Source: Selenomonas sp. (lineage in GTDB: Bacteria > Bacillota > Negativicutes > Selenomonadales > Selenomonadaceae). From it: a stretch of 64,000 bases of DNA. The notes below the pieces were generated by a model that was given only the letters and a program-made list of their open reading frames with translations, ran no database searches and had not been told where the DNA came from. The stretch is taken from assembly GCF_022771645.1 (NCBI RefSeq), contig NZ_JALFCU010000080.1, positions 26,495-90,494 of the forward strand, read 5' to 3'. Within the stretch, counting starts at the first letter, position 1; the number at the start of each line of letters is the position of its first letter. A program made the translations under genes and the position numbers. Positions 1-64,000 of this stretch are shown here, in pieces.

Positions 1-881
1 GCAACGCCTGCCGTATGGATAACCAATTGCGGTCGATGAAGCTCGAAAAACGCATCGACTTTCGCCTTTTTCGTCAAATCCAACGCATACATGCCCTTCT
101 TGCCGCCGCGATACTGCAATCCCTTGACCTGATAATCCCGCTTCAAGATGTGATAAATTTTCGTTCCTAACAACCCCGAAGCGCCCGTGACGAAAATTGT
201 AAAATCTTCGATACCGAAGATGCGTTTCGCGTCGATGTAATCAAAAAACGTGTCAATATCCACGACACGACCAGCGTCTGCCACAATACGAATGGGATAT
301 TCCTTCACAAGTTTGTTGAGCGATACCGTATACCAGCTTTTCCACTCCTCCGGGCAGGCAAACAAGCATTTCCATGCGTTGAGCGATGCACGTGAGAGAT
401 ACAAGATGCTGTCATAAATCAACGGTTCCGTGATATGCTTGCCGATGTCCCTGACGCAGCCGCGTGCATCCTCCAAGATGCCGGTCGAACCATATACAGG
501 CTCTCCATGATGTGCCAGCAGAGAATCGCTACCATATGCCAGCAAGGCATCGAGTGCAGATTTTTCAAAGACAAGATCGCCGTCCAGAATGAGCACGTCA
601 TCGTCCAAAGATTCCAGGGCAAGGAATAAACTATGCGCATTGTCACACGATTTATATGCAGCATTGTAGAGCGTGCGCTCCGGATAGAGCGTCTCAATTT
701 GCTCGCTATGATATCCCGTCACGATGGTGATATCTTCTTGGTGGATGCCGCATGCGCCCAGCATCTGCATCTGGCGTTCCAAGATCGTACACTCGCCGAA
801 CGAGAGCAGGCACTTGGGCTTTTCTTTGCAAAGCTCCCCCAGTCCGAGCGCCCGTCCAGCTGCCAAAATAACCGCCTTCAT
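1..881 (-). CDS. Nucleotidyltransferase fused to an RmlD/SDR-like NAD(P)-binding reductase domain (3' end runs off the window)
   Basis: Not in the ORF track because no stop lies inside the window. My translation from ATG (879-881) reads MKAVILAAGRALGLGELCKEKPKCLL... (NTP-transferase N-terminus). It runs without stops to ...IFVTGASGLLGTKIYHIL...RPQLVIHTAGV (GxxGxxG Rossmann motif, RmlD-like). Confidence 0.6.
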   Translation of the reverse strand, partial: MKAVILAAGRALGLGELCKEKPKCLLSFGECTILERQMQMLGACGIHQEDITIVTGYHSEQIETLYPERTLYNAAYKSCDNAHSLFLALESLDDDVLILDGDLVFEKSALDALLAYGSDSLLAHHGEPVYGSTGILEDARGCVRDIGKHITEPLIYDSILYLSRASLNAWKCLFACPEEWKSWYTVSLNKLVKEYPIRIVADAGRVVDIDTFFDYIDAKRIFGIEDFTIFVTGASGLLGTKIYHILKRDYQVKGLQYRGGKKGMYALDLTKKAKVDAFFELHRPQLVIHTAGV

Positions 882-885
882 TGTC

Positions 886-1569
886 TCATTCCCATCCGAA
901 CAATTTCTTTGTTTCCAAATAGTCCTCTACAAAGTCAATCTCATGCCATTTTTTGTCCGTGACGAGATTGTAAAACATGTGCTTCTGACAAATATCCGTA
1001 ATCGCCGGCGTGTACCATGTGTGGATGTTCTTCTCACTGAGCAAAGCTTCCCTAAAATCTGCCACAGCACCCCGACCGACCTTGAAAATACTCATATAGA
1101 CGTATCCTGTATGAGGATAACCTTTCCCGATGGCAAGCACGCGGCCATTTCCATCAACCTTGATTCCTGTGCTCTCATCGAGGTCATCAGACTTCCGACT
1201 CAAGACGAGGTTCTCATGCTCATCCTGAATCACATCTTCCAACAGGCTCTCATCAAAACACAGGTCGGTGTCGAGAATCAGCACATCGTCTTCCGGGACA
1301 TGTTCCAGTGCATACCCCAGGCTGTACGAGTTTTCGTACTTATCATAATCTGGATTGACAATCAGATTCGGCACAATGGGGCGAAGCAGTTCCGCCCGAT
1401 AGCCTCCGAGCACGTAAATGTCATCGTCAACAATTCCGACGGAACGCAGCTGCTTCAACTCGCGTGACAAGATGGTGTCCTCGCCGAGCGGCAACAAGCA
1501 TTTAGGTTTTCCGTTCGTGTATGCGCCGAGACGCTTTCCTTGTCCGGCAGCCAGGAGAATTGCTTTCAT
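886..1569 (-). CDS. LicC-like sugar/choline-phosphate nucleotidyltransferase
   Basis: Track ORF 886..1674 trimmed to the internal ATG (1567-1569), giving MKAILLAAGQGKRLG...GKPKCLLPLG, a canonical LAAGxGxRL NTP-transferase motif. The start overlaps the stop of the upstream licD-like gene (ATGA). Confidence 0.75.
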   Translation of the reverse strand: MKAILLAAGQGKRLGAYTNGKPKCLLPLGEDTILSRELKQLRSVGIVDDDIYVLGGYRAELLRPIVPNLIVNPDYDKYENSYSLGYALEHVPEDDVLILDTDLCFDESLLEDVIQDEHENLVLSRKSDDLDESTGIKVDGNGRVLAIGKGYPHTGYVYMSIFKVGRGAVADFREALLSEKNIHTWYTPAITDICQKHMFYNLVTDKKWHEIDFVEDYLETKKLFGWE

Positions 1570-2402
1570 TCGTTTTTTCCTTCCAAATCTGGTTCGACGA
1601 GCTGGAGTCTCGAGACGGGATGCACTTTCCGTTTCTCTACAGGTGGTAATGTCATGTAATCCCCAAACTCCCATGTCAGGAATCCGTCATAGTCCTCGAT
1701 GCCACAAAGCTGCACGCCCTCGAATTCCATCAATGGATTTGTCTCAAACCAACGGCGATGATAACACGCGTCTGGGCGCGGATTCGGCATGAAGGAAATC
1801 CGTACTTCCCTGCTTTTGATACCTTTGCAGAAGCCGATATATAGGTTGACGTATTTCTTCACGAACGAGAACGGCATACGGTACAGCATCTGGAACCACG
1901 CACGCTTGAGCCAGCTTTTCGCCGTAAAGCGGCCGACGGCCGACCAAAAAATTTTTCGCAGGCAATAGCAATGAACATCGAACAACTTTCTTCCAAGATA
2001 CGCGTCGGGAACATTGTCGAGCGGCATGATATCGATGAACACGCCTTGTTCATACGGCATATGTTCCTGGTGCTCGCGCATGAACGTCGTTCCCTTGCGT
2101 CGCAATTTTCCGTATCCCCAACGATAACCATCCGTCACATGCATATCCTGGAAATAAAATTTTGACGAGTCCAATTCTGTCTTGCATGCTTCACGAAATT
2201 TTTCATAATCATCGCGGAACATCACGAGATCCGCATCGTCATCCCATGGGATGAAACCTCCGTGGCGCACCGCGCCCAACAGCGTCCCGCCAATGATGTT
2301 ATAGCGAATACCGCATTTCTGACAGATGCGATGGACTTCGACGAGGAGCTCGAGCTCGATGTGCTGGAGCTGGCGCAGTTGTGCTTGCGTGAGATGGATC
2401 AT
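1566..2402 (-). CDS. licD: LicD-family phosphotransferase (phosphocholine/phospho-alditol transfer to glycans)
   Basis: MIHLTQAQLRQLQHIELELLVEVHRICQKCGIRYNIIGGTLLGAVRHGGFIPWDDDADLVMF carries the LicD signature (GGTLLGAxRH, IPWDDDxD). Start trimmed from the track GTG at 2498 to the ATG at 2402, which matches typical LicD N-termini. Confidence 0.75.
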   Translation of the reverse strand: MIHLTQAQLRQLQHIELELLVEVHRICQKCGIRYNIIGGTLLGAVRHGGFIPWDDDADLVMFRDDYEKFREACKTELDSSKFYFQDMHVTDGYRWGYGKLRRKGTTFMREHQEHMPYEQGVFIDIMPLDNVPDAYLGRKLFDVHCYCLRKIFWSAVGRFTAKSWLKRAWFQMLYRMPFSFVKKYVNLYIGFCKGIKSREVRISFMPNPRPDACYHRRWFETNPLMEFEGVQLCGIEDYDGFLTWEFGDYMTLPPVEKRKVHPVSRLQLVEPDLEGKNE

Positions 2403-2526
2403 GCTGCGGACGCTCCGTTCCTCGATGACGCGTGTTTTGTCATTGTCTCCAAAAGATTTAGTTCCAAAGAACTCCCCTCCAAAGGATTCACTTCTCACAT
2501 CATATCACACTCCAAAGGATAGGGCA

Positions 2527-2556
2527 ATAAAAAAGCAGAGCGCGATGGCTCCGCTT
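2527..2556 (-). terminator. Rho-independent terminator downstream of the DUF4411 gene
   Basis: Minus strand has an AAGCGGAGC/GCTCTGCTT stem (1 mismatch) followed by TTTTTTAT, 33 nt after the stop at 2589. Confidence 0.45.
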
Positions 2557-2588
2557 AGGAATTGGTGGTTCAACTAAAAATAATCAAA

Positions 2589-3101
2589 TCATAGACGAAA
2601 GTGCATCCGTCGCATAAATGAAAAGAGGTTCATGCATGGTACCTGAAAGTGGTCTGCAACATCAGGAATTTTTACTTTCCCTGTCGGGGACTTGGGTGAT
2701 AATGTGCCGACGGATTGCTCTTGCGTGACGACCCATGCCCCCTCCATCGTCAACGCAGCAGCAATCAGCCACGGGTCTGCAACAGTTCGTTTTGCCCACG
2801 CAATGATACCTGCCTGTGTATAAAATTTGCATTCCGATACATATTGCTGCACTTTCGCGTACGACATGACGACATTTCCTGTTTTTGTCGAAAAAGGTCT
2901 ATATTCGTTAATTTCTCTCATCCACGGCCCAATTTCTTCATCCTTCATAATCTCATCGTGAACTTCGCGAATGACAAGTACGTCCGGTCTCACCAAAACC
3001 GAACGCAGCTGTTTCCAAAAACTAGGCGCAAAATCGTAACCGTAGAAAGTTCGCGCAGGCGCAATAAAGCAGTTGGAATCTAAAAGGTACACCTCACTCA
3101 T
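2589..3101 (-). CDS. DUF4411-type PIN-like domain protein (putative toxin/RNase partner of ImmA)
   Basis: MSEVYLLDSNCFIAP...WLIAAAL...; the N-terminal LDSN acidic motif and size fit the PIN-like DUF4411 family. The start overlaps the upstream ImmA stop by ATGA (3098-3101). Local GC is about 45%. Confidence 0.65.
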   Translation of the reverse strand: MSEVYLLDSNCFIAPARTFYGYDFAPSFWKQLRSVLVRPDVLVIREVHDEIMKDEEIGPWMREINEYRPFSTKTGNVVMSYAKVQQYVSECKFYTQAGIIAWAKRTVADPWLIAAALTMEGAWVVTQEQSVGTLSPKSPTGKVKIPDVADHFQVPCMNLFSFMRRMHFRL

Positions 3102-4288
3102 ACCAGCATCCCCCTCACTTTGTCCATCAGTTTGGAGAATGTTTTTCCATTCATTCCAGTCAAACGATACGCATCAACATAAGACGTGCGGCCGCTTTTC
3201 GTACTGGCATCCAATGCCTGCAAAAAATGCGTATCCCATCGGCTGAGCTTCATCGTATAATATTCTCCACCAACCTTTTTCTTCTCCTTCTTTTTCTGTT
3301 CCCTATATTGCGCAAGGATCGCCTGCACCATTACTTGATATGTCATACGAGAGATGAACTTCGTATCCAGTGCACGACGCAAGACAGGAATTTTTCCGCA
3401 TCGGAAATAGGTGGAAAGTATCTCCGATGTCTGATTGACATCACCACCAGCATCTGCAAACGCTGCTTCCCATTTCGAGGGAAATATACTCATAGGAAGC
3501 AAAATCTCTGCTGCAACAGCATTACAACGGGTTTCGACCGGATCAACAAAAATATGCTCGCTCCCCGTATTGAGCAGACTGTCTTCGCCAAGCCAGATAT
3601 GTGCCAATTCATGCGCCAAGGAAAAGAGTTTCCCGCCTGCAGAATCACAGGCGTTGATGAAAACCAGCGGCGCAAAAGGATGTACGAGAGTAAAAGCGCG
3701 AAATTCTTTTACATCCAAGGGACGGTTGCTCCCAGGACCAACAACGCCGCTCTGCATCACAAGGATGTTCGCATGCATCGCTTTTTCTCGCAAAAAGCGA
3801 AACGCTGCTTCACGAGAGCTTCTTGCATCACGATACCACTCGAGCGAAAGGTCTAATTCCATGCGGATAGATGGCGCGATTTCTGATATGTGCATATTTT
3901 CCGAAGCACTGCCAACAAACGGCAACGGAGCGAAGCCATTTTCCTGCCGATGCTCGGCCATCCAATCTTGTACCAGTAGCATATGGTTGACAACATCGAT
4001 GAGTTCGCGACTAGGTTCTGCAACGCCCTTGCTCTTCAAGGTACGATAATCTGCAATCGTCGTTTCTTTTTCCGGCGGATGCTGCAAGAAAAAATAACCA
4101 AAGGGAATTCTCGTATCCTTGCTCAGTTGTTCCACTTTTGCCAGTGTCGGCACCTGTTCCTTCTTCATCCAAGCGTCCAACAAACCAATCTGATCTTGCG
4201 CTTTCCTCGTAACAGGGCACTGTTCTAAAATTACACGTTTCACCCACCGCAAAATTTCTGGCTGAATAGCAACTTCGACCTTCGGCAT
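3098..4288 (-). CDS. HTH (XRE-like) plus ImmA/IrrE-family zinc metallopeptidase
   Basis: HELAHIWLGED is the HExxH motif of the ImmA/IrrE (M78) family. The N-terminus PTLAKVEQLSKDTRIPFGYFFL is HTH-like. Start moved from the track GTG 4297 to ATG 4288, which follows GGAGGTG by 5 nt. Confidence 0.8.
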   Translation of the reverse strand: MPKVEVAIQPEILRWVKRVILEQCPVTRKAQDQIGLLDAWMKKEQVPTLAKVEQLSKDTRIPFGYFFLQHPPEKETTIADYRTLKSKGVAEPSRELIDVVNHMLLVQDWMAEHRQENGFAPLPFVGSASENMHISEIAPSIRMELDLSLEWYRDARSSREAAFRFLREKAMHANILVMQSGVVGPGSNRPLDVKEFRAFTLVHPFAPLVFINACDSAGGKLFSLAHELAHIWLGEDSLLNTGSEHIFVDPVETRCNAVAAEILLPMSIFPSKWEAAFADAGGDVNQTSEILSTYFRCGKIPVLRRALDTKFISRMTYQVMVQAILAQYREQKKKEKKKVGGEYYTMKLSRWDTHFLQALDASTKSGRTSYVDAYRLTGMNGKTFSKLMDKVRGMLV

Positions 4289-4409
4289 CGTTCTCACCTC
4301 CGCACGCGATGTACCATATCACAAACGACCTCTATGTCACTAAGAACACAGAGGCCGTCATTTCATCAGCTCTTGCAAAAGACGGATTCTGAAATGTCCA
4401 TCTGTTTAC

Positions 4410-4438
4410 ATAGTATGTGATTTTTTCGCAAAAGTCAA
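4410..4438 (-). promoter_or_regulatory. Sigma-70-like promoter for the ImmA/DUF4411 operon
   Basis: Minus strand reads TTGACT (4433-4438), 17-nt spacer, TACTAT (4410-4415). Confidence 0.5.
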
Positions 4439-4510
4439 TTGAATTTCAAACGACTTGATAGCTCCACTGAGGAGGGGGCGCGGCATGCTGCCTCGTGCGA
4501 TATTTTTATT

Positions 4511-6061
4511 TCACGTCCCTCGTTTCACGAGGACGTGCTTTTTGCAGAACGCGACGCCGTAGCGCCAGATGGCTTTCGTGCCTGCGGCTTCGAGTTCTGT
4601 GATGTAGGATTTTTCGTCGATCTGATGGAGGGCGTCTTCCGTCGCTTTTTCGAGCGCTGCTTCGTCTTTGACGGTTTTGAATTCCATGATGACGCCGGGG
4701 AGGTGCGGCTTCTTCGGCAGCATCGCGAGGTCGAAGCGGCCGTCGCCGCTCTCGCGGTTCGAGAGGACGCGGTAGTCCGCTTCGTAGAACAGGGTGCAGC
4801 CGAGCATGAGGCCGTGGTAAAAGCTTTCCGCATCGGCGGCGTCGTGAGAGCTCACGGCGCGCCGGAGGATGCCTTGGAAGATGCGTTGGAACTCGTCCGC
4901 CCTGCCTTGCTGGATGGCGAGCCCCATTTTGTAAAACGAGACGACGCCATAGCTCTCATCGACGCGGTCTATGATTTCGCTCTGGAACAGGTTGCGGATC
5001 TCGAGGTTCGGGATGGCGAGCTCATACAGGCGTTCGCTGCCGAGCTTGACGCTCCCGACGGCTTTGAGGTAGCCGGTCTGCAGGAGCATCGTGTAGATGT
5101 CCTTGCTGTTTTTCCCGATGTCATCGTAGATGACGCCATCGCGGATGGCAGCCGCGATGGTGCCGCCGGTCAGGAGCGTGCGGAGCTCGCCCCACCGTTC
5201 TTCGTCGGCTTGCGCGAGCATCGTCCGGATGATGTCATTGCCCGAGGTGTTGACCCAATAGGGCTCGGCTTCGCAATTTTGTTTGAAATAATTGTTGACC
5301 GACCAAGGGTTATAGATTTCCTTCCCTCGGAAATTATAACCATCATACCATTCGGCAAGTTCCTCAAGCTTATCCTCGCGGCCAAGATCGCGTGCAAGTT
5401 TTGTGACTTCCTCTTTCGTATAGCCGCAAGCATCCATGAAGCCTCCCTGGGAGACGGAAGAAACTTCGAGGTTGTTCAGCCCGCTGAAGATGCTTTCTTT
5501 CGCGATGCGCAGGACGCCGGTGAGGATGGCGAAGTCGAGCGCGGGATTTGATTTCAGCGCGATGGAATACAAGTTGCGGAAAAATCCGATGGCTTCTTTG
5601 TAGTAACCGTGCATCCACGCGTGCTGGATCGGCGCGTCGTATTCGTCAATGAGCAGGACGACTTTTCTCCCGTAGTGCTGCTCGAGCAGCTGGCAGAGGA
5701 GCTGGAACGCTTTGCCCATGGTTTCGGGCGTCGCCTTGCCGACGAGGAGTGCTTCATAGGACGCCCGCAGGCCGTCGTCCATGTCCTCTTGGCGCAGGAA
5801 CGCAAACCGGTTGTACAGGCGGGAAAGCTCCCATGCGATGTTTTTCTGCATGCCGTCCCACGTGTCCCATTCGAGGTTTTTCATCGTTAGGAAAATAACA
5901 GGGCGCGTGCCTTGCTCGGCCATCGCGACGGGATCGTCCATGACCTGGAGGCCCTCGAAGAGCTTCCGATGTTCTTCGGCGTGCTCGATGTCGAGGAACT
6001 GCTGCGTCATCGACATGAGGAGCGTCTTGCTGGAGCGGCGCGGGCGCGTGAGGAGGGTCAC
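4511..6061 (-). pseudogene. AAA-ATPase-like plus C-terminal PD-(D/E)XK nuclease-family protein, 5'-truncated
   Basis: TLLTRPRRSSKTLLMSM matches the RPRRFGKS-type P-loop of this family, and the C-terminal ...GDGRFDLAM...VIMEFK is PD-(D/E)XK-like. Family-like sequence (LFDCDFFRGHADV) continues in frame upstream of the GTG into the lpxI terminator hairpin. The usual roughly 20 N-terminal residues and any own promoter or RBS are missing. Confidence 0.6.
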
Positions 6062-6091
6062 GTCAGCATGGCCGCGGAAAAAATCGCAATC

Positions 6092-6121
6092 AAAAAGCGG
6101 AGCCGCGTGCGGGCTCCGCTT
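6092..6121 (-). terminator. Rho-independent terminator after lpxI
   Basis: Minus strand has an AAGCGGAGCC..GGCTCCGCTT stem followed by TTTTTGATTGCGATTTTTT. Confidence 0.7.
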
Positions 6122-6131
6122 GGATCAGTCT

Positions 6132-6935
6132 TCAGATGGCTGCAATGGTGATGCCGTGCTCGGCGGCAAGCTTCAGGACGTCTTCTTTTTCGACGAGGAG
6201 CGTCTTGTCCGCTTCGATGGCGAGGGCGTTTGCGCCGACGGCGATCATCTTCTCGAGCGTGGCCTTGCCAACGGTCGGGACGTCGAAGCGGTTGTCCTGT
6301 TCGGGCTTCGCGGTCTTTACGACGACGGCGCCGCCGTTCGCGAGTTTGCCGCCGCGCTCGATGCAGGCGTCTGTGCCTTCGATGGCTTCGAGCGCCATGA
6401 CGGCCATGTTCTTGACGACGACGGTCTGGCCGATGTCGAGGCGGCCGAGCTCTTTCGCGATGCGGAAGCCGAACTCCATGTCTTTCGTCTGCTCTTTCGT
6501 CGGCTGGAGCTCTGTGAGGACGCCGCGGTGCGGCATGAGCATGCGCAGGAGCGCCGTCTGGTCAAAGGCCTGCATGCCGGCTTTCGCGAGTTCGCGGACG
6601 AACATCATCATGATCGTGTCGTCCTTGCGGTCCGGCAGCGCCATGATGAGCTCCATCATGCGCGCGTCCGGCGTAACCTTGCCGTTAAACAGCAGTTCCT
6701 TCGTGACCTTGCCGAGCATCGTGACTTTCTTGATGCCTTTTTCCTTGAGATAATTCAGGATGGCGTCGATGTGGCCGATGCTGATGTCAACGCATTCGGC
6801 CGTGCAGTCTTTGAGGTCTGCGGCCGATTCGTCCAAAAGGCGCACGGCGTAGATTTCAAAGCCGAGGCGCTTCGCTGCTTTCGCGCATTCGACGGGCAAA
6901 TGGCCCGCGCCTGCGAGCAGTCCGACTCTTTCCAT
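6132..6935 (-). CDS. lpxI: UDP-2,3-diacylglucosamine pyrophosphatase LpxI (DUF1009)
   Basis: MERVGLLAGAGHLPVE...DIGQTVVVKN..VMALEAIEGTDACIERG matches LpxI/DUF1009, and the gene sits next to lpxA. RBS is GGGGGA 6 nt upstream. Confidence 0.8.
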   Translation of the reverse strand: MERVGLLAGAGHLPVECAKAAKRLGFEIYAVRLLDESAADLKDCTAECVDISIGHIDAILNYLKEKGIKKVTMLGKVTKELLFNGKVTPDARMMELIMALPDRKDDTIMMMFVRELAKAGMQAFDQTALLRMLMPHRGVLTELQPTKEQTKDMEFGFRIAKELGRLDIGQTVVVKNMAVMALEAIEGTDACIERGGKLANGGAVVVKTAKPEQDNRFDVPTVGKATLEKMIAVGANALAIEADKTLLVEKEDVLKLAAEHGITIAAI

Positions 6936-6994
6936 TCGTTTTCCCCCAAATCAATATCATAAGAACGTTGCAATTTCAAAGCGCATTTCATTCA

Positions 6995-7264
6995 TTACGA
7001 AACGTGACATATACAGCAGCCTTCCCCTCAGGGGAAGGGGGACCGCGAAGCGGTGGAAAGGGTCCCCTGTAGGTTTGATGAGTCCGTACGAATGAACTTT
7101 CGCGGGTGCGCGCACGAAAAGTTACAAGTGCGTGCGCGCACCGGCGACATCAAACAGCCTGCGAGTTCATAGGCCGTGCAAGCGACCCGCTCCTGGCGCT
7201 GCGCTCCGCTCCGCGCCTGTCCTCTCCCAGAGGGAGAGGCTGCTGGATTTGTAACGCTTCGCAA
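6995..7264. repeat. Structured intergenic repeat, copy A (core 7015-7244)
   Basis: The core begins AGCAGCC and ends GGCTGCT. Internal hairpins are CTTCCCCTcaGGGGAAG, GGGGACC..GGTCCCC, GGTGCGCGCAC..GTGCGCGCACC and CCTCTCCCagaGGGAGAGG. About 88-90% identical by eye to the reverse complement of 17690-17920. Confidence 0.75.
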
Positions 7265-7305
7265 CAGATGAAAATATTTGAATAAATGTAACAGTCTCTT
7301 TTCTT

Positions 7306-8115
7306 TTAGTCCGCATGCCGCTCTCTGCAGATGCCGCGCTCGGCGACGCGCAGGAAGCGCAGGAAATGCTCGATCTCTTCGCACGAGTCGACTTCCTGCT
7401 CGATGACGGCAATGGCCTGGGCGAGCGAGAGGCCGGAGCGGTAGAGGATCTTGTACGCCTGCTTGATGCGGCGGCGCGACTCGAGCGGGATGCCGGCGCG
7501 CGAGATGCCGACGCTGTTGAGGCCGACGGCTTTCGCCGGATGGCCGTCGACGATCGTGTACGGCACGACGTCCTGCGTGAGCTTCGACATGCCGCCGACC
7601 ATGGCATTGCGGCCGATCTTGACGAACTGGTGGACGCCCGCCATACCGCCGATGACGGCGCGGTCTTCGACGACGGCGTGGCCCGCGAGGCTCGCGAGGT
7701 TCGACATGATGACGTTGTTGCCGACGACGCAGTTGTGCGCGACGTGCGTCAGCGCCATGAGCAGGCAGTCGTTGCCGATGCGTGTCTCCTCACCTTCGCC
7801 CGTCGCACGGTGCACGGTCGCGCCTTCGCGGATCGTCGTGCGGTCGCCGATGAACGTGTAGCTCTTCTCGCCTTTGAACTTCAAATCCTGCGGCTCTTCG
7901 CCGATGGACGCGCCCTGGAAAATCTTGCAGTCGCGGCCGATCTGCGTCCAGCCCGTGATGACGACGTGCGGGCCGATCTTCGTCCCCTCGCCGATCTCAA
8001 CGTTCTCGCCGATGACGGAATACGGGCCGATCTCAACGTTTTTCGCGATGCGCGCGCCCGGAGCGACGACCGCCGTGTCGTGGATATATGCAAGCACTTT
8101 GTTTTCTGCGCTCAT
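7306..8115 (-). CDS. lpxA: Acyl-ACP--UDP-N-acetylglucosamine O-acyltransferase
   Basis: Hexapeptide-repeat protein MSAENKVLAYIHDTAVVAPGARIAKNVEIGPYSVIGENVEIG...HPAKAVGLNSVGISRAG with the LpxA C-terminal domain. Start trimmed to ATG 8115, 9 nt after AGGAG. Confidence 0.9.
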   Translation of the reverse strand: MSAENKVLAYIHDTAVVAPGARIAKNVEIGPYSVIGENVEIGEGTKIGPHVVITGWTQIGRDCKIFQGASIGEEPQDLKFKGEKSYTFIGDRTTIREGATVHRATGEGEETRIGNDCLLMALTHVAHNCVVGNNVIMSNLASLAGHAVVEDRAVIGGMAGVHQFVKIGRNAMVGGMSKLTQDVVPYTIVDGHPAKAVGLNSVGISRAGIPLESRRRIKQAYKILYRSGLSLAQAIAVIEQEVDSCEEIEHFLRFLRVAERGICRERHAD

Positions 8116-8321
8116 ATGTTCCAACTCCTAACTACCTATCGTGAGCCTGCGGCCATGCCGGAGGCGTTCTTTTTCTTTGCTCTGTCTTTCCCATATACTC
8201 CCCGATTGAACCTATTTCTTGGTACACGATTTGACGGCAAAATCAGGCGTTTTCCGAGTGGAACAAAGATTTTCTTCTCTATCCTGCAATATGTCAGCTG
8301 TTTTCGCGATTTCTCGCGGGA

Positions 8322-8762
8322 TTACATATCGTCCTGTTCTTTCAGGGCAAACTTGAAGTCCGCTGAGGCGACGAGCTGGTCCTTGACGTAGCCGTCGGCG
8401 TGCAGCACGCCGAAGTTGCCGCGCACGCGTACGATCTCGGCTTTCGTCACGAGCTGGTCGCCTGGGATGACGGGATGCTTGAACTTCACATGCTCCATGC
8501 CGCCGAACAGCGCGATCTTGCCGCGGTGCTCCTCGGGATACAGCATCGCGACGCCGCCGACCTGCGCCATGGCCTCAAGAATGAGGACGCCCGGCATGAT
8601 GGGATGGCCAGGGAAATGACCCTGAAACTGCGGCTCGATCATCGTGATGTTCTTGATGCCCGTCGCGGAATGGAACGGGTCGATCTCGAGGATGCGGTCG
8701 ACGAGCAGCATCGGCGGGCGATGCGGCAGGATCTTCATGATTTCATTGATGTCTAATTCCAT
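8322..8762 (-). CDS. fabZ: 3-hydroxyacyl-ACP dehydratase FabZ
   Basis: ILPHRPPMLLVDRI...FQGHFPGHPIMPGVLILEAMAQ is the canonical FabZ hot-dog motif. Confidence 0.9.
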   Translation of the reverse strand: MELDINEIMKILPHRPPMLLVDRILEIDPFHSATGIKNITMIEPQFQGHFPGHPIMPGVLILEAMAQVGGVAMLYPEEHRGKIALFGGMEHVKFKHPVIPGDQLVTKAEIVRVRGNFGVLHADGYVKDQLVASADFKFALKEQDDM

Positions 8763-8782
8763 GATGGTGTTCCTTCTTCCTT

Positions 8783-8846
8783 AAGACAGCCGTTAGCGCT
8801 TCAGCGCTTACGGATGTCTTAGCCATTTGCCGCAAGGCAAATAGCT
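8783..8846 (-). other. Two tandem intercistronic hairpins between lpxC and fabZ
   Basis: Plus strand shows AAGACAGCCGTTAGCGCttcaGCGCTTACGGATGTCTT (8783-8820) and AGCCATTTGCCgcaaGGCAAATAGCT (8821-8846). No T-run follows either. Confidence 0.5.
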
Positions 8847-8894
8847 TCCTTATTCCGTACGCGCACGGCGTTACGACCCAAGCACTTATTTTTT

Positions 8895-9761
8895 TTAACA
8901 GCCGCAGCCGTCTAAAATCTGTTTTGCGAGCGCCGTGTTCAGCGCGTGGCCGGAGGCCGCTGCGATGATATGGCCTCTTATGATGCCAGCGAGGCGCAGG
9001 TCGCCGATGACGTCGACGATCTTGTGGCGCACGAGCTCATCATCGAAGTGGAGCGGGTTCAGCCAGCCGTCGTCATTGTAGACGATGACGTTTTCGATGC
9101 TGCCGCCGAGGCCTAGCCCCATCTTGCGCAGCTGCTCGATCTCTTTCTCGTACGCGATGGTGCGTGCCGGGGCGATTTCTTTTTTGTAGAGCTCCGGCGT
9201 GATCTCGAAGTTCTCGTACTGGATGCCGATGAGGCGGTGCGGGTTCACGGACGTGAAGCTCACGCGGAAGCCGTCGTACGGCACAGCCATGACGAAGCGC
9301 TCGTGCTGGTCGTCGTCGATGCGGTAGACGCGGTCGATGACGATCTCTTTGCGCGGCGCGTCGAGCTCCTGGATGCCTGCGCGCTCGATGAGCTCAAAGA
9401 ACACGAGCGATGCGCCGTCGGCAACGGGAGGCTCCTCGGAATCGAGCCGCACCTCGCAGTTGTCGATGGAGAGCGCATGGAGCGCGCTCATGAGGTGCTC
9501 GATCGTGAAGAACTCGATGCCGTCCGCGCCAATCGTCGTCGCGCGAAGCGTCGACGTCACGCGGTCCGCCCGCGCTTCGACGCGCGGCTCGCCGTCCATG
9601 TCCGTGCGCACGAACACGATGCCCGTGTCCGCGGCCGCCGGCCGCAGTTCCATATGCACCTCGCGCCCCGAATGCAGCCCGACGCCAGAAAACGTGACGG
9701 CCTTTGCCAGCGTTGTCTGTTGGCTCAAAAAACGTCCCTCCCTCAATTCCGATTCATTCAT
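8895..9761 (-). CDS. lpxC: UDP-3-O-acyl-N-acetylglucosamine deacetylase
   Basis: TLAKAVTFSGVGLHSGREVHMELRPAAADTGIVFVRTD...HKIVDVIGDL matches LpxC. An alternative TTG start at 9728 follows GGAGGGA by 6 nt and may be the real start. Confidence 0.9.
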   Translation of the reverse strand: MNESELREGRFLSQQTTLAKAVTFSGVGLHSGREVHMELRPAAADTGIVFVRTDMDGEPRVEARADRVTSTLRATTIGADGIEFFTIEHLMSALHALSIDNCEVRLDSEEPPVADGASLVFFELIERAGIQELDAPRKEIVIDRVYRIDDDQHERFVMAVPYDGFRVSFTSVNPHRLIGIQYENFEITPELYKKEIAPARTIAYEKEIEQLRKMGLGLGGSIENVIVYNDDGWLNPLHFDDELVRHKIVDVIGDLRLAGIIRGHIIAAASGHALNTALAKQILDGCGC

Positions 9762-9780
9762 AGCTTTTTTATCATACTAC

Positions 9781-9819
9781 AAAAAGGGAAGCGCGGTCAA
9801 CCTGCGGCCCCGCTTCCCC
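9781..9819 (-). terminator. Rho-independent terminator after the HEPN-motif gene
   Basis: Minus strand has a GGGAAGCG..CGCTTCCC stem followed by TTTTTGTAG, 9 nt after the stop at 9828. Confidence 0.65.
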
Positions 9820-9827
9820 GGAAAAGC

Positions 9828-10925
9828 TCATCCGTCCGCGAGCGGATAATCGTAAAGCGGCTCGATGTCGCTGAGCGCGAGCGGATGGATGTGCGCCAGC
9901 GTGTTGCGCGCTTCGCGGAAACGCTCGAGGCTCTCGCGCTCGCGCTCGCTCATGCGGAAGCGTGACCGGTAAGAGTAAATCGTGCCGAGCTCGAGGTCGC
10001 GCCCGTCCTCGATTTTCTCGTGGTTGCCGTTGTAGATGGTCTCGACGGCCACGAGGCGCGCGGCTTCGTCCTGGTGACGCTCGAGGAACGCGATGCGCTG
10101 CGCCTCGAGATAGGGAAAGACCGTCTTGATCTGCGCTGTCCAGATGCGGCGCGCGACGTCGCCGGCGGGCGCCGGGAACGCGCTGCCGTCGCTGCGCGCC
10201 GTGTCCTGCAGGACGCGGGCGAGCGTCTCCTCCGGCGCGTGGTACAGGCTGTCCGCCGTACGCAGGAGCGCGGCGCCGAGCTCGACATCGCCGCCCGAGA
10301 CGCTCGTCGCGAGTTCGGCGAGGTACGGGCGCAGCCGCTCTTTCGCCGGGCTGCCGGAGAGCTGCGCGTTGCGGGCGCGGACGCTGTGGAAGAGGTGGAC
10401 GTCGTAGCGCGTGACGTCATCGTCATAGGAAAACGTGCGGACCGCCTTGCTGCGGGGCGGCGTGCCGTCCGCCATCTCGAACAGGCAGATGGCGCCCGCC
10501 CGCCCGCCGCACGCGCGCTGGTAATCCGAGAGGAAATCCAGCCACGCTTTGAGCTGCGCGCGCGTGACGCCCGTGAACCAGAACGTGCGGTTCGGCAGGG
10601 TCGTGTCCTCGAGCCCCGCGAGGAATTCCGCATAGTGGCGCCCGTGGCGATAGGCGCGCGCCAGGCTGCCCTTGCAGCATTTTTCCAAAAGGCAGGCGCC
10701 GATGTCTTCGACGTCGGCGGCGTCCACCATGACGATGAGCCGGTTCGGGTCGCCGCTGTCGATGCGGTCGCACAGGAAGCGGCGGAACGCCGCATGCCAC
10801 GGCAAGTGCTCCGGCACCTGGAGGACGACGGAGCGCTGGTCGAGGACGGTTTCCACGACCGCACGCGCAAAGCCGGCAGGCGACGAGACGTGCTGCCACC
10901 AGAGTTCTTCATCGGTGTATTCCAT
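9828..10925 (-). CDS. 365-aa protein with a C-terminal HEPN-like Rx4H motif; N-terminal half resembles a degenerate P-loop fold
   Basis: ERFREARNTLAHIHPL contains R-N-T-L-A-H (9891-9908), the R(N)xxxH HEPN RNase signature, in the last predicted helix. The N-terminus has strand-like SVVLQVPE / LIVMVDAAD / AICLFEM but no GKS/T. RBS GGAGG overlaps the stop of the upstream giant gene (12-nt gap). Confidence 0.55.
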   Translation of the reverse strand: MEYTDEELWWQHVSSPAGFARAVVETVLDQRSVVLQVPEHLPWHAAFRRFLCDRIDSGDPNRLIVMVDAADVEDIGACLLEKCCKGSLARAYRHGRHYAEFLAGLEDTTLPNRTFWFTGVTRAQLKAWLDFLSDYQRACGGRAGAICLFEMADGTPPRSKAVRTFSYDDDVTRYDVHLFHSVRARNAQLSGSPAKERLRPYLAELATSVSGGDVELGAALLRTADSLYHAPEETLARVLQDTARSDGSAFPAPAGDVARRIWTAQIKTVFPYLEAQRIAFLERHQDEAARLVAVETIYNGNHEKIEDGRDLELGTIYSYRSRFRMSERERESLERFREARNTLAHIHPLALSDIEPLYDYPLADG

Positions 10926-10937
10926 CCCGGCGCCTCC

Positions 10938-13900
10938 TCATTCCATGTAGTCTTCGAGCTCGTTCTCGACGACGTTCTTCCGCCCCATGAGGTGGAAGAA
11001 CGACTGGCGGCTGAAGACGTAGCTACCGTCGGCGCCCTTGCGCAGGACGTTGAGGTCGCAGAGCTCGTCCATGAAGGCCTGGAGCTTCTGCACGGTGAGC
11101 GCGCGGATCTGCACGACGTTGTACGCTTCGGCGGTCGCGTGGAGCTCGTCCGGACGGTAACCGCGGATGCCTTCGTTGTAGTAGAGGAACGCCAGCAGGA
11201 GCGCGATGATCATGTAGTAGTTGTCGTTGTCGAGGCCGAGCGTGATGCGGAACTTGTTGCGGACTTCCCATTTGAACTCCTCGTCGCCGAGGACGTCCAT
11301 GATGTGCTGCTCTTCGACGTAATAGATGGGCGCCTTGCCCTCCCCATAGTAATCGAGGCTTTCGCCGCACAGGGTGTCGACGAGCTTCTTGCAGTAGAGC
11401 TGGATGAGCCCCGGGAAATAGTTCGCCTGTGCGAGGATGAGAGCGATGTAGTTCTCCGGATTCTTCTTCGTGCGGCCGCCCGGGCGCTGCGCGAAGCGGA
11501 TGCCGAGGTAGTAGAGCGGCCACTCGAGGAGCTCGCGCGCCTCGCCGACGTGGAACGGCTTCACCGTGATGGACGAGAGGTGCGCGAGGCCGCTGTTGCT
11601 GCGCAGGGCATCGTCGCGGTAGAAGCGGACGATGTCGTGCAGGCCAGCGATGACGAATTTGAAATGGACGTTCTCGTCGCCTTGGAGCTCCTTGAGTGCA
11701 TTGAGGGGCTTGTAGCCCTCGTCCTTGCAGTGCTCGATGAAGATGTCGGCTTCGTCGAGCATGAGCAGGAAGTAGTAGATGCGGTTCGTCGGCTCGCGCA
11801 GGCGCGCGGAGATCCGATCGACAAGTTGCTGCCAGTCCCGCACCTCAAACGCCGTCTTGAAGAAGTGCTCTTCGTTGAGCTTCTTGCAGACGCGCTCCGC
11901 AGCCCCTTCGGTGTCCTGATCCTGGATATTGACGACGATCGCGCGGTTCACCGTGTTGCGGTCGACCTTCTGGTAGTTGATGTCGTTCGCCGCCATGCGG
12001 AGGATGGCGGACTTGCCGAGCTGGCGGCCGCCGTAGATGATGTTCGGCCCCTTCGGATCCTCGATGTCCGCGAGCTCTTTCTTGCGACCCATGAACATCT
12101 CGGGCGGCATGGAGTTGACGGCGTCCGGCACGTACGGCTGGTAGTAGCAGAACGGCATGATGAGCATCATGAGGCGGCGGTTCACGTCCGTCTCGTCGTA
12201 GTGGCGGAACAGGTAGTACGTGACGACGCGGTCGATGATGGCAAATGTCGTATTGAGGCAGGCTTTCTTGATCTTGCGCGCGTAGCGGCGGAGCGTCGCG
12301 ATCTTCAGCGCGTAGTCGAGGAAGACGATGGTCGGCTTGCTCGCGCCGCCGATCTTCGCGACGGTGTTGACGAGGCCCTCGTCCTTGTACTCGCCGAAGA
12401 GGCAGACGACGCGGAAGCTGTTGTCCCCGCCCTGCGCCTGCGAGCCGAACGCGGCGATCGGGTGGATGTAGCGGGACTTGCTGTGGTTCAGGGGATCCTT
12501 GAGCTTCACGTTGAACGCGAACTTCGTGCGGCCCGTGACGGCGAGCCTGTCCTCCTCGCTCTCGACGTCCAGCTCCTCGACGGATGCGACGTCCCAGCCG
12601 AGCGCGTGCAGGAGGTTCTTCATGCGCTCGCCGTCCATCGGGTTCTTCAGCCAGTTTTCCTTGATTTCCTGGCGGCCGCGCTCGACTTTCGGCGAGCCCT
12701 TGCCCGAGCGGCTCTCGAGCAGCCGCTTGAACGAGCGGCTGTTGTTGATGACGGTGTAGTTGTCTTCGTATTCGCGCAGGTAGTTCGCGAGGTGGTCGGC
12801 TTCGCCTTTCGGCAGCTCGATGCCGCCCGTGTCGATGTCGCCCTCGGCCCAGCGGCGGAGGTCGTCCTGCGCGACGGTGTAGTTCTGGTCGTCGATGGCG
12901 TCCTGGATGGAAAGGAGGAACTTCGCGTGGCGCTCGTCGAGGTCGCCTGCGCGGAGGCGCTCGACCTCTTCCTGCAGGCGCTCGCCATGCGCGGTCGCCG
13001 CCTGCTCGATCTCGCGGCGGAACGCGGCGTCCGCGCGGCGGAACGCGCCGTAGTTGCGCGTTGCCTCGGCATAGCTGCGGCAGTCTTCCGCGAGGCGCAG
13101 GTAGTCTTCTTTCTTGATTTCGCCATCGCCGCGCTCATCCACGTCGCCGACGGCATCCTCCAGCGCACCGCAGCACTGCTTATACTCCAGGTAGTTCTTG
13201 AATTTCTCGAACGCTTCGTCGAGCCCTTCGCCCGCGCGCCGGCTGTCTTCCTCGATGATGTGCCGCTCCTTGGCGAGCGGCGACGTGCCCGTGAGGATCT
13301 GCAGGCGCGCGTCGATGAGCCCGAGCGTCTGATAATCGTCCGCCGCCTCCGAGCGCGGATCGAGGAGCGCGTCAAGGCGCGCCGAAAGCGCAGCGGCGGC
13401 GTCCGCCGGGCGCTCCGCCGCCGCATAGGCGCGCAGCGCAGCGAGATATTTCTGGCGGGGCGCGCGGATATGCCAGAACGCACGGAAGTCCGGCAGGTAG
13501 TCCTGATCCAGCAGGAGCTCCGTCGCGGACAGGAAGCCGTCGTAGAACATGCGCGGACGGCTGGCCTCCGGCGCGCCGTCCATGCGGAAGGCAATCTCTG
13601 CGAGCGCCCTGCGCAGGACGCGCAGGCCGGCTTCCAGGACGGGGTCGCCCTCGGCTGCGAGCGCGGCATCCGCCTCGTCGAGCGCTTCATGCACCTGCTT
13701 GCGGAGAGCCTCCAGCGCCGCGTCGCGGTCTTCCTGCGGCGCGATGGTATCCGCTGCGGTCAGCTCGAGCCAGCGGCGCAGGATGTCCGTGCTCTTCGTG
13801 AGGTCGCTCAGGAGGCCTTGGCCGAGCGCGCCCTTGATGCGCTCCGTCTTCTTGTCCACCTTGCTCGACGTGCGGTCCCAGGCGGCATTGATGTATTCCT

Positions 13901-16628
13901 TGAGCTTTTCCGGGTCGATGTTCCACTCGCCGGGCGCCGCCTTGTCGTCGCAGAAGAACGTCGTGAGGAATTCGCTGACGCCTTCGGCCTGCGCCGTGTC
14001 ATCCTCCATGACGGCCGCAAGGGACATCGCGAGGTCGTCGTTTTTCCCGTAGACGTCCAGCATCGTGTGGTAGACGTGGAGGTTCAGCCGGTTCTGCGTT
14101 GGATGGAGGACGTTCTTGTGGTAGTCGAGCTCCGCCTCTTTGCGCAGGCTGGCGAGCTGCTGCTCGCGCTGCTGCTGGCGCGGGTAACGGTACGCGGCGT
14201 AAAAGTCCGCGCCTTTCTCATACGTTTCCTTGAACGATTTCAACTTGTGGATGAGGTTCTTGGCGCTCTGGCAGCCTTCTTCGCCGAGGTTCCGCTTCAC
14301 GATGTCACGGAAGAACGTATCCATCATATAGTCGTGCGGCAAGTCGTTCGAGAAGAACGCGCGCAGCGCGGCGGCGGCGAGGAGGTACTCGTCGAGGACG
14401 CTCTGCGCGCCCTCGTAAACCTCCATGAGCTTCGACGAGGCATGCACGGGATGCACGGCGGGATCGTCGAGCGCATACGACAGGCGCAGGCGCGCCTCTT
14501 CCCACGCCTCATCGAGATGGCTGCAGTAGCCGAGGTACGCAGCCGCGCAGTCGTCCCGGCCGGCGCAGAGGAACGTGACGACGTCCTGCATCACGTCGTC
14601 GTCCGCCGCCTCGCGTCCGGACGTGCCTGCCGGGGCCGCGCCCGATGCTTCTTCCGCTGGGGCACGGCCGCCTGCGTCTGCCGCATGTCCCGCCGGCGCT
14701 ACCGTCTCCTGCTCCGCCGGGAGCTCTGCAGCTGGCGCGTCCGCTTCCTGTGCCGTCGGCGGCTCTGCAGGGGGCGCGTCCGGTTCCTGTGCCGTCGGCG
14801 CCCCTTCGGCTGGCGCATCCGCCGCCTCCTCCGTCAGTGCCTCTGCAGGGGGCGCGCCCGCCTCGTGCTCCGCCGGCTCGGGCACGGGCGCGGCGTCCGT
14901 CGTCAGCGCCCCTTCGGCCGGCTCCTCCGCTTCTTCGCCCGCCGAGGCCCCCGTCGATGCCCCGTCTTCCGTTCCGTCTCCCGGGATCCCCGCAGCAGGC
15001 CCCGGTTCTGGCACCGGTTCCTCGTCATCGTCCTCCGCGTCCTCCGCGTCATCTGCCTCCCCTGCCCCATCCGCAGCGAACCAATCCGGCGCGGGCGTCC
15101 ACGCGGCGTCGTACATCTGGTTTTCCGGCAGGAGGTAGAAATACGTCGGCACCTCGCGCAACGCAGGGAAAGCGTCGTGCACGAACGCCACGAGATGGTC
15201 AAGCTGCTCGCGCTGCATGCCGGCGATCGTGAAATCGAGCGTCTTCCCCTCCACCACGAGCTCCGCGAACGCGTCCCGGAACGCTGCGGCCTCTTCGCCG
15301 TCATGCTGTTCGCCGGCAAACCAGAACAGCATCAGGTGGCGGCGGTTTTTGCCGTCGTTCAGTCCCATCGCCATGGCCGCGAACGCGTTGTAGATCCGGC
15401 GGCGGGCATCCGTCGATTTCGGATAGCCCATGGTCTCCTGGCAACGCACGTGCAGGCGGCTCATGGCGAGGCGCGCCGCCGCATACGACGCCTTATCCGC
15501 GATCGGCTCGCCGCCGTCATCCTCTGGCTGCACTTCGAGGCCGAGCCGGTTGCACACCTTCTCGAGCGACAGCGCATGCTTGAGCTTCGGCGTCGCCACG
15601 CAGAACGCGCCGCAGCCTGCGAGCTGGAATTCGCGCAGGTATCCCATGTGGATCAGCTGGTACTTCACCGCCTCGTAGTCCCCGCTCTTCCAGCGATGCT
15701 GCCGCCACCGCAGCAGCGTGTCCTCGCAAAGGTAGTCCACGGCTGGCAGCACCGACAAGAGTGCCCCTGCGCACATGCGCACGTCCTTCACCATCTTGCG
15801 CCAATCGGACAGGAACGCTTTCGCGCTCTCCTTCGCCTGGGATTTCGGCGTCAGCGGCTGCACCGTCAGCTCGCCATAGTCGAACGACGCCGGCAGCAGC
15901 GTCCCTGCCGCCTGCAGCTTCGCCCAGAGCGCCTCGTCTTCCGCAGATGTGACAGGCAACGGTGCCGGCTCGCCCGGCATCCCGTCCGGCTCCTCCGGCG
16001 CAGGAGGCGTCCCTAGATCTGCGGGAGCATCCGGTTCGTCCGTCCCGTCCTCCGGAGCGTCTGCGACATGCATCGTGCCGCCGGCGAACGCATCGCCGAG
16101 CAGGCCGATGGAAAACCGCCCCGTGGCGGCCAGCTGCATCATCTTCAGGCTCCGTTCGCTGCCCTGCGCGCGCCACGCCTCCGCGAAATCGAGATACGGC
16201 CGCAGCGCCTCCTCCGCAGGCGCCCCGTCCTGCGCGAGGAGCGCGCGCAAAGCCTCCTGCACCTGTGCGAGCTCCGCACGCACGTCGTCGCGCTCCGTCT
16301 CGAGCTGCAGGAACCAGCGCGCCGCCTCCGCCTGCTCCTGCGCGGCCGCTGCGGCCTCCATCCACTGCGTCATGCCGCCGAGCGCTGCAAAATCCTGCGG
16401 CTCCTGCGGCGCATGCGCGCCGGCCGCCACGGCCCGCACGCGCGCCCGCTGCTCCTTCACAGCCGCGAGCGCCTGCTGCACCTCGTCGCAGAGCTCGTCC
16501 GCGACGAACGCGTTGTCGTCCGCGAGCGCGTGCGCGAGCGTTTCCACGGATGCGGCAAGCGCCGCATAATCCTTTCGCATGGAAGCGGCCAGCGCCCGGG
16601 CCGCCTCGGCTTCCTGTCGGAAATCCAT
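10938..16628 (-). CDS. Giant (1,896-aa) multidomain protein with a C-terminal P-loop (Arch_ATPase/ORC-like) ATPase and winged-helix-like tail
   Basis: Walker A is FMGRKKELADIEDPKGPNIIYGGRQLGKSAIL (GGRQLGKS at 12009-12032). Walker B is YYFLLMLDEADIF (11745-11768). The N-terminal roughly 1,300 aa are coiled-coil/helical with two acidic Pro/Ala-rich disordered stretches. Start trimmed to the ATG at 16628 (MDFRQEAEAA), 8 nt after GGAAGGAG. Confidence 0.8.
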   Translation of the reverse strand: MDFRQEAEAARALAASMRKDYAALAASVETLAHALADDNAFVADELCDEVQQALAAVKEQRARVRAVAAGAHAPQEPQDFAALGGMTQWMEAAAAAQEQAEAARWFLQLETERDDVRAELAQVQEALRALLAQDGAPAEEALRPYLDFAEAWRAQGSERSLKMMQLAATGRFSIGLLGDAFAGGTMHVADAPEDGTDEPDAPADLGTPPAPEEPDGMPGEPAPLPVTSAEDEALWAKLQAAGTLLPASFDYGELTVQPLTPKSQAKESAKAFLSDWRKMVKDVRMCAGALLSVLPAVDYLCEDTLLRWRQHRWKSGDYEAVKYQLIHMGYLREFQLAGCGAFCVATPKLKHALSLEKVCNRLGLEVQPEDDGGEPIADKASYAAARLAMSRLHVRCQETMGYPKSTDARRRIYNAFAAMAMGLNDGKNRRHLMLFWFAGEQHDGEEAAAFRDAFAELVVEGKTLDFTIAGMQREQLDHLVAFVHDAFPALREVPTYFYLLPENQMYDAAWTPAPDWFAADGAGEADDAEDAEDDDEEPVPEPGPAAGIPGDGTEDGASTGASAGEEAEEPAEGALTTDAAPVPEPAEHEAGAPPAEALTEEAADAPAEGAPTAQEPDAPPAEPPTAQEADAPAAELPAEQETVAPAGHAADAGGRAPAEEASGAAPAGTSGREAADDDVMQDVVTFLCAGRDDCAAAYLGYCSHLDEAWEEARLRLSYALDDPAVHPVHASSKLMEVYEGAQSVLDEYLLAAAALRAFFSNDLPHDYMMDTFFRDIVKRNLGEEGCQSAKNLIHKLKSFKETYEKGADFYAAYRYPRQQQREQQLASLRKEAELDYHKNVLHPTQNRLNLHVYHTMLDVYGKNDDLAMSLAAVMEDDTAQAEGVSEFLTTFFCDDKAAPGEWNIDPEKLKEYINAAWDRTSSKVDKKTERIKGALGQGLLSDLTKSTDILRRWLELTAADTIAPQEDRDAALEALRKQVHEALDEADAALAAEGDPVLEAGLRVLRRALAEIAFRMDGAPEASRPRMFYDGFLSATELLLDQDYLPDFRAFWHIRAPRQKYLAALRAYAAAERPADAAAALSARLDALLDPRSEAADDYQTLGLIDARLQILTGTSPLAKERHIIEEDSRRAGEGLDEAFEKFKNYLEYKQCCGALEDAVGDVDERGDGEIKKEDYLRLAEDCRSYAEATRNYGAFRRADAAFRREIEQAATAHGERLQEEVERLRAGDLDERHAKFLLSIQDAIDDQNYTVAQDDLRRWAEGDIDTGGIELPKGEADHLANYLREYEDNYTVINNSRSFKRLLESRSGKGSPKVERGRQEIKENWLKNPMDGERMKNLLHALGWDVASVEELDVESEEDRLAVTGRTKFAFNVKLKDPLNHSKSRYIHPIAAFGSQAQGGDNSFRVVCLFGEYKDEGLVNTVAKIGGASKPTIVFLDYALKIATLRRYARKIKKACLNTTFAIIDRVVTYYLFRHYDETDVNRRLMMLIMPFCYYQPYVPDAVNSMPPEMFMGRKKELADIEDPKGPNIIYGGRQLGKSAILRMAANDINYQKVDRNTVNRAIVVNIQDQDTEGAAERVCKKLNEEHFFKTAFEVRDWQQLVDRISARLREPTNRIYYFLLMLDEADIFIEHCKDEGYKPLNALKELQGDENVHFKFVIAGLHDIVRFYRDDALRSNSGLAHLSSITVKPFHVGEARELLEWPLYYLGIRFAQRPGGRTKKNPENYIALILAQANYFPGLIQLYCKKLVDTLCGESLDYYGEGKAPIYYVEEQHIMDVLGDEEFKWEVRNKFRITLGLDNDNYYMIIALLLAFLYYNEGIRGYRPDELHATAEAYNVVQIRALTVQKLQAFMDELCDLNVLRKGADGSYVFSRQSFFHLMGRKNVVENELEDYME
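14724..14879 (-). repeat. In-frame 39-bp tandem repeat (about 4 units, the last two degenerate) inside the giant gene
   Basis: Plus-strand units are ctctgcagctggcgcgtccgcttcctgtgccgtcggcgg and ctctgcagggggcgcgtccggttcctgtgccgtcggcgc. They encode the 13-aa periodic PTAQE(A/P)DAP(A/P)AE linker. Confidence 0.6.
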
Positions 16629-16700
16629 CGTATCCGCTCCTTCCATTTGCTTTCTCTTCTTATTTCTCCATCTCATCGCGATTTCCTGCCGTGCACACGC

Positions 16701-16726
16701 AAAAAAGCCGCGCTTGCCAGCGCGGC
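16701..16726 (-). terminator. Rho-independent terminator after the radical-SAM gene
   Basis: Minus strand has GCCGCGCTggcaAGCGCGGC followed by TTTTTTGCG, 18 nt after the stop at 16744. Confidence 0.7.
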
Positions 16727-16743
16727 GGGATGCCTCCCATATG

Positions 16744-17652
16744 TCATCCTGCGGAAACGCCGTTGCCGTCGAAGCAAGGGACGTATTCCTCGCTCGCGGC
16801 GCGGCGCTCCTGCGTGTAACAATGCGTCATGCCGAGCGCGAGCGCGTGGTCCACGACGCTCTCGTACTCGAACGTCGTGAGGCGGCGGTGGAGCGGCCGG
16901 TGCTCCGCTGCGCGGTACATCGGCGTGTACTGGTTCATGAGCGAGACCTGGATGGCGTCGCCGAACTGCTCCCAGAGCCAGTCGAGGATGCGCATGCTCT
17001 CGTGGCGGTGGCCGGGCAGGACGAGATGGCGCACGAGCACGCCGCGCGTCATCTGGCCGTCAGCCGCGAACCGCGCGGGACCGACTTGGGCGAACATCCG
17101 CTCGATAGCCGCCGAGGCCGCCGCAAAATAATCGGGCGCGGCGGAGTATTCGCGCGCGGACGCTTCATCCATGTATTTCAGGTCAGGCAGGTAGATGTCG
17201 ACGCTGCCCGCGAGCGCGTCAACGAGCGCCGTCGTTTCATACGCGCCGGAGTTCCAGACGACGGGCAGCGAAAAGCCGCGCGCCTTCGCGAGCGCAAGCG
17301 CGTGGAGGATCTGCGGCGCGAAATGCGTCGGCGTCACGAGGTCGAGCGTCGCGGCGCCCCGCCCTTGCTGCTCGAGGAAAATCTCGGCAAGGCGCTCGTC
17401 CGTCACGTCAATGCCGTGGCCGTCATGCGAAATCTCGTGGTTCTGGCAGAAGCAGCAACACAAATTGCAATGCGAGAAGAACACCGTCCCCGCCCCGCGC
17501 CCGTCTTTTCCTACGAGGCACGGCTCCTCCCACGGATGGAGCGACACGAGCGCGACGCGGGCGAGCGCGCCCGCGCCGCAGAAGCCCGTTTCGCCCGCCG
17601 TGCGGTCGACGTGGCAGCGGCGGGGGCACAAATTACAATATGTTTGTTTCAT
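16744..17652 (-). CDS. Radical SAM protein, PflX-like (putative glycyl-radical-enzyme activase family)
   Basis: FFSHCNLCCCFCQNHEIS is a CxxxCxxC-type cluster motif, plus an N-terminal Cys-rich CNLCPRRCHVDR...GFCG. Size and layout resemble COG1313 PflX. No obvious SD lies upstream (cgaaataattttATG). Confidence 0.75.
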   Translation of the reverse strand: MKQTYCNLCPRRCHVDRTAGETGFCGAGALARVALVSLHPWEEPCLVGKDGRGAGTVFFSHCNLCCCFCQNHEISHDGHGIDVTDERLAEIFLEQQGRGAATLDLVTPTHFAPQILHALALAKARGFSLPVVWNSGAYETTALVDALAGSVDIYLPDLKYMDEASAREYSAAPDYFAAASAAIERMFAQVGPARFAADGQMTRGVLVRHLVLPGHRHESMRILDWLWEQFGDAIQVSLMNQYTPMYRAAEHRPLHRRLTTFEYESVVDHALALGMTHCYTQERRAASEEYVPCFDGNGVSAG

Positions 17653-17669
17653 AAAATTATTTCGATAGA

Positions 17670-17940
17670 TTGCCGATCGTGACTTTTACAGCAGCCTCTC
17701 CCTCCGGGAGAGGACAGGCGCGGAGCGAAGCGCAGCGCCAGGAGCGGGTCGCTTGCATGGCCATTGAATCCGTAGACCATTTGATGTCGCCGGTGCGCGC
17801 ACGTACTCGTAACATTTCGTGCGCGCACCCGCGAGACGTCATTTCCTACGAGCTCATTTAACGTACAGGGGACCCTTTCCACCGCTTCGCGGTCCCCCTT
17901 CCCCTGAGGGGAAGGCTGCTATAATCGTGACGATCGGCAA
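17670..17940. repeat. Structured intergenic repeat, copy B (core 17690-17920), inverted relative to copy A
   Basis: Its reverse complement aligns collinearly with 7015-7244. The terminal roughly 65 bp are near identical and the centre more diverged. The flanks TTGCCGATCGTGAC / GTCACGATCGGCAA form an additional closing inverted repeat. Confidence 0.75.
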
Positions 17941-17961
17941 CAGTTCTTTCATTCCTGCGTT

Positions 17962-18966
17962 TTACGCACCAATTTCCCCTTCCGGCAGATTCGCCAGCGC
18001 TCCCAACAATTCTTCATTGCTGACGGCGTACGTGCCGAGCTTTGCGACGACGACGCCGGCGGCGAGGTTCGCGAGGAAGGCGGCGGCTTTCGAGCGCAGG
18101 CCGCCCGCGAGGCCCATGGCGAGCACGGCGATGACCGTGTCGCCCGCGCCGGAGACGTCGAAGACTTCCTGCGCGCGCGTCGGGACGTGCAGCGCGTCGT
18201 CCTCGCGCACGAGCGAGAGGCCGGCCTCGGAGCGCGTGACCATCATATTGCGGATCTTGTACTTGCGCATGACGTAGTGCGCCGCGCGCTCGACGGCGTC
18301 GTCCTTGTTGCGGATGGGCTCGATGAGGACTTCGTTGATCTCCTTGAGGTTCGGCGTCAGGTAGTCGGCGTGCGCGTATTTCGTCCAGTTCGGTCCTTTC
18401 GGGTCGATGAGCACGGGGACGCCGTGCGCGTGCGCTTCGCGGATGACGTACTGGCAGAACGACTCCGTGCACGTGCCCTTGTCATAGTCGGAAATGACGA
18501 CGGCGTCGAGGCTCTCGCTGAGCTTCTGCGCGATATAGTTCTGCAGGCGCGCGATGTAGACGACGTCCGGCGGCGTCGTCTCTTCGAAATCGAGGCGCAG
18601 CATCTGCTGATGGCCGCCGATGACGCGCAGCTTCGTCGTCGTCGGGCGGTCGGTGTGGACGAGCCCGCGGTAGTCGATGCCGCGCGCCGTGAGTTTCTCC
18701 TCCAGGCTCTGGCAATGGTAGTCGTCGCCGACGTAGCCCGCGAGCGTCGTTTTGCAGCCGAGCCGCGCGAGGTTGTGCGCGACGTTCGCCGCGCCGCCGA
18801 GCGTTTCTTTCTGCGACGTGACGTGCGTGATCGGCACGGGCGCTTCCGGCGAGATGCGGTTGACCTCGCCGTAATAATATTTGTCGAGCATGACGTCGCC
18901 GACGACGAGGACGTTGCATTTCGCCGCGCGCTCCGCGACGAACGTGCTGAGTTCTTGTTTGTCCAT
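17962..18966 (-). CDS. rfaE1: D-glycero-beta-D-manno-heptose-7-phosphate kinase (RfaE domain I, PfkB family)
   Basis: MDKQELSTFVAERAAKCNVLVVGDVMLDKYYYGEVNRISPEAPVPI...DVSGAGDTVIAVLA matches the HldE/RfaE kinase domain. Start trimmed from the track (19233) to the ATG at 18966, after GGAGGAAGAA. Confidence 0.85.
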   Translation of the reverse strand: MDKQELSTFVAERAAKCNVLVVGDVMLDKYYYGEVNRISPEAPVPITHVTSQKETLGGAANVAHNLARLGCKTTLAGYVGDDYHCQSLEEKLTARGIDYRGLVHTDRPTTTKLRVIGGHQQMLRLDFEETTPPDVVYIARLQNYIAQKLSESLDAVVISDYDKGTCTESFCQYVIREAHAHGVPVLIDPKGPNWTKYAHADYLTPNLKEINEVLIEPIRNKDDAVERAAHYVMRKYKIRNMMVTRSEAGLSLVREDDALHVPTRAQEVFDVSGAGDTVIAVLAMGLAGGLRSKAAAFLANLAAGVVVAKLGTYAVSNEELLGALANLPEGEIGA

Positions 18967-19006
18967 TTCTTCCTCCGTATTTTGCAAGGATTTTTTGATT
19001 CGTATG

Positions 19007-20797
19007 TTATTCCCTCGGCTTCCAGCCGTGCCGTGCGTAGCAGGCGATCTTGTCTTTGTACATGGCGCGGTCGGCTTCGGCTTGGAGGTCTTTGTAGCTC
19101 GTGTGGCCGCTGGCTGGGCGGGCGAGGCCGAAGGCGACGGAGACGTTTTCGAGTTCGAGCTTTTGCTGGATGCTCTCGGCGAAGCCTTGGGCGGCATCGT
19201 GCGGGAGCTCGGTCGTGAACGCGGCGAATTCATCGCCGCCGATGCGGTAGACGTGGTCTTTGCCGAGGGCGGCGGCGAGCTCGCGCGCAGCGGTGGTCAG
19301 GAGGCGGTCGCCTTCGGCGTGGCCGAGGGTGTCGTTCGCGCGCTTCAGGCCGTTGACGTCGGCCATGATGAAAATCGTGCCCTGCGGCGCGATGCCGTTC
19401 CCGTATTCGCTCGCGAGGAGGTAGGCGTTGTGGCTGCGGACGTCCGTCATTTCGTCGTAGAGGCTGAGTTTTTCCAGGCGGGTCGCTTCGGCCTGCTCGT
19501 AGTGGATGCAGCTGTGGACGTCGTTGAAGCCGTTGTAGATGGCGCGCACCATGTGGGCGCACGTATCGTAGCCGCAGGCGGCGCAGTCGATGTGGCGCGA
19601 GGCTTCGTCGTATTTGTGCAGGCTGTCGTAAATGGCGTCTTCTTCTTCGCGCGACGGCTGCCAGTCCTGGCATTGCGCCGAGCGGTCGCGGTAGGTGCGC
19701 TGGTAGTCGCGCGGGTTCAGCCCCTCGAAGCGTTCGTTGAGGAGCGCGAGGCGTTCGGCGGGCGGCACGCTTTTGTTCCACGGGCCGGCGTCGTCGCGGA
19801 CTTCGCGCTGGTGCATGCGGTTCAGCAGCGTGTAGTAGGCCTGGTCGTGGTCGTTGCAGCCGGGCGCGTTCGCCGTGCCTTCGAGGCAGCCGTCCTGGCA
19901 GTTGACGATGTCGACGATGGAAAACGGCAGCGCGCCGCGCAGCAGGCCGTCCGCGTTGCGGTCGAGCCAGCGGTACGCGTAGCGCTTGCCGGAGACGCTC
20001 CGCACATAGATGTCGTCGCCGAGGAACCAGCGGAGGTTCGTCGCGAGGCCGTCGGGCGCGGGATACGCGAGGCCGAGGCCGTAGCCCGTGTCTTCCTCGC
20101 TCGTCGCATCGCCGAGGCCGTGCGCCTCGAGGTATTTCATGAGGGAACGCAGCGTGATGTTGTAGGAGATGGCCTCGTAGCGGCCGTCCCTTTGCTTTTC
20201 GAGCGTCTTGCCGATGCACGGGCCGATGTAGGCGAGGCGGTCGGTGATGTAGAGGCGCGTGCGCGCGTAGATGGCCATGCACTGCGTCGGGCTCTGCACG
20301 GGCAGCAGGTGGCCGAGGAGCTCGGGGTGGAAATGCTCGATGTACGAAACGATGACGGGGCAGCGCGACGAGAGGAAGCCCATGCGCGGCCGCTCCGCGA
20401 GGTAGCGGAGCGTCGCCCACGTGCAGATGTCCGCGCCGAACGCGACGGGCAGCAGCCGCCGCGCGCCGAGCACGCGCAGCGTGCCGAGGATGCGGCGGTA
20501 CGACGCGGGGAACGACGACTCGATGGCGGGCGAAAGGAGCACGGAGATGGGCACGCCGTCCGCGAGGTCGCGGAAAAAGCGGTCCGTGTCGTCCGTGTAG
20601 CTCCGCGCGTCGTGCGCGCAGACGGTGAAGCATGCGCCGCAGGCCGTGCAGCGCAGAGGGTCGACGGCGATCTGCGTGCGCCCGCCCTCGCGCTGCGAGA
20701 TGCACGCGCCCATGGACGAGCAAACGCCGACGCATTTGTTGCAACCGATGCAGTTTTCGTTCGTGTAAATGAGGCCTTCCGCTTGCATGGCGCTCAC
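19007..20797 (-). CDS. Sensory [FeFe]-hydrogenase-like protein (2x4Fe-4S ferredoxin + H-cluster domain + Cx2Cx4Cx16C) fused to a GGDEF diguanylate cyclase
   Basis: Ferredoxin motifs are CIGCNKCVGVC and CTACGACFTVC. H-cluster-like motifs are SSRCP (C146), GPCIGKTLE (C194) and NCQDGCLEG (C300/C304). CAACGYDTC-x16-C spans C405-C430 (19508-19585). The C-terminal domain has YDEMTDV...RIGGDEF (19226-19240). Confidence 0.8.
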   Translation of the reverse strand: MSAMQAEGLIYTNENCIGCNKCVGVCSSMGACISQREGGRTQIAVDPLRCTACGACFTVCAHDARSYTDDTDRFFRDLADGVPISVLLSPAIESSFPASYRRILGTLRVLGARRLLPVAFGADICTWATLRYLAERPRMGFLSSRCPVIVSYIEHFHPELLGHLLPVQSPTQCMAIYARTRLYITDRLAYIGPCIGKTLEKQRDGRYEAISYNITLRSLMKYLEAHGLGDATSEEDTGYGLGLAYPAPDGLATNLRWFLGDDIYVRSVSGKRYAYRWLDRNADGLLRGALPFSIVDIVNCQDGCLEGTANAPGCNDHDQAYYTLLNRMHQREVRDDAGPWNKSVPPAERLALLNERFEGLNPRDYQRTYRDRSAQCQDWQPSREEEDAIYDSLHKYDEASRHIDCAACGYDTCAHMVRAIYNGFNDVHSCIHYEQAEATRLEKLSLYDEMTDVRSHNAYLLASEYGNGIAPQGTIFIMADVNGLKRANDTLGHAEGDRLLTTAARELAAALGKDHVYRIGGDEFAAFTTELPHDAAQGFAESIQQKLELENVSVAFGLARPASGHTSYKDLQAEADRAMYKDKIACYARHGWKPRE

Positions 20798-20815
20798 GCT
20801 CGCTTTCTCAAAAGG

Positions 20816-22261
20816 TCAGTTTGCCGCCTCCGGCAGCACGATGGGCTTCTTCTCGAGGTCTTTCGTGATCCACGGGAAATGCGCCGAGAGGTATTTGCCG
20901 ATGGCTTCGCCGATCATGCGCTTGCCCGCGTAGTCCGGGTGCAGGCCGTCCGTCGTGTATTTCGTCGCCATCCAGCCCGAGGCATCCTCGACCGTGCGGC
21001 CGACGTCGACGGCGTACGTCTGCTCCAGGATCCAGTGGTTGATGTAGGCGCGATGCACCTGCCAGTCCGCCGGCGGCGTCTCGATCTGGCCGTAGCGCTC
21101 GATGAGGCCGGGGTTGATCGGCGTGACGGTCGCGAACACGGGGATGATGCCGTACGCGTCGCATTTGTCGCGGATGGCGATGAGGTGCTCGACGGTCTCC
21201 GAGCCCATCGTCGTACCGCGGTAGTCGTTGACGCCGCCCATGATGACGAGCACGCGCGGGGAGAAAGGCAGCACGTCCGTCTCGAAGCGCTCGAGCATGG
21301 CCTGCGTCGTGTTGCCGCTGTAGCCGAGGTTCTTCACGGGCACGACGGAGTACGTCTCCCAATCGTAGAGGAGGTAGCCCGGGGGCGTCGTCATCGCGCC
21401 GCCGCCGTGCGTGATGCTGTCGCCGAGCGCCGCGACGGGCGTCGGCGTGGTCACATCGAACTCCGAGAACGGCGACCAGTCGGAAATCGGCCAGCCGCTC
21501 GCGTCGACGGCGCGCACGCGCCACGCGTAGCGGCCCGGCACGGTGTAGCCGCCCTCTTCGTAGTAGTCGTACTCGCCCGCCTGGAGCGTGCGGATGAGCT
21601 GCTTGCCCGACGGCTTCTCGCGGTAAACCTCGACGACGTGCTGCTTCGCGCCCGCCGTCGGCACCCACGAGAACACGGGGTAGAGCGGCGCGTAGTCCAT
21701 CTTTTCGAACTCCGTCGTCGGCAGCGGGGCCGTCGGGTTCACCTCGCCCGACGTGAGCGGCGCGGGCGTCGTGGATTTCGCGAGCGCGCGGCCGCTGTAG
21801 TCGAGCGGGCAGCATTTCCAGTAGTACGATTCCGCCGCCTTGCCGTACGGCACGAGGTCGAGCTCGATGCCGTTCGTGTAGCATTGGTCCGTCGACCAGA
21901 CGACGTTCTCCGCCTTGTCCTCTGCGCCCTTCAGTAGCACGACTTGATAGCGCACGGCGCTCGGCGTCACGGGCCACGTCAGGCGGACTTTTTTCATCTG
22001 CACTTCGGCTGCGGGCGCAGGCGCGTCCGCCGTTTTTTTCTCTTCCACTTTCTCCACCTTCGCATCTTTTTTCTTGTGGGAAAGATCGCTGTGCTGCACC
22101 TCGATGATGCGGATGTCCTGCGCAAGCGTCGCGGGCGCGTCGTCCGAGGGCGGGTCGACCTCGATGACGCGTGGCGGCGCGGCAAAAACAGCCTGAGGAA
22201 CAGCAAAGAACACGCCGGCCGCCAATGCGGCGGAAGCGGCGAGGAATGTACGGGATTTCAT
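20816..22261 (-). CDS. Secreted SGNH/GDSL-family hydrolase with N-terminal beta-rich domains
   Basis: Signal peptide is MKSRTFLAASAALAAGVFFAVPQAVFA. The GDSL block is VAALGDSITHGGG, with later GGVNDY and DGLHPD blocks. Confidence 0.7.
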   Translation of the reverse strand: MKSRTFLAASAALAAGVFFAVPQAVFAAPPRVIEVDPPSDDAPATLAQDIRIIEVQHSDLSHKKKDAKVEKVEEKKTADAPAPAAEVQMKKVRLTWPVTPSAVRYQVVLLKGAEDKAENVVWSTDQCYTNGIELDLVPYGKAAESYYWKCCPLDYSGRALAKSTTPAPLTSGEVNPTAPLPTTEFEKMDYAPLYPVFSWVPTAGAKQHVVEVYREKPSGKQLIRTLQAGEYDYYEEGGYTVPGRYAWRVRAVDASGWPISDWSPFSEFDVTTPTPVAALGDSITHGGGAMTTPPGYLLYDWETYSVVPVKNLGYSGNTTQAMLERFETDVLPFSPRVLVIMGGVNDYRGTTMGSETVEHLIAIRDKCDAYGIIPVFATVTPINPGLIERYGQIETPPADWQVHRAYINHWILEQTYAVDVGRTVEDASGWMATKYTTDGLHPDYAGKRMIGEAIGKYLSAHFPWITKDLEKKPIVLPEAAN

Positions 22262-22324
22262 ATTCTAGGATTCTCTTCTTTCTCTGTCAAAGATACACCC
22301 TTTTATTATACCGCAAAAATGCGC

Positions 22325-23152
22325 TCACGCAAAGAAATCACCCGAAAGATTCCATCCGTGGTGGAGCGGGCCGCGGCCTTTGCCGAGGTCGAGGTTCGCG
22401 TTGATCGCGCCGGTGAGGTAGGCTTTCGCTTGGCCGACAGCGGTGACGAGGTCCATGCCTTTCGCGAGGTTCGCGGCGATGGCGGACGAGAGCGTGCAGC
22501 CGGTGCCGTGCGTGTTGGGATTCGCGCTTCGCGGTGCGGCGAAGGACTCAAGGCGGCCGCCTTGTTCTTCTGGATACGCGAGCAGGTCAACGACGGCCGC
22601 GTCCGTGAAGTGGCCGCCCTTTGCGAGGACGGCGGTGTGGTATGTTGCTGCCGCCTGCCGCGCCGCGCGCTCCATCGCGGGGAGATCGACGATGCCGACG
22701 CCCGTGAGGCGCGTGAGCTCGGGGATGTTCGGCGTGATGATCTCCGCGAGCGGCAGGAGCTCGCTCGCGAGCGCCTCCATCGCGTCGCCCGCGAGGAGCG
22801 CCGCGCCGCTCGTCGCGACCATGACGGGGTCAACGACGATATGCGCTGCGTGATATTCTTTCAATTTTTCCGCGATGACATGGATGAGCGCCGCCGACGC
22901 GACCATGCCGACCTTCACGGCGCACGGCGGGATGTCCGTGAAAACCGCGTCGAGCTCGGCGGCGAGGAACTCGGGCGTCGCCTCCTCGATGGCCATGACG
23001 CCCATCGTGTTCTGCGCCGTCAGCGCCGTCACGGCGCTCATGCCGTACACGCCGTTCGCGAGGAACGTCTTGAGATCCGCCTGGACGCCCGCACCGCCGC
23101 TCGAATCGCTGCCGGCGATTGTAAGGACGGGAATATCAAATGTCGGTGTCAT
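22325..23152 (-). CDS. thiD: Hydroxymethylpyrimidine/phosphomethylpyrimidine kinase
   Basis: [49 protein letters not shown] is canonical ThiD. Start trimmed to the ATG at 23152. Confidence 0.9.
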
Positions 23153-23175
23153 AAGATCTGCCTCCCAGATGATAA

Positions 23176-23207
23176 GAAAAAAGGGGTTGCTGCATATCAA
23201 CAACCCC
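23176..23207 (-). terminator. Rho-independent terminator after small toxin ORF 1
   Basis: Minus strand has GGGGTTGttgatatgcagCAACCCC followed by TTTTTTC. Confidence 0.7.
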
Positions 23208-23248
23208 GCTCGGTTTGCGACTCCGAGACTTTTTGTGCTTTTGCTGCG

Positions 23249-23338
23249 TCAATGCCGATCAAGCCACTTGCAGATGTAATGGCTGACTACACCTGCTGCG
23301 ACCGACATTGTAAAGTTAAGGAAAAACAGTGCCACCAT
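23249..23338 (-). CDS. 29-aa hydrophobic peptide, Fst/Ldr-like type I toxin candidate
   Basis: Too short for the ORF track. AGGAGGAGG lies 6 nt upstream of ATG. The peptide is [29 protein letters not shown], one TM helix plus a charged tail with an xxWLDxx ending as in Fst-family toxins. It has its own promoter (TTGATG 23409-23414, 17 nt, TATAAT 23386-23391) and terminator. Confidence 0.55.
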
Positions 23339-23433
23339 GAACACCTCCTCCTACTGCGCACGGGAGAATGTTCCGCAGCAAAGCCATTATAACAAGGACT
23401 TGCAATATCATCAAGACATGGTATAATATCCGT

Positions 23434-23556
23434 AGGCTAAAAAGTTAAGGAAAAGCCATCGTGGACAAAGCCTCTAGGACTGCAACCTGGGGGCTTTTCT
23501 AATGGCCAAAAAGCTCCTGCGAATCTCTTCCGAGATTCACAGGAGCTTTTGATTTT
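23434..23556 (+). ncRNA. Candidate antitoxin sRNA 1, divergent from toxin ORF 1 (about 120 nt)
   Basis: Plus-strand promoter is TTGCAA (23400-23405), 16 nt, TATAAT (23422-23427). The terminator is AGCTCCTGcGAATCTCttccGAGATTCaCAGGAGCT plus TTTTGATTTT (23512-23556). Positions 23441-23454 and 23455-23467 repeat 23312-23325 and 23331-23343, so they are complementary to codons 5-9 and the start-codon region of the toxin mRNA. Confidence 0.4.
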
Positions 23557-23564
23557 CCTACGCT

Positions 23565-24380
23565 TTACGCCACGTCGCACATCATGACATTCCCGTTCGT
23601 GGCGTCGACGAGGACGTGGTATTTCACGCCGTTATGCTCGCACGCGACTTTGTACGCGGGATGGAAGCCGAAGTGCGGACGCGGACGCTGGTTCTGCGCC
23701 GATGCGTTGTCGCTGTCGCTGCCATCCTGCGCGGCGGCCTGCGGCTGCAACGGCGGTTGCGTGCCGTCTGTGTTCTGCGCTACCTGCGCCATCGACTGCG
23801 GCGGCTGCTGGCCGTCCATCATCGGCGGCTGGCCTTGCGGCGCGCCCTGCATCATCGGCTGCTGCGCGCCTGGCATGCCCGGCTGTCCCATGCCCTGCGG
23901 CATCATGCGATGGTCGCCGCCGTGCTCATAGTGGTCGCGCTCGTCGCCGTCGTGATCTTCGTAGCCGTGGCCGCGATCGTCGTGGCGGTCGTGGAGCGCG
24001 GTGGGCGCCGGGCGGTCGCCGTCTTTGCGATCTTTTTTCTCGGCTTTGTCCTTATCGCCTCGCTGCTGCGCGAGGTTTTCGAGGCCGACGCGGTCGAACG
24101 TCAGCGCGCTCTCGTCCATGCCAACGGCTTCGGCGGCTTTCGCCTTCGCCTCGTCCTCGCTGATCAGCGTGATGTCCTCGCGCGCGGCCTGCGCCGCGAC
24201 GAGCTGGCTGCGCGCCGCGTCCTTCGCTGCGCGTTCGCTGTGCTCGCGCTGGATGTCCCACGCTGCGCCCGCGCCACCGAGCAGGGCGAGCGCGACGACG
24301 GCCGCGAGGCCTTTCTTCCAATATTTCTTGCATGCGCCTTTCGCCTGGCTGCCGACGTTGTTCATGTTTTCCATATCCAT
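23565..24380 (-). CDS. Membrane-anchored PepSY-domain protein with a roughly 130-aa His/Asp- and Met/Gln/Pro-rich insertion
   Basis: N-terminal TM is GLAAVVALALLGGAGAAW. PepSY-like halves are ISEDEAKAKAAEAVGMDESALTFDRVGLE and YKVACEHNGVKYHVLVDATNGNVMM. They are separated by HDRHDDRGHGYEDHDGDERDHYEHGGDHRMMPQGMGQPGMPGAQQPMMQG... Confidence 0.6.
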   Translation of the reverse strand: MDMENMNNVGSQAKGACKKYWKKGLAAVVALALLGGAGAAWDIQREHSERAAKDAARSQLVAAQAAREDITLISEDEAKAKAAEAVGMDESALTFDRVGLENLAQQRGDKDKAEKKDRKDGDRPAPTALHDRHDDRGHGYEDHDGDERDHYEHGGDHRMMPQGMGQPGMPGAQQPMMQGAPQGQPPMMDGQQPPQSMAQVAQNTDGTQPPLQPQAAAQDGSDSDNASAQNQRPRPHFGFHPAYKVACEHNGVKYHVLVDATNGNVMMCDVA

Positions 24381-24592
24381 GATGGTGACCTCCTGTTTGT
24401 TGTCTGTGTTTTGATCTCCTGTTCGGAACTGTGCTTATCATAGCAGGCAGTTTGAAACAGCCGCGCAACGGTTTCGAAACAAAAGCTAAACAAATCCTTG
24501 CGGCGGCGAAAACTTTGCGACGCACGCGAAAACGCTCCCTTTCGTTTCCTCCGTTCTATGATAGAATGGAAGACACGAAAGGGGGATGTCCT

Positions 24593-26296
24593 ATGCTCCG
24601 CTTCCGCGATCTCTCGCTCGCCAAGCGCATCTTCACGACGAATTTCCTCATGGTCTTCATCCCGGCGCTGCTGCTCTTCGTCGCGGGCGCGGCGCTCCTC
24701 GGCGCGCTGCGGCTCGCGGGGACGGCGCAGCAGAACGAGTTCGCCGCGTTCTTCCCGACGCAGGGACCGGCGCTCTCGATCCAGTACGCGATCGACGAGC
24801 TGCGCTACGAGGCCGACCACCACAAGACGCCGCGCCTGAAATCATTCGAAGACCCGATCGCCATCCTCGAGAACGCGGGCATCGCCGTCTCGATCGCGTC
24901 AAAGGACGGCACGCTCTACGTGACGCCCGGCACGAGCGCCGAGGAGCTCCAAAACCGCGCGCTGCCGAAAGACACGCTGCTGCACCATGGACCGATGATG
25001 ATGGACGGTGCGCCGGCGGCTGCGCCGAGCCCTGCGCCCTCCGGCCACCACGACGGCGCGCCTAGGATGCACCACCATGACAGCGCCCCCGCCGTCCTGC
25101 CGGAAAACGAGCGGCCGCAGGACGACGAGGCCGAGCAGCTGCTCTGGACGCGCGACGGGCTGTATTTCGCCTACACGTCGCCCGTGACGGGCACGACGAT
25201 CCGCGCGGCTGGCGCGCTGCCGTTCCTCGCGCAGGAGCGGCTGACGGAGGGGCCGGCGAAACACCTCATCGAGGCGCTGCTGCTCGTCATCGTCGGCTCG
25301 GCCATCCTCTTCATCCTGTGCCTCGGCCTCTACCTGTCGCGCCTGCTGTCCGAGCAGATCCTCGAGCCGCTCGGCGCGCTGCGTGCGGCGTCGGCGCGCA
25401 TCCAGGGCGGCGACCTCGACACGCCGATGGCGGCCGCCGCCATGCGCGGCGACGAGATGGGCGCGGCGTGCCGCGACTTCGACGCGATGCGCGCCGAGCT
25501 CCGCACGGCCCGCGACGAGCGCCTGCGCTACGACGCGCAGCGCAAGGAGCTCATCGCCGGCATCTCGCACGACCTCGCGACGCCGCTGACGCTGCTCAAG
25601 GGCTACGCCGACGGCCTGCTCGCCGGCCTCGCCGCAACGGAGGAACGGCGTGCACAGTACGCCCAGCGCATCTACGGCGCGGCCTGCACGATGGAACGCC
25701 TCGTGAACAACCTGCGCACGTTCTCGCGCCTCGAGCTCGGCCGCCTGCCGCTGCATCCAGAATCCATCGCGCTCGTGCCATATTTCGAAGACTGTATCGC
25801 CGAGCAAAAAGACGCACTCGCCGACCGCGGCCTCGTCGTGACGCTCGACACATCAAAGGCGGATGCGACCGCCACGGCGAGCATCGACCGCGACGCCTTC
25901 GCCCGCGTCATCGACAACATCTTCGGCAACGCCATCAAGTACAAAGAAACGCCGACCGTCGCGATGGATGTCACAGTCACGACGGAGCGTGCGGATGTCA
26001 ATCGTATGGAACATAACAACGCGGACGGAGCGACGCCCGCCGCAGGAACGGGCGTCATCCGCATCGCCTTCGCCGACCACGGCCCCGGCGTGCCGCCCGC
26101 CGCGCTGCCGCATCTCTTCGAGCTTTTCTACCGCACGGACGCTGCCCGCACGGACACGAAGAAAGGCAGCGGCCTCGGCCTCGCCATCTGCCGTGAGATT
26201 GTGACGGGGCTCGGGGGAGAGATTGCTGCGAGCGAAACGGACGGCGGCGGGCTGACGATCACGATCGAACTTCCGCGTTTGGAGGAAACCGCATGA
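24593..26296 (+). CDS. Sensor histidine kinase (2 TM, His/Met-rich extracytoplasmic loop, HAMP, HisKA, HATPase)
   Basis: H-box is ELIAGISHDLATPLT, N-box is DNIFGNAIKY, G-boxes are FADHGPGV and GSGLGLAICREIV. Start trimmed to the ATG at 24593, 7 nt after AAGGGGGA. Confidence 0.85.
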   Translation: MLRFRDLSLAKRIFTTNFLMVFIPALLLFVAGAALLGALRLAGTAQQNEFAAFFPTQGPALSIQYAIDELRYEADHHKTPRLKSFEDPIAILENAGIAVSIASKDGTLYVTPGTSAEELQNRALPKDTLLHHGPMMMDGAPAAAPSPAPSGHHDGAPRMHHHDSAPAVLPENERPQDDEAEQLLWTRDGLYFAYTSPVTGTTIRAAGALPFLAQERLTEGPAKHLIEALLLVIVGSAILFILCLGLYLSRLLSEQILEPLGALRAASARIQGGDLDTPMAAAAMRGDEMGAACRDFDAMRAELRTARDERLRYDAQRKELIAGISHDLATPLTLLKGYADGLLAGLAATEERRAQYAQRIYGAACTMERLVNNLRTFSRLELGRLPLHPESIALVPYFEDCIAEQKDALADRGLVVTLDTSKADATATASIDRDAFARVIDNIFGNAIKYKETPTVAMDVTVTTERADVNRMEHNNADGATPAAGTGVIRIAFADHGPGVPPAALPHLFELFYRTDAARTDTKKGSGLGLAICREIVTGLGGEIAASETDGGGLTITIELPRLEETA

Positions 26297-27093
26297 AACA
26301 CATCCTGATCATCGAAGACAACATCGAAATCGCCGAGCTCGAGCGCGATTTTCTCGAGGCGGCGGACTTCGCCGTGACCATCGCGCCGGACGGCGAGCAG
26401 GGGCTCGCGGCGCTACGCGCGGACGGCGCGGACTTCGCGCTCGTCGTGCTCGACATCATGCTCCCAGGCCGCGACGGCTTTGCCATCTGCCGCGACATCC
26501 GTGGCCAGAGCGAGGTGCCGATCCTCATCGTCTCGGCGAAGGGCGAGGACATCGACAAGATCCGCGGCCTCGGCCTCGGCGCGGACGACTACCTCACGAA
26601 GCCGTTCTCCCCCGGCGAGCTCGTCGCCCGCGTCCAGTCGCACATCAAACGCTACGAGCGCGTGCGGCGGTCGGGCGCGGCAGAAGCAACAGCGAATGCG
26701 GCCGACGCATCGCAGCTGCAAGCACCAGCCGGCAACGGCACGCCAACCGCAGCCGCGACGGCGAGCGCCGACGGCATCCCTGCCCCGCACGCGAAGGATA
26801 TCGTGCGCGGCGCGCTCCGCATCGACCCGCTCGGTCACCGCGTGTTCCTCGCGCAAAAAGAGCTCGCACTCCCGAACAAAGAGTACGAGCTCCTGACGTT
26901 CCTCGCCGAGCATCCCGGCATCGTCTTTTCAAAAGAACAGCTGTTCGAGCGCGTCTGGGGCCTCGACGCCGTCGGCGACACGGCGACCGTCATGGTCCAC
27001 GTCAACCGCATCCGCAGCCGCATCGAACCCGACCCGGCGCACCCGATTTATATCGAGACCGTCTGGGGCGCGGGCTACCGCTTCCGAGGATGA
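26293..27093 (+). CDS. OmpR-family response regulator with an unusually long Ala/Thr-rich interdomain linker
   Basis: The receiver domain is MKHILIIEDN...VLDIMLPGRDG...SAKGEDIDK. The C-terminal winged helix is VHVNRIRSRIE...IETVWGAGYRF. The start overlaps the kinase stop (ATGA). Confidence 0.9.
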   Translation: MKHILIIEDNIEIAELERDFLEAADFAVTIAPDGEQGLAALRADGADFALVVLDIMLPGRDGFAICRDIRGQSEVPILIVSAKGEDIDKIRGLGLGADDYLTKPFSPGELVARVQSHIKRYERVRRSGAAEATANAADASQLQAPAGNGTPTAAATASADGIPAPHAKDIVRGALRIDPLGHRVFLAQKELALPNKEYELLTFLAEHPGIVFSKEQLFERVWGLDAVGDTATVMVHVNRIRSRIEPDPAHPIYIETVWGAGYRFRG

Positions 27094-27138
27094 AAGAAAA
27101 ACTTTGCAAAACGACTCATGAAGTGCTATACTGTAAAC

Positions 27139-27220
27139 ACAAGTGAAAACAGCGTGACATGTATGTTCACCGACAAGAAAAGGCCCTCGCGGATTTCGTC
27201 ACCCGCGAGGGTCTTTTCTT
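27139..27220 (+). ncRNA. Candidate antitoxin sRNA 2, convergent with toxin ORF 2 (about 80 nt)
   Basis: Promoter is TTGCAA (27104-27109), 17 nt, TATACT (27127-27132). It ends at the shared bidirectional terminator GGCCCTCGCGG..CCGCGAGGGTC plus TTTT (27182-27217). Positions 27143-27171 are a near-direct repeat of 27330-27356 (toxin SD, ATG, first codons), so they are antisense to the toxin mRNA; most differences are G-U compatible. Confidence 0.5.
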
Positions 27221-27262
27221 GTGTCATTGGTTCGTCAGGCCAAGAGGACACGCTGCCGATTT

Positions 27263-27346
27263 TTAACGGCGGATAGCGTCGTAAATCGCCGCAGCAATCA
27301 AGCTGGCGACAATCCCGACAATCAAGTTTGTGAAAACAACGGACAT
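27263..27346 (-). CDS. 27-aa hydrophobic peptide, Fst-like type I toxin candidate
   Basis: Nested in spurious track ORF 27263..27505. GGGAGGTG lies 6 nt upstream of ATG (27344-27346). The peptide is MSVVFTNLIVGIVASLIAAAIYDAIRR. In the 5' UTR, GTTCACCT can pair with AGGTGAAC to sequester the SD. A terminator lies directly downstream. Confidence 0.6.
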   Translation of the reverse strand: MSVVFTNLIVGIVASLIAAAIYDAIRR

Positions 27347-27423
27347 ACAGTTCACCTCCCTTCTATAACGTGAAGGTGAACACGGTACGGCAGCAAGAAA
27401 AGTATAGCACATCCGCCTAAAAT

Positions 27424-28596
27424 TTACGAATGTTTCATGTGTTTTCGGAAGCCCTTGTCCGTCGCCACATGCCGCCCCATTGCGGCGATCCGCCCGCCCA
27501 TGCACGCGCGGCAGTCGGCCGGCGTATCAGCGACGCAGATTTTCCCCGGATACAGCGCGTATTTGCGGCGGTAGTCGCCCTCGGTGACGTTCGGCATGAC
27601 GACGTTCGCGCCGGAGGCGAGGACGAGCTCGCGGCCTCTAGGCATCATCGTCTCCATCGCCGTCGTCGCGGGGATGTTCGCCTCGGGGAGCAGCAGCCGG
27701 AGGAGCGCGACCATGCGGCGCGTGAGATGCCAGTCGCCGGGCGCTGCCTTCCCGAGCGGCGTGTCGCCGTTCGGGATGAGCGGGCCGATGCCGATCATGT
27801 CGGCGTCGATTTCTTGATAGAATAAAATGTCGCGCGCGAGCATCTCGACCGTCTGCCCCGGCAGGCCGATGAGCGAGCCCGTGCCGACCTCATAGCCAAG
27901 GTCTTTGAGGTCTCGCAGGCAGCGCACGCGGTTCTCGTAGCTCATGCCGGGGTCGAGGCGTTCGTAGAGCTCCGCATTCGTCGTCTCGATGCGCAGGAGG
28001 TAGCGGTCGGCGCCCGCCGCCCGCCAGAGCGCGTAGTCCTCGCGCGGCCGCTCGCCGACGGAGAGCGTGATGGCGAGGTCCAGCGCATGGATGCGTCGGA
28101 CGATCTCCGCGAGGCGCTCCGCCGTGAAATGCGCGTCCTCGCCCGACTGCAGCACGACTGTGCGGTAGCCGTAGCCCTTCGCCTTTTCCGCGAGCGTCAC
28201 GATGTCGTCTGCCGTCAGGCGATAGCGCTCGATCTTGCCGTTGTCCCGCCGCAGACCGCAGTACATGCAGTCCTGGCGGCAGATATTCGAGAACTCGATA
28301 AGGCCGCGCAGGTGGACGCCGTCGCCGACGAACTGCTTGCGGACGGCGTCGGCGGCCGCGCAAAGAAGCTCCTCGCAGGCATCGTCTGCGAGGAGCTTTG
28401 TGATTTCGCTGAAGGTGAGGTGGTGCGTTTCGGCGGCCTGTTGGATCAGGGCACTCTCTTCGATGGGAAAATCCTGCGAATTGCTATGACCTACCTTCGA
28501 CACACCCCCCACCGCTGACGCGGTCCGCCCCCCCACGGAGAGGGGGGCTGTGTACACGGAAGGCTTCGTTCCTTTCGAAAGTTCATGCGTTGACAT
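27424..28596 (-). CDS. hydE: [FeFe]-hydrogenase H-cluster radical-SAM maturase HydE
   Basis: LRGLIEFSNICRQDCMYCGLRRDN...VVLQSGED...RYLLRIETTN...GSLIGLPGQT...IGIGPLIPNGDTPL matches the HydE pattern. The start is uncertain; I used the ATG at 28596, the first ATG downstream of the upstream gene's stop. Confidence 0.7.
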   Translation of the reverse strand: MSTHELSKGTKPSVYTAPLSVGGRTASAVGGVSKVGHSNSQDFPIEESALIQQAAETHHLTFSEITKLLADDACEELLCAAADAVRKQFVGDGVHLRGLIEFSNICRQDCMYCGLRRDNGKIERYRLTADDIVTLAEKAKGYGYRTVVLQSGEDAHFTAERLAEIVRRIHALDLAITLSVGERPREDYALWRAAGADRYLLRIETTNAELYERLDPGMSYENRVRCLRDLKDLGYEVGTGSLIGLPGQTVEMLARDILFYQEIDADMIGIGPLIPNGDTPLGKAAPGDWHLTRRMVALLRLLLPEANIPATTAMETMMPRGRELVLASGANVVMPNVTEGDYRRKYALYPGKICVADTPADCRACMGGRIAAMGRHVATDKGFRKHMKHS

Positions 28597-28601
28597 TACG
28601 T

Positions 28602-29159
28602 TTACTCTCCGTCCGCGATTTTTGCTTCCGTCCGCGCGAGGAGCTTGTCCGCGTGCTGGTCGGCATATTTGAGGATCGCGCGGAAGAAGCAGCCGTCGAC
28701 GTCTTTTTCCGAGAGATCGTCCAATTTGATCGTCGTGGGCTCGGTCTCCGTGTGGATGGCCGTCCACGTACCATCGAGGTCGTCATGCTGCTCGATCGTC
28801 ACCGTGCCGGCCGCGCGGTCGATGCGCAGGTACTCCGCCGCGCCGACAAGGTCGTCGTAGCCGTCGAGCGGCTCCATCTTCCAGCGGCGCTTCGCAACGA
28901 CGTCCTCAATCTGCACGTCGTCGTACGTCTTGAGCGTCGGCACGATCAGCACGTTCTCGTCAGCCTTGCCGTCGACGATGTCGTAGCACATCTGCCGCTT
29001 GTTGAAATAATAATTCTGCCGCGCCGTCGACTGCACCCATTCAAATACGTGTGATGACACGGCCGGCGCGTCTGCGGATGCCGGCGCGGTCCAAAAGAGC
29101 GAGCAGGCAATCATCCCCGCCGCCATCGTGCCGAGCAAACGCAACGTAAAATTTTTCAT
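28602..29159 (-). CDS. Secreted hypothetical protein
   Basis: Signal peptide is MKNFTLRLLGTMAAGMIACSLFWTAPASA/DA. I recognise no motif in the rest. Confidence 0.55.
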   Translation of the reverse strand: MKNFTLRLLGTMAAGMIACSLFWTAPASADAPAVSSHVFEWVQSTARQNYYFNKRQMCYDIVDGKADENVLIVPTLKTYDDVQIEDVVAKRRWKMEPLDGYDDLVGAAEYLRIDRAAGTVTIEQHDDLDGTWTAIHTETEPTTIKLDDLSEKDVDGCFFRAILKYADQHADKLLARTEAKIADGE

Positions 29160-29230
29160 GAGAAATATCTCTCCCTATCCCTTTTTCCGCTTCACTTTAT
29201 CAAAATCAAGTGAAAGCTTTCTGCAAAGCA

Positions 29231-29392
29231 GGGATGCAGCGATGAAACGAGTCCATCCAGATTGCCGCAGATTTTTCGTCCAATCAAGGAGTCAAACCGC
29301 AAGGCGTAGCAGAGCTACGTCGAGGATTTGACGACGCAGAGTGGGCGGAAAAGATGCCGCAAGATGGTTGGACGACTTCATCGCTGCATCCC
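29231..29392. other. Long imperfect palindrome/extended hairpin (about 160 nt) abutting the metA stop
   Basis: The 16-bp perfect closing stem is GGGATGCAGCGATGAA / TTCATCGCTGCATCCC. The arms continue to about 50 nt with two symmetric GA-opposite-GA mismatches. Inner stems are GTCAAA/TTTGAC and CGTAGCagaGCTACG. Confidence 0.5.
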
Positions 29393-29393
29393 G

Positions 29394-30329
29394 TCAGTCG
29401 TCCCTGTCCCCGTTGATTGCGTCAATCTCGTACGGCGTCTCCTGATAGACGTAGTAGTTCAGCCAGTTCGCGAACAGCAGGTGCGCGACGCTCCTCCAAC
29501 GGACGATGGGCTTTTTCGTCGGGTCGTCGCCCGGGTAATAGTTCACAGGGACGTTCGGATGGAGGCCGGCTTTCGCGTCACGGTCGTACTCCTGCTTCAG
29601 CGTCGTCGGGTCGTACTCCGCATGGCCCGTGATGAAGAACTGCCGCTTTTCGAGGTTCGCGATGATGTAGGGGCCGGCAGGCTGTTCGGCCTCCGCGAGG
29701 ATCGTGAGCTCCGGCACGGCGAGGATGTCCTCTTTGTGCTCCTCCGTGTGGCGCGAATGCGGCACATAGAAGATGTCATCGAAGCCGCGCAGCAGTTTTT
29801 CGTGCTCCACGCAGAGGTGATGTTCGAACACGCCGAAGATTTTTTCCGGCACCTGGTATTTCGGAACGCCATAGTGGTAGTACAGCCCCGCCTGTGCACC
29901 CCAGCAGATGTGGAACGTCGAGTAGACGTGCGACTTCGACCACTCCATGATCTCCGCGACCTCGTCCCAGTACGCGACCTCCTCGAACGCCATGTCCTCG
30001 ACGGGCGCGCCCGTGATGATCATGCCATCGTACTTCTTGTGCCGCACCTCTTCGAACGTGCCGTAGAATTGCGCGAGGTAATCGGCGGGCGTGTGGCTCG
30101 GCACATACGACTCCGTGTAGATGAGGTCGACCTCGACCTGGATCGGGCTGTTGCCGAGGAGGCGCATGAGCTGCGTCTCCGTGATGTACTTGATCGGCAT
30201 GAGGTTGAGGATGAGGATCTTCAGCGGGCGGATGTCCTGCGCATACGCGCGGTCCGCATCCATGACGAACAGGTTCTCCCCCTCGAGGATGTGGGTCGCG
30301 GGCAGCGCGGCAGGCAGCTTGATTGGCAT
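29394..30329 (-). CDS. metA: Homoserine O-acyltransferase (MetA family)
   Basis: [23 protein letters not shown]...[24 protein letters not shown]...FHICWGAQA is canonical MetA. Confidence 0.9.
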
Positions 30330-30344
30330 GGAAAAACCTCCCGG

Positions 30345-30403
30345 AAAAGCGGCGGCGCATCGGCCGCCGCGAGACGTTCACATTGCAAATTGCCGTCATT
30401 ATA
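30345..30403 (-). promoter_or_regulatory. metA promoter (-10 TATAAT at 30398-30403) and short leader with a terminator-like hairpin
   Basis: Minus strand reads TGTGATATAAT, then about 30 nt, then GCGGCGGCcgatGCGCCGCCGC plus TTTTCC immediately before SD GGGAGG. Confidence 0.45.
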
Positions 30404-30407
30404 TCAC

Positions 30408-30444
30408 AAAAAAGAAGCCGTTGCACCCTGCGGGGAACGGCTTC
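30408..30444 (-). terminator. Rho-independent terminator ending the Ter biosynthetic operon
   Basis: Minus strand has GAAGCCGTT..AACGGCTTC followed by TTTTTTGTG. Confidence 0.7.
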
Positions 30445-30475
30445 TTTGCGTGTGCGGGACAAAACAGGCAACGGC

Positions 30476-31297
30476 TCACGCGCGCGCGATCGCGTCGAGC
30501 ACTCGTTCGAGCGTCCACTCGGCGAAGCGGGCGGCGCGGGCGTCCGGTTCGCGGAACGTCTCTGCACCGGGCTGTGCGAGGCCCGGCAGCGTGAAGGCGC
30601 GGCCGGCGGCGGCGAGGAGCGGCGCGTCCATGGCGCTGTCGCCGGCGGCGAGGACGAGCGTCGCGCCCGTGCGCGCGCGGAGGCGGGCGAGGGCGCTGCC
30701 CTTGTCGAGGCCGCGCGGCAGGACATAGAGCTTGCGGCCCGAAGCCGCGATGGGGAGCGCCGTCTCCGTCGCGACCTCGGCGGCGAGCGCCGCGCAGCGG
30801 TCGTCGTCTTCCGGGCGCAGGAAGAGGTACGCGTCATCGACCATGCGGCAGATGCGGTAGCGCGCGTCGTCCGCGTGCGCGGCGCAGAGGGCGAGGAGCT
30901 CGTCGTGCGCGGCGGCGAGGACGGGGCGCAGCGCGTCGTCCCACGCAGTATCGCGCACGAAGCTGCCGCTCCTGTCCGCACTCGCTGCACCGCCGCCCGA
31001 TGCGTTGCCGTCCGTCGGGCGCGTCAGGAGCACCGCGCCGTTCGTCGTGACGGCGAGGCGCGGCTGGCAGCCCTGCGGCCAGCGGATGCGCTCATACTGC
31101 GCGACGGAGCGCGTCGTGACGGGGACGAACGTCGCACGCGCTGCGACGATGCGCAGGAGCTCGATCGTGCGCGGGCTGAAAAATCCTTGTTCTTCGCCGT
31201 CGAGCCATTCGACGCAGACGTCGCCGGGCGCGGCGTGGCGGTGGGAGAAGAGCAGCGTGTTGTCGAGGTCGCTCGCGAAAAGGATGCGCTTTTGCAT
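30476..31297 (-). CDS. HAD-superfamily phosphatase (Ter-associated biosynthetic module)
   Basis: MQKRILFASDLDNTLLFS is the DxDxT motif, and the C-terminal LAAGDSAMDAPLL is the HAD motif IV region. Confidence 0.8.
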   Translation of the reverse strand: MQKRILFASDLDNTLLFSHRHAAPGDVCVEWLDGEEQGFFSPRTIELLRIVAARATFVPVTTRSVAQYERIRWPQGCQPRLAVTTNGAVLLTRPTDGNASGGGAASADRSGSFVRDTAWDDALRPVLAAAHDELLALCAAHADDARYRICRMVDDAYLFLRPEDDDRCAALAAEVATETALPIAASGRKLYVLPRGLDKGSALARLRARTGATLVLAAGDSAMDAPLLAAAGRAFTLPGLAQPGAETFREPDARAARFAEWTLERVLDAIARA

Positions 31298-31313
31298 GAA
31301 TCCTCCTCCCGCT

Positions 31314-32369
31314 TCAGGCGTCGGCGAGCGCGCGGATGATGCCGCATGCGCGGTAGTTCGTGAGCGGATAGGCCTCGACCGGCACGCCCTTTTCCTTTGC
31401 GAGCTGGTAGATGTGGCCGAGGTGCTCCATGTCGTCCATGCTGTGCACGAGGATTTTCCACGGCACGCGGCGCAGCAGCACGCGCGTCGCCTCGCCGATG
31501 CCGGGCTTCACGAGGTTGATGTCGCGCACGCCGAAGTGCGCGGCGATGCGGCGGACTTCGGCGAGGCCCGTGCCGCGCGGGCACGCCTCCTCGAGCGGCG
31601 GGAGCTCCGCCGGCAGCGCGGCCTCGATGGCGTCGAGGAACGCATACGTCATGTCGTGCGGCGCGAGCTCTTTGTAAAAGACCGCGCCATGGAAGTCACA
31701 GGGCCCGATGATGTCCCGCCGCAGGAACGTGCGCGAGAGGAGGCCGGAGACCGTGGAGTTCAGGCACGAGCTCGCGATGAGGAAATCTTCGTGCGTGCCG
31801 CAGATGCCGGCGACGCACGCGGGGTCGGAGAGCACGGCGAGCGCGGGGCTGACGCCGGGGTAGTCCTCCATCGCCTCATCGAGCTGGCGCGCGATTGCGC
31901 CCTTTCCCGTCCAGCCGTCGACGAACTGGATGTTCTCCGGCGCGTGACGCGCGAGGATGTAGCGCATGGCGACATGGTCGATGCCGACGCCGCGGATGAT
32001 GGAAATCGTGTAGTGCGGCACAAGGGCGTGATGGCGGCGCGCGAGCTCGTGCTTCAGCAGGATGCCGATGGGCGTGCCGGCGCGCGCGAGCGAGACGAGC
32101 ACGGCATTTTCGCCTTTCGCCTGCCAGATGTTTTCCGCCGCAACGGCGACGGCGCGCGCCGTGACGGCGGCGTAACGCGCGAGCGCGTCTTCGTAGGCCG
32201 CGAGGTACGCCGGGCTCGGCCGGTACTCGATGGGGAGCATCTCACAGTAGTGGCGGCCGCGCTGGATCTCGCGCTCGCGCGCCTCGGTGCTCATGGGCTC
32301 AACGAGCCCCGTGATGTCTTTGAGGAGGACGGTCACGTCCTCGGGGCGGTACGTTCCAAAGGGTTTCAT
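31314..32369 (-). CDS. StiP-family / PRTase_1-type phosphoribosyltransferase-like protein (Ter-associated)
   Basis: The N-terminus GTYRPEDVTVLLKDI...EAREREIQRGRHYCEMLPIEYRPSPAY resembles the StiP/PRTase_1 signature (SY.PeDV.FLLK..KE..IQsG.HYSEML). The gene is coupled to its neighbours by ATGA overlaps. Confidence 0.65.
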   Translation of the reverse strand: MKPFGTYRPEDVTVLLKDITGLVEPMSTEAREREIQRGRHYCEMLPIEYRPSPAYLAAYEDALARYAAVTARAVAVAAENIWQAKGENAVLVSLARAGTPIGILLKHELARRHHALVPHYTISIIRGVGIDHVAMRYILARHAPENIQFVDGWTGKGAIARQLDEAMEDYPGVSPALAVLSDPACVAGICGTHEDFLIASSCLNSTVSGLLSRTFLRRDIIGPCDFHGAVFYKELAPHDMTYAFLDAIEAALPAELPPLEEACPRGTGLAEVRRIAAHFGVRDINLVKPGIGEATRVLLRRVPWKILVHSMDDMEHLGHIYQLAKEKGVPVEAYPLTNYRACGIIRALADA

Positions 32370-33526
32370 GCGAGCACCTCCTGCTCTCCCGTGCGGATCC
32401 AGACGATGCGGCCGCAGTCATGCGCGGCGAGCGCGCCGCGCAGCGCGTCCTCGGCCGCGCGGGACGGCGCGGGCGCGTCCGTCACGACGACGACGAGGTC
32501 GTAGCGGTCGAGGGTGTAGACATACGTCGTGCGCGCGTCATCGTAAAAGCTCGGCAGCTGCCAGCCCTCGCGGATGGGGTAGCCGTCCGCCGTGCTGACG
32601 CCGATGGGGCTGCGCGTCGTCGCATGGCAGCGCACCTCATAGCCCGCCGCGTCCCACGCGCGCGCGATGAGGAGCGCCGGCAGCATGCATTCCTCCGTGC
32701 CGAGCACGAGCACGCGGCCGAACGGCGCTCCACGCTTCAGTATGGCGTGCAGCGCCTTCCATGCGAACGTGCGCCAACGCTGGATGTACGACGCGCCGAC
32801 GACGCCCGTGCGCGGGTCGAGCGGGATGGGCGCGGTCAGGCGCATCTCTTCGGTTGCCGCCGGCAGCGGCGGGGCGATCGCCGCAGGCGCGACGGTGTAC
32901 GCGGACACCTCCGCTTCGTAGTCGCGCTGCGGCAGGCGCACGAGATAGACGGGCGTGATGCCGAGCGCCGCCATCTTTGCCTCGTTTTCCGCGTCGAGGC
33001 GGTAAAAGATGGACGCGGCGACGAGCGTCTTCTCCGCGAGCTCCGGGAACTCTACGGAGAGCGCCTGCACCATGTTGCGGATGGTCTTGCCCGTCGAGAG
33101 CTCGTCGTCGAGGAAGACGACCGTCTGCGTCTCTGCGAGCATGCGGCGCAGAGACGCGCCGTCGAGCCGCTGCTCCGTCGCGTGGCTGTGCTCCTCGCGG
33201 AACTCGATCCAGTCCGCGACGCCCGCGACCGCTTCACGCGTCGTCGTCAGGCAGAGGCAATGGCCGCCGACGCCCTCCGTCGCCATGAGGCCGACGGCCG
33301 TTGCCGTCTCGGCGAACGCGACGATGAGGTGCGCGTCCGGGAACGCGGCGCGGATCTTTTCGCCGAGCGCGCGCATCAGGAGGAGCGCCTCCTTTGGCTG
33401 CGATGGCAGATGCTTCGCCTGCCGCCGGTTCACGAGCAGGTACGAGCGCTTCGCGTTGTGGTAGCGCCGCGCGAGGCAGAGGAGGTCTTCCGCGCGGTAT
33501 TCCGTGGTGGCTGTTTCTTCGTTCAT
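32366..33526 (-). CDS. Phosphoribosyltransferase (PRTase_2-like) with C-terminal TRSP-like domain (Ter-associated)
   Basis: The PRPP loop is VVFLDDELSTGKTIRNMV, upstream is IVAFAETATAVG, and the C-terminal half has VLVLGTEECMLPALLIA. Confidence 0.65.
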   Translation of the reverse strand: MNEETATTEYRAEDLLCLARRYHNAKRSYLLVNRRQAKHLPSQPKEALLLMRALGEKIRAAFPDAHLIVAFAETATAVGLMATEGVGGHCLCLTTTREAVAGVADWIEFREEHSHATEQRLDGASLRRMLAETQTVVFLDDELSTGKTIRNMVQALSVEFPELAEKTLVAASIFYRLDAENEAKMAALGITPVYLVRLPQRDYEAEVSAYTVAPAAIAPPLPAATEEMRLTAPIPLDPRTGVVGASYIQRWRTFAWKALHAILKRGAPFGRVLVLGTEECMLPALLIARAWDAAGYEVRCHATTRSPIGVSTADGYPIREGWQLPSFYDDARTTYVYTLDRYDLVVVVTDAPAPSRAAEDALRGALAAHDCGRIVWIRTGEQEVLA

Positions 33527-34548
33527 GCGTGAGGCCTCCCTTCGCCGAGGACGATCGGCGTCTCAATGTTCGCGACCGTGACGTCCGTTTCCTGCGGCAG
33601 CTGCCACGGCAGGCCGCGCCCGAGGAGCTGCGCGAGCGCGACGGCAGGCACGTTGACGCCGCTCGCGGCGCACGAGAGCTGCAGGCCGCCCGCCATGCGC
33701 GGATTGATCTCGAGGAGGTACGGCTTTCCCTTATGCATACGGAACTGCAGATTCGCCGGCACGCGCATCGCGAGGTGATGCAGGAGTTCCTTTGAAAGCG
33801 CGACAACCTCTGCGTCCCAGTGCAGCGTCGAATACCGCCCGCCCTTGTAACGCGGCAGCAGGATGTCGCCCCGCTCCGTCATGAGCGCGTCGACGCTGAT
33901 CTCCGGCCCCTCGAGGTACGGCATGACGAGCACGGGGACGGCGAAATCGTATGCGCCGAGGATGGCCTCGGCCGCCGCCCGCGTCGCCTTCGCGCCCGGC
34001 ATGCGATAGAGCGCGCCCGCCGCCGCGAGCGTGTCGTCGATGACGCGGAACGTCGTCGCGCCTTCGTCGACGGCGAGCTTGTAGCAGACGCGCCCGCCGT
34101 CCCCGGACAGCGCGTCGACGGCGGCACGGAACTCCGCAATCGTATGCGCCATGCGGTATGGCGGCACGAGCGCGCCGAGCCCCCACGCGCGCAGCAGCTC
34201 GTACGTCGCGCCCTTGTCGTCGAGCGCGCGCACGAGCGCGGCGTCCTCCGGCGCGAAGAGCTGCACGCCCATGGCTTCGAACGCATCGCGCGCCTCCACG
34301 ATGGCCGCGAGGCGGCGGCGCGGCACGAAGACGCTGACCGCGTGCGTGCGGCAGAACGCGAGCGCCCACGCCACATATTCCCCGTCATCCGCGAACTCCG
34401 GCTCGTCCTCCCAGACGTCGACGGCCTCGCGGTAGATCGCGCGCGGATTCGTCCCCGTGCCGAAAAAGCGCAGGTCGTCGCCCGCCGCCCGCATGAGGCG
34501 GATGAGGTGATACGCCGTGCTGAACCAATGATTGAACCAGATGTTCAT
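33523..34548 (-). CDS. ATP-grasp enzyme (Ter-associated)
   Basis: MNIWFNHWFSTAYHLIRLMR... with the C-terminal YLLEINPRMAGG typical of ATP-grasp. Start trimmed to the ATG at 34548 (ATGA overlap with the upstream stop). Confidence 0.75.
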   Translation of the reverse strand: MNIWFNHWFSTAYHLIRLMRAAGDDLRFFGTGTNPRAIYREAVDVWEDEPEFADDGEYVAWALAFCRTHAVSVFVPRRRLAAIVEARDAFEAMGVQLFAPEDAALVRALDDKGATYELLRAWGLGALVPPYRMAHTIAEFRAAVDALSGDGGRVCYKLAVDEGATTFRVIDDTLAAAGALYRMPGAKATRAAAEAILGAYDFAVPVLVMPYLEGPEISVDALMTERGDILLPRYKGGRYSTLHWDAEVVALSKELLHHLAMRVPANLQFRMHKGKPYLLEINPRMAGGLQLSCAASGVNVPAVALAQLLGRGLPWQLPQETDVTVANIETPIVLGEGRPHA

Positions 34549-35528
34549 GCGCGTCCCTCCCCGCAGATGCCATAGACGGCGGCGAGCGCCAGCGTACGCT
34601 CGGCCCAACGGCTGTGGCACGCCGCCTCGTTCATGCGATGGCCACCCGCGCTTTTCTCGACGCCGAGCGCGCCCGCGTCGAACTGCGCGAGGCGGCACGC
34701 GTCATCGTAGTCCTCGCGCGGGACGCGCAGGCTGGCCGCGATGAGCGGCAGCTGGCACGGATGGATGGCCGTCTTGCCGATGAAGCCGTGCAGGCGGTCG
34801 AGCGCGAGCTCGCGCCGGAGCCCCTCTTCCCATGCGGCGTCGCCCGCCGCGCCGAAGTAGTTCCACACCGGGCCCGAGACGACGTAGTCGACGGCGAAGA
34901 CGTTCAGGATGTCCATGAGGATGTCGCGCACGATGCCGACATCGTAGATCGTCGCCGTCGCCGGCCGGCGCAGGCCGTAGAGATTGGAAAAATCATTGCC
35001 GCCGACGCGGATGTTCAGCACGCAGTCCTGCACGGGCGCGAGCATCTCGTGGAGCTTGCACAGCACGGACGGGCGCGTGTCGCACGCGGCGATCATCATC
35101 GTCTCGAGCGTCGGCATGACGAGGATGCGCCGCCCGGCCGCGCGCTCCGCCTGCACGATGGCGAGGTAGTCCGCCGCGTTGCCGAGGTCGAACTTCGGCA
35201 GCACGAAGCCCGTGACGATGCCGCGCACGTCCGCGAACGCCTCCAGCACATGCGCGAGATGTTCCGGCGTCCGCACGCGCACGAAGAGCAGCGGCAGCGC
35301 CGTCCCCTGCGCCGCAAGTGCCTGCAGTTCGGCGAGGATGCCATGGAGCGACGCTTCCGCCGCCGCGAGCGCCGACGCGCGGATCGCGTCCTCGAGGCAG
35401 AACGCGATGGACGTCAGGCACGGGATGCTCCCGTCCCGGATCTTCGGCACGATATTTTTCTGGAACGCCGGCATGTAGAGCAGCCCGCCGACGCGGTACG
35501 GCAGGTCGTCTGCCATTGATGGTATCAT
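34545..35528 (-). CDS. HpcH/HpaI aldolase / citrate-lyase beta-like TIM-barrel enzyme (Ter-associated)
   Basis: GLLYMPAF...SIAFCLEDA...VRVRTPEH...GFVLPKF...ILVMPTLET...NIRVGGNDFS shows the CitE/HpcH-like pattern. Start taken at the ATG at 35528 (MIPSMADD), 4 nt after GAGGGGGA. Confidence 0.7.
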   Translation of the reverse strand: MIPSMADDLPYRVGGLLYMPAFQKNIVPKIRDGSIPCLTSIAFCLEDAIRASALAAAEASLHGILAELQALAAQGTALPLLFVRVRTPEHLAHVLEAFADVRGIVTGFVLPKFDLGNAADYLAIVQAERAAGRRILVMPTLETMMIAACDTRPSVLCKLHEMLAPVQDCVLNIRVGGNDFSNLYGLRRPATATIYDVGIVRDILMDILNVFAVDYVVSGPVWNYFGAAGDAAWEEGLRRELALDRLHGFIGKTAIHPCQLPLIAASLRVPREDYDDACRLAQFDAGALGVEKSAGGHRMNEAACHSRWAERTLALAAVYGICGEGRA

Positions 35529-35538
35529 AAAATCCCCC

Positions 35539-36807
35539 TCATCCTTCCACTTCGATGCCATAGCTCCCGCAGAGGCGCGCGAGGCCGGCGGCGTAGCCCG
35601 CGCCGACGAAATGCACTTTCCACGCGTCGTTCCTGCGGTAGATGTCGAGCGCGACGACGACCTTCTCGACCGTGAGGCCCGCGAGCGGGAACACAGCCTC
35701 CTGCCCTGCGCCCGTCACGCGCACAACCGGCGCGCGCACGGAGGAGAACGGCGGCGCGCCGTCCTCATCGTAAATGGCATAGCTGACGATGACGTGCGCG
35801 ACATCGGCAGGGACCTTCGACAGCGTGATCTGCACGAGGTCTGGGCTGCCCGGCTGCTCCGTGAGTGCGACGGCCTCGCCGTCGCGGTGGCCGAAGAAAA
35901 AGAGGTCGTCGTCGCTCCGCGCCCGGTTATCCGCACCGAGCGTGAACACGTACGCGTCGATGTCCATGCCGCCCGGGCGGCCGCCATCCTCATAGCGGAC
36001 GGCCAACACGTCGTCCTGCACGGGGACGCGCTGGCCGTGGACGGCGGTGAGGACGACAGAGCCACACGAGGAGGACTGAGAGGACGGGGCGCTTGCAGCC
36101 CTGCCATCCGAGGAACGTGATGCATTGCGATCCGGGCGAGGCGATGCGTCGCGGTTCTCTGGCGGCCGGCCATTGTTTCCCGGCAACGTATCGCAGCTGG
36201 CCGGCATCTGGTCGCAGCGGCGCGCTGCGCCTTTGACCGCACGGCCGCTGACGTAGATGCGACGCACGAGGCCGCCCGTCGTCAGCAGGAGGTCGCCGTA
36301 GAGCGTCGTGCCAGCGCGCATGCCGTCGATGGTCAGGCGGATGCCCGGATGCCCTGCTACAAGGTGTGCGGGCTCGGCGCGCACGCCGTCCATATGGCAC
36401 GCGAGCTCCGCATCCTCCGGCAGCGCGAGCGGCACGCAGGCGACGTTCGTCTCGTCCGGCGCGAAGTCGCCGAGCGCGGCGCCGCTCGGCAGATGCCAGT
36501 CCTCCGCGACACCCGGGACGCCCATGACGCCGCCATGTACCTCGACGTTCTCGAACGTGACGGCGTGGCCGCCGCCCGCGATGGCGACGTCCTGCACGGG
36601 GTCGCCGACGACCTCGACGCGCAGGTTGCGGATGACCGCACCGTCCGCCGCGAGGACGAGCGCCGGCCCCTTCGTCACCCAGAGCGTCGCGCCGTGCCCA
36701 TCGAACGTGCCGCCGTGACGCACCGTGACCGGCCCTTCATACTCGCCGGGCGCTGCCTCCGCCGGTCCTTTCGCCATCCGGTCGAGGATTTTCTGCAAGC
36801 TCTCCAT
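35539..36807 (-). CDS. Fusion protein: unknown roughly 230-aa N-terminal (beta-helix-like) domain + Ser/Pro/Arg-rich linker + C-terminal TerD domain
   Basis: The C-terminus DIDAYVFTLGADNRARSDDDLFFFGH...ITLSKVPADVAHVIVSYAIYD...DIYRRNDAWKVHFVGAGYAAGLARLCGSYG is a TerD fold. The N-terminus has short G/V-rich strands: ATLWVTKGPALVLAADGAVIRNLRVEVVGD..VAIAGGGHAVTFENVEVHGG. Start trimmed to the ATG at 36807. Confidence 0.7.
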   Translation of the reverse strand: MESLQKILDRMAKGPAEAAPGEYEGPVTVRHGGTFDGHGATLWVTKGPALVLAADGAVIRNLRVEVVGDPVQDVAIAGGGHAVTFENVEVHGGVMGVPGVAEDWHLPSGAALGDFAPDETNVACVPLALPEDAELACHMDGVRAEPAHLVAGHPGIRLTIDGMRAGTTLYGDLLLTTGGLVRRIYVSGRAVKGAARRCDQMPASCDTLPGNNGRPPENRDASPRPDRNASRSSDGRAASAPSSQSSSCGSVVLTAVHGQRVPVQDDVLAVRYEDGGRPGGMDIDAYVFTLGADNRARSDDDLFFFGHRDGEAVALTEQPGSPDLVQITLSKVPADVAHVIVSYAIYDEDGAPPFSSVRAPVVRVTGAGQEAVFPLAGLTVEKVVVALDIYRRNDAWKVHFVGAGYAAGLARLCGSYGIEVEG

Positions 36808-36832
36808 CCGTACTCCGTGCCTCCCGCAACTG

Positions 36833-36866
36833 AAAAAAGAGAAAGGGCAGCGCGCTGCCCTTTCTC
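36833..36866 (-). terminator. Rho-independent terminator ending the TerY-P/TerD operon
   Basis: Minus strand has GAGAAAGGGCAGCgcGCTGCCCTTTCTC followed by TTTTTTC. Confidence 0.75.
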
Positions 36867-36886
36867 CGCATACATCGAAAACCTTG

Positions 36887-37471
36887 TTACACGTTGACGC
36901 CATAGGCGCGGCAGAGGGCTGCGAGGCCGCCTTGGTAGCCGGCGCCGACCGCATTGAACTTCCACTCGCCGTTCCGGCGGTAGATCTCGCAGACGACGAG
37001 CGCCGTCTCGACGGAGAACTCCTCCATCAAGTCGAAGCGCAGCACCTCCGTGCCCTTCGTATCGTCCGCGCTCGCGATGCGCGCGACGCGCACATAGGCG
37101 TTCGAGACCTGGCCGAAGTTCTGCTTGCGCGCCTCGGCGTCGTAGATCGTGACCGTGATCGCAATCTTGTCGATGTCCGGCGGGACCTTGCTGAAGTCGA
37201 TGATGATGACCTCGTCATCGCCGTCGCCCTCGCCCGTCAGATTGTCGCCCGTGTGGTGGACGCTGCCGTCCGTGCTGTCGAGGTTGCCGTAGAAGATGAA
37301 GTCCTCATCCTTGCGCACCTTGCCGTTCGGGCCGAGCAGGAATGCCGACGCATCGAGGTCGAAATCCGCACCGCCGTCATACTGGTTGACATCCCAGCCG
37401 AGGCCGACGAGCGCCATCTTCATGCCCTTGTCGAGGCTGACGCGCTGGCCCTTGCTCAAATTGACTGCCAT
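36887..37471 (-). CDS. terD: TerD-family stress protein
   Basis: [25 protein letters not shown]...[12 protein letters not shown]...[13 protein letters not shown]...ITVTIYDA...[12 protein letters not shown]...[19 protein letters not shown]. Confidence 0.9.
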
Positions 37472-37493
37472 GAAATATCCTCCTATTCCGCTC

Positions 37494-38105
37494 TCAAGCG
37501 AAGCGTTTCACGATATCGTCGAGGCCGTCGTCCTGCGTCGCCTCGCCGATCGCGTTGAACTTCCATTCGCCGCCCCGGCGGTAAATCTCGCCGCAGATGA
37601 GCGCCGTCTTGCCATTGCACTGCGCATTCTCCGAAAGGTCGTAGCGGCAGTGCACTTGGTTCGTGTCGCTGTCGACGATGCGGATGTACGCGTTCTGGAT
37701 CTTGCCGAAATCCTGCTTACGCTTCTTCGCGTGATAGATGGTCACGACGAAGATGAGCTTGTCATACTCCGCCGGCACGCGGTCGAGGTCGACGAAGACC
37801 TGCTCGTCATCGCCGTCGCCCTCGCCCGTCAGGTTGTCGCCCGCGTGCTGCACGGCGCCGGACGCGTGCTTGAGGTTGCCGTAGTAGACGAGGTCGTCGA
37901 CCGTGCGGATGCGGCCGTCCTTGCAGAGCAGCACGGACGCGTCGCAATCGATGTCGTCGCCGCCCCCGCCGAAGATGGACGAGAGGAAGCCGCCCGACGA
38001 CGTCTTTTCCACCGGATCCCAGCCGAGGCCGACGAGGATGTGGCGGAGCGAGCCGCCGCCCTCCTTGCGGAGACTGACTTTCTGTCCCTTTTGCAGATTG
38101 ACCAT
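37494..38105 (-). CDS. TerD-family protein (divergent paralog with a Gly-rich insert)
   Basis: [24 protein letters not shown]...[38 protein letters not shown]...[10 protein letters not shown]. Confidence 0.85.
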
Positions 38106-38117
38106 ATGGTATCCTCC

Positions 38118-38801
38118 TTAGTTCGATGGCGGCATCAGCGAGCGGACCCAGCTCTCAAAAGCGTCCGGGTTGCGCGTCTGGATCAGCACGACGCCCGGCC
38201 CCTTGAAGCGGCAGACGAGCCCTTCGCCCGACGTGATGCTCGAGAACCAGCCGCTCGACGCCTTCTCGATCTTGTACTCCATATAATCGGGCCACGCGAC
38301 GAGGTGGCCGTTGTCGATGACGACTTCCTCACCGGCCGCGAGGTTGATCGGGTGGATGACGCCATAGCTGCTGACGAACGCCTTGCCGCGCCCGTTGAGC
38401 TTCACGAGGAAGAAGCCTTCCCCGGAAAAGAAGCCTTTCGAGAGGCCTTGCACATGCGTGTCGACCGCGATGCTCTCCTCCGCTGCGAGGAAGCCGCCCT
38501 GCTCGACGATGAGCCCGTACGAGCCGTCGAGGTCGACATCGAGGATGCCGCCCGGCAACGCGTGCGCGAACAGCACGTCGCCATCGCCGCGCGACGCGAC
38601 GAGGCGCTGCATGAAAAAACTCTCGCCGGACAGGAACTTCCGCGCGAGGCCGCCAAGCAGGCTGCCTTCACGTTTGCCCTCGACGTCGATCGTCGGCGAC
38701 ATCGCGATCATCGCGTCCGATTCCGCCTTGATCGCCTCGCCGCGATGCAGATGCATCGAGACGATGGGGAACGCCTCGGGGTAAAGGATCTTGTACTCCA
38801 T
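38118..38801 (-). CDS. AIM24/DUF124 (TIGR00266-like) family protein
   Basis: AESDAMIAMSP...GESFFMQRL...GGFLAAEESI...GEGFFLVKL.G.G.AFVSSYG...GHLVAW...GEGLVCRFKGPG.VLIQTRN matches the AIM24 pattern. Confidence 0.75.
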   Translation of the reverse strand: MEYKILYPEAFPIVSMHLHRGEAIKAESDAMIAMSPTIDVEGKREGSLLGGLARKFLSGESFFMQRLVASRGDGDVLFAHALPGGILDVDLDGSYGLIVEQGGFLAAEESIAVDTHVQGLSKGFFSGEGFFLVKLNGRGKAFVSSYGVIHPINLAAGEEVVIDNGHLVAWPDYMEYKIEKASSGWFSSITSGEGLVCRFKGPGVVLIQTRNPDAFESWVRSLMPPSN

Positions 38802-38802
38802 A

Positions 38803-39381
38803 TCAGACGTTCACGCCGTAGTTCTTGCCGAGCGCCGCGAGGCCGCCGGAGAAGCCGCTGCCGAGCGCGTTGAACTTCCACTCGCCGCCATGGCGATACA
38901 GCTCGCCGACGATGACGGCCGTCTCGACGGAGAAGTCCTCGCCGAGGTCGAAGCGGATGAGCTCCTGCCCTTTCGCCTCGTCGACGACGCGGATGTAGGC
39001 GTTCGAGACCTGGCCGAAGTTCTGCTTACGCGCCTCGGCGTCGTAGATCGTGACCGTGAAGTCGATCTTGTCGATGTTCGCCGGGACTTTCGAGAGGTCC
39101 ACTTTGATCTGCTCGTCATCGCCGTCGCCTTCGCCCGTCAGGTTGTCGCCCATGTGCTCGACGGAGCCCGACGCATGCTTGAGGTTGTTGAAGAACACGA
39201 AGTCCGCGTCGCTCGTGACCTTGCCGTTCGCGTCCAAGAGGAACGCCGCTGCGTCGAGGTCGAAGTCCGAGCCGCCGTCGTACTTGTTGACGTCCCAGCC
39301 GAGGCCGACGAGCAGCTTGCTGAGTCCCGGGTTGCCTTTCGTGAGATCGACTTTCTGGCCTTTTTTCAGATTGACTGCCAT
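38803..39381 (-). CDS. terD: TerD-family stress protein
   Basis: [43 protein letters not shown]...[23 protein letters not shown]...[18 protein letters not shown]. Confidence 0.9.
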
Positions 39382-39474
39382 GATGGAAATCCTCCCTTTT
39401 CAAAAATCAGAAAACGCTTCTATGCAGAACAGGCGGCAGAAATGCACACCTGTCGATGCCTTGAACACACAGGA

Positions 39475-40740
39475 TCAGTCTTTCGAGCCCGCGACCCAGC
39501 GCAAGCCCCAATGGAACGCCGCGTCCATCTTTTCGTGCCCTCCGAAGAAGCGCACGATCTTCTCGACGCTGAAGTTGTCGCCGCCGACGTTCTCGAGGAG
39601 CGCGATGGCGCACATGCGGTCGGATGAGCCGTACTCATCCATGCGCACGATGATGTCCGGGCTGCCCGGGCACTTCACCGTCACGACGCCGTCGGCCTGC
39701 TGCCAGTTCGCGACGCCTTCGTAGATGAACGTGTAGACGAGGATGCGACGGATCTCCGACGCCTGCCGGCCATTGACGCGCAGCGTCTCGCCGCCCGCGC
39801 TCGCGCCCGTGCGGTCGTCGCCGTCCAGCGCGATGTACGGCGGCGCGTCGAGGCTGCCGAACGCGTTGCCGAGCGCCTGCACCGCGCCTTTCCGGCCGTC
39901 CTTGAGCTCGAACAGGCAGCCGAGGTCGAGGTCGATGGCGCCGCTGCCACCGCCGCCGAAAATCGACGAGAGGAAGCCGCCGGAGCTCTGCCCGCTCCCC
40001 TGATGCCAGTTGAGGTTGATGACGATCTCGCCGAGCTTTGCGCCCTGGCGCTTGACGAGGCTGACTTTCTGCCCTTTGCGGAGCTCGACCTTCTTCGGCT
40101 GCGGCGCGGGCTGCGGCGCGGGCGTCGGGCGCGGCGGTGCCGGCTGCGGTTTTGGCGCGGGCGCGGGGCGTCCGCCGCCCTGGCTGCCCGAGACCGTGAG
40201 ACCAAAGCTCTTGCACAGCGCCTCGAGGCCGCCGCGGTAGCCGTTGCCGATGGCATTGAATTTCCAGTTCCCTTTGTAGCGGTAGACTTCGCCGACGACG
40301 ATGGCCGTCTCGCCCTGGAGGCCGCCGTCCACATCGTAGCGCGCGAGCTCCTCACCCGTGTCCTCGTCGCTCACGCGCAGGTAGATGCCCTGCACCTGCC
40401 CGAACTGCTGACGGCGCGTCTCGGGGTCGTAGATGGTCGCCGTGAACGCGATGCGTTCCGTGGCGGCCGGCACGGCCGGGAGGTCGATGAGCACCTGCGC
40501 GGCATCGCCGCCCGCAGGATTTGTTGCGGCTTCGACGCTGCCCGTGATGTGACGCGGGTTGCCGTAGAAGATGAAGTCGCTGTCGCCGGCCGCCTTGCCG
40601 TCCGCGCCGAGCAGGAACGCCGCCGCGTCGATGTCATAGCCCTGCGGCGCGCGCCAGCCGAGGCCGATGACGAGGTGCCGGAGGCCCGGGCGCGTTTTCG
40701 TGAGGTCGGCCTTGCCGCCCTTGCGGAGTGCCATGCCCAT
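39475..40740 (-). CDS. Two-domain TerD-family protein (TerD + Pro-rich linker + TerA/TerZ-like domain)
   Basis: The N-terminal TerD domain is ALRKGGKADLTK..VIGLGW...IDAAAFLLG...NWKFNAIGNGYRGGLEALC. The linker is PAPAPKPQPAPPRPTPAPQPAPQP. The second domain is VELRKGQKVSLVK..INLNW...IDLDLGCLFEL. Confidence 0.8.
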   Translation of the reverse strand: MGMALRKGGKADLTKTRPGLRHLVIGLGWRAPQGYDIDAAAFLLGADGKAAGDSDFIFYGNPRHITGSVEAATNPAGGDAAQVLIDLPAVPAATERIAFTATIYDPETRRQQFGQVQGIYLRVSDEDTGEELARYDVDGGLQGETAIVVGEVYRYKGNWKFNAIGNGYRGGLEALCKSFGLTVSGSQGGGRPAPAPKPQPAPPRPTPAPQPAPQPKKVELRKGQKVSLVKRQGAKLGEIVINLNWHQGSGQSSGGFLSSIFGGGGSGAIDLDLGCLFELKDGRKGAVQALGNAFGSLDAPPYIALDGDDRTGASAGGETLRVNGRQASEIRRILVYTFIYEGVANWQQADGVVTVKCPGSPDIIVRMDEYGSSDRMCAIALLENVGGDNFSVEKIVRFFGGHEKMDAAFHWGLRWVAGSKD

Positions 40741-40741
40741 A

Positions 40742-43381
40742 TCATTCGCCGCCTTTCACGAGCATCTTGCGCACGAGATCCACGGGGATGACGGAGAACG
40801 CCAAGAGGAGCACGAAGCCCCACTCGCCCGCTGTCAATCCGTAGCAGCGCAGCACGGCGCCGCCGAGGTAGACCATGAGCACCTGCACGACGGCGATGAT
40901 GCCCATGACGCGCAAGAATCCCTGGTTCTGCGTGATGTTGTCGAAGAGGTTCTTCTGCTCCGTGCGCGCGTTGAACGCGTTGAAGACGGAGAAGAAAATG
41001 AAGAACGCGAAATAGCCCGTCATGAGGTATCTGCCCTCGGGGTCGGCGCGGAACGCGTCCGCCGCAATCGGGCAGAGGATGAAGAACATGCTGAGGCAGA
41101 ACGACCAGACGGCGCCTGTGCCGATGGACGTCGCCATGTAGCGGCTGATGATGTTCTCGTCGCGGCGTTTCGGCTTTTCCTGCATGTAGCGCTGGAGCGC
41201 CGGCTCGCCGCCGAACGCGAGGGCCGCGAGCGTGTCCATGACGAGGTTGACCCAGAGGATCTGCGTGATGGTCAGCGGATTGTCATGGCCGAGGAGCGGC
41301 AGCACGAACGAGATCATGACGGCGCCGACGTTGATCGTCAGCTGGAAGATGATGAACTTGCGGATGCTGTTGAAGATCGTGCGGCCGTAGAGGATGGCGC
41401 GCTCGATGGAGTGGAAGTTGTCGTCGAGGATGACGATCTCGCTCGCTTCCTTCGCGACTTCCGTGCCGCCGCCCATGGCGAAGCCGACGTCGGCGGCCTT
41501 CAGCGCCGGGCTGTCATTGACGCCGTCGCCCGTCATGCCGACGACGAGGTTCATGGACTGCGCGATGCGCACGAGGCGGCTCTTGTCGGACGGCAACGCG
41601 CGCGCGACGACGCGCAGGTGCGGCAGCTTCGCCTTCACCTCGTCGTCGCTGAGCGCGGCGAGCTCGTCCGACGTCATGGCGATGTCCGTCTCGTTTTGCA
41701 GCAGGCCGGCTTCGCGCGCGATGGCGGCCGCCGTGTTCAGACGGTCGCCCGTGATCATGACGACCTGCACGCCCGCCTCGTGCACCTGGCGGATGGCGCC
41801 CACAGACTCGGGGCGCACTTCGTCGCGGATGCCGACGGCGCCGACAAACGTCAGCCCCGTCTCCGGGAGTTCCTGCGGCAGCTTGCCGTCGCAGACGGCG
41901 AGCGCGAGCACGCGGATGGCGCGGCCGGCGAGCTCGTCGATGCGCGCGTCGATGGCTTTCGATTTTTCTTCCGTGAGCGGCTGGCGGCTGCCGTCGGCGT
42001 CGATGTACGACGTGCAGCGGCCGAGGAGCTTCTCCGGCGCGCCCTTGACGAGCGTCCCGTCAAAAGGCCCCGTGATTTCCGCCAGCGAGTACTTGTTGCG
42101 GCTGTTGAACGGCAGGCTGTCGACGACGGTCGCGTCTTCTCCGGCCTGCGAATCCTTGATGTAGTCAAAGAGCGCGCGCTCCGTCATGTTGCCGCCGACG
42201 GCGACGCCGTCCGTGACGACGGCGCTCGTGTTGTAGCGCACGACGAGGTCCGTCCAGCGCGCGAGGCCTTTGGGGAGCTCCGCGAATGCCGCGTGCTGCG
42301 CGCCCGTGCCGTCGACGAATGCGACGGCTTCGAGCTGGCCTTTCGTGATCGTGCCGGTCTTGTCGCTGAACAGGAGGTTCAGGCTGCCGGCCGTCTCGAT
42401 GCCCGAGACCTTGCGCACGAGGACGTTATCTTTCAGCATCTTGCCCATGTTCTGCGCCGAGACGATGGCAATCATGAGCGGCAGGCCTTCCGGCACGGCC
42501 ATGACGATGATGATGACGGCAAGGATGACGGCGTCGACGAGGTTGCTGCCGACGGCCATGAGGTTGCCGCAGTACGCGGCGATGGCCGCGCCGTCGAAGC
42601 CGTTCGCGATGACGATGCGGTCGAACATGTACGCGAGCGCGATGGCGACGCCGCCGATGTAGCCGAACTTGCTGATGTCGCCCGCGAGCTTGCTGAGCTT
42701 GATTTTGAGCGGCGTGTCGCGGTCCTCGCCGCCCTGCAGCTCGCTCGCGATGCCGCCGTAGACCGTCTGGTCGCCGACGGTCTTCACGACCATGATGGCG
42801 TTGCCGTCGCAGACGACGGAGCCGCGGAAAATCTTGTGCGCGTCGAGGAAGTCGCGGCTCTCGGCGCTCGCGCGGTCATCCGCGGCCGTCGGCGTCTTTT
42901 CCGCTTCCTTCGCCTCGCCGTTCAAGACGGACTGGTCGACGCGGATCGTGCCATCGACGAGGATGCCGTCCGCCGGCACCTTGTCGCCCGTCTGCACGAG
43001 GACGTAGTCGCCGACGACGATGTCGTCGATGGGGATCTCCTGGAGCTTGCTGTCGCGGTAGACCTTGCAGCGGATCATCGACGCCTCTTCCTGCAGCTTG
43101 CGGAATGCCGTCTCGTTCTGGTACTCGGAGTACGTCGAGACGAACGTCGCGAGGATGACAGCGATGGCGATGCCGACGGCCTCGTACCACTCCGTCTGCC
43201 CCATGAGGACGAAGATGACGTCGATGATGAGCGCGACGCAGAGGATCTTGATGATCGGGTCGTCAAAATTCCCCTTGAACTTCTCCCAGAACGTCTCGGA
43301 CGCCTGCTCTGTGAGGGCGTTCGAGCCGTGCTGCTCGCGCGACGCGCGCGCTTCGGCTTCCGTCAATCCCTTGATTTCCAT
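40742..43381 (-). CDS. P-type (type IIA/IIB-like) Ca2+-transporting ATPase
   Basis: The phosphorylation site is FSDKTGTITKG. Other motifs are MITGDRLNTA, GMTGDGVNDSPALKAADVGFAMG and N-terminal GLTEAEARASREQHGSNAL. It has ten predicted TM segments, and the layout is typical of Ca2+ pumps. Confidence 0.8.
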   Translation of the reverse strand: MEIKGLTEAEARASREQHGSNALTEQASETFWEKFKGNFDDPIIKILCVALIIDVIFVLMGQTEWYEAVGIAIAVILATFVSTYSEYQNETAFRKLQEEASMIRCKVYRDSKLQEIPIDDIVVGDYVLVQTGDKVPADGILVDGTIRVDQSVLNGEAKEAEKTPTAADDRASAESRDFLDAHKIFRGSVVCDGNAIMVVKTVGDQTVYGGIASELQGGEDRDTPLKIKLSKLAGDISKFGYIGGVAIALAYMFDRIVIANGFDGAAIAAYCGNLMAVGSNLVDAVILAVIIIVMAVPEGLPLMIAIVSAQNMGKMLKDNVLVRKVSGIETAGSLNLLFSDKTGTITKGQLEAVAFVDGTGAQHAAFAELPKGLARWTDLVVRYNTSAVVTDGVAVGGNMTERALFDYIKDSQAGEDATVVDSLPFNSRNKYSLAEITGPFDGTLVKGAPEKLLGRCTSYIDADGSRQPLTEEKSKAIDARIDELAGRAIRVLALAVCDGKLPQELPETGLTFVGAVGIRDEVRPESVGAIRQVHEAGVQVVMITGDRLNTAAAIAREAGLLQNETDIAMTSDELAALSDDEVKAKLPHLRVVARALPSDKSRLVRIAQSMNLVVGMTGDGVNDSPALKAADVGFAMGGGTEVAKEASEIVILDDNFHSIERAILYGRTIFNSIRKFIIFQLTINVGAVMISFVLPLLGHDNPLTITQILWVNLVMDTLAALAFGGEPALQRYMQEKPKRRDENIISRYMATSIGTGAVWSFCLSMFFILCPIAADAFRADPEGRYLMTGYFAFFIFFSVFNAFNARTEQKNLFDNITQNQGFLRVMGIIAVVQVLMVYLGGAVLRCYGLTAGEWGFVLLLAFSVIPVDLVRKMLVKGGE

Positions 43382-43422
43382 AGGCTGCTCCTCTCTTTTT
43401 CAAAAACTCTCCTATTCGATGC

Positions 43423-44916
43423 TCAGTCCATGGCCTCGAACACGACGCCGTCCGCGTCCTCCGTCGTGAGGAACGCGCGGCCGGGCTCGAGGCGCACGGC
43501 CTGCCCCGGCGGCACGAGCCGCCCGCCCGGCGAGCGCATGCCCGCGAGCGACCGGTTCACGAGATACCATGCGCCGCCCTGGTGCGACACGTAGGCCATC
43601 ATCGAGCGGTCCTGCACCTTCTCGTCCGGGAACACGCCCGCGTGGAAATGCCACGCGAAGAACGGCATGCCGTCGTAGACGTTGATGACCTGCCGCGTAA
43701 TCCACTGCCCGCGCCGCCCGTTCATCCGCTGGCGGATGCGCAGGTGCAGCACGTCGCGCCGGTCGATGCGCGTCCCGCAGAACGGGCAGACGGGCTCGCT
43801 GCCATACGGCAGCGGGAACCAATGCGCCGGGCAGGCGGGATTCGCGCACGGCTCGAGGATGTCCCAAGCGTGGACAAGCGCCTTTTCCCACTCCATGGCC
43901 GACGGCCGCTCGCTGGGGTTGTGCAGCCCGTCGCAAAACGCGCGCAAGAACAGCTGCTCGAGCTCCGGCCCGAGGTCGTGGATCGTGACGGCGAGGTCTT
44001 TCGGTCGGTTCGATGGGTCCTTCGGGTCCTCGATAAACGTCGCCTGCGGGCCGTACATGAGGAAGTCGTCTTCCTCCGGCGAGGCCGTGCTGTAGACTTT
44101 TGGCCCCTCGAGCGGATGACGGTGCAGCAGATATTGGTAGATGAGCACGGCCATGGCGAAGAGATCCGTGCGAATGCACGGCAGCGCGCGGCCGGGGTCG
44201 TCCATCGGGAGATTCATCGTCTCGAGGACCTCGGGCGCGATGTAGCCCTTCGTGCCCGCGACCTCCGGCGGGAACAACCCCGGCACGACGAGCGAATCGA
44301 TGTCGATGACGACGCAGCGGCCGCCTTTCGGGTCGATGAGCACGTTGTTCTCCGAGAGGTCGGAGTGCGACAGCCCCGCCTGGTGCATGCGGCGCACGGC
44401 GCGCGCCAGCAAAATGGCGATGGAGAGCATCGAGCGGAAATCGCCCTTCTCCTCGTCGCGCAGGTATTTGCTCACGCGTGGCGACGTGAACCAGCGGCTC
44501 TTCTTGTCCTTGCCCTTGAGGTCGAGCGCATCCACCTGCGACGCGTCCGCGTCAAAGAAGAACGCTTTCGGATACGTCGGGCAGACGATGCCGAACTCCG
44601 GCTGCGCGACGAGCGCGTACGGCCAGCAGTAAAGGTCGTCGAAATAGTTCGCCGTCGCCTCTGTGTTGCCGGCCGCGCCGCCCGCCGCCTCCGAGCGCGT
44701 CGGATTGTACGCACCGATGATCTTCTCGAGGCGCTTGTGGAGGTTCTGGTCTTGTGCGTCCTCCGGCTTGTTGAAAAACTGGATGACGTAGGACTTGTCC
44801 GGCGCGAAATACGTGTGCTTCATGCCGCCGCGCGGCGGGTTGTCCGTCACGATGTACGGCAGCACCGTGCCGTCCGTGAGGACGGCCTGCGCCTCTTTTT
44901 TCTTCTTTTTGCTCAT
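43423..44916 (-). CDS. Ser/Thr protein kinase of the TerY-P triad, with C-terminal Zn-ribbon and FHA-like region
   Basis: The catalytic loop is GLSHSDLSENNVLID and the activation segment is IDIDSL...GTKGYIAPEV. The Zn-ribbon is CANPACPAH...CPFCGTRI. The start overlaps the PP2C stop (ATGA). Confidence 0.8.
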   Translation of the reverse strand: MSKKKKKEAQAVLTDGTVLPYIVTDNPPRGGMKHTYFAPDKSYVIQFFNKPEDAQDQNLHKRLEKIIGAYNPTRSEAAGGAAGNTEATANYFDDLYCWPYALVAQPEFGIVCPTYPKAFFFDADASQVDALDLKGKDKKSRWFTSPRVSKYLRDEEKGDFRSMLSIAILLARAVRRMHQAGLSHSDLSENNVLIDPKGGRCVVIDIDSLVVPGLFPPEVAGTKGYIAPEVLETMNLPMDDPGRALPCIRTDLFAMAVLIYQYLLHRHPLEGPKVYSTASPEEDDFLMYGPQATFIEDPKDPSNRPKDLAVTIHDLGPELEQLFLRAFCDGLHNPSERPSAMEWEKALVHAWDILEPCANPACPAHWFPLPYGSEPVCPFCGTRIDRRDVLHLRIRQRMNGRRGQWITRQVINVYDGMPFFAWHFHAGVFPDEKVQDRSMMAYVSHQGGAWYLVNRSLAGMRSPGGRLVPPGQAVRLEPGRAFLTTEDADGVVFEAMD

Positions 44917-46613
44917 GCCTCCGCCTCCCGCACGGCCACGACGAGCGTGCGGTCATCGGCCGAGGAACGCACCGTGTAGTTGTCGAGCCACTTCGCGATG
45001 CGCTGCTCGATGGGATCGCCCGGCGCGATGTCCGCGTCTGCTGACAACATGGCGAGCTTCCGCTGGTCCGTCCAATAGGGCGCGAGCGCATCCTCCGTCG
45101 GCGCGAACCGCCGCGTGTAATGGAGTGCAACCTCCACGGACTTGTCGTTGACCCAGGGGAACGCGATCGGCTTGATGTTGCGCAGGCTGCGCCGCTCCTC
45201 GAGCGCATCCTCGAGCGTACCGGGCGTTGCGCGGAGCACGCCTTTCGGCGGCAGGAGGACGCCGTTCGCCAGCAGGTCGCAATAGAGGCGACGCATTTCT
45301 TTTTCATTCGGAAAATAATCGTCCGCCACGCCGTCCGTCATCGCGAAGATGTGCGTGACGTGTCCGCGGTAGAGCATCGTGCGCTTCTGGAGCTCCGCCG
45401 TCTCCGTCACGCGGGACGAGACGAGGAATTCCGTCTCGCCGACGTACTCGCCGCTGTCCGGCTTGCCGAGCAGGCGCTGCGCCTTGTCAAATGGCGCCGC
45501 TGCGTCGATGGCGGCGATCATGCCGTCGCCGACCTGACACGACAGCACGAGCGTGTCGCCTGTCGCGCCTGCCGGCAGGGCGATCGTGACGAGGAGCGTC
45601 GAGGCGAAGTCCGCGAGCACGGGCTTGCGGCCGAGCACGTCCGCGTAGCGCGGCTGCTCCGCACGTTGCTCGTAAGCCGTCTCAACGGCCTCGCGCGCCT
45701 CCTGCATCGACTGTTGGAGCGCCAGGACGAGCGGCTGCACGGCCGCCTGGAACGCGGTGCCGTCCGTCGCCTCGTCAAACGGGGCATAGAACGTTTCCAC
45801 CGCGTCACAGGGTGCTGTGAGGTCCGTCAGCTTTTCCTTCAGGTACTTCACGGCCTGCTCGGAGGCGGCGTACGCGCCGATGCGCGAGAAATGCTTCGAG
45901 CCCGCGCCGTCGGCGACGGCGATGAGCTGGATGCGGTCGACGGCGTCGATGGCGAACCAGTCATCGGAGTTCGTGCCTTCGTGCTTGTGCTTCTTGCCGC
46001 GCACGCGCGCGCCGTACATCCCACCGGCCGGCGTATTCCGGTGCATGGCGTACGTTTCCGGCTTGCGGTCCGGCTCGACCGACTCGTCGGGGATATCCTT
46101 GTACTGCCAAAGCATCGTCGTGTGGCGGAGCACGTCATCATCCGAGAGAGGCTGCGGTGCCGGCTCAGGCGCAGACGCTTCTGCCTGCGATGCGGGAGAT
46201 TCTGCGGGGACAGCAGCCGTCGCCTGATCTGCCACCGGTTTTGCGGGGGCGACAGCGTCCGCCTGTGCCTCCACTGGTTTTATCGGGGCGGCAGCCGTTT
46301 CCTGCGCCTCCGCTGGTTTTGCAGAGGTGGCAGCCGTTTCCTGCGCCTCCGCTGCTTTTTCGGGGGCAACAGGCGTTTCCTGCACATCCGCCGGTTTTGC
46401 GGGGGTGGCAGCCGTTTCCTGCGCCGTCACCGGGTTCGACGGGATGACGGCCGGTTCTTGCACGTCCGGCACGATGATAAATGACCGCGATTTGTACAGC
46501 GTCACGTCCGGCAGGATGACGGCGCGCACGTCCGCATGACGCTGCCGCGCGTCATTCATGATGACTTTCGTCGTTCGGATGGGAATCTGGTATCCCTGCT
46601 GATCCTGTTCCAT
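44913..46613 (-). CDS. PP2C-family protein phosphatase of the TerY-P triad, with an N-terminal 13-aa-periodic Pro/Ala/Glu repeat
   Basis: GTNSDDWFAIDAV...IAVADGAGS...FAMTDGVADDY shows PP2C metal-binding Asp motifs. RBS GAGAGGAGGGG lies 6 nt upstream. Confidence 0.8.
   Translation of the reverse strand: MEQDQQGYQIPIRTTKVIMNDARQRHADVRAVILPDVTLYKSRSFIIVPDVQEPAVIPSNPVTAQETAATPAKPADVQETPVAPEKAAEAQETAATSAKPAEAQETAAAPIKPVEAQADAVAPAKPVADQATAAVPAESPASQAEASAPEPAPQPLSDDDVLRHTTMLWQYKDIPDESVEPDRKPETYAMHRNTPAGGMYGARVRGKKHKHEGTNSDDWFAIDAVDRIQLIAVADGAGSKHFSRIGAYAASEQAVKYLKEKLTDLTAPCDAVETFYAPFDEATDGTAFQAAVQPLVLALQQSMQEAREAVETAYEQRAEQPRYADVLGRKPVLADFASTLLVTIALPAGATGDTLVLSCQVGDGMIAAIDAAAPFDKAQRLLGKPDSGEYVGETEFLVSSRVTETAELQKRTMLYRGHVTHIFAMTDGVADDYFPNEKEMRRLYCDLLANGVLLPPKGVLRATPGTLEDALEERRSLRNIKPIAFPWVNDKSVEVALHYTRRFAPTEDALAPYWTDQRKLAMLSADADIAPGDPIEQRIAKWLDNYTVRSSADDRTLVVAVREAEA
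46226..46432 (-). repeat. In-frame 39-bp tandem repeat (about 5 units) in the PP2C gene
   Basis: Units resemble gctggttttgcagaggtggcagccgtttcctgcgcctcc and encode ETAA(T/A)xAKPxEAQ. Confidence 0.65.
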
Positions 46614-46645
46614 GCAGCGCCCCTCCTCTCGTCATGCGTTTGCTG

Positions 46646-47293
46646 TCAGGGAACGACCGTGAAGCCCTGCGGCGGCGGCGGGAGCTCGATGTTGCTGCCC
46701 GGCTTCGCGTCGAGGCTCTTCGACGACATTTTGATCGAGCCGGAGACCCAGGCAAAGAATTTCGCGAGGTCGCCCGACGACAGGCTGTTCATCATGAGCA
46801 CGTTGTCCGTGAGGCGCTTCAGGCACGTCGTGTCCGCGCCCGCGCCCGCTGCGCAGGCGATAATGTTCGCGGCCTTCAACGTCTTGATGCTCTCGGCCTG
46901 GCGATCGAATTCTTCCGTGTCCGTCGGCATACCGTCCGTCAGGATGAAGACGAGCGGACGCCAATCGCCCTTCTGCTCCGGCGTATTCTTGCGCACTTCG
47001 CGGTCGATGCACTCACGCAGCACAGCGAGCGCGCCGCCGAGCGACGTCGCGCCGCCCGCTTCGAGCTGCGGCTCTTTGAACAGCATGAGCTCTGTGAGCT
47101 GCGTCGTCTGTTTCGCCTGGCTCGCGAACGTGATGACGGACAGGTAGGCCGTCTCAAGCGCCTGCGGGTCGCCGCGCAGTTCCGACAGCAGCGCCTTCAC
47201 GCCCTGGCGGACAGCCTCGATCGGCTCTCCCATCATCGAGCCCGAGCAATCGAGCAGCAAATAGACCGGCAAGCGGCGTACATAATCTCCCAT
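46646..47293 (-). CDS. terY: TerY-like von Willebrand factor A (vWA) domain protein
   Basis: RRLPVYLLLDCSGSMMGEPIEAV is the MIDAS DxSxS motif, followed by ...VITFAS...PLVFILTDGMPTD. Start trimmed to the ATG at 47293, 7 nt after AGGAGGG. Confidence 0.85.
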   Translation of the reverse strand: MGDYVRRLPVYLLLDCSGSMMGEPIEAVRQGVKALLSELRGDPQALETAYLSVITFASQAKQTTQLTELMLFKEPQLEAGGATSLGGALAVLRECIDREVRKNTPEQKGDWRPLVFILTDGMPTDTEEFDRQAESIKTLKAANIIACAAGAGADTTCLKRLTDNVLMMNSLSSGDLAKFFAWVSGSIKMSSKSLDAKPGSNIELPPPPQGFTVVP

Positions 47294-47394
47294 GAGAAAT
47301 CCCTCCTGAAATACTGGCAAACGACGCACTCCCGCCCGATCGTTCCGTTCGAAACGAACTGCGCGGAAACGCGACTTTTGTTCACGATATTTTT

Positions 47395-47423
47395 ATTATA
47401 ACGAATTTTGTTTTGATTGTAAA
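47395..47423 (-). promoter_or_regulatory. Sigma-70-like promoter of the TerY-P/Ca-ATPase/TerD operon
   Basis: Minus strand reads TTTACA (47418-47423), 17 nt, TATAAT (47395-47400), within an AT-rich spacer. The 5' UTR is about 100 nt. Confidence 0.55.
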
Positions 47424-47515
47424 CCGCAGAGGCTCTCATTCTGTCCGATCTCTCTAAATCATATATAACATTTTACGAGATATTCCTCCGATGTAAAAAA
47501 GTTGCTCCCCCACGA

Positions 47516-47562
47516 ATAAAAAGCCGCCCGTCCGTGCAATTTTTTTCGCACGGGCGGGCGGC
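47516..47562 (-). terminator. Rho-independent terminator after the TerC/membrane-protein unit
   Basis: Minus strand has a 15-bp stem GCCGCCCGCCCGTGC..GCACGGACGGGCGGC followed by TTTTTATTCG. Confidence 0.75.
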
Positions 47563-47568
47563 TGTGGC

Positions 47569-48180
47569 TCACCGGTATTCGAGATTGCGGTTCGCGTTCC
47601 TCACCTCTTCGCTGACAGGCAGCGACGCTTCGTAGCGGCGGATGATGACGGTCGTCGTCAGGACGCCCGCGAGCAGCACGATGGCCGCCAGCAGGATGAC
47701 GCGGCCGGCGTTGTCATCGCTGTCGCCGTCACCGAGGACGCCGCCGAGGCCGTCCTTGACGGTGGCGAGCGCCGGGCCGAAGCTCTGGACGGCGTTGTAC
47801 GTGTTGTACGCCGTCGCGAACGTGTTCCAGCCCGCGACGCCGATGTTCATGAGCGATTTCTCGCGCGCGACGTTGATCCACGACTGGATCGTGATGACGA
47901 TGGCCGAGCCGATGGCCGGGATGATGATCATGAGGTACATGAGGCTCATGAGCACACCGAGCATCGCCGGCGGCAGATACCCCGCCGAAACGGCGATATA
48001 GCTGACGAGGAACGCATAGACGTATGTGAAGCCGACGGCCGACTGGATGGCGCCGGCCCAGACGACGAGGCGGATCCAGCCGCCGAGCGCCTTCGACTCG
48101 GCCCAGACGCGGCCGACGTTCCTGGCGTTCAGGAAACTGACGACGAGGTTGAAAATGAGGACGAGCAGCAACATGCCCAT
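47569..48180 (-). CDS. Integral membrane protein of unknown function (about 5 TM), co-transcribed with terC
   Basis: MGMLLLVLIFNLVVSFLNARNVG... is hydrophobic throughout, with an acidic loop GDGDSDDNAG. Confidence 0.55.
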   Translation of the reverse strand: MGMLLLVLIFNLVVSFLNARNVGRVWAESKALGGWIRLVVWAGAIQSAVGFTYVYAFLVSYIAVSAGYLPPAMLGVLMSLMYLMIIIPAIGSAIVITIQSWINVAREKSLMNIGVAGWNTFATAYNTYNAVQSFGPALATVKDGLGGVLGDGDSDDNAGRVILLAAIVLLAGVLTTTVIIRRYEASLPVSEEVRNANRNLEYR

Positions 48181-48204
48181 AAAAATCAAATCCTTTCTTT
48201 CTAT

Positions 48205-48891
48205 TTACGCTACGCTCGCGCTTGCTTGGCGACGAGCTTTGAAATGGCCGACAACGCAGACGAGGAGCGCGAGCGCGGCGGGCAGGACGTAGCCGCCCGC
48301 ACTGCCGAACACGGCGAAGATGTCCGCGAGGTGCGCACCGACAGCCTTGTCCGCCAGCAGCATCTTGCCCGCCGTCCAGCCGATGACGGCCGCGCCAGCG
48401 TACATGAGCACTGGGAAGCGGTCCATGACCTTGCCGAGCAGGCTGCTGCCCGCGACGACGATGGGGATGCTGATGAGGATGCCGGCCGCCGCGAGCAGGA
48501 AATGTCCCTGCGCCGCGCCCGCGATCGACAGCACGTTGTCGAGGCTCATCGCGACGTCCGCGACGAGGATCGTCTTGACGGCGCCGCCGAGCGTCTGCGC
48601 CTCCGCGACGGGACCGCCGCCCTTCTTGTGCGACGGGTCGAGCAGCTTCGCGGCGATCGGCAGCAGGATGAGTCCGCCGAGCGCCTGCAGGCACGGGACC
48701 TGCAGCAGCTCGACCGCGACGAACATCAGCGCGATGCGGACGGCGACCGCGCCGCCCGTCCCGATGAGCACGGCTTTTTTCCGCGCCGCCTCCGGCAGCG
48801 CGTTCGCCGCCATCGCGATGACGACGGCGTTGTCGCCGGCGAGCGCGAGGTCCATGACGACGATCGTGCCGAGCGCCAAAAAGAATTCCAT
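48205..48891 (-). CDS. terC: TerC-family integral membrane protein
   Basis: MEFFLALGTIVVMDLALAGDNAVVIAMAA...ILVADVAMSLDNVLSIAGAA contains the two TerC DN motifs. An alternative TTG start at 48906 has better SD spacing (GGGAG, 8 nt). Confidence 0.85.
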   Translation of the reverse strand: MEFFLALGTIVVMDLALAGDNAVVIAMAANALPEAARKKAVLIGTGGAVAVRIALMFVAVELLQVPCLQALGGLILLPIAAKLLDPSHKKGGGPVAEAQTLGGAVKTILVADVAMSLDNVLSIAGAAQGHFLLAAAGILISIPIVVAGSSLLGKVMDRFPVLMYAGAAVIGWTAGKMLLADKAVGAHLADIFAVFGSAGGYVLPAALALLVCVVGHFKARRQASASVA

Positions 48892-48977
48892 CGAAAAAGT
48901 TTCCAAGATACATGCTCCCTTTCTAAAAAACACACCGCCGCAAGCGCACGCGCGCTGCGGACATGGGAAGCAGATAC

Positions 48978-49125
48978 CAAAAAAGACTTTCACATGGTAT
49001 CTGTTTCCAGGTATCATGCGAAAGTCTCACCCATTGCGATGTTGCAACGCCCCTGCCAACCCGCGACGCGGGCAGTGATTGTTGACAGGAACCTTTGAGG
49101 TTACTCCCCTTCGCTCTTTGCTATG
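48978..49125 (-). promoter_or_regulatory. yybP-ykoY (Mn2+) riboswitch: aptamer about 49018-49120 plus terminator expression platform
   Basis: Minus strand reads GCGAAGGGGAGUAAC...UUGCAACAU..GGUGAGACUUUCGC, matching the conserved GGGGAGUA, UUGxxACAU and GAGAC(C)UUU blocks. The 3' P1 strand is shared with a hairpin GACTTTCgCATGaTACCTG..CAGaTAcCATGtGAAAGTC plus TTTTTT. It lies upstream of a TerC gene, a classic target. Confidence 0.75.
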
Positions 49126-49130
49126 GTTTG

Positions 49131-49159
49131 AGTATAGCAAGAGCGGAGCGACCTGTCAA
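49131..49159 (-). promoter_or_regulatory. Strong sigma-70-like promoter driving the riboswitch/terC unit
   Basis: Minus strand reads TTGACA (49154-49159), 17 nt, TATACT (49131-49136). Confidence 0.65.
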
Positions 49160-49391
49160 GCGGCCAATCACGGTCGAACGTGTAGGTTTAGATGAAAAAA
49201 CGGTTGCAAAACTCAACGAATACAAATTATTAACGAACACGTTACATAGCTTTTACTTTATTCACAATGGAAAACGTTATATTATGACTCGTAAGGACAA
49301 GCTATCCCACTTCTACTTACACGGCATGTGTTCCATCCCATCCGCATGCCGGACACATTCTTTACTCAATTTTACAACATATTTCCTAGGC

Positions 49392-49469
49392 AAAAGCCCG
49401 CTGGTCGTTCCCAAGCCAGCGGGCTTTTGCTATCTCGGAGGAGGCGTAACGAAACGTTACGCCTCCTCC
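49392..49469 (-). terminator. Two consecutive hairpin terminators after the dCache-GGDEF gene (the first includes the stop codon)
   Basis: The hairpins are GGAGGAGGCGTAACGtttCGTTACGCCTCCTCC (49437-49469) and AAAAGCCCGCTGG..CCAGCGGGCTTTT (49392-49427, bidirectional). Confidence 0.65.
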
Positions 49470-51040
49470 GTTTTCTTTCCATTTGTCACTACATATCTCC
49501 TCCGTCCGTTCTGCTTCGCGACATACATCGCTGCGTCTGCGAGCTGGACGAGGTCGTCGACAGTGCGCGCGTCCGTCGGGTAGCGCGCGATGCCGATGCT
49601 GGCGGAGACGTGCGCCTCGATGTCGCCGCCCGCGAGGCGGAACGGCTGCTCGAGGCTGTCGATGACGGCCTGGCCTTTCTGCTCGATCTCGAGGTCGTTC
49701 GCGCCCGGCAGGAACATGAGGAACTCGTCGCCGCCGAGGCGGCAGACGATCTCCGTGCGCCCGGCAATGGCGATGAGGCGGCGGCCGACCTCGATGAGGA
49801 GCTCGTCGCCGGCTGCGTGGCCGTACGTGTCATTGACTTCCTTGAATTTGTCAAGATCGATGAAGAACAGCGCCGCGAGACGGTCTTTGCCATAGGCCTC
49901 GACGAGCACGCGGCGTGCCGTGTTCATGAAGTGGCGACGGTTTGGCAGGCCCGTGAGGCTGTCGTGGTACGCCATGGCTTGGATCTTGTGCGCGGCGGCC
50001 TGCTGCTTTTCCTGCGCGCAGACGAGGAGGTCGATCATGTGGTTGAGGTTTTTCGCGATGTCGCCGAGCTCGTCCGTGCCGTGGTACTCAAAGCGCTGGC
50101 TGTAGTCGCCCTGCCCGACGAGGCGGATGACCTGACCAGCGCGCAGGAAACCGTGCGTCACGCGGCGGTTCATGGAGTAGAGCACGGCGATGGCGATGAG
50201 CGCGATGATGATGCCGAGCACGAGCGTGCGCTGCAGGATGGACGTCACGGGCGCGAGCGCCGCGTCGTAATCGCGCACGAGCATGAGGCTCCAATGCACG
50301 TTGATCTCCGGGATATCAATCGTCTGATAGACGCCGATGAGGCGCCGCCCGTCGTCCATCGTGAACAGGCCGCCGTCCTGCGCCCCTGCGAGCACGTCTC
50401 CCACGTCGTCCGCGTCCCTGCCGTCCGGCGCGGCGATGATATTCTGTCCGTTGTCGAGGAGATAGACCTCGCAGTCCGGGTCGCTGTTCGCTGACTGGAT
50501 GAGGTTCTTGAGGTCTGTCGTGCGGATGTCGGCCATGATGAGGCCGACGGGATTGCGCGAGGCGTCAAAAATGCCTTTCGTAATCGTCACGATGTCGTTG
50601 CCCGTCGAACGCGACACGTAGACGTCGCTGATCGCGCCGTGGTGCGTGCGCTTGAAATCCTGGAACCACGCGCGGTCGCCACGCGGCCCGCCTTCGCCCC
50701 ACGAGCGCGCGATCTGGTCGCCGTTCATATCGACGGTCGACAGCAGCTCGTAGTGCGGATGATTGCGCGCCGTCTTGAGCAGAATGAACTGCTGCTGCTC
50801 GACCGGTCGCTCCATGATGTCCGGATAGTCGGCGAGCATGCCGATGACCTCGTCCTCGGCGCGGATGTTGCGCTCGATGTGCGCGGCGAGGATGTGCGTG
50901 AGCTGGCTGTCGCCCGTGCGGATTTTCTGCTCATAGTAGCCGACGACCGCCAGGTGCACGATGCCCATGAACGCCAACACCGTCGCGAACAGCGCGGCGC
51001 TGACGACAAATGTATATTTTTCGTTGATGGAGACCTTCAT
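49457..51040 (-). CDS. Membrane diguanylate cyclase: Cache-like sensor + HAMP + GGDEF
   Basis: An N-terminal TM, a periplasmic roughly 250-aa domain, a second TM and a HAMP domain precede AYHDSLTGLPNRRHF...RLGGDEFLMFL. Confidence 0.8.
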   Translation of the reverse strand: MKVSINEKYTFVVSAALFATVLAFMGIVHLAVVGYYEQKIRTGDSQLTHILAAHIERNIRAEDEVIGMLADYPDIMERPVEQQQFILLKTARNHPHYELLSTVDMNGDQIARSWGEGGPRGDRAWFQDFKRTHHGAISDVYVSRSTGNDIVTITKGIFDASRNPVGLIMADIRTTDLKNLIQSANSDPDCEVYLLDNGQNIIAAPDGRDADDVGDVLAGAQDGGLFTMDDGRRLIGVYQTIDIPEINVHWSLMLVRDYDAALAPVTSILQRTLVLGIIIALIAIAVLYSMNRRVTHGFLRAGQVIRLVGQGDYSQRFEYHGTDELGDIAKNLNHMIDLLVCAQEKQQAAAHKIQAMAYHDSLTGLPNRRHFMNTARRVLVEAYGKDRLAALFFIDLDKFKEVNDTYGHAAGDELLIEVGRRLIAIAGRTEIVCRLGGDEFLMFLPGANDLEIEQKGQAVIDSLEQPFRLAGGDIEAHVSASIGIARYPTDARTVDDLVQLADAAMYVAKQNGRRRYVVTNGKKTEEA

Positions 51041-51113
51041 CCCGTATCACCCCAAAGATATGGACGAGCTTCCCAAATTCCCCTGTTTTGTTCTCTTCCA
51101 TTATAACACAGTT

Positions 51114-52970
51114 TTATCTTTTTTTGTCGTTCTCTCCTGTGTTTTCTTTTGTAGTGTTCGACGCGTCTACACTCTTTTCCTCTTTTTGTTTTTTCCGCGC
51201 TTCCGCTGCCTCTTTCTCCGCATCCGCGCGCGCCTTCCGAACCTTGTCGTAGGCGTCCGCATCGATTTCTTTCAAATATTCGTCGGGAATGCGAGCCGCC
51301 GCCTTCGGCGCGAGGTCATAGAACGCGCGGTAATCTGCGAGCGCATTCGCGCGGTCGCCCTCTTCGTCGTAGAGCATCGCACGCAGGAGGCGCGCCGTGG
51401 CGTTCCGTTCGTCGACGGCGATGCCCTGCGCAGCAGAGTCGATGGCGCTGGCGCGGTCGCCTTGCATCCAATAGATGTCGGCGCGGTTGAGGAAATTGTA
51501 GACGTTCGCCGGGTCTTCCGCGCAGGCCGCGTCCGCGCAGGCGAGGCCGCCCGTGAAATCACCGCTGACGGCGAGCGCGCGCCCCTGAATCCCGAGCGTC
51601 TCGGCGTGGTCGTCGAGGTTCGGCGAGGCGAGCGCGCGGTCGATCATCAGGCGCGCCTTCTCTGCATCGCCCGCATCGCTGTAGCGGTCGCTGTTCTCGC
51701 GCATGCGCTTCGTCTGCGACGCGGTCGCGTTCGCAGCCTTGTCGTAGGCCGCCGCAAGTTCCGCGCGTTCTTTCGCCTCCGCCTCCTCGAGCTTCTGGCG
51801 CGCGCCCGTGGCCGCTTCGCCCGCATATGCCGCCGTCACGAGGCGCACGAGCTCGGCTTTGAGATTCTGCTGGCGCACGGCGGCCGTGAGCAGCGGCGCT
51901 TTCGCGTGCTCCCAGTCGCCTGCGGCATCAAGCGCCCAGCCCACAGGCGACGCATAGTCGTGGAACAGCCGCCCAAGCTCGCCGGCATAGAGATACGCGC
52001 TTTCCGCCGTGTTGTCGTAGTCCTCGGCCGTGAACGCGCCCTCGAGGAACGGCACGCCGTCGATGCAGACGGTCTTGCGGTCTTTCACGGTCACGTGACC
52101 CGCGCTGTACGCCGTCAGCTGCTCCATGAGCCGCGCCTCGCGGAGTTCCGTGTCGGGATGGTCGTTGTAGTTTTCCTTTTTCTTCTCGTCGGGGTCTTGG
52201 TACTCGAGGAAGTTCTCCGACTGCTCGCGCAGGTACGCGCCCATGCGCGCCATGGCCGCCGCACCGCCGCCCGGGTTGAAGCCCGCGCGCGCCATGATGC
52301 GGAAGCCCCCGGCGTCGGCCTCGTACTCCGTCGGCAGCGTGAACATTTTTGCTGACGAATACACGGTCAGCTTCATGAGCTGCTGCCAGTCCATGACGCC
52401 CGTCGCCATGTTGAGGAGCGACAGGCCGTAGTACGTCGCCATCGTCTTCGCGTAGACTTCGGCGCTGTGATGCGCGAGGCCGTGCGTCATCTCGTGGCCG
52501 AGCACGGCCGCGATCTCGTTTTCGTTATCGAGAATGCGCACGAGGCCGCGGTTCACGGCGATGAAATCCGTCGGATAGCACGCCGCATTGAAGAGCGGAT
52601 CGTCATTGACGTGCCACGTAAACGGCAGCGCGTCCGCCGGCAGCACGAAGACGTCCGGCTGCGTCAGCCGCGCCATGACGCCGTCTACGACCTGCACGTC
52701 GCGCGCGTTGCGATCCGTGCCGCTTGCCTGGATGTCCTGCCAGAGGCTCTGCTGCTGGTACGCTGCGTTGTTGCCGACGTCGAGCATCATCGACAGGCTC
52801 GACTTATACGCGATGAGTCCCGAGAGCGCCGACGCCGCCACGCCCCAGCCCGTGTCGCTCATCGCATGAGCCACCGGCGCAGCGCCTCCCGTCATACCCA
52901 TAAACAAAACGGCCACCACAAACTGCGAAACCCGTTTCTTCCACGTGATACGCAAAATCTGCCACCCCAC
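51114..52970 (-). CDS. M48-family zinc metallopeptidase with C-terminal TPR repeats and a Lys/Glu-rich tail
   Basis: The HExxH motif is VLGHEMTHGLAHH. The signal/anchor is FVVAVLFMGMTGGAAPVAHA. The C-terminal half is TPR-like. GTG start as in the track. Confidence 0.75.
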   Translation of the reverse strand: MGWQILRITWKKRVSQFVVAVLFMGMTGGAAPVAHAMSDTGWGVAASALSGLIAYKSSLSMMLDVGNNAAYQQQSLWQDIQASGTDRNARDVQVVDGVMARLTQPDVFVLPADALPFTWHVNDDPLFNAACYPTDFIAVNRGLVRILDNENEIAAVLGHEMTHGLAHHSAEVYAKTMATYYGLSLLNMATGVMDWQQLMKLTVYSSAKMFTLPTEYEADAGGFRIMARAGFNPGGGAAAMARMGAYLREQSENFLEYQDPDEKKKENYNDHPDTELREARLMEQLTAYSAGHVTVKDRKTVCIDGVPFLEGAFTAEDYDNTAESAYLYAGELGRLFHDYASPVGWALDAAGDWEHAKAPLLTAAVRQQNLKAELVRLVTAAYAGEAATGARQKLEEAEAKERAELAAAYDKAANATASQTKRMRENSDRYSDAGDAEKARLMIDRALASPNLDDHAETLGIQGRALAVSGDFTGGLACADAACAEDPANVYNFLNRADIYWMQGDRASAIDSAAQGIAVDERNATARLLRAMLYDEEGDRANALADYRAFYDLAPKAAARIPDEYLKEIDADAYDKVRKARADAEKEAAEARKKQKEEKSVDASNTTKENTGENDKKR

Positions 52971-53075
52971 TCATACATTCGAATTTCCACGTAGTTTAGC
53001 ATACTTGCATGAAAATCTATCGACAAATTGCAAATTCGCATCCGCTGCATTCCTGACGATACGCTTTCGAAACAC

Positions 53076-53101
53076 AAAAACAGGGAGCCGTACGCTCCCT
53101 G
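53076..53101 (-). terminator. Rho-independent terminator after rnfB
   Basis: Minus strand has CAGGGAGCgtacgGCTCCCTG followed by TTTTTGTG. Confidence 0.7.
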
Positions 53102-53122
53102 TTGCTTGTGTGGATGGTATTG

Positions 53123-53971
53123 TCACGACGCGACGGCGTCGGTGGATTTTTCGGTCGCGACGGCTTCGCGAATGGCCCCGGTCGGGCATTTGGCGAGGCA
53201 CGTTGCTTCGGTGCAGCCGCTCGCTTTGCAGACGGCGGGGTCGACGACGGCGAGGAAGTTTTGGATTTTGATCGCGCCGTGCGGGCAGTTTCGCATGCAG
53301 AGGCCGCAGCCGAGGCAGGCGTTCGGGCAGGCCTTTTTCGCAGCCGGGCCTTTTGCGTGCGACTGGCAATGCACGGCGACGGGGGCGGAGACGGGCAGGA
53401 GCGTCATGACGCCTTGCGGGCAGGTCTCCTGGCATTTGCCGCAGCCGGTGCAGGCGTAGGTGTCGACTTCGGGCAGGCCGTTCGGTCCCATATGGAGCGC
53501 GTCGAACGGACACGCGGCGACACAGCTGCCGTAGCCGAGGCAGCCGTATTTGCAGGCTTTCGGGCCGCCGGCCGCGAGCTTCGCGGCGGCGCAGTCATGG
53601 ATGCCCTCGTAGCGTGCCGCTTGCTTGGCGTTGCAGCCGCCCTGGCAGAGGACGTGTGCTTTGCGTTCTTCGACGGCGCCCGCGCTTTTTCCCGTAAGTT
53701 CGGCGACTTTCGCCGCGACGGCGGCTTTGCCGGGGACGCAGAGATTCGGCGGGACGTCGGGATTTTCCACGACGGCTTCGGCGTATTTCGCGCAACCCGC
53801 GAAGCCGCACGCGCCGCACTGGCCTTTCGGCAGGATGTCCTCGACTTCGTCGATCAGCGGGTTCTGCTGCATGTAGAATTTTTTGTCTGCGAGCGCGAGC
53901 ACGATGCCGAAGAAGGCGCCGACGCCGACGAGCACGAGGATGATCGCAACAGAGGTTTCTGCAGTAGTCAC
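53123..53971 (-). CDS. rnfB: Rnf complex subunit B (polyferredoxin)
   Basis: N-terminal TM, then GQCGACGFAGCAKYAEAV and multiple CxxCxxCxxxC motifs. GTG start 10 nt after AAGGAGG. Confidence 0.85.
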   Translation of the reverse strand: MTTAETSVAIILVLVGVGAFFGIVLALADKKFYMQQNPLIDEVEDILPKGQCGACGFAGCAKYAEAVVENPDVPPNLCVPGKAAVAAKVAELTGKSAGAVEERKAHVLCQGGCNAKQAARYEGIHDCAAAKLAAGGPKACKYGCLGYGSCVAACPFDALHMGPNGLPEVDTYACTGCGKCQETCPQGVMTLLPVSAPVAVHCQSHAKGPAAKKACPNACLGCGLCMRNCPHGAIKIQNFLAVVDPAVCKASGCTEATCLAKCPTGAIREAVATEKSTDAVAS

Positions 53972-53986
53972 TTTTTCACAGCCTCC

Positions 53987-54562
53987 TTACATCATGCCCG
54001 AGAATCCGAGGAACGCGAGCGACAGCATGCCGGCGAGCAGGAACGCGATGCCGATGCCTTCTAAAGGTTTCGGCACGTTCGCGTAGGCGAGCTTTTCTCT
54101 GAGGCTCGCCATGAGGATGATGGCGAGCGCGAAGCCGAGGCCGGAGCCGATGGCGAAGACGATGGATTTCAGCAGGCTGTAGCTGTTCTCGACGTTCAGC
54201 AGCGGCACGGCGAGCACGATGCAGTTCGTCGCGATGAGCAGGAGGTAGATGCCCCACATGTTGTAGAGCGTTGGCGCCTGCTTCTTGATGATGAGCTCGA
54301 GGAGCTGCACGAAGCTCGCCGTCAAGATGACGAAGACGATCGTCGTGAGGAACGTGAGGCCTAAAGGCGCGAGGACGAAATTGTAGACGATCCACGCGAG
54401 GATGGAGCTCATCGTCATGACGGCCGTGACGGCGACGCCCATGCCCGCGGACGCGCTGAGATTCTTCGAGATGCCGAAGAAAATACAGAGGCCGAGGAAT
54501 TTCGTGAGGACGAAGTTGTTGATGACGACGGCGCTCACGAAGAGGGTCAAGTATTCAGCCAT
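53987..54562 (-). CDS. rnfA: Rnf complex subunit A
   Basis: MAEYLTLFVSAVVINNFVLTKFLGLC is the canonical RnfA/NqrE-like N-terminus. Confidence 0.9.
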   Translation of the reverse strand: MAEYLTLFVSAVVINNFVLTKFLGLCIFFGISKNLSASAGMGVAVTAVMTMSSILAWIVYNFVLAPLGLTFLTTIVFVILTASFVQLLELIIKKQAPTLYNMWGIYLLLIATNCIVLAVPLLNVENSYSLLKSIVFAIGSGLGFALAIILMASLREKLAYANVPKPLEGIGIAFLLAGMLSLAFLGFSGMM

Positions 54563-54565
54563 CCG

Positions 54566-55234
54566 TCAGCCCTCCTTTCCTGCGGCTTCCGCTGCTTTTG
54601 CTGCCGCAATACGCGCGGCTTTTGCGCGCTGTTGTTCTTTGTGGCGGTTCCATGTTTTCGTCGCGGCGACGAGGTAGCCGATGAGCATGAATGCGCCGGG
54701 CGGCAGCACCATCATGAGCATGGGCTGGTAGTCCGCGCCGAACACGGGGACGCCGCAGATCGTGCCGGCGCCGAGGAGCTCGCGGATGACGGAGATCGTC
54801 AGCATGGCGAGCGTGAAGCCGCAGCCCATGCCGAAGCCGTCGCAGAATGACTCGACGACGCCGTGCTTCGAGGCGAAGACTTCGGCGCGCGCGAGGATGA
54901 TCGCGAAGACGACGACGAGCGCGAGGTAGATGCCGAGCGCATCGTAGAGGTCGGGGAAATACGCCTGCAGGACGAGCTGCGCGACCGTGACGATCGTCGC
55001 GATGCTCGTGATGTAGACCGGCACGCGGACTTTCTGGTTCACCCAACGGCGCACGAGGCTGACGACGACGTTGTTCGTCGTGATGACGAACGTGACCGTC
55101 AGGCCCATCGTCAGGCCGTTGATGACCGTCGTCGTGACGGCGAGCGCCGGGCAGAGCGAGAGCGCGAGGATGAAGATCGGGTTCTCCGCGAGGAGGCCTT
55201 TGCTGAAAATCTGCCAGAGGCTTTTCTGTTCCAT
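54566..55234 (-). CDS. rnfE: Rnf complex subunit E
   Basis: GLLAENPIFILALSLCPALAVTT matches the RnfE/NqrD-like pattern. Confidence 0.9.
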   Translation of the reverse strand: MEQKSLWQIFSKGLLAENPIFILALSLCPALAVTTTVINGLTMGLTVTFVITTNNVVVSLVRRWVNQKVRVPVYITSIATIVTVAQLVLQAYFPDLYDALGIYLALVVVFAIILARAEVFASKHGVVESFCDGFGMGCGFTLAMLTISVIRELLGAGTICGVPVFGADYQPMLMMVLPPGAFMLIGYLVAATKTWNRHKEQQRAKAARIAAAKAAEAAGKEG

Positions 55235-55237
55235 GAC

Positions 55238-55795
55238 TCAACGCCCCCCGTCCGCAAGATAGCTGGAGACGGCCGTCACGGCGGTCTTCACGCCGCGCGT
55301 GACGGCGCGCGAGGAAATCGTCGCGCCCGTCATGGCCTGCACGTCTTCCGTGTTGTTCTTGTCCTTCGTGACGATGAGGTGCGCCGCGTCCTTGCCGCGG
55401 ATCTTGCCGCGGAACGGCTCTTTCGCCGCGTTGTCGCCGAGGCCCGGCGTCTCATTGTGTGCCAAAATTTTATAGTCGATGACGTGCTCGTCCGGCGTGA
55501 TGGCGACGAGCAGCTTGATCTCGCCGCCGTAGCCCTTCGTCTGCGCCGGCACGATGTAGCCGATGGCCTGGCCGCCCTGTTCCGCGCGGTACCAGCCCTG
55601 CTGGCTGTCGATCTCGGCGAAATGGTCGGCCTGCGGCACGAGCTCTTTCAGCGCGTTCTCTTTGCGCTCGATGGCTTTCTGCGCCGCGACCGGGGCCGTG
55701 ACGAAATAGACGGCGCCGATGACGAGGCCGGAAATGAAGCACGCCGCCATGAGGTTCGTGGCGATTTTGAAAATGGTGTTCTGCGAATCGCTCAT
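55238..55795 (-). CDS. rnfG: Rnf complex subunit G (FMN-binding)
   Basis: GYGGEIKLLVAI...ETPGLG...VQAMTGATISSRAV contains the FMN attachment motif TGAT(I)S. Confidence 0.85.
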   Translation of the reverse strand: MSDSQNTIFKIATNLMAACFISGLVIGAVYFVTAPVAAQKAIERKENALKELVPQADHFAEIDSQQGWYRAEQGGQAIGYIVPAQTKGYGGEIKLLVAITPDEHVIDYKILAHNETPGLGDNAAKEPFRGKIRGKDAAHLIVTKDKNNTEDVQAMTGATISSRAVTRGVKTAVTAVSSYLADGGR

Positions 55796-56877
55796 TTCGC
55801 CGCGCCCCCTTTCTTGACTTCGCCAAACATACGAGGCTTCACGAAACGGTCGATGAGCGGCGTGACGGCGTTCATGAGCAAGAGAGCATAGCAGACGCCC
55901 TCGGGATAGCCGCCGAGCAGGCGGATGAGGACCGTGAGAGCCCCCGCGCCCGCCGCGAAAATCACTTGGCCTTTCACCGTCATCGGGATCGTGACCATGT
56001 CCGTCGCCATGAAGAACGCGCCGAGCATGAGGCCGCCCGCCATGAGGTGGAAGATCGGGTCGCCTGTGAAAAGGCCGCTAGGGCCGAACACCCACGTCAG
56101 CACGGCGACCGTCGCGAGCATGACGGCCGGCACAACCCAGTTCACATAGCCTTTGTAGATGAGGTACAGGCCGCCGAGCAAGAGGAAGATCGTGCTCGTC
56201 TCGCCGAGGCTGCCGTTGCGGTTGCCGAGGAGCATCGCCTGGTACATCGCGCCCTGCCCGCCGAACATCTGGACGACCGCGTCGTATCCCTGCATCTTCA
56301 AGACGTTCAGCGGCGTCGCCGTCGCCATCGCGTCGACGGAGGCCTCGCCCGCGAGCGTCGTCCACGTCGTCATCGCGACGGGCCACGACACCATGAGCGC
56401 GGCGCGGCCGATGTGCGCGGGGTTGAAAATATTGAACCCGAGGCCGCCCATGGACTGCTTCGCGATGATGATGGCGATCGCGCTGCCGATGGCGACCATC
56501 CACGGCGGCAGGATCGGCGACATCGACATCGCGAGCAGGAGGCCCGTGATACACGCGCTGCCGTCGAACGCCGTGACGGGCTGGTGCATGGCTTTTTGCC
56601 AGATGTATTCTGCGGCGACGGCCGCGATGATGCCGACGGCCATGTTGATGAGCGCCGGCACGCCGAAATGGTAAATCGCGAACAGCGCCGCCGGCGCGAG
56701 CGCGGCGTTCACCTGCCACATGATGTGCGTGACGGTTTCGCCGTCGCGGATGTGCGGGGACGAGGAGACCGTGAACATGAGTTCCGGCTTCGGTTCAGGT
56801 TTCGGGACGGCAGGCTTCGCCGGCGCTTTCGGTGCTGGCGCTGCCGTCGCGGTTGTCGTTTTCGTTTCTTCGCTCAC
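55792..56877 (-). CDS. rnfD: Rnf complex subunit D
   Basis: VSSSPHIRDGE... polytopic membrane protein. I favour the GTG at 56877 (GTGA overlap with the rnfC stop, AAGGAGG 10 nt upstream). That adds a 33-aa Thr/Ala/Pro/Lys-rich extension; the alternative ATG at 56778 has no SD. Confidence 0.8.
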   Translation of the reverse strand: MSEETKTTTATAAPAPKAPAKPAVPKPEPKPELMFTVSSSPHIRDGETVTHIMWQVNAALAPAALFAIYHFGVPALINMAVGIIAAVAAEYIWQKAMHQPVTAFDGSACITGLLLAMSMSPILPPWMVAIGSAIAIIIAKQSMGGLGFNIFNPAHIGRAALMVSWPVAMTTWTTLAGEASVDAMATATPLNVLKMQGYDAVVQMFGGQGAMYQAMLLGNRNGSLGETSTIFLLLGGLYLIYKGYVNWVVPAVMLATVAVLTWVFGPSGLFTGDPIFHLMAGGLMLGAFFMATDMVTIPMTVKGQVIFAAGAGALTVLIRLLGGYPEGVCYALLLMNAVTPLIDRFVKPRMFGEVKKGGAAK

Positions 56878-58262
56878 GCTTTTGCCGCCTCCTTTTTCTG
56901 CGCCGCCGCTTGCGCTTTGGCTTTTTCTTTGGCCGCGAGCGCCTTGACGGCGCCCTTCGTCACGCGGATGTATTGTACGATGTTGCGCTTCGCGGGGCAG
57001 ACGTATGTGCAGCAGCCGCATTCGATGCAGTTCATGACGCCGTAGTCGTCCCGCGCCTTCGTGACGTCCTTGCGCTGGCCGAGGATGGAGAGCATGCTCG
57101 GGATGAGGCCCATCGGGCACGCCTGCACGCAGCGGCCGCAGCGGATGCAGTTGAGCTCCGGGCCGTGCTCCGTGATCTTGCGCGTCAGCGCGAGGATGCC
57201 GGACGAGCCCTTCGTGATCGGCACGTCAAGCGATTCCTGCGCGCGCCCCATCATCGGGCCGCCCGCGAGGATCTTGTCCGGCGTCTCGGAAAAGCCGCCG
57301 CAGTAGTCGATCGCGTCCTGATAGCTCGTGCCGATGCGCACGCGCAAATTTTTCGGCGTTTGGATGGCGTCGCCCGACACCGTCGTGATGCGCTCGATGA
57401 GCGGGATGCCGTGCGCACACGCATCAAAGATCGCCGCCGCCGTGCCGACGTTCTGCACGACCGCGCCCGCGTCCATCGGCAGGCCGCCGAGCGGGACCTC
57501 GCGGCCCGTGACGGCGTAGATGAGCATTTTCTCCGCGCCCTGCGGGTAGCGCGTCGGGAGCGTCACGACCTCGGGCTTTGGAAGCGACTTGTCAAGCGAC
57601 GTGTCCGCCGCGACGAGGGCGTCTGCCGCTTTCGTCAGCGCCTCGACGGCCTCGGGCTTGTTCTCCTCGACGGCGAGCACGACGCGCCGCACGGAGAGCA
57701 CGCGCGCGAGGATGCGCGCGCCTTCCACGACGCGCTCCGGCTCTTCGCGCATGAGCCGGTCGTCCGCCGTGAGGTACGGCTCGCACTCCGCGCCGTTCAG
57801 GATCAGCACGTCGACCGACTTCTTCGGCTGGAGCTTCACGAACGCCGGGAACGTCGCGCCGCCCATGCCGACGATGCCCGCGTCCTTGATCGCCGCGAGC
57901 AGGTCGTCCTTTTCCATCGCATGCCAATCGCGGTCGAGCGGCAGGCCTTCCACCCACTCGTCCGTGCCGTCGCTTTCGATGACGACGGCGCCGTTCTCGA
58001 TTTTCTTCACTTTGCCCGCGACCGACGCGTGAATGTCGGCGTGGAGGAACGCCTCCGTCGTCGCGATGCGCTGCCCGCGGAGCACGCGCTCGCCCGGCTT
58101 CACGCACGGCGCACACGGCGCACCGATGTGCTGCGACAGCGGGATCGCCACCACGCTCGGCGCCGGCATCGCCTCGATCGCCGCGTCCCGCGCGAGCTCC
58201 TTGCCCTCGGTCCCGCCGATGCGGCCGGCCGGATGGATTCCTCCGAAAAACCGCTGGAACAT
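56874..58262 (-). CDS. rnfC: Rnf complex subunit C (NADH-binding, 2x4Fe-4S)
   Basis: MFQRFFGGIHP...GMGGATFPAFVKL...CIRCGRCVQACP...CIECGCCTYVCP, with a Lys/Ala-rich C-terminal tail. Start trimmed to the ATG at 58262, after GGGGTGA. Confidence 0.9.
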   Translation of the reverse strand: MFQRFFGGIHPAGRIGGTEGKELARDAAIEAMPAPSVVAIPLSQHIGAPCAPCVKPGERVLRGQRIATTEAFLHADIHASVAGKVKKIENGAVVIESDGTDEWVEGLPLDRDWHAMEKDDLLAAIKDAGIVGMGGATFPAFVKLQPKKSVDVLILNGAECEPYLTADDRLMREEPERVVEGARILARVLSVRRVVLAVEENKPEAVEALTKAADALVAADTSLDKSLPKPEVVTLPTRYPQGAEKMLIYAVTGREVPLGGLPMDAGAVVQNVGTAAAIFDACAHGIPLIERITTVSGDAIQTPKNLRVRIGTSYQDAIDYCGGFSETPDKILAGGPMMGRAQESLDVPITKGSSGILALTRKITEHGPELNCIRCGRCVQACPMGLIPSMLSILGQRKDVTKARDDYGVMNCIECGCCTYVCPAKRNIVQYIRVTKGAVKALAAKEKAKAQAAAQKKEAAKA

Positions 58263-58512
58263 AACATCACCCCTACCAAAATACGTATCAAGCAAACGCA
58301 GAACCAGCGCGCCCCATCGTGCTGCTTCGCGTTTGTTTTCATCTTACCTTGTTTTATATTCGACACGCCTGCGAAAAATCCTGTTGTTTCTTTTTATGAA
58401 TATTTTATCGTGAAATAGATGGATGTTATCGCATCCATGGATTGCGCGCGCTTTCGTTCCCCCATAAAAACGAGTATAATAGAAGCAACCCAGACGAAAG
58501 GAAGTGCCCGCC

Positions 58513-58816
58513 ATGAAGAACGCTGTCCCCGCCCGTTTCGATCCCGTTCCGATGGAGCTTATCGGCGGCAAGGTCGTCATGATGTCGCCGCGCCGGCGTG
58601 CGCGAGTACTGGCTTGTCTCGCCGCTTGCGCGCACGGTCGAAGTCTACCTGAATCACGACGGCGTCCTCACATTCGACTGCGTCTACGAGGACGTCCCCG
58701 ACTGGGAGCTCGAGCGCATGGACGAGGACGACCGCAAGAACGTCCACATGGACCTCAAAGTATCGCTGTACGACGACCTCATCATTCCCGTGCGGGATAT
58801 TTTTTACAAGATGTGA
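58513..58816 (+). pseudogene. Uma2-family (DUF820) endonuclease remnant with internal deletion and frameshift
   Basis: Frame 1 gives MKNAVPARFDPVPMELIGGKVVMMSP, a Uma2 N-terminus. From about 58598, frame 2 gives EYWLVSPLARTVEVYL..., a Uma2 C-terminus. The roughly 120-aa catalytic middle is absent. Confidence 0.6.
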
Positions 58817-58843
58817 TTTCAGCCATCGATGTTTCTGCATAGC

Positions 58844-58888
58844 AAAACAGCGTGCATCGCATTTCGCGATACACGCTGTTTTTTTTAC
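58844..58888. terminator. Bidirectional terminator between the Uma2 remnant and the alcohol dehydrogenase
   Basis: AACAGCGTG..CACGCTGTT is flanked by A-run and T-run. Confidence 0.7.
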
Positions 58889-58895
58889 ATGGCGG

Positions 58896-60086
58896 TCAGT
58901 GGTTCGCCATCGTGTAGATGTCGTTAACGGCTTTCCAGTCGAGCGGGTGGAAGCAGCCGACGGTCTTCGTGCCTTTCGCCGTGACGAGGTCGGAGAGGTC
59001 GTGGATCGTCGTGTCTTTCAGGATGCCGCTCGGGAGTTCGCTGAGGCTCGTCGGCATGCCGATCTCGCGGAAGAACGCGACCTGGCGGTAGATGCCTCCC
59101 TCTGCTTTCGCGCGGTCGTCGCCGAAGTCCTTCGGCACGTCCCAGACGGCCTCGGCGAAGTGCGCGAAACGCGCGAGGTCGTCCTCGTGGACGTACTCGG
59201 CCCACGCGCCCCAGACGGCCGTGAGGCTCTCGCCGTGCGTCGTGTTGAATTTCGCGCTGAGCGCGTGGCCGAGCTTGTGGCAGGAAAAATCTTTTTTGCG
59301 GCCGAGCTCCGTGAGGTTGCAGTGCGAGACGCTGCCAGCCCACATGATCTCGCTCATGGCGTCATAGTTCGTCGGGTCTTTGATGGCGACGCGGGCGCTG
59401 GCGACGACGTCTTTGAGCAGGCTTTCCGCGATGAGGTCCGTCAGGCGGTTCGGCTCCTTGACGTCGGTGAAATAGCGCTCGAGCGTGTGCATGAGGATGT
59501 CGCTGATGCCGGCGACGAGCTGCTTCTGCGGCACGGTGTACGTGAGCTCCGGGTTCAGGAACGCGAGCGTCGGGCGGTTGAACGGCGTGTTGATGCCGCC
59601 TTTGATCCCCATCTCCTCGTTCGTGAGGACGGCGCTGTCGCTCGTCTCGCTGCCGGCGGCCGCGAGCGTGAGGACGACGGCGACGGGCGTGGATGCTTCG
59701 AGCTTCGCGCGGCCGGACCAGAAATCCCAGATGTCGGTCTTCGGATTCGCGACGCCGTGCGCAATGGCTTTCGCCGTGTCGATGACGGAGCCGCCGCCGA
59801 CGGCGAGGATGAAGTCGGCATGGAACGCGATGGCCTCGCGCACGCCTTCGCGCGCGTGGGAGACGAGCGGGTTCGGCTGCACGCCACCACGCACGGTGAA
59901 CGCGATGCCGGCCTCCGTCAGCGTGCGCTCGACGCGCGCGAGCAGGCCGGAGCGGACGACGGAGCCGCCGCCGTAGACGATAAAGACGTGCGTGCCGCCG
60001 TATTCCTTGATCTTCTTGCCGACCTGTTCCTCAGCGCCACGGCCGAATGTGATGTCGGTCGGGCATTTGAATGTAAAGTTTTGCAT
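58896..60086 (-). CDS. Iron-containing (group III) alcohol dehydrogenase, butanol-dehydrogenase-like
   Basis: MQNFTFKCPTDITFGRGAEEQVG...FILAVGGGSVIDTAKAIA...HKLGHALS matches the family. Start trimmed to the ATG at 60086, after GGAGGGA. Confidence 0.85.
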   Translation of the reverse strand: MQNFTFKCPTDITFGRGAEEQVGKKIKEYGGTHVFIVYGGGSVVRSGLLARVERTLTEAGIAFTVRGGVQPNPLVSHAREGVREAIAFHADFILAVGGGSVIDTAKAIAHGVANPKTDIWDFWSGRAKLEASTPVAVVLTLAAAGSETSDSAVLTNEEMGIKGGINTPFNRPTLAFLNPELTYTVPQKQLVAGISDILMHTLERYFTDVKEPNRLTDLIAESLLKDVVASARVAIKDPTNYDAMSEIMWAGSVSHCNLTELGRKKDFSCHKLGHALSAKFNTTHGESLTAVWGAWAEYVHEDDLARFAHFAEAVWDVPKDFGDDRAKAEGGIYRQVAFFREIGMPTSLSELPSGILKDTTIHDLSDLVTAKGTKTVGCFHPLDWKAVNDIYTMANH

Positions 60087-60170
60087 GTGTATCCCTCCAC
60101 GGATCATATTGCGTGTGTGTATGACTGCGGCTGTCCCGTGCGGCCGCCGGATGATGCGAGTACATCTTCC

Positions 60171-61310
60171 TCACCCGATGGGACGGTAGATTTTTTCATA
60201 AAACGTCTCGAGCGGCATCGTCGCATAGCGCAGGCCCTCGACGAGGCTGATGATCGTCGGCAGCCCCGTCGCGCAGAACAGCACGTAGAGGATGCCGAGG
60301 CCGATGCGGCCCTGGTAAAAGCGATGGGCGCCGAACGTGCCGAGCAGGATGGCGAGCGCGCTCATGAGGATGCGCTGGCGGCGCACGTCCACCTGCAGCG
60401 GCACGGGGATGACCGTGAGCGCAGACGTCCCGCGCCGGACGAGATTCCGGCGACCGGCGCCGTTTTGCATGCCGTGCCCCTGCTCGCGCTGCCGCCGCCG
60501 CGCGAGGCGCTCCGGCCACGTCAACGGCTGCGGGCGGAAGACTTCGTCCGGCTTCGGCAGCGTGCTGCCGTCGAGGAACGTGCTGCCACCGTCTCCGCCG
60601 CTTCCGTTGCTTCCGTCGTTTCCGTCGTTTCCGTCGCCCTCGCCGCCTTCCGGCAGCGCTGGCGCTCCCTTGTCCTCGATGCCGTCAGCCGCAAGCGTCT
60701 GCTCCATGACGGCGAGCTCGGCGTTGACCTCGAGCAACTTGTCGGATAGCAGGTGCTCGAATTCAGACATGTACGCCTCGTCCATGGCCGCGAGCAGCTG
60801 GCGGATCTTCGCCTTTGTTTCCTCGACCTGCGGCGTCCCGACGCCCGTGCGCTCGAGCTCAGCGAATTCTTTCGCGAGCGCAGCCGTGCGGTCCTGGTAG
60901 TATGTGACGAACCGCCGCGCCACCAAGATTTTCTCGGGATGCGCGCCCATGTAGTCGAGGATGCGCGCAGAGACGGGCTGCAACGCCGCGAGCTCTTGCG
61001 CGAACGCCGCGTCCCGCAGGCCGCGCCGCACGCGGTCGATGGTGAGGTAATCCTGCTGCGCCTTTTCGTAGAGCTCAGCCACGAGTTCACGCTTCTCCTC
61101 GGGGAGCGCGGCGGTCGCTTCGCGCGGGAGCGCAGCCGTCCGCGTCTTGCCGTCCATGCCGCGAATGGCGAAGCGCAGCAGCGCGGGGATCATCGCGAAG
61201 ATCAGCGCGCCGCCAACGGCTGCGGACGCGCCGTCGAACCACGCGAAGAGCCCTGCGAGTCCAACGAAGAACAGCGACAGCGCTTCGAGCGCGCGTCGGA
61301 GGAATTTCAT
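60171..61310 (-). CDS. Membrane protein: XpaC-like (5-bromo-4-chloroindolyl phosphate hydrolysis) N-terminal region + Gly/Asp/Asn-rich linker + C-terminal TM2 domain
   Basis: Two N-terminal TMs precede a helical region (ELYEKAQQDYLTIDRVRRGL...). The C-terminus ALAILLGTFGAHRFYQGRIGLGILYVLF matches the TM2 motif. Confidence 0.55.
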   Translation of the reverse strand: MKFLRRALEALSLFFVGLAGLFAWFDGASAAVGGALIFAMIPALLRFAIRGMDGKTRTAALPREATAALPEEKRELVAELYEKAQQDYLTIDRVRRGLRDAAFAQELAALQPVSARILDYMGAHPEKILVARRFVTYYQDRTAALAKEFAELERTGVGTPQVEETKAKIRQLLAAMDEAYMSEFEHLLSDKLLEVNAELAVMEQTLAADGIEDKGAPALPEGGEGDGNDGNDGSNGSGGDGGSTFLDGSTLPKPDEVFRPQPLTWPERLARRRQREQGHGMQNGAGRRNLVRRGTSALTVIPVPLQVDVRRQRILMSALAILLGTFGAHRFYQGRIGLGILYVLFCATGLPTIISLVEGLRYATMPLETFYEKIYRPIG

Positions 61311-61507
61311 ACGATCACTTCCTTCGAAAATCTTTCTTCCATTTTACCACAAGACTGCGCCGCGTTGCATCTATTTCTCCCGCGCAAAAAAATTGCACCG
61401 CCGTCGCTCGTCCCATCACACAAAAAAACGACGCGCATGGTCATGCGCCGTCCTCTGTGTTATAATGGAATCAACAGATTTTCTTGCGTTCAAAAGGAGT
61501 GCAACGC

Positions 61508-63280
61508 GTGCATCCGATTCGAAAAATCATCAGCATCCTCCCGCGTCGGGAGCGTAAATATATCCTTCTGCTGCTCGTCCTCATGCTCATCGGCGGCAGC
61601 ATCGAGGCGTGCGGCATCGGCGGCATCCTGCCGCTGCTCTCCATCATCGGCGACGCGGCGTTCCTCTCGTCGCATCCGACGGTCGCGGCCGTGCTCGTGC
61701 CGCTCGGCGTGACGACGCACAAGAGCCTCATCATCGCGGCGGCGCTCGCGCTCATCTGCGTGTACATCGTGAAGGAATGTTTCCTCGCGCTCGAGACGCG
61801 CTATCAGACGGCGTTCGTCGCGCGCATGCAGTCGTTTTTCGCGCACCGCCTCATGGAGGTCTACCTCGCGAAGCCGTACATCTATCATGTGAACCACAAC
61901 ACGGCGGAGATCCTGCGCAACGTCGGCAGCGGCCCGGCCATCGTTTTCTCCGGCATCTGCATCCCGCTCTGCCAGTTCTTCACGGAGTCCATCACGGCGG
62001 CCATCATCTGCCTCATGCTCGTCTGCGTCGACCCGTCGGCGGCGGTCATCGTCGCGTCGGTGCTCGGCACGGCCGTGTTCCTCGTCATCCGCGTCTTCCG
62101 CCGGCGCGTCGCGCGGCGCGGCACGGTCGTCGCCGCAGCGCAGACGGAGTACACGAAGTGGCTGAACCAGGGCCTCGGCGCCGTGAAGGAGACGAAGATC
62201 CTCCACCGTGAGCGCTTTTTCGCGCAGGCGTACGGCGACGCGTACCGCACGTACGCGCGGTCGCAGGGCACGTTCACGTTCCTGAACCTCCTGCCGCGCC
62301 TCTTCATCGAGCTCGTCGTCGTCGGCGCGCTCGTGCTGCTCATCATCGTGAAAGCGGCCGGCGGCGCGGACCCGGCGTCCATCGTCTCGATCCTCGGCCT
62401 GCTCGCGCTCGCGGCGTTCCGCCTCATGCCGAGCGCGAACCGCATCATCGGCTATTACAACAACATCAAGTACCAGATGTCGTATTTCCACGCCATCTAC
62501 CCGGAGCTCCGCGAGATCCGCGCGGCGACGGACGCGGGGCGCGTGACGCTGTTCCCCGGCGCTGATGCGCCGCTGCCGTTCACGGACGCCATCCGCGTCG
62601 AGCATCTGTCGTTCCACTACCCCGAGGCGCCGGAGCAGGAGATCCTCGACGACGTGAGCTTTGCCATCCCGGCCGGGAAATTCGTCGGCATCGTCGGCCC
62701 GTCGGGCGCGGGCAAGACGACATTCGTCGACCTGCTGCTCGGCCTGCTGTCGCCGACGGGCGGCCGCATCACGGTCGACGGCGTCGACATCGCCGACCAC
62801 ATGCAGGCGTGGCAGGAAAACCTCGCCTACGTGCCGCAGAGCATCTATCTCATCGACGGCACCATCCTCGAAAATGTCGCACTCGGCCTGCCGAAAGAGG
62901 AGATCGACGAGCAGCGCGTCATCCGTGCGCTCCAGATGGCGGAGCTCTATGACTACGTCCAGACGATGAAAGACGGCATCCACACGTCCATCGGCGAGCG
63001 CGGCATCAAGCTCTCGGGCGGCCAGCAGCAGCGCATCGGCATCGCGCGTGCGCTGTACCAGGAGCCCACGATTCTCGTGCTCGACGAGGCGACGAGCGCG
63101 CTCGACAACGAGACGGAGCGCAGCATCACGGACACGATCCTCCATCTGAAAGGCCACATCACAATCCTTTCCATCGCGCATCGCCTCTCGACGCTCGAAG
63201 GCTGCGATCTCAAGATCCGTTTTGACTCCGGAGCAGGGACGATTGTCCCCCCCCCGAGAAATCAACGGAGCTCAGGATAG
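61508..63280 (+). CDS. ABC exporter, fused permease/ATPase (MsbA/polysaccharide-exporter-like)
   Basis: Six TM segments are followed by Walker A GPSGAGKTT, the signature LSGGQQQRIGIARAL and Walker B ILVLDEATSALD. GTG start at 61508, 8 nt after AAAGGAG. The promoter is TGtTATAAT at 61458-61466. Confidence 0.85.
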   Translation: MHPIRKIISILPRRERKYILLLLVLMLIGGSIEACGIGGILPLLSIIGDAAFLSSHPTVAAVLVPLGVTTHKSLIIAAALALICVYIVKECFLALETRYQTAFVARMQSFFAHRLMEVYLAKPYIYHVNHNTAEILRNVGSGPAIVFSGICIPLCQFFTESITAAIICLMLVCVDPSAAVIVASVLGTAVFLVIRVFRRRVARRGTVVAAAQTEYTKWLNQGLGAVKETKILHRERFFAQAYGDAYRTYARSQGTFTFLNLLPRLFIELVVVGALVLLIIVKAAGGADPASIVSILGLLALAAFRLMPSANRIIGYYNNIKYQMSYFHAIYPELREIRAATDAGRVTLFPGADAPLPFTDAIRVEHLSFHYPEAPEQEILDDVSFAIPAGKFVGIVGPSGAGKTTFVDLLLGLLSPTGGRITVDGVDIADHMQAWQENLAYVPQSIYLIDGTILENVALGLPKEEIDEQRVIRALQMAELYDYVQTMKDGIHTSIGERGIKLSGGQQQRIGIARALYQEPTILVLDEATSALDNETERSITDTILHLKGHITILSIAHRLSTLEGCDLKIRFDSGAGTIVPPPRNQRSSG

Positions 63281-63304
63281 CCGCACCTCCGACAGGAGGC
63301 GGCC

Positions 63305-64000
63305 ATGAATCCATTTCGGAGTGATTTTATGCAAATGCCCTTGCTCATCGCCGCCGACTGGCTCCTGGTCGTCTGCGCCGAGCAGCTCGCCTACTGGCTG
63401 CGGCGCGACGGCTTGCCCATCGCCGTGCCGACATTCCACATCCCCGACGTCTACCTCTACTTGATCGTCCCCGCCATCTTTCTCGTGTTCCTGCACGAGT
63501 CGCGGATGAAATTCCGCGCGTTCCCGCTTTGGAAAATGACGCAGGCCGTGTTCCACGCCGTCCTCTGGAGCGTGCTCGCCATCATCATGCTCATGTACTT
63601 CGGGCATGTCGCGCAGGTCGTCTCGCGCCTCTTCGTCGCGATGACCGGCGTGTTCGCGTTCCTGTTCCTCATCGCAGGACGCACGGCGCTCGCCGCGCTC
63701 CTCGACCGCTATCATCTGTTCGAAGTGCCCGTGCTGCTCGTCGGCGGCGGCGACGAGGCGGACGCCCTGCTCTCGACGCTCGCGGCGCACGGCGGCTGCG
63801 GCATGCACTGCATCGGCCTCGTCACGGACGCGCGCGTTCCGCAGAAAGCCGCCGCCCGCTGCGCCGTGCTCGGCCACCTCGCCGACCTCGAGCGCGTCAT
63901 CGGCGAGACCGGCATCCAGAACGTCCTCGTCACGGCGAGCGGCGCGGACTCGGACGAGCAGGTCCGCCTCGTCCGCCGCATCCAGCCGCTCGTCGAGAAC
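63305..64000 (+). CDS. Polyprenyl-phosphate glycosylphosphotransferase (WbaP/exopolysaccharide sugar transferase), N-terminal part (runs off the window)
   Basis: My translation gives MNPFRSDFMQMPLLIAADWLLVVCAEQLAYWLRR... (4 TM), then VLLVGGGDEADALLSTL...VLVTASG (CoA-binding-like Rossmann region), typical of this family. AGGAGG lies 5 nt upstream. No stop occurs before 64000. Confidence 0.65.
   Translation, partial: MNPFRSDFMQMPLLIAADWLLVVCAEQLAYWLRRDGLPIAVPTFHIPDVYLYLIVPAIFLVFLHESRMKFRAFPLWKMTQAVFHAVLWSVLAIIMLMYFGHVAQVVSRLFVAMTGVFAFLFLIAGRTALAALLDRYHLFEVPVLLVGGGDEADALLSTLAAHGGCGMHCIGLVTDARVPQKAAARCAVLGHLADLERVIGETGIQNVLVTASGADSDEQVRLVRRIQPLVEN

Follow-up and report, generated by a model that had tools for sequence, protein, structure and literature searches.

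A two-gene cassette of about 6.9 kb on the minus strand of this Selenomonas contig is putatively a self-contained, horizontally moving conflict module, most likely an anti-phage system of the abortive-infection type, a reading that is held with moderate confidence. The cassette consists of a gene for a giant ATPase of 1,896 aa and a gene for a partner protein of 365 aa. This pairing recurs in hundreds of genomes from several phyla, and close relatives of the present strain carry an empty site in its place. The features discussed below are collected in Table 1. In the window, which is the whole stretch of 64,000 nucleotides that was analysed, Rfam and tRNA scans gave no matches.

Gene layout and insertion site

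Read from its first ATG, the giant open reading frame spans 10938..16676 and would encode 1,912 aa. The start at 16628 is preceded, 8 nt upstream, by AAGGAG and yields the 1,896-aa product, to which an independent database gene call of the same length, P0001, is 100% identical. The Shine-Dalgarno sequence GAGGAGG (10933-10939) overlaps the giant's TGA stop, an arrangement consistent with translational coupling of the two genes. GC3 amounts to 0.864 in the giant gene and 0.883 in the partner gene, compared with 0.684 (GC1 0.874) in an open reading frame of 1,998 aa on the opposite strand (10020-16016). From this comparison, coding by the giant and partner genes is real; the opposite-strand frame was rejected as an antisense shadow. 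Both GC and GC3 of the module are indistinguishable from those of the host.

The intrinsic terminator in front of the module follows the radical-SAM gene; it belongs to the block missing from relatives and is without counterpart in the empty sites of the loci L091 and L092. In the giant leader, a promoter scan recognised no sigma-70-like promoter. On the other side, the hairpin that follows the partner gene (9819-9785, plus U5) has a folding energy of -20.9 kcal/mol, but its z-score against shuffles is only -1.3, which alone is not significant, and the terminator scanner missed it. A homologous hairpin is present 3' of the radical-SAM gene in the module-free L091 and L092 sites. Because the same hairpin is kept in these relatives, it is pre-existing host sequence, outside the insert. 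It is overlapped by a promoter-like TTGACC-18-TATGAT for lpxC (9800-9771), found by promoter scan. The earlier note on this DNA had described a two-gene unit with intrinsic terminators at both sides, a 12-nt gap, a Shine-Dalgarno sequence over the first stop codon, a giant start at 16628 and a GC content like that of the host, and all of these points were recovered.

Table 1. Coordinates of the module features in the window
Feature	Position	Strand	Basis and remarks
Giant gene	10938..16628	-	ORF and translation; 1,896 aa
Partner gene	9828..10925	-	ORF and translation; 365 aa
12-nt spacer between giant and partner genes	10926..10937	-	Sequence read
Intrinsic terminator between radical-SAM gene and module	16707..16726	-	8-bp stem (7 G-C), 4-nt loop, TTTTTT
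Giant leader, 78 nt	16629..16706	-	Shine-Dalgarno AAGGAG at 16637-16642
Hairpin and U-tract 3' of partner gene	9780..9819	-	Fold and empty sites of relatives
Giant aa 1-505, fast-diverging N-terminal part	15114..16628	-	Column conservation and composition
Giant aa 507-683, acidic Pro/Ala-rich low-complexity linker 2	14580..15110	-	Composition, alignment occupancy
Giant aa 690-1384, family-specific conserved region	12477..14561	-	Conservation 0.34-0.55
Giant aa 1385-1475, conserved pre-ATPase domain	12204..12476	-	Per-column conservation, 64 giants
Giant aa 1505-1896, P-loop ATPase and C-terminal helical tail	10941..12116	-	Pfam, PDB profile matches
Partner aa 1-241, predicted clamp-loader/ORC-like AAA+ alpha/beta domain and lid	10203..10925	-	AF2 model, Foldseek
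Partner aa 250-365, helical HEPN-like C-terminal domain	9831..10178	-	Motif, model, sub-threshold profiles

In three close relatives, whose LpxC proteins are 86-92% identical, the radical-SAM gene directly adjoins lpxC and the module is missing. Because this junction is uninterrupted in all three, the block absent from them (about 9825-16756, according to the mapped junctions) is best regarded as an insertion, and loss in the relatives seems less likely. Besides the two genes, the block includes the terminator in front of them, and a possible imperfect duplication of about 17 bp is seen at the insertion junctions. In a search of the window, no transposase, integrase or terminal inverted repeats were found in or adjoining it. 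The gene order in the module-free relatives is pfkB, radical-SAM, lpxC, fabZ, lpxA, lpxI, so that the module breaks the radical-SAM/lpxC junction and not the lpx cluster. The earlier placement of the module between lpxC and the radical-SAM gene is correct, while the accompanying idea of an interrupted lpx cluster is not. Exact-sequence comparison of the LpxC and radical-SAM proteins of the window returned no recorded protein.

The giant protein and its distribution

The N-terminal part of the giant includes an Ala-rich, apparently helical stretch (aa 1-185), an acidic Pro-rich linker 1 (aa 182-225) and a globular stretch (aa 241-505). This end of the protein diverges much faster than the ATPase, with a column conservation of 0.20-0.33 for aa 1-505 versus 0.5-0.74. 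A candidate winged helix near aa 300-350 is suggested only by a PDB profile match to ribosomal protein eS25, which is not significant (E=0.066). Linker 2 is composed to 89% of P/A/E/D/G/T/S and to 7% of hydrophobic residues (aa 506-680), and its alignment occupancy is 0.53-0.70. The family-specific region that follows has no Pfam match, its family consensus included; a primase large subunit was considered for it and judged a chance match, as the PDB profile search gave only E values of at least 0.013. The conserved pre-ATPase domain is marked by the motifs HPIAAFGS, FRVVCLxG, LDYAL and RRxLARKxK and likewise has no Pfam match. The residues 'GEYK' (aa 1412-1415) were considered as an ExK nuclease motif and rejected, as these positions are not conserved. 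Neither the consensus segments of the N-terminal, middle and pre-ATPase parts, compared with Pfam, nor PDB profile searches with aa 250-500 and aa 690-1400 returned anything credible.

The C-terminal part of the giant is an intact P-loop ATPase of the AAA_22/ATPase_2 type (ORC-Cdc6/TniB/STAND-like). It contains FMGRKKEL at aa 1512-1519, followed by the Walker A motif GGRQLGKS (aa 1533-1540, nt 12009-12032), the Walker B motif LLMLDEAD (aa 1621-1628, nt 11745-11768) and FKFVIAGL(H/R)(D/N) (nt 11640-11663) at the sensor-1 position. The last three make up an AAA+ signature that is invariant or nearly so, and GGRQLGK, D-E-x-D and F-K are invariant in the ATPase alignment. Among 35 giant relatives, Pfam models matched as AAA_22 in 35 (best E 7.5e-8), AAA_14 in 32, ATPase_2 in 31 and AAA_16 in 16. 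STAND-type matches are sporadic and weak (nSTAND4 in 5/35, nSTAND1 in 3, nSTAND6 in 2 and NACHT in 1), and the distant homologue P0004 has a precomputed nSTAND1 match. The giant of the window itself stays below threshold, with AAA_22 at E=0.0022 and 18.7 bits, compared with a cut-off of 27 bits. A full STAND assignment, which would call for an HD1-WHD arm and a C-terminal repeat sensor besides the NBD, is not reached: the NBD matches are weak, the protein ends with the ATPase tail, and its large non-ATPase portion precedes the ATPase. With these results, several statements of the earlier note are borne out, namely the positions of FMGRKKEL, both Walker motifs and the partner's RNTLAH, the two acidic Pro/Ala-rich linkers (low-hydrophobicity stretches at aa 182-225 and 507-683), and the description of the ATPase as ORC-like or STAND-like. 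The P-loop ATPase occupies the last ~390 aa, and the ~1,500 residues in front of it match nothing.

Among solved structures, VchTnsC comes closest to the ATPase by sequence (E=0.009, aligned from Walker A to past sensor 1), followed by Cdc6 (E=0.2) in the PDB profile search; Pfam TniB matches are weak and below threshold (E=0.0013-0.01). Together with the status of the block as an insertion and the possible junction duplication, these matches could point to mobile-element machinery, in which the giant would be a TniB/TnsC-like regulator of target selection or transposition and the partner an adaptor. This explanation is very improbable. The TniB/TnsC matches stay sub-threshold and are confined to the generic P-loop core, about 1,500 further residues of the giant are without counterpart, and to the missing transposase, integrase and inverted repeats at the block is added the result that no transposase or recombinase is conserved across 87 loci.

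The distribution of the family was examined by a scan of species-representative genomes with the giant ATPase alignment, which gave 594 matching stretches. Carriers belong to Lachnospiraceae, Selenomonadaceae, Oscillospiraceae, Phascolarctobacterium and Erysipelotrichaceae and include a spirochaete, and a search at E<=1e-3 collected 1,612 representative clusters for the partner family. A first look had greatly understated how common the family is. The choice of query matters for the giant: the ATPase alone retrieved 121 homologues and the whole giant 6, a word-prefilter artefact. Apparently 'short' ATPase homologues were rejected as distinct proteins, being contig-edge or frameshift fragments of giants. 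Most of 80 genome loci hold full-length giants, mostly of 1,700-2,100 aa. In 79 of the 80, the next gene downstream encodes the partner, the single exception being a contig end, which answers positively the question raised earlier of whether the two genes co-occur. The gap between the genes ranges from -53 to +154 nt and is mostly -8 to +4. The same pairing is found in the metagenome loci L001, L003, L004-L010 and L113 and on plasmids of Salinibacter and Microvirga. Cultured carriers include Butyrivibrio proteoclasticus P6B7, Eubacterium ramulus ATCC 29099, Ruminococcus callidus and Salinibacter ruber (pSR118). No matches were obtained in phage genomes, and no third gene is conserved across the 87 loci.

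The flanking genes vary between loci. Immediate neighbours (n=140 sampled) are mostly housekeeping genes. PADLOC matches among neighbours comprise AriA, Old, HEC-01A and mad3; several of them probably reflect ordinary ABC-transporter ATPases, which form the commonest neighbour cluster, and their reading as defence enrichment was downgraded. Conflict-type neighbours occur at some metagenome and plasmid loci, namely NB-ARC/TPR STAND, PIN/MazE, a DEAD-YjiV_N-MZB helicase, DO-GTPase2, zeta toxin and DUF3320.

These data also bear on a housekeeping role, in which the giant would be a cytoskeletal or chromosome-partition protein and the partner an accessory factor. The long Ala-rich, apparently helical N-terminal region and the host-like GC and GC3 are compatible with such a role. 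The presence/absence polymorphism at the site, which is empty in the relatives with 86-92% identical LpxC, contradicts it. Nor is there the fixed synteny that the earlier note had named as a possible objection to its own reading, given the empty site and the differing flanks, and the giant has no profile match to any of the housekeeping families compared, P-loop models being the only ones that match. A housekeeping structural protein is thus scarcely credible.

The partner protein

The AF2 model of the partner (pLDDT 82.7) resembles clamp-loader subunits. Foldseek against the PDB returned RFC small subunits and Orc1/Cdc6 with a probability of about 1.0 and E of about 7e-4, with the pol III delta subunit also among the matches, and Foldseek against BFVD returned viral clamp loaders. 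The alignments extend over 345-390 columns and include the whole partner with its C-terminus, with a TM of only about 0.3 and 8-14% identity. Clamp-loader small subunits, delta-prime and Orc1/Cdc6 share a three-part AAA+ architecture of base, lid and helical third domain with the partner, as seen with two independent structure libraries. The family has neither GK[ST] nor hhhhDE, and 'LxxPxxxPW' stands at the expected position of Walker A. The N-terminal domain is accordingly a predicted pseudo-ATPase, an AAA+ fold without Walker A or B, and in this respect delta-prime, which also lacks functional nucleotide-binding motifs, is similar. The degenerate P-loop-like N-domain proposed by the earlier note is thereby borne out. 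A sequence profile search of the partner family against PDB chains found nothing, and hhalign detected no relationship between the partner and the giant ATPase.

The C-terminal domain carries the motif R340-N-T-L-A-H345 (aa 340-345, nt 9891-9908). R340 and H345 do not vary in an alignment of 79 sequences, in which N341 and A344 reach at least 90% conservation; of 149 diverse representatives, 147 carry R[ND]xxxH, in fuller form R[ND]x[LI][AS]H. The partner shows the Rx4-6H arrangement of the HEPN superfamily, with a polar residue after R. In the full-length model, which has a pLDDT of 86-91 in this part, R340 and N341 end the helix 327-344, H345 starts a loop, and the helix 351-359 comes next; a hairpin is inserted at 295-304. 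The position of the motif in the model matches that described for HEPN domains (PMC3710099). Profile matches point in the same direction but all remain below the Pfam cut-offs: HEPN_Swt1 in 17 of 79 members (best E 0.0028, about 15 bits compared with a cut-off of 27.5), DUF4145 in 3, HEPN_RiboL-PSP in 1, and, for the family consensus, HEPN_Swt1 at E=0.02 and HEPN_LA2681 at E=0.019. Unrelated non-HEPN families each matched in only 1-2 members. The HEPN signature reported by the earlier note is upheld at the level of the motif; the C-terminus is HEPN-like, with HEPN membership not statistically established.

The third domain of clamp-loader subunits is a helical 'collar'. Because Foldseek aligns the C-terminus of the partner, too, with such subunits, this domain could be collar-like instead of HEPN. 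The isolated domain had no Foldseek match, on a poor model (pLDDT 65). A corresponding explanation of the whole pair is a non-nuclease AAA+ machine, in which the giant and a delta-prime-like inactive subunit would assemble like a clamp loader or ORC and act by loading or remodelling on nucleic acid, with accessory replication, repair and nucleoid organisation as conceivable settings; the partner C-terminus would then be a collar for oligomerisation, and R and H would bind a ligand. The whole-length Foldseek matches, TnsC and Cdc6 as the best solved relatives of the ATPase by sequence, the sub-threshold HEPN matches and the empty fold search all fit this picture. It is nevertheless distinctly unlikely. 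The nearly universal R-[ND]-x-x-x-H, located at the end of the penultimate helix, is a HEPN signature, and as the invariant R-N-x-x-x-H it sets the last domain of the partner apart from clamp loaders and Orc1/Cdc6. A replication context is missing as well, no replication or repair genes being conserved nearby at the loci examined, and the patchy occurrence of the pair, whose site is empty in close relatives, speaks against a core role in DNA metabolism. Finally, a bona fide nuclease family replaces the partner in related systems. Downstream of the distant giants P0003 and P0004, a gene whose start overlaps the stop codon of the giant takes the place of the partner gene and encodes a Lactamase_B/Beta-Casp/RMMBL nuclease, while the related giants P0005 and P0006 retain a partner, which has the motif RARNxLAH.

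Proposed function and likeness to known systems

The abortive-infection reading can be expressed as a sequence of steps. The N-terminal ~690 aa of the giant, and perhaps the conserved helical middle too, would detect a cue of the invader. Binding or hydrolysis of ATP in the C-terminal AAA+ module would then alter the conformation or oligomeric state of the giant. By analogy with the inactive subunits of clamp loaders and ORC, the partner may dock on this module through its pseudo-AAA+ domain. Activation would bring two partner C-terminal domains together. In HEPN RNases, the active site requires two Rx4-6H motifs side by side. RNA cleavage and a stop of growth would follow. The earlier reading of the pair as an NTPase sensor or switch with a HEPN effector is supported, and neither a housekeeping family, nor a demonstrated non-HEPN fold of the partner C-terminus, nor fixed synteny has emerged to contradict it; the HEPN assignment and the defence role are putative.

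The same organisation may also be viewed as a selfish addiction module of the toxin-antitoxin kind, with the partner as a HEPN toxin and the giant as its regulator or antitoxin, acting by post-segregational killing and having no dedicated anti-phage role. Strict coupling of two genes with overlapping stop and start codons, solitary insertion among housekeeping genes and not in defence islands, plasmid carriage and an invariant nuclease-type motif all speak for such a module. However, no antitoxin is known that comes near the size of the 1,900-aa giant with its fast-diverging N-terminus and its intact ATPase. The exchange of the effector for a beta-CASP nuclease and the divergence of the N-terminus also fit sensor-effector immunity better, and the addiction explanation is considered unlikely. 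Toxin-antitoxin function and abortive infection are not mutually exclusive.

No named system or family accounts for the pair above threshold in Pfam, NCBIfam or PADLOC, in agreement with the earlier note, and a literature search found no description of it. PADLOC-DB 2.0.0 contains no system model for it; the giant gave only PDC-S01 (E=0.026, 11 bits) on its P-loop, and the partner gave no match. Among the distant homologues, the only PADLOC match is a marginal one to PD-T4-5 (E=0.0084), which falls on the motif in the partner from Salinibacter.

The closest parallels are found among systems that couple an NTPase to a nuclease. In the DUF499-HEPN proteins (Ava_2192 family; 'Hma'/BREX-related type 1), an ORC-Cdc6/STAND-like AAA+ ATPase is coupled to HEPN, as is putatively the case here, and their Swt1/Abi2 HEPN group is the source of the partner's recurrent weak matches. 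The HEPN domains of the Swt1/Abi2 type fused to DUF499/BrxC-like ATPases have been read as suicide RNases (PMC3710099, PMC12839542). In those proteins HEPN is fused at the N-terminus of the ATPase, and a methyltransferase and a helicase-nuclease are also needed. The present module, in contrast, has its HEPN-like domain on a separate pseudo-AAA+ protein, its ATPase at the C-terminal end of a protein of 1,900 aa and no conserved third gene; Pfam showed no DUF499 match in the giant or its relatives. As is proposed for the present module, Avs and other antiviral STAND NTPases combine a large NTPase, acting as sensor and switch, with a nuclease-type effector and a fast-diverging sensor region. In Avs, the N-terminal effector and the C-terminal TPR-like sensor are parts of one protein. 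The module shows the opposite domain order, the putative effector has a gene of its own, and the best Pfam matches are AAA_22/ATPase_2, not NACHT or NB-ARC. The anticodon nucleases PrrC and RloC join an NTPase to a HEPN-type RNase, as the present pair may do (PMC3710099). RloC also has a long coiled-coil. However, both are single polypeptides with ABC/Rad50-type ATPases, whereas the module consists of two proteins with an ATPase of the AAA_22 type, and PrrC is silenced by a restriction-modification partner, while no such genes are linked to the module.

More tentatively, and with somewhat less than even confidence, the pair may represent an undescribed, widespread class of immune or conflict systems. 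In this class, an RNase-bearing, clamp-loader-like pseudo-ATPase would be docked on, and switched by, the AAA+ module of a sensor of ~1,900 aa, with HEPN and beta-CASP effectors interchangeable, and its home would be gut and rumen Bacillota, for the most part at sites away from defence islands. If this is true, a heteromeric AAA+ 'loader' architecture has been repurposed for abortive infection, and a large family pair without a Pfam, NCBIfam or PADLOC model would join the catalogue of bacterial conflict systems. It would also mean that a system standing alone among housekeeping genes has been overlooked by island-based discovery. The proposed arrangement, in which a giant sensor with an AAA+ switch at its C-terminus acts through a separately encoded pseudo-AAA+ adaptor that bears the nuclease, offers a testable model for nuclease gating by AAA+ assemblies, and the presence of cultured gut and rumen isolates among the carriers makes experiments feasible.

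Gene calls and the insertion site

The giant ATPase gene and its partner gene lie in tandem on the minus strand (see the table). With a G+C content of 63% in the window, long spurious reading frames are expected. A frame of 1,998 aa runs antisense to the giant (10020..16016, +), and a naive longest-ORF caller prefers it over the real gene. GC3 is 0.864 in the giant and 0.883 in the partner, equal to the neighbouring genes; the antisense frame shows GC1 of 0.874 and GC3 of 0.684. Consequently, this frame is non-coding, a shadow ORF of the type that high-GC DNA typically shows, and the minus-strand genes are real. An independent gene call in a protein collection (P0001) is 100% identical to the window giant over 1,896 aa. 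The motifs quoted for both proteins in the earlier note are present at the places it gave, and its two acidic Pro/Ala-rich linkers were found at giant aa 182-225 and 507-683. The partner starts 12 nt past the giant's stop codon, which is overlapped by GAGGAGG, as had been described.

Coordinates of the features discussed (window positions unless a locus is named)
Feature	Coordinates	Strand	Remarks
Giant ORF	10938..16676	-	long reading frame
Giant start codon	16628	-	ATG; AAGGAG 8 nt upstream; product 1,896 aa
Partner ORF	9828..10925	-	365 aa
Upstream terminator	16726-16707	-	clear; 8-bp stem, 7 G-C pairs, then T6
Downstream hairpin	9819-9785 + U5	-	fold -20.9 kcal/mol
LicD-family gene	1566-2498	-	in low-GC island
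DUF4411	2589-3101	-	in low-GC island; overlaps Peptidase_M78 gene
ImmA/IrrE-type Peptidase_M78	3098-4297	-	in low-GC island; overlaps DUF4411 gene
AAA-ATPase_like (PF09820) + PDDEXK_9 nuclease protein	4511-6061	-	516 aa; between low-GC island and lpxI
[FeFe]-hydrogenase large-subunit-like protein	19007-20797	-	596 aa; ferredoxin-type clusters, C-terminal GGDEF diguanylate cyclase
Metallo-beta-lactamase/beta-CASP nuclease gene, locus L002	7163-9262		699 aa; start overlaps stop of 2,142-aa giant
Metallo-beta-lactamase/beta-CASP nuclease gene, locus L112	6573-8471		632 aa; start overlaps stop of 2,018-aa giant

A metagenome scan with the window LpxC yielded three close relatives (LpxC 92, 92 and 86% identical), with the gene order pfkB, radical-SAM, lpxC, fabZ, lpxA, lpxI. 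In all three, lpxC directly follows the radical-SAM gene, with gaps of ~45-125 nt, and the giant and partner genes are absent from this site. From this comparison, the ~6.9-kb block carrying both genes is read as an insertion; a loss from all three relatives, though possible, would be a less parsimonious account than a gain in the lineage of the window. The closest homologue is only 41-43% identical. The block resembles the host in composition (G+C 61-68%, matching GC3), as stated previously. It does not stand where the lpx cluster should continue, as had been thought, but splits the radical-SAM/lpxC junction and leaves that cluster uninterrupted.

The transcription unit between terminators proposed earlier coincides with this presence/absence block, but only the strong upstream terminator lies within the extra DNA. 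According to the junction alignment, in which empty-site homology ends near 16757 and resumes near 9824, the hairpin 3' of the partner corresponds to the radical-SAM terminator region that the relatives themselves possess. Its fold is only 1.3 sd better than that of shuffled sequences and is, consequently, weak evidence of a terminator on its own. A promoter-like TTGACC-18-TATGAT of lpxC (9771-9800, -) is nested in the hairpin's 3' arm and U-tract, and this nesting is also conserved in relatives without the module. In the empty site, one stretch of ~17-18 bp (TTTCGATGGAAGCGGGGT in the relative L091) is the counterpart of both block junctions (16757-16775 and 9806-9824) in the alignment. With ~10/17 matches between copies, the junctions suggest an imperfect target duplication, which could instead be alignment slack.

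Elsewhere in the window, a low-GC island lies at 1-4500 (47-50% vs about 63%); its Peptidase_M78 and DUF4411 genes look like a toxin-antitoxin or defence pair and are probably of foreign origin. The hydrogenase-like/GGDEF protein may act in signalling, as a sensor of redox state or H2.

The giant ATPase and its partner

Pfam, NCBIfam and PADLOC gave sub-threshold P-loop matches alone for the window giant (aa 1512-1674). Among 35 relatives, Pfam matches included AAA_22 (35/35, best E 7.5e-8), AAA_14 (32), ATPase_2 (31) and AAA_16 (16). Among solved structures, the ATPase is closest in sequence to TnsC (E=0.009) and Cdc6 (E=0.2). The C-terminus is an intact AAA_22/ATPase_2-type ATPase, close to the ORC/TniB/STAND borderland. 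The original assignment as ORC-like or STAND-like is supported; nSTAND matches are scattered among the 35 relatives, and the ATPase is not demonstrably a STAND. In an alignment of 64 giants, conservation rises from 0.16-0.33 over aa 1-690 through 0.34-0.55 over aa 690-1400 to 0.5-0.74 in the remainder. Directly before the ATPase lies a strongly conserved small domain (aa 1385-1475, window 12204-12476; motifs HPIAAFGS, FRVVCLxG, LDYAL and RRxLARKxK), which matched no Pfam family; no Pfam or PDB profile match accounts for the first ~1,500 aa.

PDB matches to the AlphaFold model of the partner (pLDDT 82.7, pTM 0.71) are small subunits of clamp loaders along with Orc1/Cdc6 and ORC subunits, and BFVD matches are viral clamp loaders. 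These matches are nearly full length with probability about 1, yet TM is only ~0.3. Walker A and B are absent from the family. The partner is a pseudo-AAA+ protein, which bears out the degenerate P-loop-like N-domain reported before.

A HEPN domain at the partner's C-terminus, claimed earlier as an RNase, is probable. Only four residues are invariant in 79 diverse partners, two of them R340 and H345, and R[ND]x[LI][AS]H occurs in 147/149 representatives and recurs in distantly related partners from actinobacteria, Salinibacter and Microvirga. Helix 327-344 of the confident full-length model terminates in the motif, from which the loop to the last helix begins, the site at which PMC3710099 describes the HEPN motif. 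Weak family matches also speak for HEPN (HEPN_Swt1 17/79, DUF4145 3/79, HEPN_RiboL-PSP 1/79; unrelated families each in just 1-2 of 79), and the family consensus reaches E of about 0.02 with HEPN_Swt1 and HEPN_LA2681. Against this, all of these matches are below threshold, and the PDB profile search with the family was empty. The isolated C-terminal domain gave a poor model, with which a structure search matched nothing.

Distribution and strictness of pairing

The extreme rarity indicated by whole-protein searches (6 and 3 matches) was a word-prefilter artefact; the giant's last 420 aa alone retrieved 121 clusters at 36-53% identity. Short proteins among these ATPase matches were rejected as true short forms: they are giant fragments from contig ends or frameshifts, each followed by a partner homologue. 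At E<=1e-3, an exhaustive HMMER search with the partner yielded 1,612 representative clusters, 352 of which reach E<=1e-30; nearly all are of 340-370 aa. Scanning one genome per species gave at least 594 matching stretches, and since both search patterns fall in one gene, carrier genomes are perhaps nearer half of this count. Carriers among the matches listed include Lachnospiraceae, Selenomonadaceae, Oscillospiraceae, Ruminococcus, Phascolarctobacterium, Erysipelotrichaceae and a spirochaete, and cultured strains are present.

Across 80 fetched loci, complete giants are mostly 1,700-2,100 aa. The two genes do co-occur, a question raised at the outset: a partner homologue lies directly 3' of the giant in 79/80, separated from it by -53 to +154 nt (in most loci -8 to +4), and the sole exception ends at a contig edge. 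Over 87 loci, the pair has no conserved third gene; the biggest neighbour cluster, an ABC-transporter ATPase, occurs in 12/87 at varying positions. Related giants are also found in Streptomyces and other phyla, and a more distant pair (1,927 aa + 377 aa) on a Salinibacter ruber plasmid. The Microvirga sp. VF16 plasmid pMVF16-3 (L115 1-10800) carries a variant, with a 3,394-aa giant annotated 'RNaseH domain-containing' and a 538-aa partner that keeps an ARNKVAH motif and has an extra C-terminal AAA_33 kinase-like P-loop (E=4.4e-14).

Predicted function and relation to described systems

Conflict systems composed of a sensor/switch and an effector are usually marked by a set of features that is seen here: strict pairing, insertion as an autonomous unit at unrelated sites, a site that is empty in close relatives, divergence that falls mainly in the N-terminal part of the giant, and an invariant nuclease-type motif in the partner. 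The pair is predicted to act as such a system. After two distant giants (P0003 and P0004), a Lactamase_B/Beta-Casp/RMMBL nuclease gene takes the partner's place, while the sister giants P0005 and P0006 retain a motif-bearing partner. This replacement supports the partner as the predicted effector. In such a mechanism, the giant's N-terminus would sense a cue, its AAA+ module would undergo an ATP-driven change, and the pseudo-AAA+ partner would dock, so that two HEPN motifs might be brought side by side.

A search for nearby defence genes, as proposed earlier, did not demonstrate an association with defence islands. The genes next to the pair mostly have housekeeping roles, and ABC-transporter cross-matches probably account for several of their PADLOC matches. 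Conflict-type neighbours (STAND, PIN/MazE, large helicase, zeta-toxin, DUF3320) occur at some metagenome and plasmid loci. No homologue carried by a phage was found.

HEPN-DUF499/BrxC-like ATPases are among the closest described arrangements (PMC3710099, PMC12839542). Avs-type STANDs, PrrC and RloC are the others. The pair differs from all of these in its domain order, in carrying the predicted effector on a separate clamp-loader-like pseudo-ATPase, in having no methyltransferase or helicase partners, and in lacking any model match. No description of it was found in the literature, in keeping with the initial view that no named system fits. The pair is rated as a predicted NTPase-gated nuclease conflict system that differs from those described. 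What makes it matter is its wide distribution, its complete lack of annotation and its accessibility to experiment.

Follow-up and report, generated by a model that had tools for sequence, protein, structure and literature searches.

The window analyzed here, a stretch of 64,000 nucleotides from a rumen Selenomonadaceae, a Negativicute, carries the gene of a putative sensor-diguanylate cyclase (19007..20797, on the minus strand, as are all the features described below), which was delimited by its translation, its GC3, its Pfam domains, and the length of its closest homologs. The ORF comprises 596 codons counted from a GTG at 20797, its stop codon lies at 19007–19009, and its GC3 of 0.90 supports coding on the minus strand. 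The true start is likely the ATG at 20788, which yields 593 amino acids, because this is the length of the closest homologs; residue numbers follow the 596-amino acid scheme from the GTG at 20797 unless the 593-amino acid scheme is stated. An overlapping plus-strand ORF of 1018 amino acids was rejected, as its translation is low-complexity Ala/Arg/Val and GC3 backs the minus strand. The protein opens with two 4-Cys motifs of the ferredoxin type, which are followed in turn by an [FeFe]-hydrogenase H-domain, a Cx2Cx4Cx16C motif, a 19-residue linker, and a GGDEF domain. Every feature listed in an earlier, sequence-only reading of this gene was located where that reading had placed it in the 596-residue numbering, and the gene is real.

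Its neighbors are genes for a GDSL hydrolase, ThiD, and a PfkB kinase, and a radical-SAM-like gene. The product of the upstream gene (20816..22261) is a GDSL/SGNH hydrolase that carries a signal peptide and is secreted (Pfam Lipase_GDSL_2; sequence); the gene has the same orientation, ends 28 nt before the ATG of the sensor-cyclase, and is probably co-transcribed with it. A consensus scan returned two sites, both of them pattern matches only: a sigma-70-like sequence just upstream of the GDSL gene (TTGACA-17-TAGAAT, 11/12; 22262..22290), which is a candidate promoter for the operon holding the sensor-cyclase, and, after the radical-SAM-like gene, a hairpin with a T-run resembling an intrinsic terminator (16707..16726), the first such minus-strand site downstream of the sensor-cyclase gene. 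The ThiD–GDSL–target order is kept in all eight Selenomonadaceae loci compared (L001–L008); beyond this family no synteny was found, the Clostridial loci having unrelated neighbors with no hydrogenase among them. One of the eight, L005, belongs to the cultured Selenomonas bovis DSM 23594, whose ortholog of the sensor-cyclase shares 64% identity with the window protein. Because this synteny is limited to Selenomonadaceae, we attach no functional meaning to the GDSL hydrolase. An Rfam scan of the window found neither a c-di-GMP riboswitch nor any other RNA, and a neighboring ORF of 1912 amino acids had no PADLOC, Pfam, or NCBIfam match.

At 6.6 kb from the sensor-cyclase gene lies a gene for HydE, the radical-SAM maturase of the H-cluster (27424..28767; NCBIfam TIGR03956, 373 bits against a cutoff of 254.6). 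The TIGR03956 match covers the ORF only from residue 108 onward, and the HydE start is therefore probably near 28460. On the evidence of this profile match, HydE shows that the genome has the machinery for [2Fe]-subcluster biosynthesis. No HydF, HydG, or catalytic hydrogenase gene was found among the window genes scanned, and adjacency to a group A hydrogenase operon, which is frequent but not strict in the sensory family, was seen neither at the window locus nor at the Clostridial loci.

Conservation was assessed in 198 relatives, in 138 diverse sequences made up of 137 cluster representatives plus TamHydS, and in 106 GGDEF-fused homologs. The N-terminal ferredoxin-like domain (20606..20761; Pfam Fer4_7, residues 15–64) is predicted to bind two [4Fe-4S] clusters through the two CxxCxxCxxxC motifs that the sequence-only reading had recognized (C16/19/22/26 and C50/53/56/60), each of these eight Cys being kept in 195–197 of the 198 relatives and in 137–138 of the 138 diverse sequences. 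The H-domain that follows (19877..20545; Fe_hyd_lg_C, PF02906; residues 85–307, E-value 7e-24) was identified by Pfam, alignment, and Foldseek: when the AF2 model (pLDDT 90.8) was used as a query, the best 50 PDB matches were all [FeFe]-hydrogenases, with ~430–450 aligned columns and E-values down to 2.7e-19. Aligned motif by motif to the solved [FeFe]-hydrogenases TmHydA and CbA5H, its L1 (SSR145C146P, 20357–20371), L2 (G192PC194IGK197TLE200, 20198–20224), and L3 (NC300QDGC304, 19886–19903) correspond to TSCCP, MPCxxKxxE, and ExMxCxxGC, so that C146, C194, C300, and C304 equate to the reference H-cluster ligands C300 (L1), C355 (L2), and C499 and C503 (L3). The four Cys previously proposed as ligands thus showed no misalignment; they are kept in 197–198 of the 198 relatives, and all 16 cluster Cys of the protein are ~100% conserved among these relatives and the 137 diverse cluster representatives.

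Four Cys ligands alone cannot tell H-cluster proteins from Nar1-like proteins. The H-domain might then bind just its [4Fe-4S] cluster, as Nar1 and apo-HydA do, and the protein would be a redox, O2, or NO sensor in which the ferredoxin/redox state or oxidant damage acts on the GGDEF domain and H2 has no role. The second-sphere residues that hold cyanide in [FeFe]-hydrogenases speak against this reading, since all three are present in the window protein (K197, E200, and P90 of the APA motif, equivalent to Lys358, Glu361, and Pro231 in CpI numbering) and their retention in more than 90% of the family (198 relatives; 138 diverse sequences) would be difficult to account for if there were no [2Fe] site. 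So do the HydE gene of the window and the active H-cluster present in the two proteins of this module type that have been characterized (PMC8163306, PMC10055695). The missing hydrogenase structural gene, HydF, and HydG at the locus, on the other hand, are in its favor, and so are two features of the site itself. First, position 299 is occupied by Arg (Arg145), a substitution found in the Selenomonad clade only (18 of the 198 relatives and none of the 137 other representatives), and this bulky cation beside the [2Fe] site could hinder [2Fe] insertion or H2 access. Second, in a sister Selenomonad subclade (L001–L004, P0005, and P0006), Lys358 is replaced by Arg, Ser, or Gly and Glu361 by Asp while all the Cys and the GGDEF domain are kept, so that the canonical cyanide-binding Lys is apparently dispensable for the job of the protein; Lys358 is also absent in 12 of the 138 diverse sequences. 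Because of the clade-specific Arg145 and of the Lys358 loss in the sister subclade, we regard a redox sensor devoid of the [2Fe] subcluster as a live alternative, if an unlikely one.

Three residues of catalytic (group A) hydrogenases are replaced in the window protein, Cys299 by Arg145, as the sequence-only reading had proposed for the proton-relay Cys, Met353 by Gly192, and Met497 by Val298; it is therefore not a prototypical catalytic hydrogenase. None of ~335 relatives has a Cys at position 299, and position 353 is Gly or Ser. Arg145 and Gly192 conform to the group C/D signature, that is, the loss of Cys299 and a small residue in place of Met353, in agreement with the published signature (Cys299 loss and Gly/Ser353; PMC8163306, PMC10055695). 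The residues listed for HydDB group C are A (43%), C (17%), P (10%), and S (10%) at position 299, with no Arg among them, and G (51%), S (32%), and T (17%) at position 353 (PMC10055695). The complete H-domain fold, the ferredoxin-like entry clusters, and the low catalytic activity that persists in TmHydS and TamHydS (PMC8163306) would fit a metabolic, H2-evolving or H2-consuming hydrogenase bearing a regulatory GGDEF domain. We find this scarcely credible, given that the proton-relay Cys is missing in every relative, Met353 and Met497 are replaced, partner subunits and a hydrogenase operon context are lacking, and the same module is fused elsewhere to MCP, kinase, and transcription-factor outputs; moreover, the GGDEF domain has no I-site (see below), which leaves no known means for c-di-GMP to regulate the enzyme.

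The C-terminal accessory-cluster motif (19508..19585; Pfam FeS, PF04060, residues 403–431) has its Cys at 405, 408, 413, and 430, that is, with the exact Cx2Cx4Cx16C spacing that had been claimed, and is kept in 197 of the 198 relatives and in all 138 diverse sequences. The motif had been put forward as the accessory-cluster hallmark of group C (sensory) [FeFe]-hydrogenases, and this is borne out by its published description as the hallmark of the M2e/M2f types (PMC8163306). From its last Cys, a linker helix runs into the GGDEF domain (19466..19507; AF2 helix 428–441 in the 593-residue numbering, and alignment). The distance between this Cys and the first invariant Asp of the GGDEF domain is exactly 19 residues in 106/106 homologs, in which Glu434 and Asp445 of this segment are invariant and Leu438 and Ser442 nearly so.

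The GGDEF diguanylate cyclase domain (PF00990, residues 446–583; 19049..19462) was recognized by Pfam (E-value 9e-19), by TIGR00254 (63 bits against a cutoff of 37), and by alignment, and it aligns end to end with the active cyclases 4URS, 3IGN, and DosC (4ZVE). RIGGDEF is intact at residues 518–524 (19226–19246), as had been read from the sequence, and its Arg is invariant in the 106 homologs. The Mg- and GTP-binding positions, whose loss would have spoken against a cyclase, read ADVNGLKRANDTLGHAEGD ... YKDK and match those of 4URS, 3IGN, and DosC in the alignment. RxGGDE and the D/K/ND/GH/GD positions, and with them the Mg-binding Asp, the guanine-reading Asn and Asp, and the Lys, are invariant in these 106 GGDEF-fused homologs, which share 40–84% identity. 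The domain thus looks catalytically competent. It could still be a degenerate scaffold, a GTP-binding or protein-interaction domain through which a genuine sensor would signal by binding a partner; in favor of this, Pfam scores the domain at a moderate 68 bits, the GGDEF domains of some GGDEF-EAL relatives score weakly (45 bits), and the tail differs from that of PleD- and WspR-type cyclases: it has no GRN motif, and its K-x3-Y, in place of the K-x3-R of the PleD type, lacks the second phosphate-binding Arg, the equivalent of PleD Arg446 not being conserved. However, degenerate GGDEF domains normally lose their active-site and GTP-binding residues, the very residues that are invariant here, and the end-to-end alignment with active cyclases points the same way, which makes a noncatalytic GGDEF domain improbable. 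A role as a c-di-GMP receptor through the I-site is barred by the lack of RxxD. The canonical I-site is an RxxD whose Asp stands five residues before GG; the corresponding position reads L-G-K-D (511–514), with an Arg in no homolog, and the I-site is therefore absent. The sequence-only reading had reached the same conclusion from a stretch placed slightly off this position.

Full-length homologs number more than 100 and occur in Selenomonadaceae, Clostridia, and Coriobacteriia; proteins of this architecture are common among the Selenomonadaceae, Lachnospiraceae, Oscillospiraceae, and Coriobacteriia of the rumen and gut. Among the best 150 representatives of sensor-family clusters at 50% identity, the sensor module continues into a GGDEF domain in 37, an EAL domain often following. 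Other relatives end in MCP, hybrid histidine kinase (HisKA-HATPase-REC), GGDEF-EAL, PAS-kinase, or AraC outputs, and sigma-54 activators also carry a sensory [FeFe] module upstream (PMC6615313). One module placed ahead of many signaling outputs is therefore behaving as expected of a sensor domain. In a neighbor-joining tree of the sensor modules, a rough one from which no dating or rooting was drawn, output types cluster, and the residues differ with output: kinase- and MCP-fused relatives have Pro299/Ser353/Leu497, and GGDEF-only clades mostly have Gly353. Some homologs are already named "diguanylate cyclase" at NCBI.

The idea that a direct hydrogenase–GGDEF link is an unusual route does not withstand these counts: the architecture is not rare, and what is absent is a published description. 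A full-text literature search found no paper describing an H-domain–GGDEF fusion; Greening 2016 (ISME, which defines group C), Calusinska 2010, and Poudel 2016 were outside its reach. Because the architecture is widespread and its relatives carry other outputs, we read the window protein as a form of the known "putative sensory" group C/D [FeFe] module whose putative output is c-di-GMP. It involves no new fold or principle but two known modules recombined.

Taken together, these data incline us, by a small measure, toward a soluble one-component signaling enzyme in which a sensory-type [FeFe] module, the first 430 residues, would set the c-di-GMP synthesis of the GGDEF domain. The module would hold [4Fe-4S] clusters at both ends, two N-terminal ones and a C-terminal one on Cx2Cx4Cx16C, and between them an H-cluster site that lacks the proton-relay Cys; it would be tied to the GGDEF domain by a rigid 19-residue helix starting at the last cluster Cys. 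A conformational change would most likely be relayed by the C-terminal cluster domain together with the linker helix, whose movement would alter the contact between the two GGDEF domains of a dimer and thus the rate of c-di-GMP synthesis. Such a conformational relay is favored over a redox relay, and recent work argues against redox relay through the C-terminal cluster (PMC13104023). As the I-site is absent, c-di-GMP would not hold back its own synthesis. The choice between motility and attachment is what the signal would most plausibly govern in a rumen selenomonad that is motile and consumes H2. For the window protein, we infer cofactor content, H2 responsiveness, dimerization, direction of regulation, and physiological output; even for TmHydS and TamHydS, H2 sensing is only "putative". 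A fuller version of this scheme is a tentative proposal, to which we give somewhat less than an even chance: a one-protein H2-to-c-di-GMP transducer, in which an H-cluster made noncatalytic by Arg would bind H2 and a cluster-anchored rigid helix would switch a feedback-free cyclase, allowing rumen and gut anaerobes to set motility or attachment by local H2.

The group C/D [FeFe]-hydrogenases studied so far, the putative H2 sensors TmHydS and TamHydS, offer no measurable output, since the former terminates in a PAS domain and the latter has no output domain at all. A natural cyclase fusion has a built-in enzymatic readout, the conversion of GTP to c-di-GMP, by which sensing could be tested directly, as could the parts played by the linker and the C-terminal cluster. 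Should the transducer reading hold, no sensory [FeFe]-hydrogenase would have had a direct enzymatic readout before this one, and the protein would represent an unnamed "diguanylate cyclase-linked" [FeFe] subgroup. Interspecies H2 transfer governs ruminant methane output (PMC6776011), and such proteins, if H2-sensing, would couple it to c-di-GMP-controlled motility and attachment in rumen and gut anaerobes.

Classed by its motifs and alignment, the window module is rightly called a "putative sensory" M2e/M2f-type [FeFe]-hydrogenase, here joined directly to a GGDEF domain. Of the earlier label "HydS-type", the sensory-type module was confirmed, but the label does not hold in the strict TmHydS sense, given the missing PAS domain and the 22% identity to TamHydS. 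TamHydS of Thermoanaerobacter mathranii (group D/M2e), whose sequence was taken from the supplement of PMC6984386 and which was the sole sensory reference aligned, is collinear with residues 10–440 of the window protein (E-value 6e-17, 22% identity), which provides the alignment to HydS that had been called for. The alignment returns the published TamHydS residues A299, S353, and L497, which validates its columns. Both proteins have two [4Fe-4S] motifs, the H-domain, and Cx2Cx4Cx16C in the same order (PMC8163306), lack Cys299, and have an aliphatic residue at position 497 (Leu in TamHydS, Val here). TamHydS, however, ends after the cluster motif with no output domain, has Ala at position 299 and Ser at position 353 where the window protein has Arg and Gly, and adjoins a bifurcating hydrogenase operon, unlike the window gene. 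TmHydS of Thermotoga maritima (group C/M2f), likened here by its published description, has the same three cluster-binding regions with an output domain after the C-terminal cluster, and it likewise lacks the proton-relay Cys and has Gly in place of Met353 (PMC10055695, PMC8163306). It differs by Ala at position 299 versus Arg, by Ser at position 497 versus Val, and by a PAS domain where the window protein has GGDEF. Pfam found no PAS match after the C-terminal cluster of the window protein, the GGDEF domain coming directly, which sets the protein apart from a strict M2f/HydS.

The closest parallels in output are found among other classes. Relatives that are 40–46% identical over the sensor module fuse directly to HisKA-HATPase-REC(-Hpt) or to MCP, which is the logic of the HydDB names C1 (histidine kinase-linked) and C2 (chemotactic, MCP-linked) (PMC5037454), whereas the putative output here is c-di-GMP synthesis, for which HydDB names no [FeFe] class. 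The same idea, from H2 sensing to c-di-GMP, has been proposed for HydDB [NiFe] group 2c, "diguanylate cyclase-linked (putative)" (PMC5037454), but this belongs to an unrelated hydrogenase superfamily and its cyclase is termed "linked". Finally, the globin-GGDEF protein DosC, whose GGDEF domain aligns with that of the window protein (4ZVE), also places a cofactor-binding sensor before GGDEF; there, a heme globin responds to O2, whereas here a four-cluster, hydrogenase-like module would presumably respond to H2 or to redox state.

The sensor-cyclase is encoded on the reverse strand at 19007..20797, by an ORF translating to 596 amino acids whose G+C content is 0.90 at the third codon position versus 0.46 at the second, as is typical of real genes in a window of 65% G+C. 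An overlapping ORF of 1018 aa on the forward strand, with a low-complexity translation, was rejected. The likely start is an ATG at 20788, three codons inside the ORF, from which the protein would have 593 aa, just as its closest homologs do; residue numbers refer to the 596-aa form unless otherwise indicated. Pfam searches identified Fer4_7 (residues 15–64; E-value 2.4e-6), Fe_hyd_lg_C (residues 85–307; 7e-24), FeS (PF04060; residues 403–431; 4.1e-5), and GGDEF (residues 446–583; 9e-19) domains. NCBIfam agreed, its generic GGDEF model scoring above cut-off, and its hydrogenase-subfamily scores fell far under the cut-offs of catalytic groups A and B. An AlphaFold2 model built from 106 homologs was confident (pLDDT 90.8, pTM 0.77), and its 50 best PDB matches were all [FeFe]-hydrogenases, aligned over ~430–450 columns.

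All cysteine positions listed in the sequence-only reading proved correct. Misalignment of the four H-cluster ligands had been named there as a possible refutation; in a profile-free alignment with solved hydrogenases, SSRCP pairs with TSCCP, GPCIGKTLE with MPC(I/T)AKK(Y/F)E, and IVNCQDGCLEG with (I/V)MAC..GC.GG, which places all four ligands in register. The protein has Lys358, Glu361 and the proline of the APA motif (CpI numbering, also used below for positions 299, 300, 353, and 497), Met353 and Met497 are replaced by Gly and Val, and the alignment bears out the claim that the proton-relay Cys299 is an arginine. The Cx2Cx4Cx16C motif has the exact spacing, and its status as a sensory hallmark is upheld by the literature, in which putative sensory hydrogenases of types M2e (group D) and M2f (group C) have it in common (PMC8163306). 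The proposed comparison with Thermoanaerobacter HydS (TamHydS, group D) held as to collinearity, over residues 10–440, but identity is just 22% (BLASTP).

Residues were counted in 198 relatives and, separately, in a diverse set of 138 sequences (TamHydS and 137 representatives), using alignment columns validated by their agreement with the published TamHydS residues. The 16 cluster cysteines are all ~100% conserved in both sets. Position 299 is never Cys, being P (118), T (28), S (27), R (18), or A (7) in the relatives and P (101), A (9), S (9), or T (8), never Arg, in the diverse sequences; across both sets, Arg299 is confined to the Selenomonad clade, which represents an unstudied active-site variant. 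Position 353 is Gly or Ser in the relatives and mostly Ser, also Gly or Thr, in the diverse sequences, position 497 is mostly Leu in both, and Lys358 is found in 191/198 and 126/138 sequences, respectively. In HydDB group C, position 299 is A (43%), C (17%), P (10%), or S (10%) and position 353 is G (51%), S (32%), or T (17%) (PMC10055695). The family residues lie within this published group C variation; Arg299 is not among the residues listed in that study. One Selenomonad subclade (loci L001–L004 and database proteins P0005 and P0006), 67–71% identical to the window protein, has Arg, Ser, or Gly in place of Lys358 and Asp in place of Glu361, yet has lost neither the GGDEF motif nor any of the cysteines. 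This subclade and the bulky Arg next to the [2Fe] site sustain an alternative in which Selenomonad sensor-cyclases are redox sensors using clusters only. The window protein itself retains both Lys and Glu. The matches in L001–L004 lie at about 8001–9788, and P0006, a single cluster representative, has Trp at the Cys300 ligand position. Another database protein, P0054 (481 aa, from one 3.9-kb metagenome contig), has a Selenomonad sensor part (67% identity over residues 1–355, with Arg299 and Ser358) followed by an AraC-type HTH, with no C-terminal Cx2Cx4Cx16C. Either this is a true variant acting as a transcription factor, or the contig was chimerically assembled.

Alignment with active cyclases (T. 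maritima 4URS, 3IGN, and DosC) spans the whole GGDEF domain. Loss of its key substrate-binding residues was another refutation envisaged; the domain has kept the expected set, Arg-x-Gly-Gly-Asp-Glu, the metal-binding Asp, Lys, Asn-Asp, Gly-His, Gly-Asp, and the C-terminal Lys being invariant in 106 GGDEF-fused homologs (40–84% identity). The I-site, an RxxD ending five residues before GG, is missing as had been noted: the window protein has LGKD there, and the position starts with Arg in no family member examined. Past the conserved Lys, the tail is unlike those of PleD and WspR, a mild caveat. In the AlphaFold2 model, the last cluster Cys lies at the start of a helix leading into GGDEF (residues 428–441, 593-aa form), and its distance to the first invariant GGDEF Asp is exactly 19 residues in 106/106 homologs; in this linker, Glu434 and Asp445 are invariant, and Leu438 and Ser442 nearly so. 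HisKA begins at the equivalent place in kinase-fused relatives. Signals would probably pass through a rigid helical relay, from the domain of the C-terminal cluster into an output that is dimeric. Under H2, the secondary structure of TamHydS changes and its C-terminal cluster remains oxidized (PMC13104023); a conformational relay is therefore more likely than a redox relay. We infer the cofactor content, H2 response, dimerization, sign of regulation, and physiological target of the sensor-cyclase alike.

Among genomes, the closest relatives come from rumen Selenomonadaceae (MAG RUG043, 85% identity; Selenomonas bovis DSM 23594, 64%). The window is chromosomal and, besides lipid A genes and an Rnf operon, encodes a two-component system and another GGDEF protein. 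The gene directly upstream of that for the sensor encodes a secreted GDSL/SGNH hydrolase with a signal peptide (20816–22261, reverse strand), whose N-terminal 275-residue region has no Pfam match, and just downstream is the gene for a PfkB-family kinase (17962–18966, reverse strand), starting at ATG 18966 with a GGAGGA ribosome-binding site rather than at the longer ORF start 19233. The N-terminus of this kinase (VLVVGDVMLDKYYYGEVNRIS) resembles heptose-7-phosphate kinases (HldE domain I). In a consensus pattern scan, a strong sigma-70-like promoter match precedes the GDSL gene and the first reverse-strand terminator-like hairpin follows a radical-SAM-like gene; these matches alone suggest a predicted operon of GDSL, target, PfkB kinase, and radical-SAM-like genes. 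The ThiD-GDSL-target order is syntenic in 8/8 Selenomonad loci (L001–L008), the PfkB kinase shows no synteny in related loci, Clostridial homolog loci have no conserved neighbors, and no homolog locus examined has a neighboring hydrogenase gene. Any functional link between hydrolase and sensor is speculative; c-di-GMP might, for example, control modification of the envelope or of polysaccharides. The radical-SAM H-cluster maturase HydE (27424–28767, reverse strand; TIGR03956, 373 bits versus a cut-off of 255) is encoded 6.6 kb from the sensor gene, its true start being probably near 28460 because the family match begins only at ORF residue 108. It is solitary: no gene for HydF, HydG, or a hydrogenase structural subunit adjoins it, and neither HydF nor HydG was found among the window genes scanned. 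A second, canonical diguanylate cyclase (49457–51040, reverse strand; TIGR00254, 142 bits) implies a wider c-di-GMP network in the organism. The Rnf operon (53123–58295, reverse strand; rnfC, rnfD, rnfE, rnfA, and rnfB by NCBIfam, with a further ORF at the rnfG position, 55238–55795) fits ferredoxin-based anaerobic energy metabolism, a redox pool with which the N-terminal clusters of the sensor could make contact.

Elsewhere, adjacent reverse-strand ORFs of 1912 aa (10938–16676) and 365 aa (9828–10925) have good coding statistics, but Pfam, NCBIfam, and PADLOC matched neither of them. The larger product is Ala/Glu/Asp-rich with acidic low-complexity stretches and has Walker A/B-like motifs (GRQLGKS, LLMLDEAD) close to its C-terminus; it may be an uncharacterized giant NTPase. 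Positions 1–6061 form a lower-G+C segment (48–49% over 1–4000 versus ~65% elsewhere) that looks like an acquired island and encodes LicD, DUF4411 paired with an M78/IrrE-like peptidase, and then an AAA-ATPase_like plus PDDEXK_9 protein. Weak PADLOC RmrA/CapP-like matches fall at the DUF4411 pair, and the island is possibly tied to defense or toxin–antitoxin functions.

The hydrogenase-GGDEF architecture had been read correctly, but calling it unusual was an overstatement, as >100 full-length homologs with the same Pfam pair emerged from the 5.8 billion proteins searched, with sources including Selenomonas, Atopobiaceae/Coriobacteriales, Oscillospiraceae, Lachnospiraceae, and Ruminococcaceae, several already annotated "diguanylate cyclase". 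An exhaustive phmmer search over 1.84 billion cluster representatives retrieved 518 clusters with E ≤ 1e-30; among the best 150, 37 have a GGDEF extension (11 of ~600 aa, 15 of ~860 aa, and 11 of ~1000–1190 aa). Pfam confirmed GGDEF-only, GGDEF-EAL, GGDEF-EAL-PAS, and GGDEF-GGDEF-EAL forms, as well as stand-alone modules of 434–445 aa and hybrid or PAS histidine kinases. Lachnospiraceae relatives (40–46% identity) are fused to MCP signaling domains or HisKA-HATPase-REC(-Hpt), and the same Fer4 + Fe_hyd_lg_C + FeS module reportedly serves sigma-54 activators of Clostridiales as a regulatory domain (PMC6615313). The module behaves as a portable sensor domain, with c-di-GMP enzymes as one regular output.

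H2 sensing by the sensor-cyclase is putative and unproven; its built-in enzymatic output would allow a direct test of whether group C/D [FeFe]-hydrogenases act as sensors, a role that is disputed. No description of an H-domain-GGDEF fusion was found in the full-text literature searched, outside of which the 2016 ISME survey, Calusinska 2010, and Poudel 2016 could mention one; recent primary papers and reviews present only group C with PAS and group D without output (PMC8163306, PMC13104023). The protein joins a known sensor module to a known output domain, in a combination abundant in databases and apparently undescribed. HydDB divides group C [FeFe]-hydrogenases into kinase-linked (C1), chemotactic (C2), and phosphatase-linked (C3) classes, with no cyclase-linked class, whereas its [NiFe] scheme includes a putative "diguanylate cyclase-linked" class, 2c (PMC5037454).

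Follow-up and report, generated by a model that had tools for sequence, protein, structure and literature searches.

Ter stress-response systems with a biosynthetic module were described by Anantharaman, Iyer and Aravind (2012, Mol Biosyst 8:3142), whose model is followed here as outlined in PMC11994780 and PMC8115787. The terZABCDEF/terWXY locus is associated with resistance to tellurite, phage and colicins (PMC8115787, PMC12054061). Classical ter operons inhibit phage; in Klebsiella, TerC has a part in resistance to tellurite and zinc, and deletion of terC lowers phage resistance (PMC12054061). Triads of the TerY-P-like kind work as defence systems on their own and also accompany CoCoNuT restriction systems; a Zn ribbon in the kinase is assigned to Ter-type triads, where the defence-tested triads have an OB fold (PMC11090510). 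The E. coli alx leader is a yybP-ykoY riboswitch; riboswitches of this class also control P-type ATPases that export Mn2+ or Mn2+/Ca2+ (PMC10197570). As the original prediction held, the nucleoside-like product of Ter systems and the role of TerD are both still called unresolved in papers of 2021–2025.

Genomic setting and conservation

The locus analysed here occupies positions 30408–49159 of the window, a 64,000-nucleotide stretch of a Selenomonas sp. contig, and is a genuine but mostly typical instance of the Ter stress/defence cluster known from earlier work. All 17 cluster genes lie on the minus strand. Every predicted gene call holds in the Pfam and NCBIfam scans used for content and coordinates, the TerD, TerY and PRTase assignments included, and the calls match those of the near-identical strain L146. 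The Ter proteins match Pfam families built for the 2012 system, and the proposed link to that model stands in its renderings in PMC11994780 and PMC8115787. The region very probably comprises a metal-homeostasis operon and an adjacent Ter operon of about 17 kb, in which a cation pump would take the role of TerC and metabolite-making enzymes would be gated.

LpxI, LpxA and LpxC genes are located at 6132–9761 of the window, and the closest loci belong to Veillonellaceae, Selenomonas and Centipeda; the guess of a diderm Firmicute is therefore supported, the host being an LPS-making member of the Selenomonas group. The nearest relatives of the window are Selenomonadaceae. The Ter block is flanked by Rnf/GGDEF and metA in the window and by prfA/prmC in S. 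sputigena, while another, non-GGDEF coding region lies upstream of it in the related locus L002.

Clustering is far beyond chance: a single block unites six TerD domains with members of five Ter-specific Pfam families, and its synteny is kept in at least 12 genomes. The full order from terY to the HAD gene is found in L002, L005 (S. sputigena), L008 (C. periodontii) and Selenomonas MAGs, and also in monoderm Oscillibacter/Clostridia loci (L009, L010, L058, L067 and L074). Negativicute and monoderm copies show similar identities; the block therefore moves as a unit, with horizontal spread across classes. Selenomonas sputigena ATCC 33150 and Centipeda periodontii DSM 2778, both in culture, carry the identical order, which removes the claim of this locus to be a special test bed.

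Signalling triad, TerD proteins and biosynthetic enzymes

The Ter block begins with a TerY-like vWA protein (46646–47293; PF00092, E = 3.5e-11; 215 aa in the L146 call) with the MIDAS motif DCSGS. It is followed by a PP2C phosphatase of the PP2C_2 family (44913–46613; PF13672, E = 1.6e-32), whose N-terminal linker consists of 13-aa tandem repeats (46237–46468), and by a Ser/Thr kinase (43423–44916; PF00069) with a Zn ribbon and a beta-rich C-terminal domain. Cysteines C357, C362, C377 and C380 of the kinase are invariant in 42 homologues, and its structure model has a pLDDT of 91.6. Judged by these features, the triad is assigned to the Zn-ribbon Ter type. PADLOC models gave no match to the vWA and PP2C proteins even at E <= 10, and generic kinase matches only to the kinase. 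The anti-phage result of Gao et al. (2020), which had been invoked for this triad, is not transferable to a kinase with a Zn ribbon in place of the OB fold and partners on which PADLOC is blank.

Downstream lie a double-TerD protein with two PF02342 stretches (39475–40740), a TerD protein (38803–39381; PF02342, E = 2e-88), an AIM24/TIGR00266 protein (38118–38801; PF01987, E = 4e-70), a TerD protein with a Gly-rich insert (37494–38105; PF02342, E = 7e-68) and a further TerD protein (36887–37471; PF02342, E = 2e-79). By alignment, the Ca2+-binding motif is intact in three of the six TerD domains, those of the single-domain proteins. It is degenerate in both halves of the double-TerD protein and missing from the sixth domain, which belongs to a fusion protein (35539–36807) made of an all-beta N-domain (aa 1–205), a disordered linker and a Pfam-recognised TerD domain. 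The structure model of the fusion has a pLDDT of 88.5, and its strong Foldseek matches are to TerD only. Its N-domain has no Pfam model; the family numbers 480 representatives, elsewhere fused to TIR, vWA, kinase, WD40, Ank, Sel1 and TerD. This distribution of partners marks it as a mobile domain, which might serve as a sensor or adaptor.

A five-enzyme module completes the block, and its composition agrees with the 2012 model as cited in PMC11994780. It comprises a Ter-type TIM-barrel C-C bond lyase (C-C_Bond_Lyase, HpcH/CitE-like; 34545–35561; PF15617, E = 2e-95); a Ter-type ATP-grasp enzyme (ATPgrasp_Ter; 33523–34548; PF15632, E = 4e-33), whose ATG at 34548 overlaps the lyase stop by 4 nt; a PRTase_2-TRSP protein (32366–33526; PF15609, E = 2e-38; PF12500, E = 8e-19); a StiP (formerly PRTase_1) protein with PELOTA_1 (31314–32369; PF11202, E = 3e-101; PF15608, E = 4e-32); and a HAD-IIB-like phosphatase (30476–31297) with a DLDNT motif (DxDxT), weak PF05116/PF08282 matches and a TIGR01484 score of 36 bits, under the 41.8 cutoff. 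The module is predicted to yield a ribonucleoside-like metabolite.

Cation pump

The gene between the triad and the TerD genes (40742–43381) encodes a pump assigned to the PMCA type (P-IIB) by TIGR01517 (611 bits, cutoff 507) and its Pfam domains. All P-type domains are there, together with the transport-site motifs PEGL and WVNLVMD, and the predicted ion is Ca2+, possibly Mn2+. The pump is the sole integral membrane protein of the terY-to-HAD block. Its stop codon lies 1 nt from the double-TerD start, and 41 nt separate the kinase gene from the pump gene. The embedding seen in the original prediction is real but not peculiar to this locus: of 80 related loci, 47 have a pump gene next to TerD genes on the same strand. 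Three gene orders occur among them (pump ahead of the double TerD; pump following TerD3 and preceding the PRTase; pump between TerD3 and the double TerD), and the adjacency persists over pump identities of 39–95%.

Pump and TerC are near-exclusive in Ter loci. A TerC-family profile finds TerC in eight of the 80 loci, seven of them without the pump (Fisher p = 0.007, in a test that ignores phylogeny on loci recruited through one TerD paralogue with +/-10 kb each). The pump occupies the place held by TerC in other Ter clusters, which is the most useful feature of the locus, and we infer that it also has the membrane role played there by TerC.

Transcription signals of the Ter block

A promoter-like site, P2 (TTTACA-17-TATAAT, 11/12 match; 47395–47423), would serve the terY-to-HAD genes, with an alternative at 47497–47470. 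Terminator T3 (12-bp stem and U-run; 30408–30447) ends the cluster. A third signal, T2 (13-bp stem and U6; 36828–36867), lies within the block, its U tract about 20 nt from the start codon of the TerD fusion gene. The hairpin at this position carries a U tract in L002–L008, and the Oscillibacter loci have a GC hairpin without one. The promoters and terminators were called by match to a consensus, and their totals in the region (4 vs 2.4 and 15 vs 13.7 in shuffles) are not above those of shuffles; their weight comes from placement in the few intergenic gaps.

Three transcription units had been proposed. Two promoter-like sites and the terminators, all strong hairpins with U tracts, stand, but no promoter-like site is seen in the sequence before the third unit, and T2 is internal and conserved in relatives. 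T2 looks like an internal attenuator of a single long operon, which would run for about 17 kb from the promoter at 47423 to the terminator at 30408. It may hold enzyme levels below TerD levels.

The terC operon and its leader

Upstream of terY lies a shorter unit (~49159–47516). Its promoter-like site P1 (TTGACA-17-TATACT, TG-extended, 11/12 match; 49131–49159), probably sigma-70-type, would serve the terC leader and is kept in L002 and L082. The leader contains a yybP-ykoY-like (Mn2+) aptamer (49018–49114), recognised by motifs, fold and pairing in homologues. Helix P1 is GCGAAGG/CUUUCGC, loops L1 and L3 are GGGGAGUAAC and GUGAGAC, and the inner parts are a helix CCUGUCAA/UUGGCAGG with an inner hairpin and a UUGC/GCAA hairpin. 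The motifs GGGGAGTAAC and GTGAGAC are common to this aptamer and the alx leader, and in five closely related homologues 95.8% of cells pair, with two compensatory pairs. The expression platform (48979–49027) is an intrinsic terminator, AGACUUUCGCAUG...CAUGUGAAAGUCU and U6 (MFE fold, z = -3.85), in tandem with a second hairpin and U6 at 48960–48925. The 5′ arm of this terminator shares sequence with the 3′ strand of aptamer helix P1, and the terminator would compete with that helix; metal binding should therefore turn transcription on.

An Rfam scan of the leader found no Mn riboswitch, a result that is uninformative because the E. coli alx control leader was equally missed, the yybP-ykoY family being seemingly absent from the Rfam copy used. 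Although Rfam is blank, motifs, fold and the family of the downstream gene support the predicted Mn2+ riboswitch of the yybP-ykoY type.

That gene encodes a short TerC-family membrane protein of the YjbE subfamily (48205–48906; PF03741, E = 3e-44), with its start at TTG 48906 or ATG 48891 (228 aa in the L146 call) and a TIGR03717 R_switched_YjbE score of 204 bits (cutoff 135). A co-operonic multi-pass membrane protein (47569–48180), without a match in Pfam, NCBIfam or PADLOC, directly follows terC in L082–L085 at 77–85% identity. Terminator T1 (14-bp GC stem and UUUUUAUU; 47516–47562) closes the operon. In L083–L085 the two genes are kept as an operon without terY; terY follows them in the window's own lineage only, and no other locus has them upstream of terY. 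The predicted "supercluster" is thus in part a juxtaposition: the Ter block is contiguous, and the terC unit is by gene order an independent, separately conserved operon. It would act as a stand-alone metal-homeostasis operon, with the YjbE-type TerC as exporter beside the conserved membrane protein.

Functional interpretation

The triad is proposed to form a phospho-switch. The pump would set or restore cytosolic Ca2+, possibly Mn2+, at a level read out by the metal-binding TerD proteins, and the switch and the TerD complex would gate the metabolite-making enzymes under envelope or phage stress.

A tentative alternative is that the Ter block is a homeostasis and resistance system for divalent metals and oxyanions (tellurite, Mn2+, Ca2+), with TerD proteins as cytosolic buffers, pump and TerC as exporters, and enzymes that make a chelating or redox-protective molecule. 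The tight linkage of a PMCA-type pump to Ca2+-motif TerD proteins in 47 loci, the adjoining Mn-riboswitch-like leader and YjbE-type TerC, the tellurite and zinc phenotypes of Klebsiella TerC (PMC12054061) and the export of Mn2+/Ca2+ by related riboswitch-controlled ATPases (PMC10197570) all fit. However, simple efflux would call for less than a signalling triad with six TerD domains and five enzymes of nucleotide type, half of the TerD domains lack the metal motif, and the terC operon is unlinked to the Ter block beyond the window's lineage.

Rather doubtful is a primarily anti-phage block, in which the triad senses infection, the enzymes produce a nucleoside that is toxic or terminates chains, and TerD, pump and AIM24 are accessory. 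The phage phenotypes of classical ter operons and of the Klebsiella terC deletion (PMC12054061), the defence role of TerY-P-like triads alone or with CoCoNuT systems (PMC11090510), spread across classes and N-domain partners typical of conflict systems (TIR, vWA, WD40, Ank and kinase) favour it. Against it, PADLOC is blank not only on the vWA and PP2C proteins but also on the TerD proteins, AIM24 and the pump, the kinase has a Zn ribbon rather than the OB fold of tested triads, and the flanking genes are housekeeping genes without a defence island, the closest defence-like genes (DUF4411/M78 and PDDEXK) lying 26 kb away.

It is very unlikely that the pump is a passenger without functional tie to the Ter proteins, kept by gene-order inertia after a single transfer: related Clostridia and Negativicutes account for many of the 47 loci, which could share one ancestral arrangement, and the terC operon shows that unrelated operons can adjoin a Ter block, but the adjacency survives three gene orders and wide pump divergence, with tight gaps on both sides and near-exclusivity with TerC.

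Comparison with known systems

With the 2012 Ter systems, as far as PMC11994780 and PMC8115787 outline them, the locus shares metal-binding and non-binding TerD paralogues, the TerY-vWA/PP2C/kinase triad, AIM24, two PRTases (TRSP; PELOTA), ATP-grasp, TIM-barrel lyase and HAD. Compared with the same outlines, it is without TerB, TelA/YceH and YceG; its block has no TerC inside and the PMCA-type pump as sole membrane protein; it adds a TerD fused to a beta domain; and it lies on one strand as one predicted operon with an internal terminator. The "whole pathway" once proposed does not hold, as the 17 cluster proteins yielded no TerB or TelA domain and the sole TerC is of the short YjbE type.

The ter loci of R478 (IncHI2) and Klebsiella pK2044 likewise have TerD paralogues adjoining a putative biosynthetic cluster with terY-like vWA genes (PMC8115787, PMC12054061). 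Theirs is an enterobacterial plasmid locus in two parts, one on each strand, that includes TerB, long TerC, TerA/Z/E/F and TerW/X (PMC8115787), whereas the present one is a single-strand locus of a Negativicute chromosome, without TerB or long TerC and with a cation pump. Adjacent vWA, PP2C and Ser/Thr kinase genes are shared with the TerY-P anti-phage triad (Gao et al. 2020, as reported in PMC11090510), but the kinase here ends in a Zn ribbon and beta domain and theirs are described there with an OB fold.

The leader shares with the yybP-ykoY riboswitches of E. coli alx and B. subtilis ykoY the GGGGAGUA and GUGAGAC loops, a P1 closed by flanking strands, a TerC-family "R_switched" exporter downstream and a terminator overlapping P1, as in an ON switch (PMC10197570); a tandem second terminator-like hairpin and the extra membrane protein set it apart. 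The pump resembles PMCA-type/LMCA1-like Ca2+ P-type ATPases in its above-cutoff TIGR01517 equivalog match, P-type domains and PEGL/NLVMD motifs. S. pneumoniae MgtA and L. lactis YoaB are riboswitch-controlled Mn2+/Ca2+ pumps (PMC10197570); the present pump has no riboswitch of its own and, unlike other bacterial Ca2+ ATPases, sits inside a Ter operon, immediately ahead of the double-TerD gene.

Gene content of the cluster and its host

The region has a G+C content of approximately 63–69%, and long overlapping ORFs are abundant on both strands of the window. Filtering by third-position G+C (GC3) leaves a single unbroken run of 17 minus-strand genes, from 30476 to 48906. The long plus-strand ORFs across the cluster were discarded as high-GC artefacts, because GC3 and Pfam support the minus-strand set only. 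All 17 gene calls of the original prediction, with their family assignments, were upheld by Pfam and NCBIfam. Read from the lowest coordinate, and all on the minus strand, the run begins with a HAD-like phosphatase (30476–31297), which has a DLDNT catalytic motif and weak scores (25 bits in Pfam). It continues with StiP/PRTase_1 plus PELOTA_1 (Pfam E = 3e-101), PRTase_2 plus TRSP (32366–33526; Pfam), ATPgrasp_Ter (Pfam E = 4e-33), C-C_Bond_Lyase (Pfam E = 2e-95), and a 422-aa TerD fusion (35539–36807) whose TerD domain occupies the last 170 residues. The remaining genes encode three single-domain TerDs and one double TerD (Pfam), an AIM24 protein that also matches TIGR00266, one each of a P-type ATPase, a protein kinase, a PP2C and a vWA protein (TerY), and lastly TerC and a membrane protein without a family (Pfam/NCBIfam). 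The same genes are called in the public assembly of a near-identical strain (L146), in which terC is called at 228 aa, the membrane protein gene at 203 aa and terY at 215 aa; these calls settle the three start positions.

The host had been guessed to be a diderm Firmicute, and this was right. The window encodes lpxI, lpxA and lpxC, and the organism therefore makes lipid A. Among species-representative genomes, the best double-TerD matches are found in an uncultured rumen Veillonellaceae (L002), Selenomonas sputigena and Centipeda periodontii, with L002 proteins sharing 73–96% identity with those of the window across the cluster. The possibility that the cluster is a foreign island or a defence island was rejected, as its GC content matches the rest of the window and its flanks consist of housekeeping genes.

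Operon structure

Promoter-like sites are located at 49159–49131 (TTGACA-17-TATACT), upstream of the terC leader, and at 47423–47395 (TTTACA-17-TATAAT), upstream of terY, each with an 11/12 match to consensus. Strong hairpins followed by a U-run are found at 47562–47516, 36867–36828 and 30447–30408. Over the 19.6 kb scanned, consensus matches are no more numerous than in shuffled sequences, and these sites are credible only because they are located in the very few intergenic gaps. Three transcription units had been proposed, and promoter-like sites are indeed seen for the first two. No promoter-like site precedes the third, which starts with the TerD fusion; the U-tract of the 36867–36828 hairpin ends approximately 20 nt from the start codon, and so there is no space for one. 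Related Negativicute loci carry a hairpin with a U-tract, of different sequence, at the same place, and in Oscillibacter loci this position is occupied by a GC hairpin that lacks a U-tract. Given the lack of a promoter-like site and the retention of the hairpin in relatives, we infer that the Ter block, from terY to the HAD gene (47423–30408), is a single operon with an internal attenuating terminator.

The terC operon and its leader

The leader of terC (49018–49114) contains the L1 (GGGGAGUA) and L3 (GAGAC) loops of the yybP-ykoY riboswitch, closed by P1. Its loop motifs GGGGAGUAAC and GUGAGAC are both shared with the leader of E. coli alx, which is a yybP-ykoY riboswitch (PMC10197570), and its closing helix is GCGAAGG/CUUUCGC. 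A long helix, CCUGUCAA/UUGGCAGG, displays two compensatory pairs among five close homologues only. Pairing is found in 95.8% of cells, vs 35–45% when the partners are slid, and the pair count is reached by 62 of 500 shuffles. The 5′ arm of a terminator hairpin (AGACUUUCGCAUG...CAUGUGAAAGUCU plus U6; z = -3.85) overlaps the 3′ strand of P1, a predicted overlap of the kind that makes up a metal-ON transcriptional switch. The protein encoded downstream matches the NCBIfam model TIGR03717 ‘R_switched_YjbE’ at 204 bits (cutoff 135). A strict motif scan of 59 metagenomic terC loci recovered the riboswitch in the five closest only. The leader is probably a yybP-ykoY-type riboswitch, and the Mn2+ riboswitch of the original prediction is accordingly graded as probable rather than proven.

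Rfam returned no riboswitch match at any stringency (gathering score or E ≤ 10) for the whole window, a 3.5 kb segment or a 321 nt segment. The E. coli alx leader (L001, 3373–3510), a published yybP-ykoY member, was likewise unmatched. The Rfam result therefore says nothing about the window leader, the RF00080 model apparently being missing, and the reading that no riboswitch is present was dropped.

The leader, terC and membrane protein gene (49159–47516) occur together in metagenomic loci L082–L085, of which only L082, a match to the window's close relative L002, has terY after them. With a TerC profile derived from 58 homologues, we scanned every ORF of the 80 genome loci, which were recruited through one TerD paralogue with 10 kb on either side. 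L002 was the only pump-containing locus with a TerC near terY; S. sputigena, C. periodontii, Oscillibacter and all others gave none. In S. sputigena, the ORFs upstream of terY appear to be housekeeping genes, such as a release factor (read from ORFs). The terC genes thus occur elsewhere without terY, and terY without TerC. The ‘supercluster’, as it had been called, is contiguous in the window; on these comparisons it is an independent metal-homeostasis operon juxtaposed with a mobile Ter block, the two being neighbours only in the L002/L082 lineage.

Two further features of this operon were noted. The multi-pass membrane protein (47569–48180, minus strand; approximately 203 aa, no family) directly follows riboswitch-controlled terC in four lineages, and its identity across them (77–85%) places it above TerC (61–88%) in conservation. 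Divergent from the terC leader lies a candidate sRNA of approximately 140 nt (49292–49432, plus strand), near-invariant in the window, L002/L082, L083/L084, L100 and L146, with TerC only 74% identical in L083. It comprises a pair of stem-loops whose loops are C-rich (CUAUCCCACU, UUCCAUCCCAUC), an extended AU-rich single-stranded segment and a 17 bp terminator with four compensatory pairs; in L083 and L100, this terminator has a U tail on the plus strand only. A -10-like TATATT/TATACT lies upstream. Rfam assigned the candidate to no family, with a weak ‘Thr_leader’ match arising from the terminator alone.

Conservation and transfer of the Ter block

The order terY, PP2C, kinase, pump, double TerD, TerDs/AIM24, TerD fusion, lyase, (ATP-grasp), PRTase-TRSP, StiP, HAD is retained in L002, S. 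sputigena (L005), C. periodontii (L008) and the partly covered Selenomonas MAGs L003, L004, L006 and L007. It is also present in Oscillibacter/Clostridia loci (L009, L010, L058, L067 and L074), a group in which no ATP-grasp match was found. The TerY, kinase and pump proteins share 62–77% identity with those of Oscillibacter, equal to the values against Selenomonas, and the chromosomal neighbours of the block vary between genomes; both indicate that the block passed in its entirety between a diderm class and a monoderm one. The locus had been presented as a special test bed, a status it loses given that cultured S. sputigena and C. periodontii carry the same block order.

A second cluster type was observed in L017 (6544–9968) and other Lachnospiraceae/Oscillospiraceae, in the order TerD, double TerD, TerD, pump, PRTase-TRSP, StiP, HAD. 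Here, the TerD genes are preceded by 755-aa and 384-aa ORFs, which might be guessed, solely from their size and position, to be YceG- and TelA-like. The lyase gene lies on the other strand.

The calcium-type pump and TerC

The P-type ATPase (40742–43381) scores 611 bits against TIGR01517, the PMCA-type Ca2+ equivalog (cutoff 507), and falls below the NCBIfam cutoffs of the SERCA, PMR1, Mg2+ and H+ pump models. With the transport-site motifs PEGL and WVNLVMD, it is by family a calcium-type P-type ATPase of the PMCA type. In related P-type ATPases regulated by yybP-ykoY, the exported ions are Mn2+ or Mn2+/Ca2+ (PMC10197570); the substrate here could therefore be either Mn2+ or Ca2+.

The embedding of the pump beside the TerD genes was confirmed and is not peculiar to this locus: of the 80 loci, 47 have a pump homologue and a TerD gene on one strand with no more than 500 bp between them, in three different gene orders. 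TerC is present in one and absent from 46 of the loci with an adjacent pump, and present in seven and absent from 26 of those without (Fisher p = 0.007, with loci counted as independent and no phylogenetic correction). TerC and the pump are almost mutually exclusive. The pump is the sole integral membrane protein of the conserved Ter block, where it may take the place of TerC. No paper linking TerD with a P-type ATPase was found in the open-access literature, a scope that excludes the 2012 Ter paper of Anantharaman, Iyer and Aravind; a Jug-phage paper of 2026 reports both TerD and P-type ATPase genes and handles them separately.

The signalling triad and phage defence

VWA, PP2C_2 and Pkinase domains are found in consecutive genes (Pfam). 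The vWA protein has the MIDAS motif DCSGS, and the kinase keeps the motifs HSD...N, DID and APE. Four kinase cysteines (C357, C362, C377 and C380; CxxxxC...CxxC) are invariant in 42 homologues and form a predicted Zn ribbon. The AlphaFold model of the kinase is confident (pLDDT 91.6) and places a confident beta-rich domain after the ribbon (aa 385–497), for which whole-chain Foldseek was swamped by kinase matches. Ter-type TerY-P triads have a Zn ribbon at the C-terminal position of the kinase, whereas phage-defence triads have an OB fold there (PMC11090510). The window kinase has the Zn ribbon at that position, and on its motifs the triad is of the Ter type as defined in that paper.

Against the models contained in PADLOC 2.0.0, the vWA and PP2C proteins had no match even at E ≤ 10, and the kinase matched generic kinase models only (MkoA and PD-T4-6). 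At two stringencies, PADLOC assigned neither the triad nor the other cluster proteins to a defence system. The triad had been likened to the anti-phage triad of Gao et al.; with a Zn ribbon at the position in question and no PADLOC match for vWA and PP2C, that comparison is therefore a lead and not evidence of membership.

Separately, the N-terminal part of the PP2C gene (46237–46468, minus strand) contains a 39-nt tandem repeat (13 aa, approximately 4.8 copies; a 78-nt period is an alternative), encoding an Ala/Pro/Glu/Thr-rich linker ahead of the phosphatase domain.

TerD paralogues and an unmodelled beta domain

Six TerD domains (PF02342) in five proteins score above the gathering threshold, at 77–295 bits. 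The acidic loop GDN(L/R)TG(E/A)GDGDDE, which from the Klebsiella TerD structure 2KXT we take to be the Ca2+ site, is intact in the three single-domain TerDs; both domains of the double TerD, and that of the fusion, carry degenerate versions. This putative pattern fits the published notion of mixed metal-binding and non-binding TerD paralogues.

In Foldseek, the TerD half of the fusion model matches 3ibz and 2kxt well. Residues 1–205 (36193–36807, minus strand) are without a sequence match in Pfam, NCBIfam or the PDB and are predicted with confidence to fold as an all-beta module (chain pLDDT 88.5); weak Ig/PapD-like (HYDIN) matches in Foldseek were not taken as an assignment. Searched exhaustively with phmmer, 1.84 billion representatives yielded 480 homologous proteins, 338 of them at E ≤ 1e-10. 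These are 196–1014 aa long, with the domain N-terminal, internal or C-terminal. Its Pfam partners in ten proteins are protein kinase, WD40, Sel1, fn3, ankyrin, TIR, vWA (twice) and TerD in reverse order. With such varied positions and partners, the domain is mobile among signalling and conflict-type proteins. No description was found in the literature, and it may carry a name in specialist literature. This unmodelled domain, which TIR and vWA proteins also carry, and the conserved candidate small RNA are flagged here.

Other features of the window

Beside the lpx genes, a 1912-aa ORF (10938–16676) is flanked by 365-aa and 302-aa ORFs (9828–17652, minus strand). None of the three has a Pfam match at E ≤ 1e-4, and the 1912-aa ORF could encode a Negativicutes outer-membrane biogenesis or adhesin protein. 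The lower-GC segment 1–6061 (48–54%) encodes LicD, a DUF4411 and M78 (ImmA/IrrE-like) pair, and an AAA-ATPase_like plus PDDEXK_9 protein, and resembles a small island of mobile or defence type; its distance from the Ter block is 26 kb. A protein with Halogen_Hydrol (XpaC-like) and TM2 domains is encoded at 60171–61310 (minus strand). In Bacillus, TelA-type genes have XpaC-like neighbours; no TelA was observed alongside this protein in the window. An unusual fusion of an Fe-only-hydrogenase-like domain, 4Fe-4S clusters and a GGDEF diguanylate cyclase lies at 19007–20797 (minus strand).

Proposed function and comparison with known Ter systems

Virulence plasmids often carry ter genes, which influence tellurite, phage, colicin and gut-fitness phenotypes. 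The five-gene biosynthetic module of the Ter systems is complete here: PRTase_2 plus TRSP, HAD-like, StiP/PRTase_1 plus PELOTA, ATPgrasp_Ter and C-C_Bond_Lyase. In passages of PMC8115787 and PMC11994780, a ribonucleoside-like product of these enzymes is a prediction; the 2012 model, as quoted in PMC11994780, has them build a pyrimidine-derived ribonucleoside. Papers of 2021 and 2025 still list as unknown what the enzymes make and what the TerC/TerD complex does (PMC12054061; PMC8115787; PMC11994780).

Envelope, metal or phage stress might shift cytosolic Ca2+ (or Mn2+), upon which the motif-bearing TerDs would bind the cation and the pump would restore its level. The vWA/PP2C/kinase switch, together with the TerD complex, would govern the five enzymes, and the internal terminator would hold their transcripts below those of the TerDs. 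A joint reading, doubtful as a whole, is that a large group of Clostridia and Negativicutes swapped TerC for a PMCA-type Ca2+(/Mn2+) pump, and that the beta domain of the TerD fusion is an adaptor passing the TerD/Ca2+ signal to the metabolite enzymes. If the pump does replace TerC, the membrane component of every Ter system would at its core export divalent cations, with TerDs serving as cytosolic sensors of the cation. The question of what TerC and TerD do would then become a concrete Ca2+-signalling hypothesis, testable in cultured S. sputigena. Two handles are available: a Ca2+-type pump as a conserved Ter partner, almost mutually exclusive with TerC across the 80 related loci, and an entire 17-kb operon that cultured oral Selenomonadaceae carry without change.

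Pfam detected neither TerB nor TelA domains among the 17 cluster proteins, and the only TerC is of the short YjbE type, in a separate operon. With TerB, TelA and a long TerC missing, the cluster is not the whole pathway that it had been claimed to be. The biochemistry of Ter proteins has been open for decades, and the locus adds no new kind of system. Unlike the classical terZABCDEF operon, in which TerB and a long TerC accompany the TerD paralogues, the window cluster has TerDs without TerB or a long TerC; it is a locus of a known Ter kind, with the same operon already present in cultured strains.
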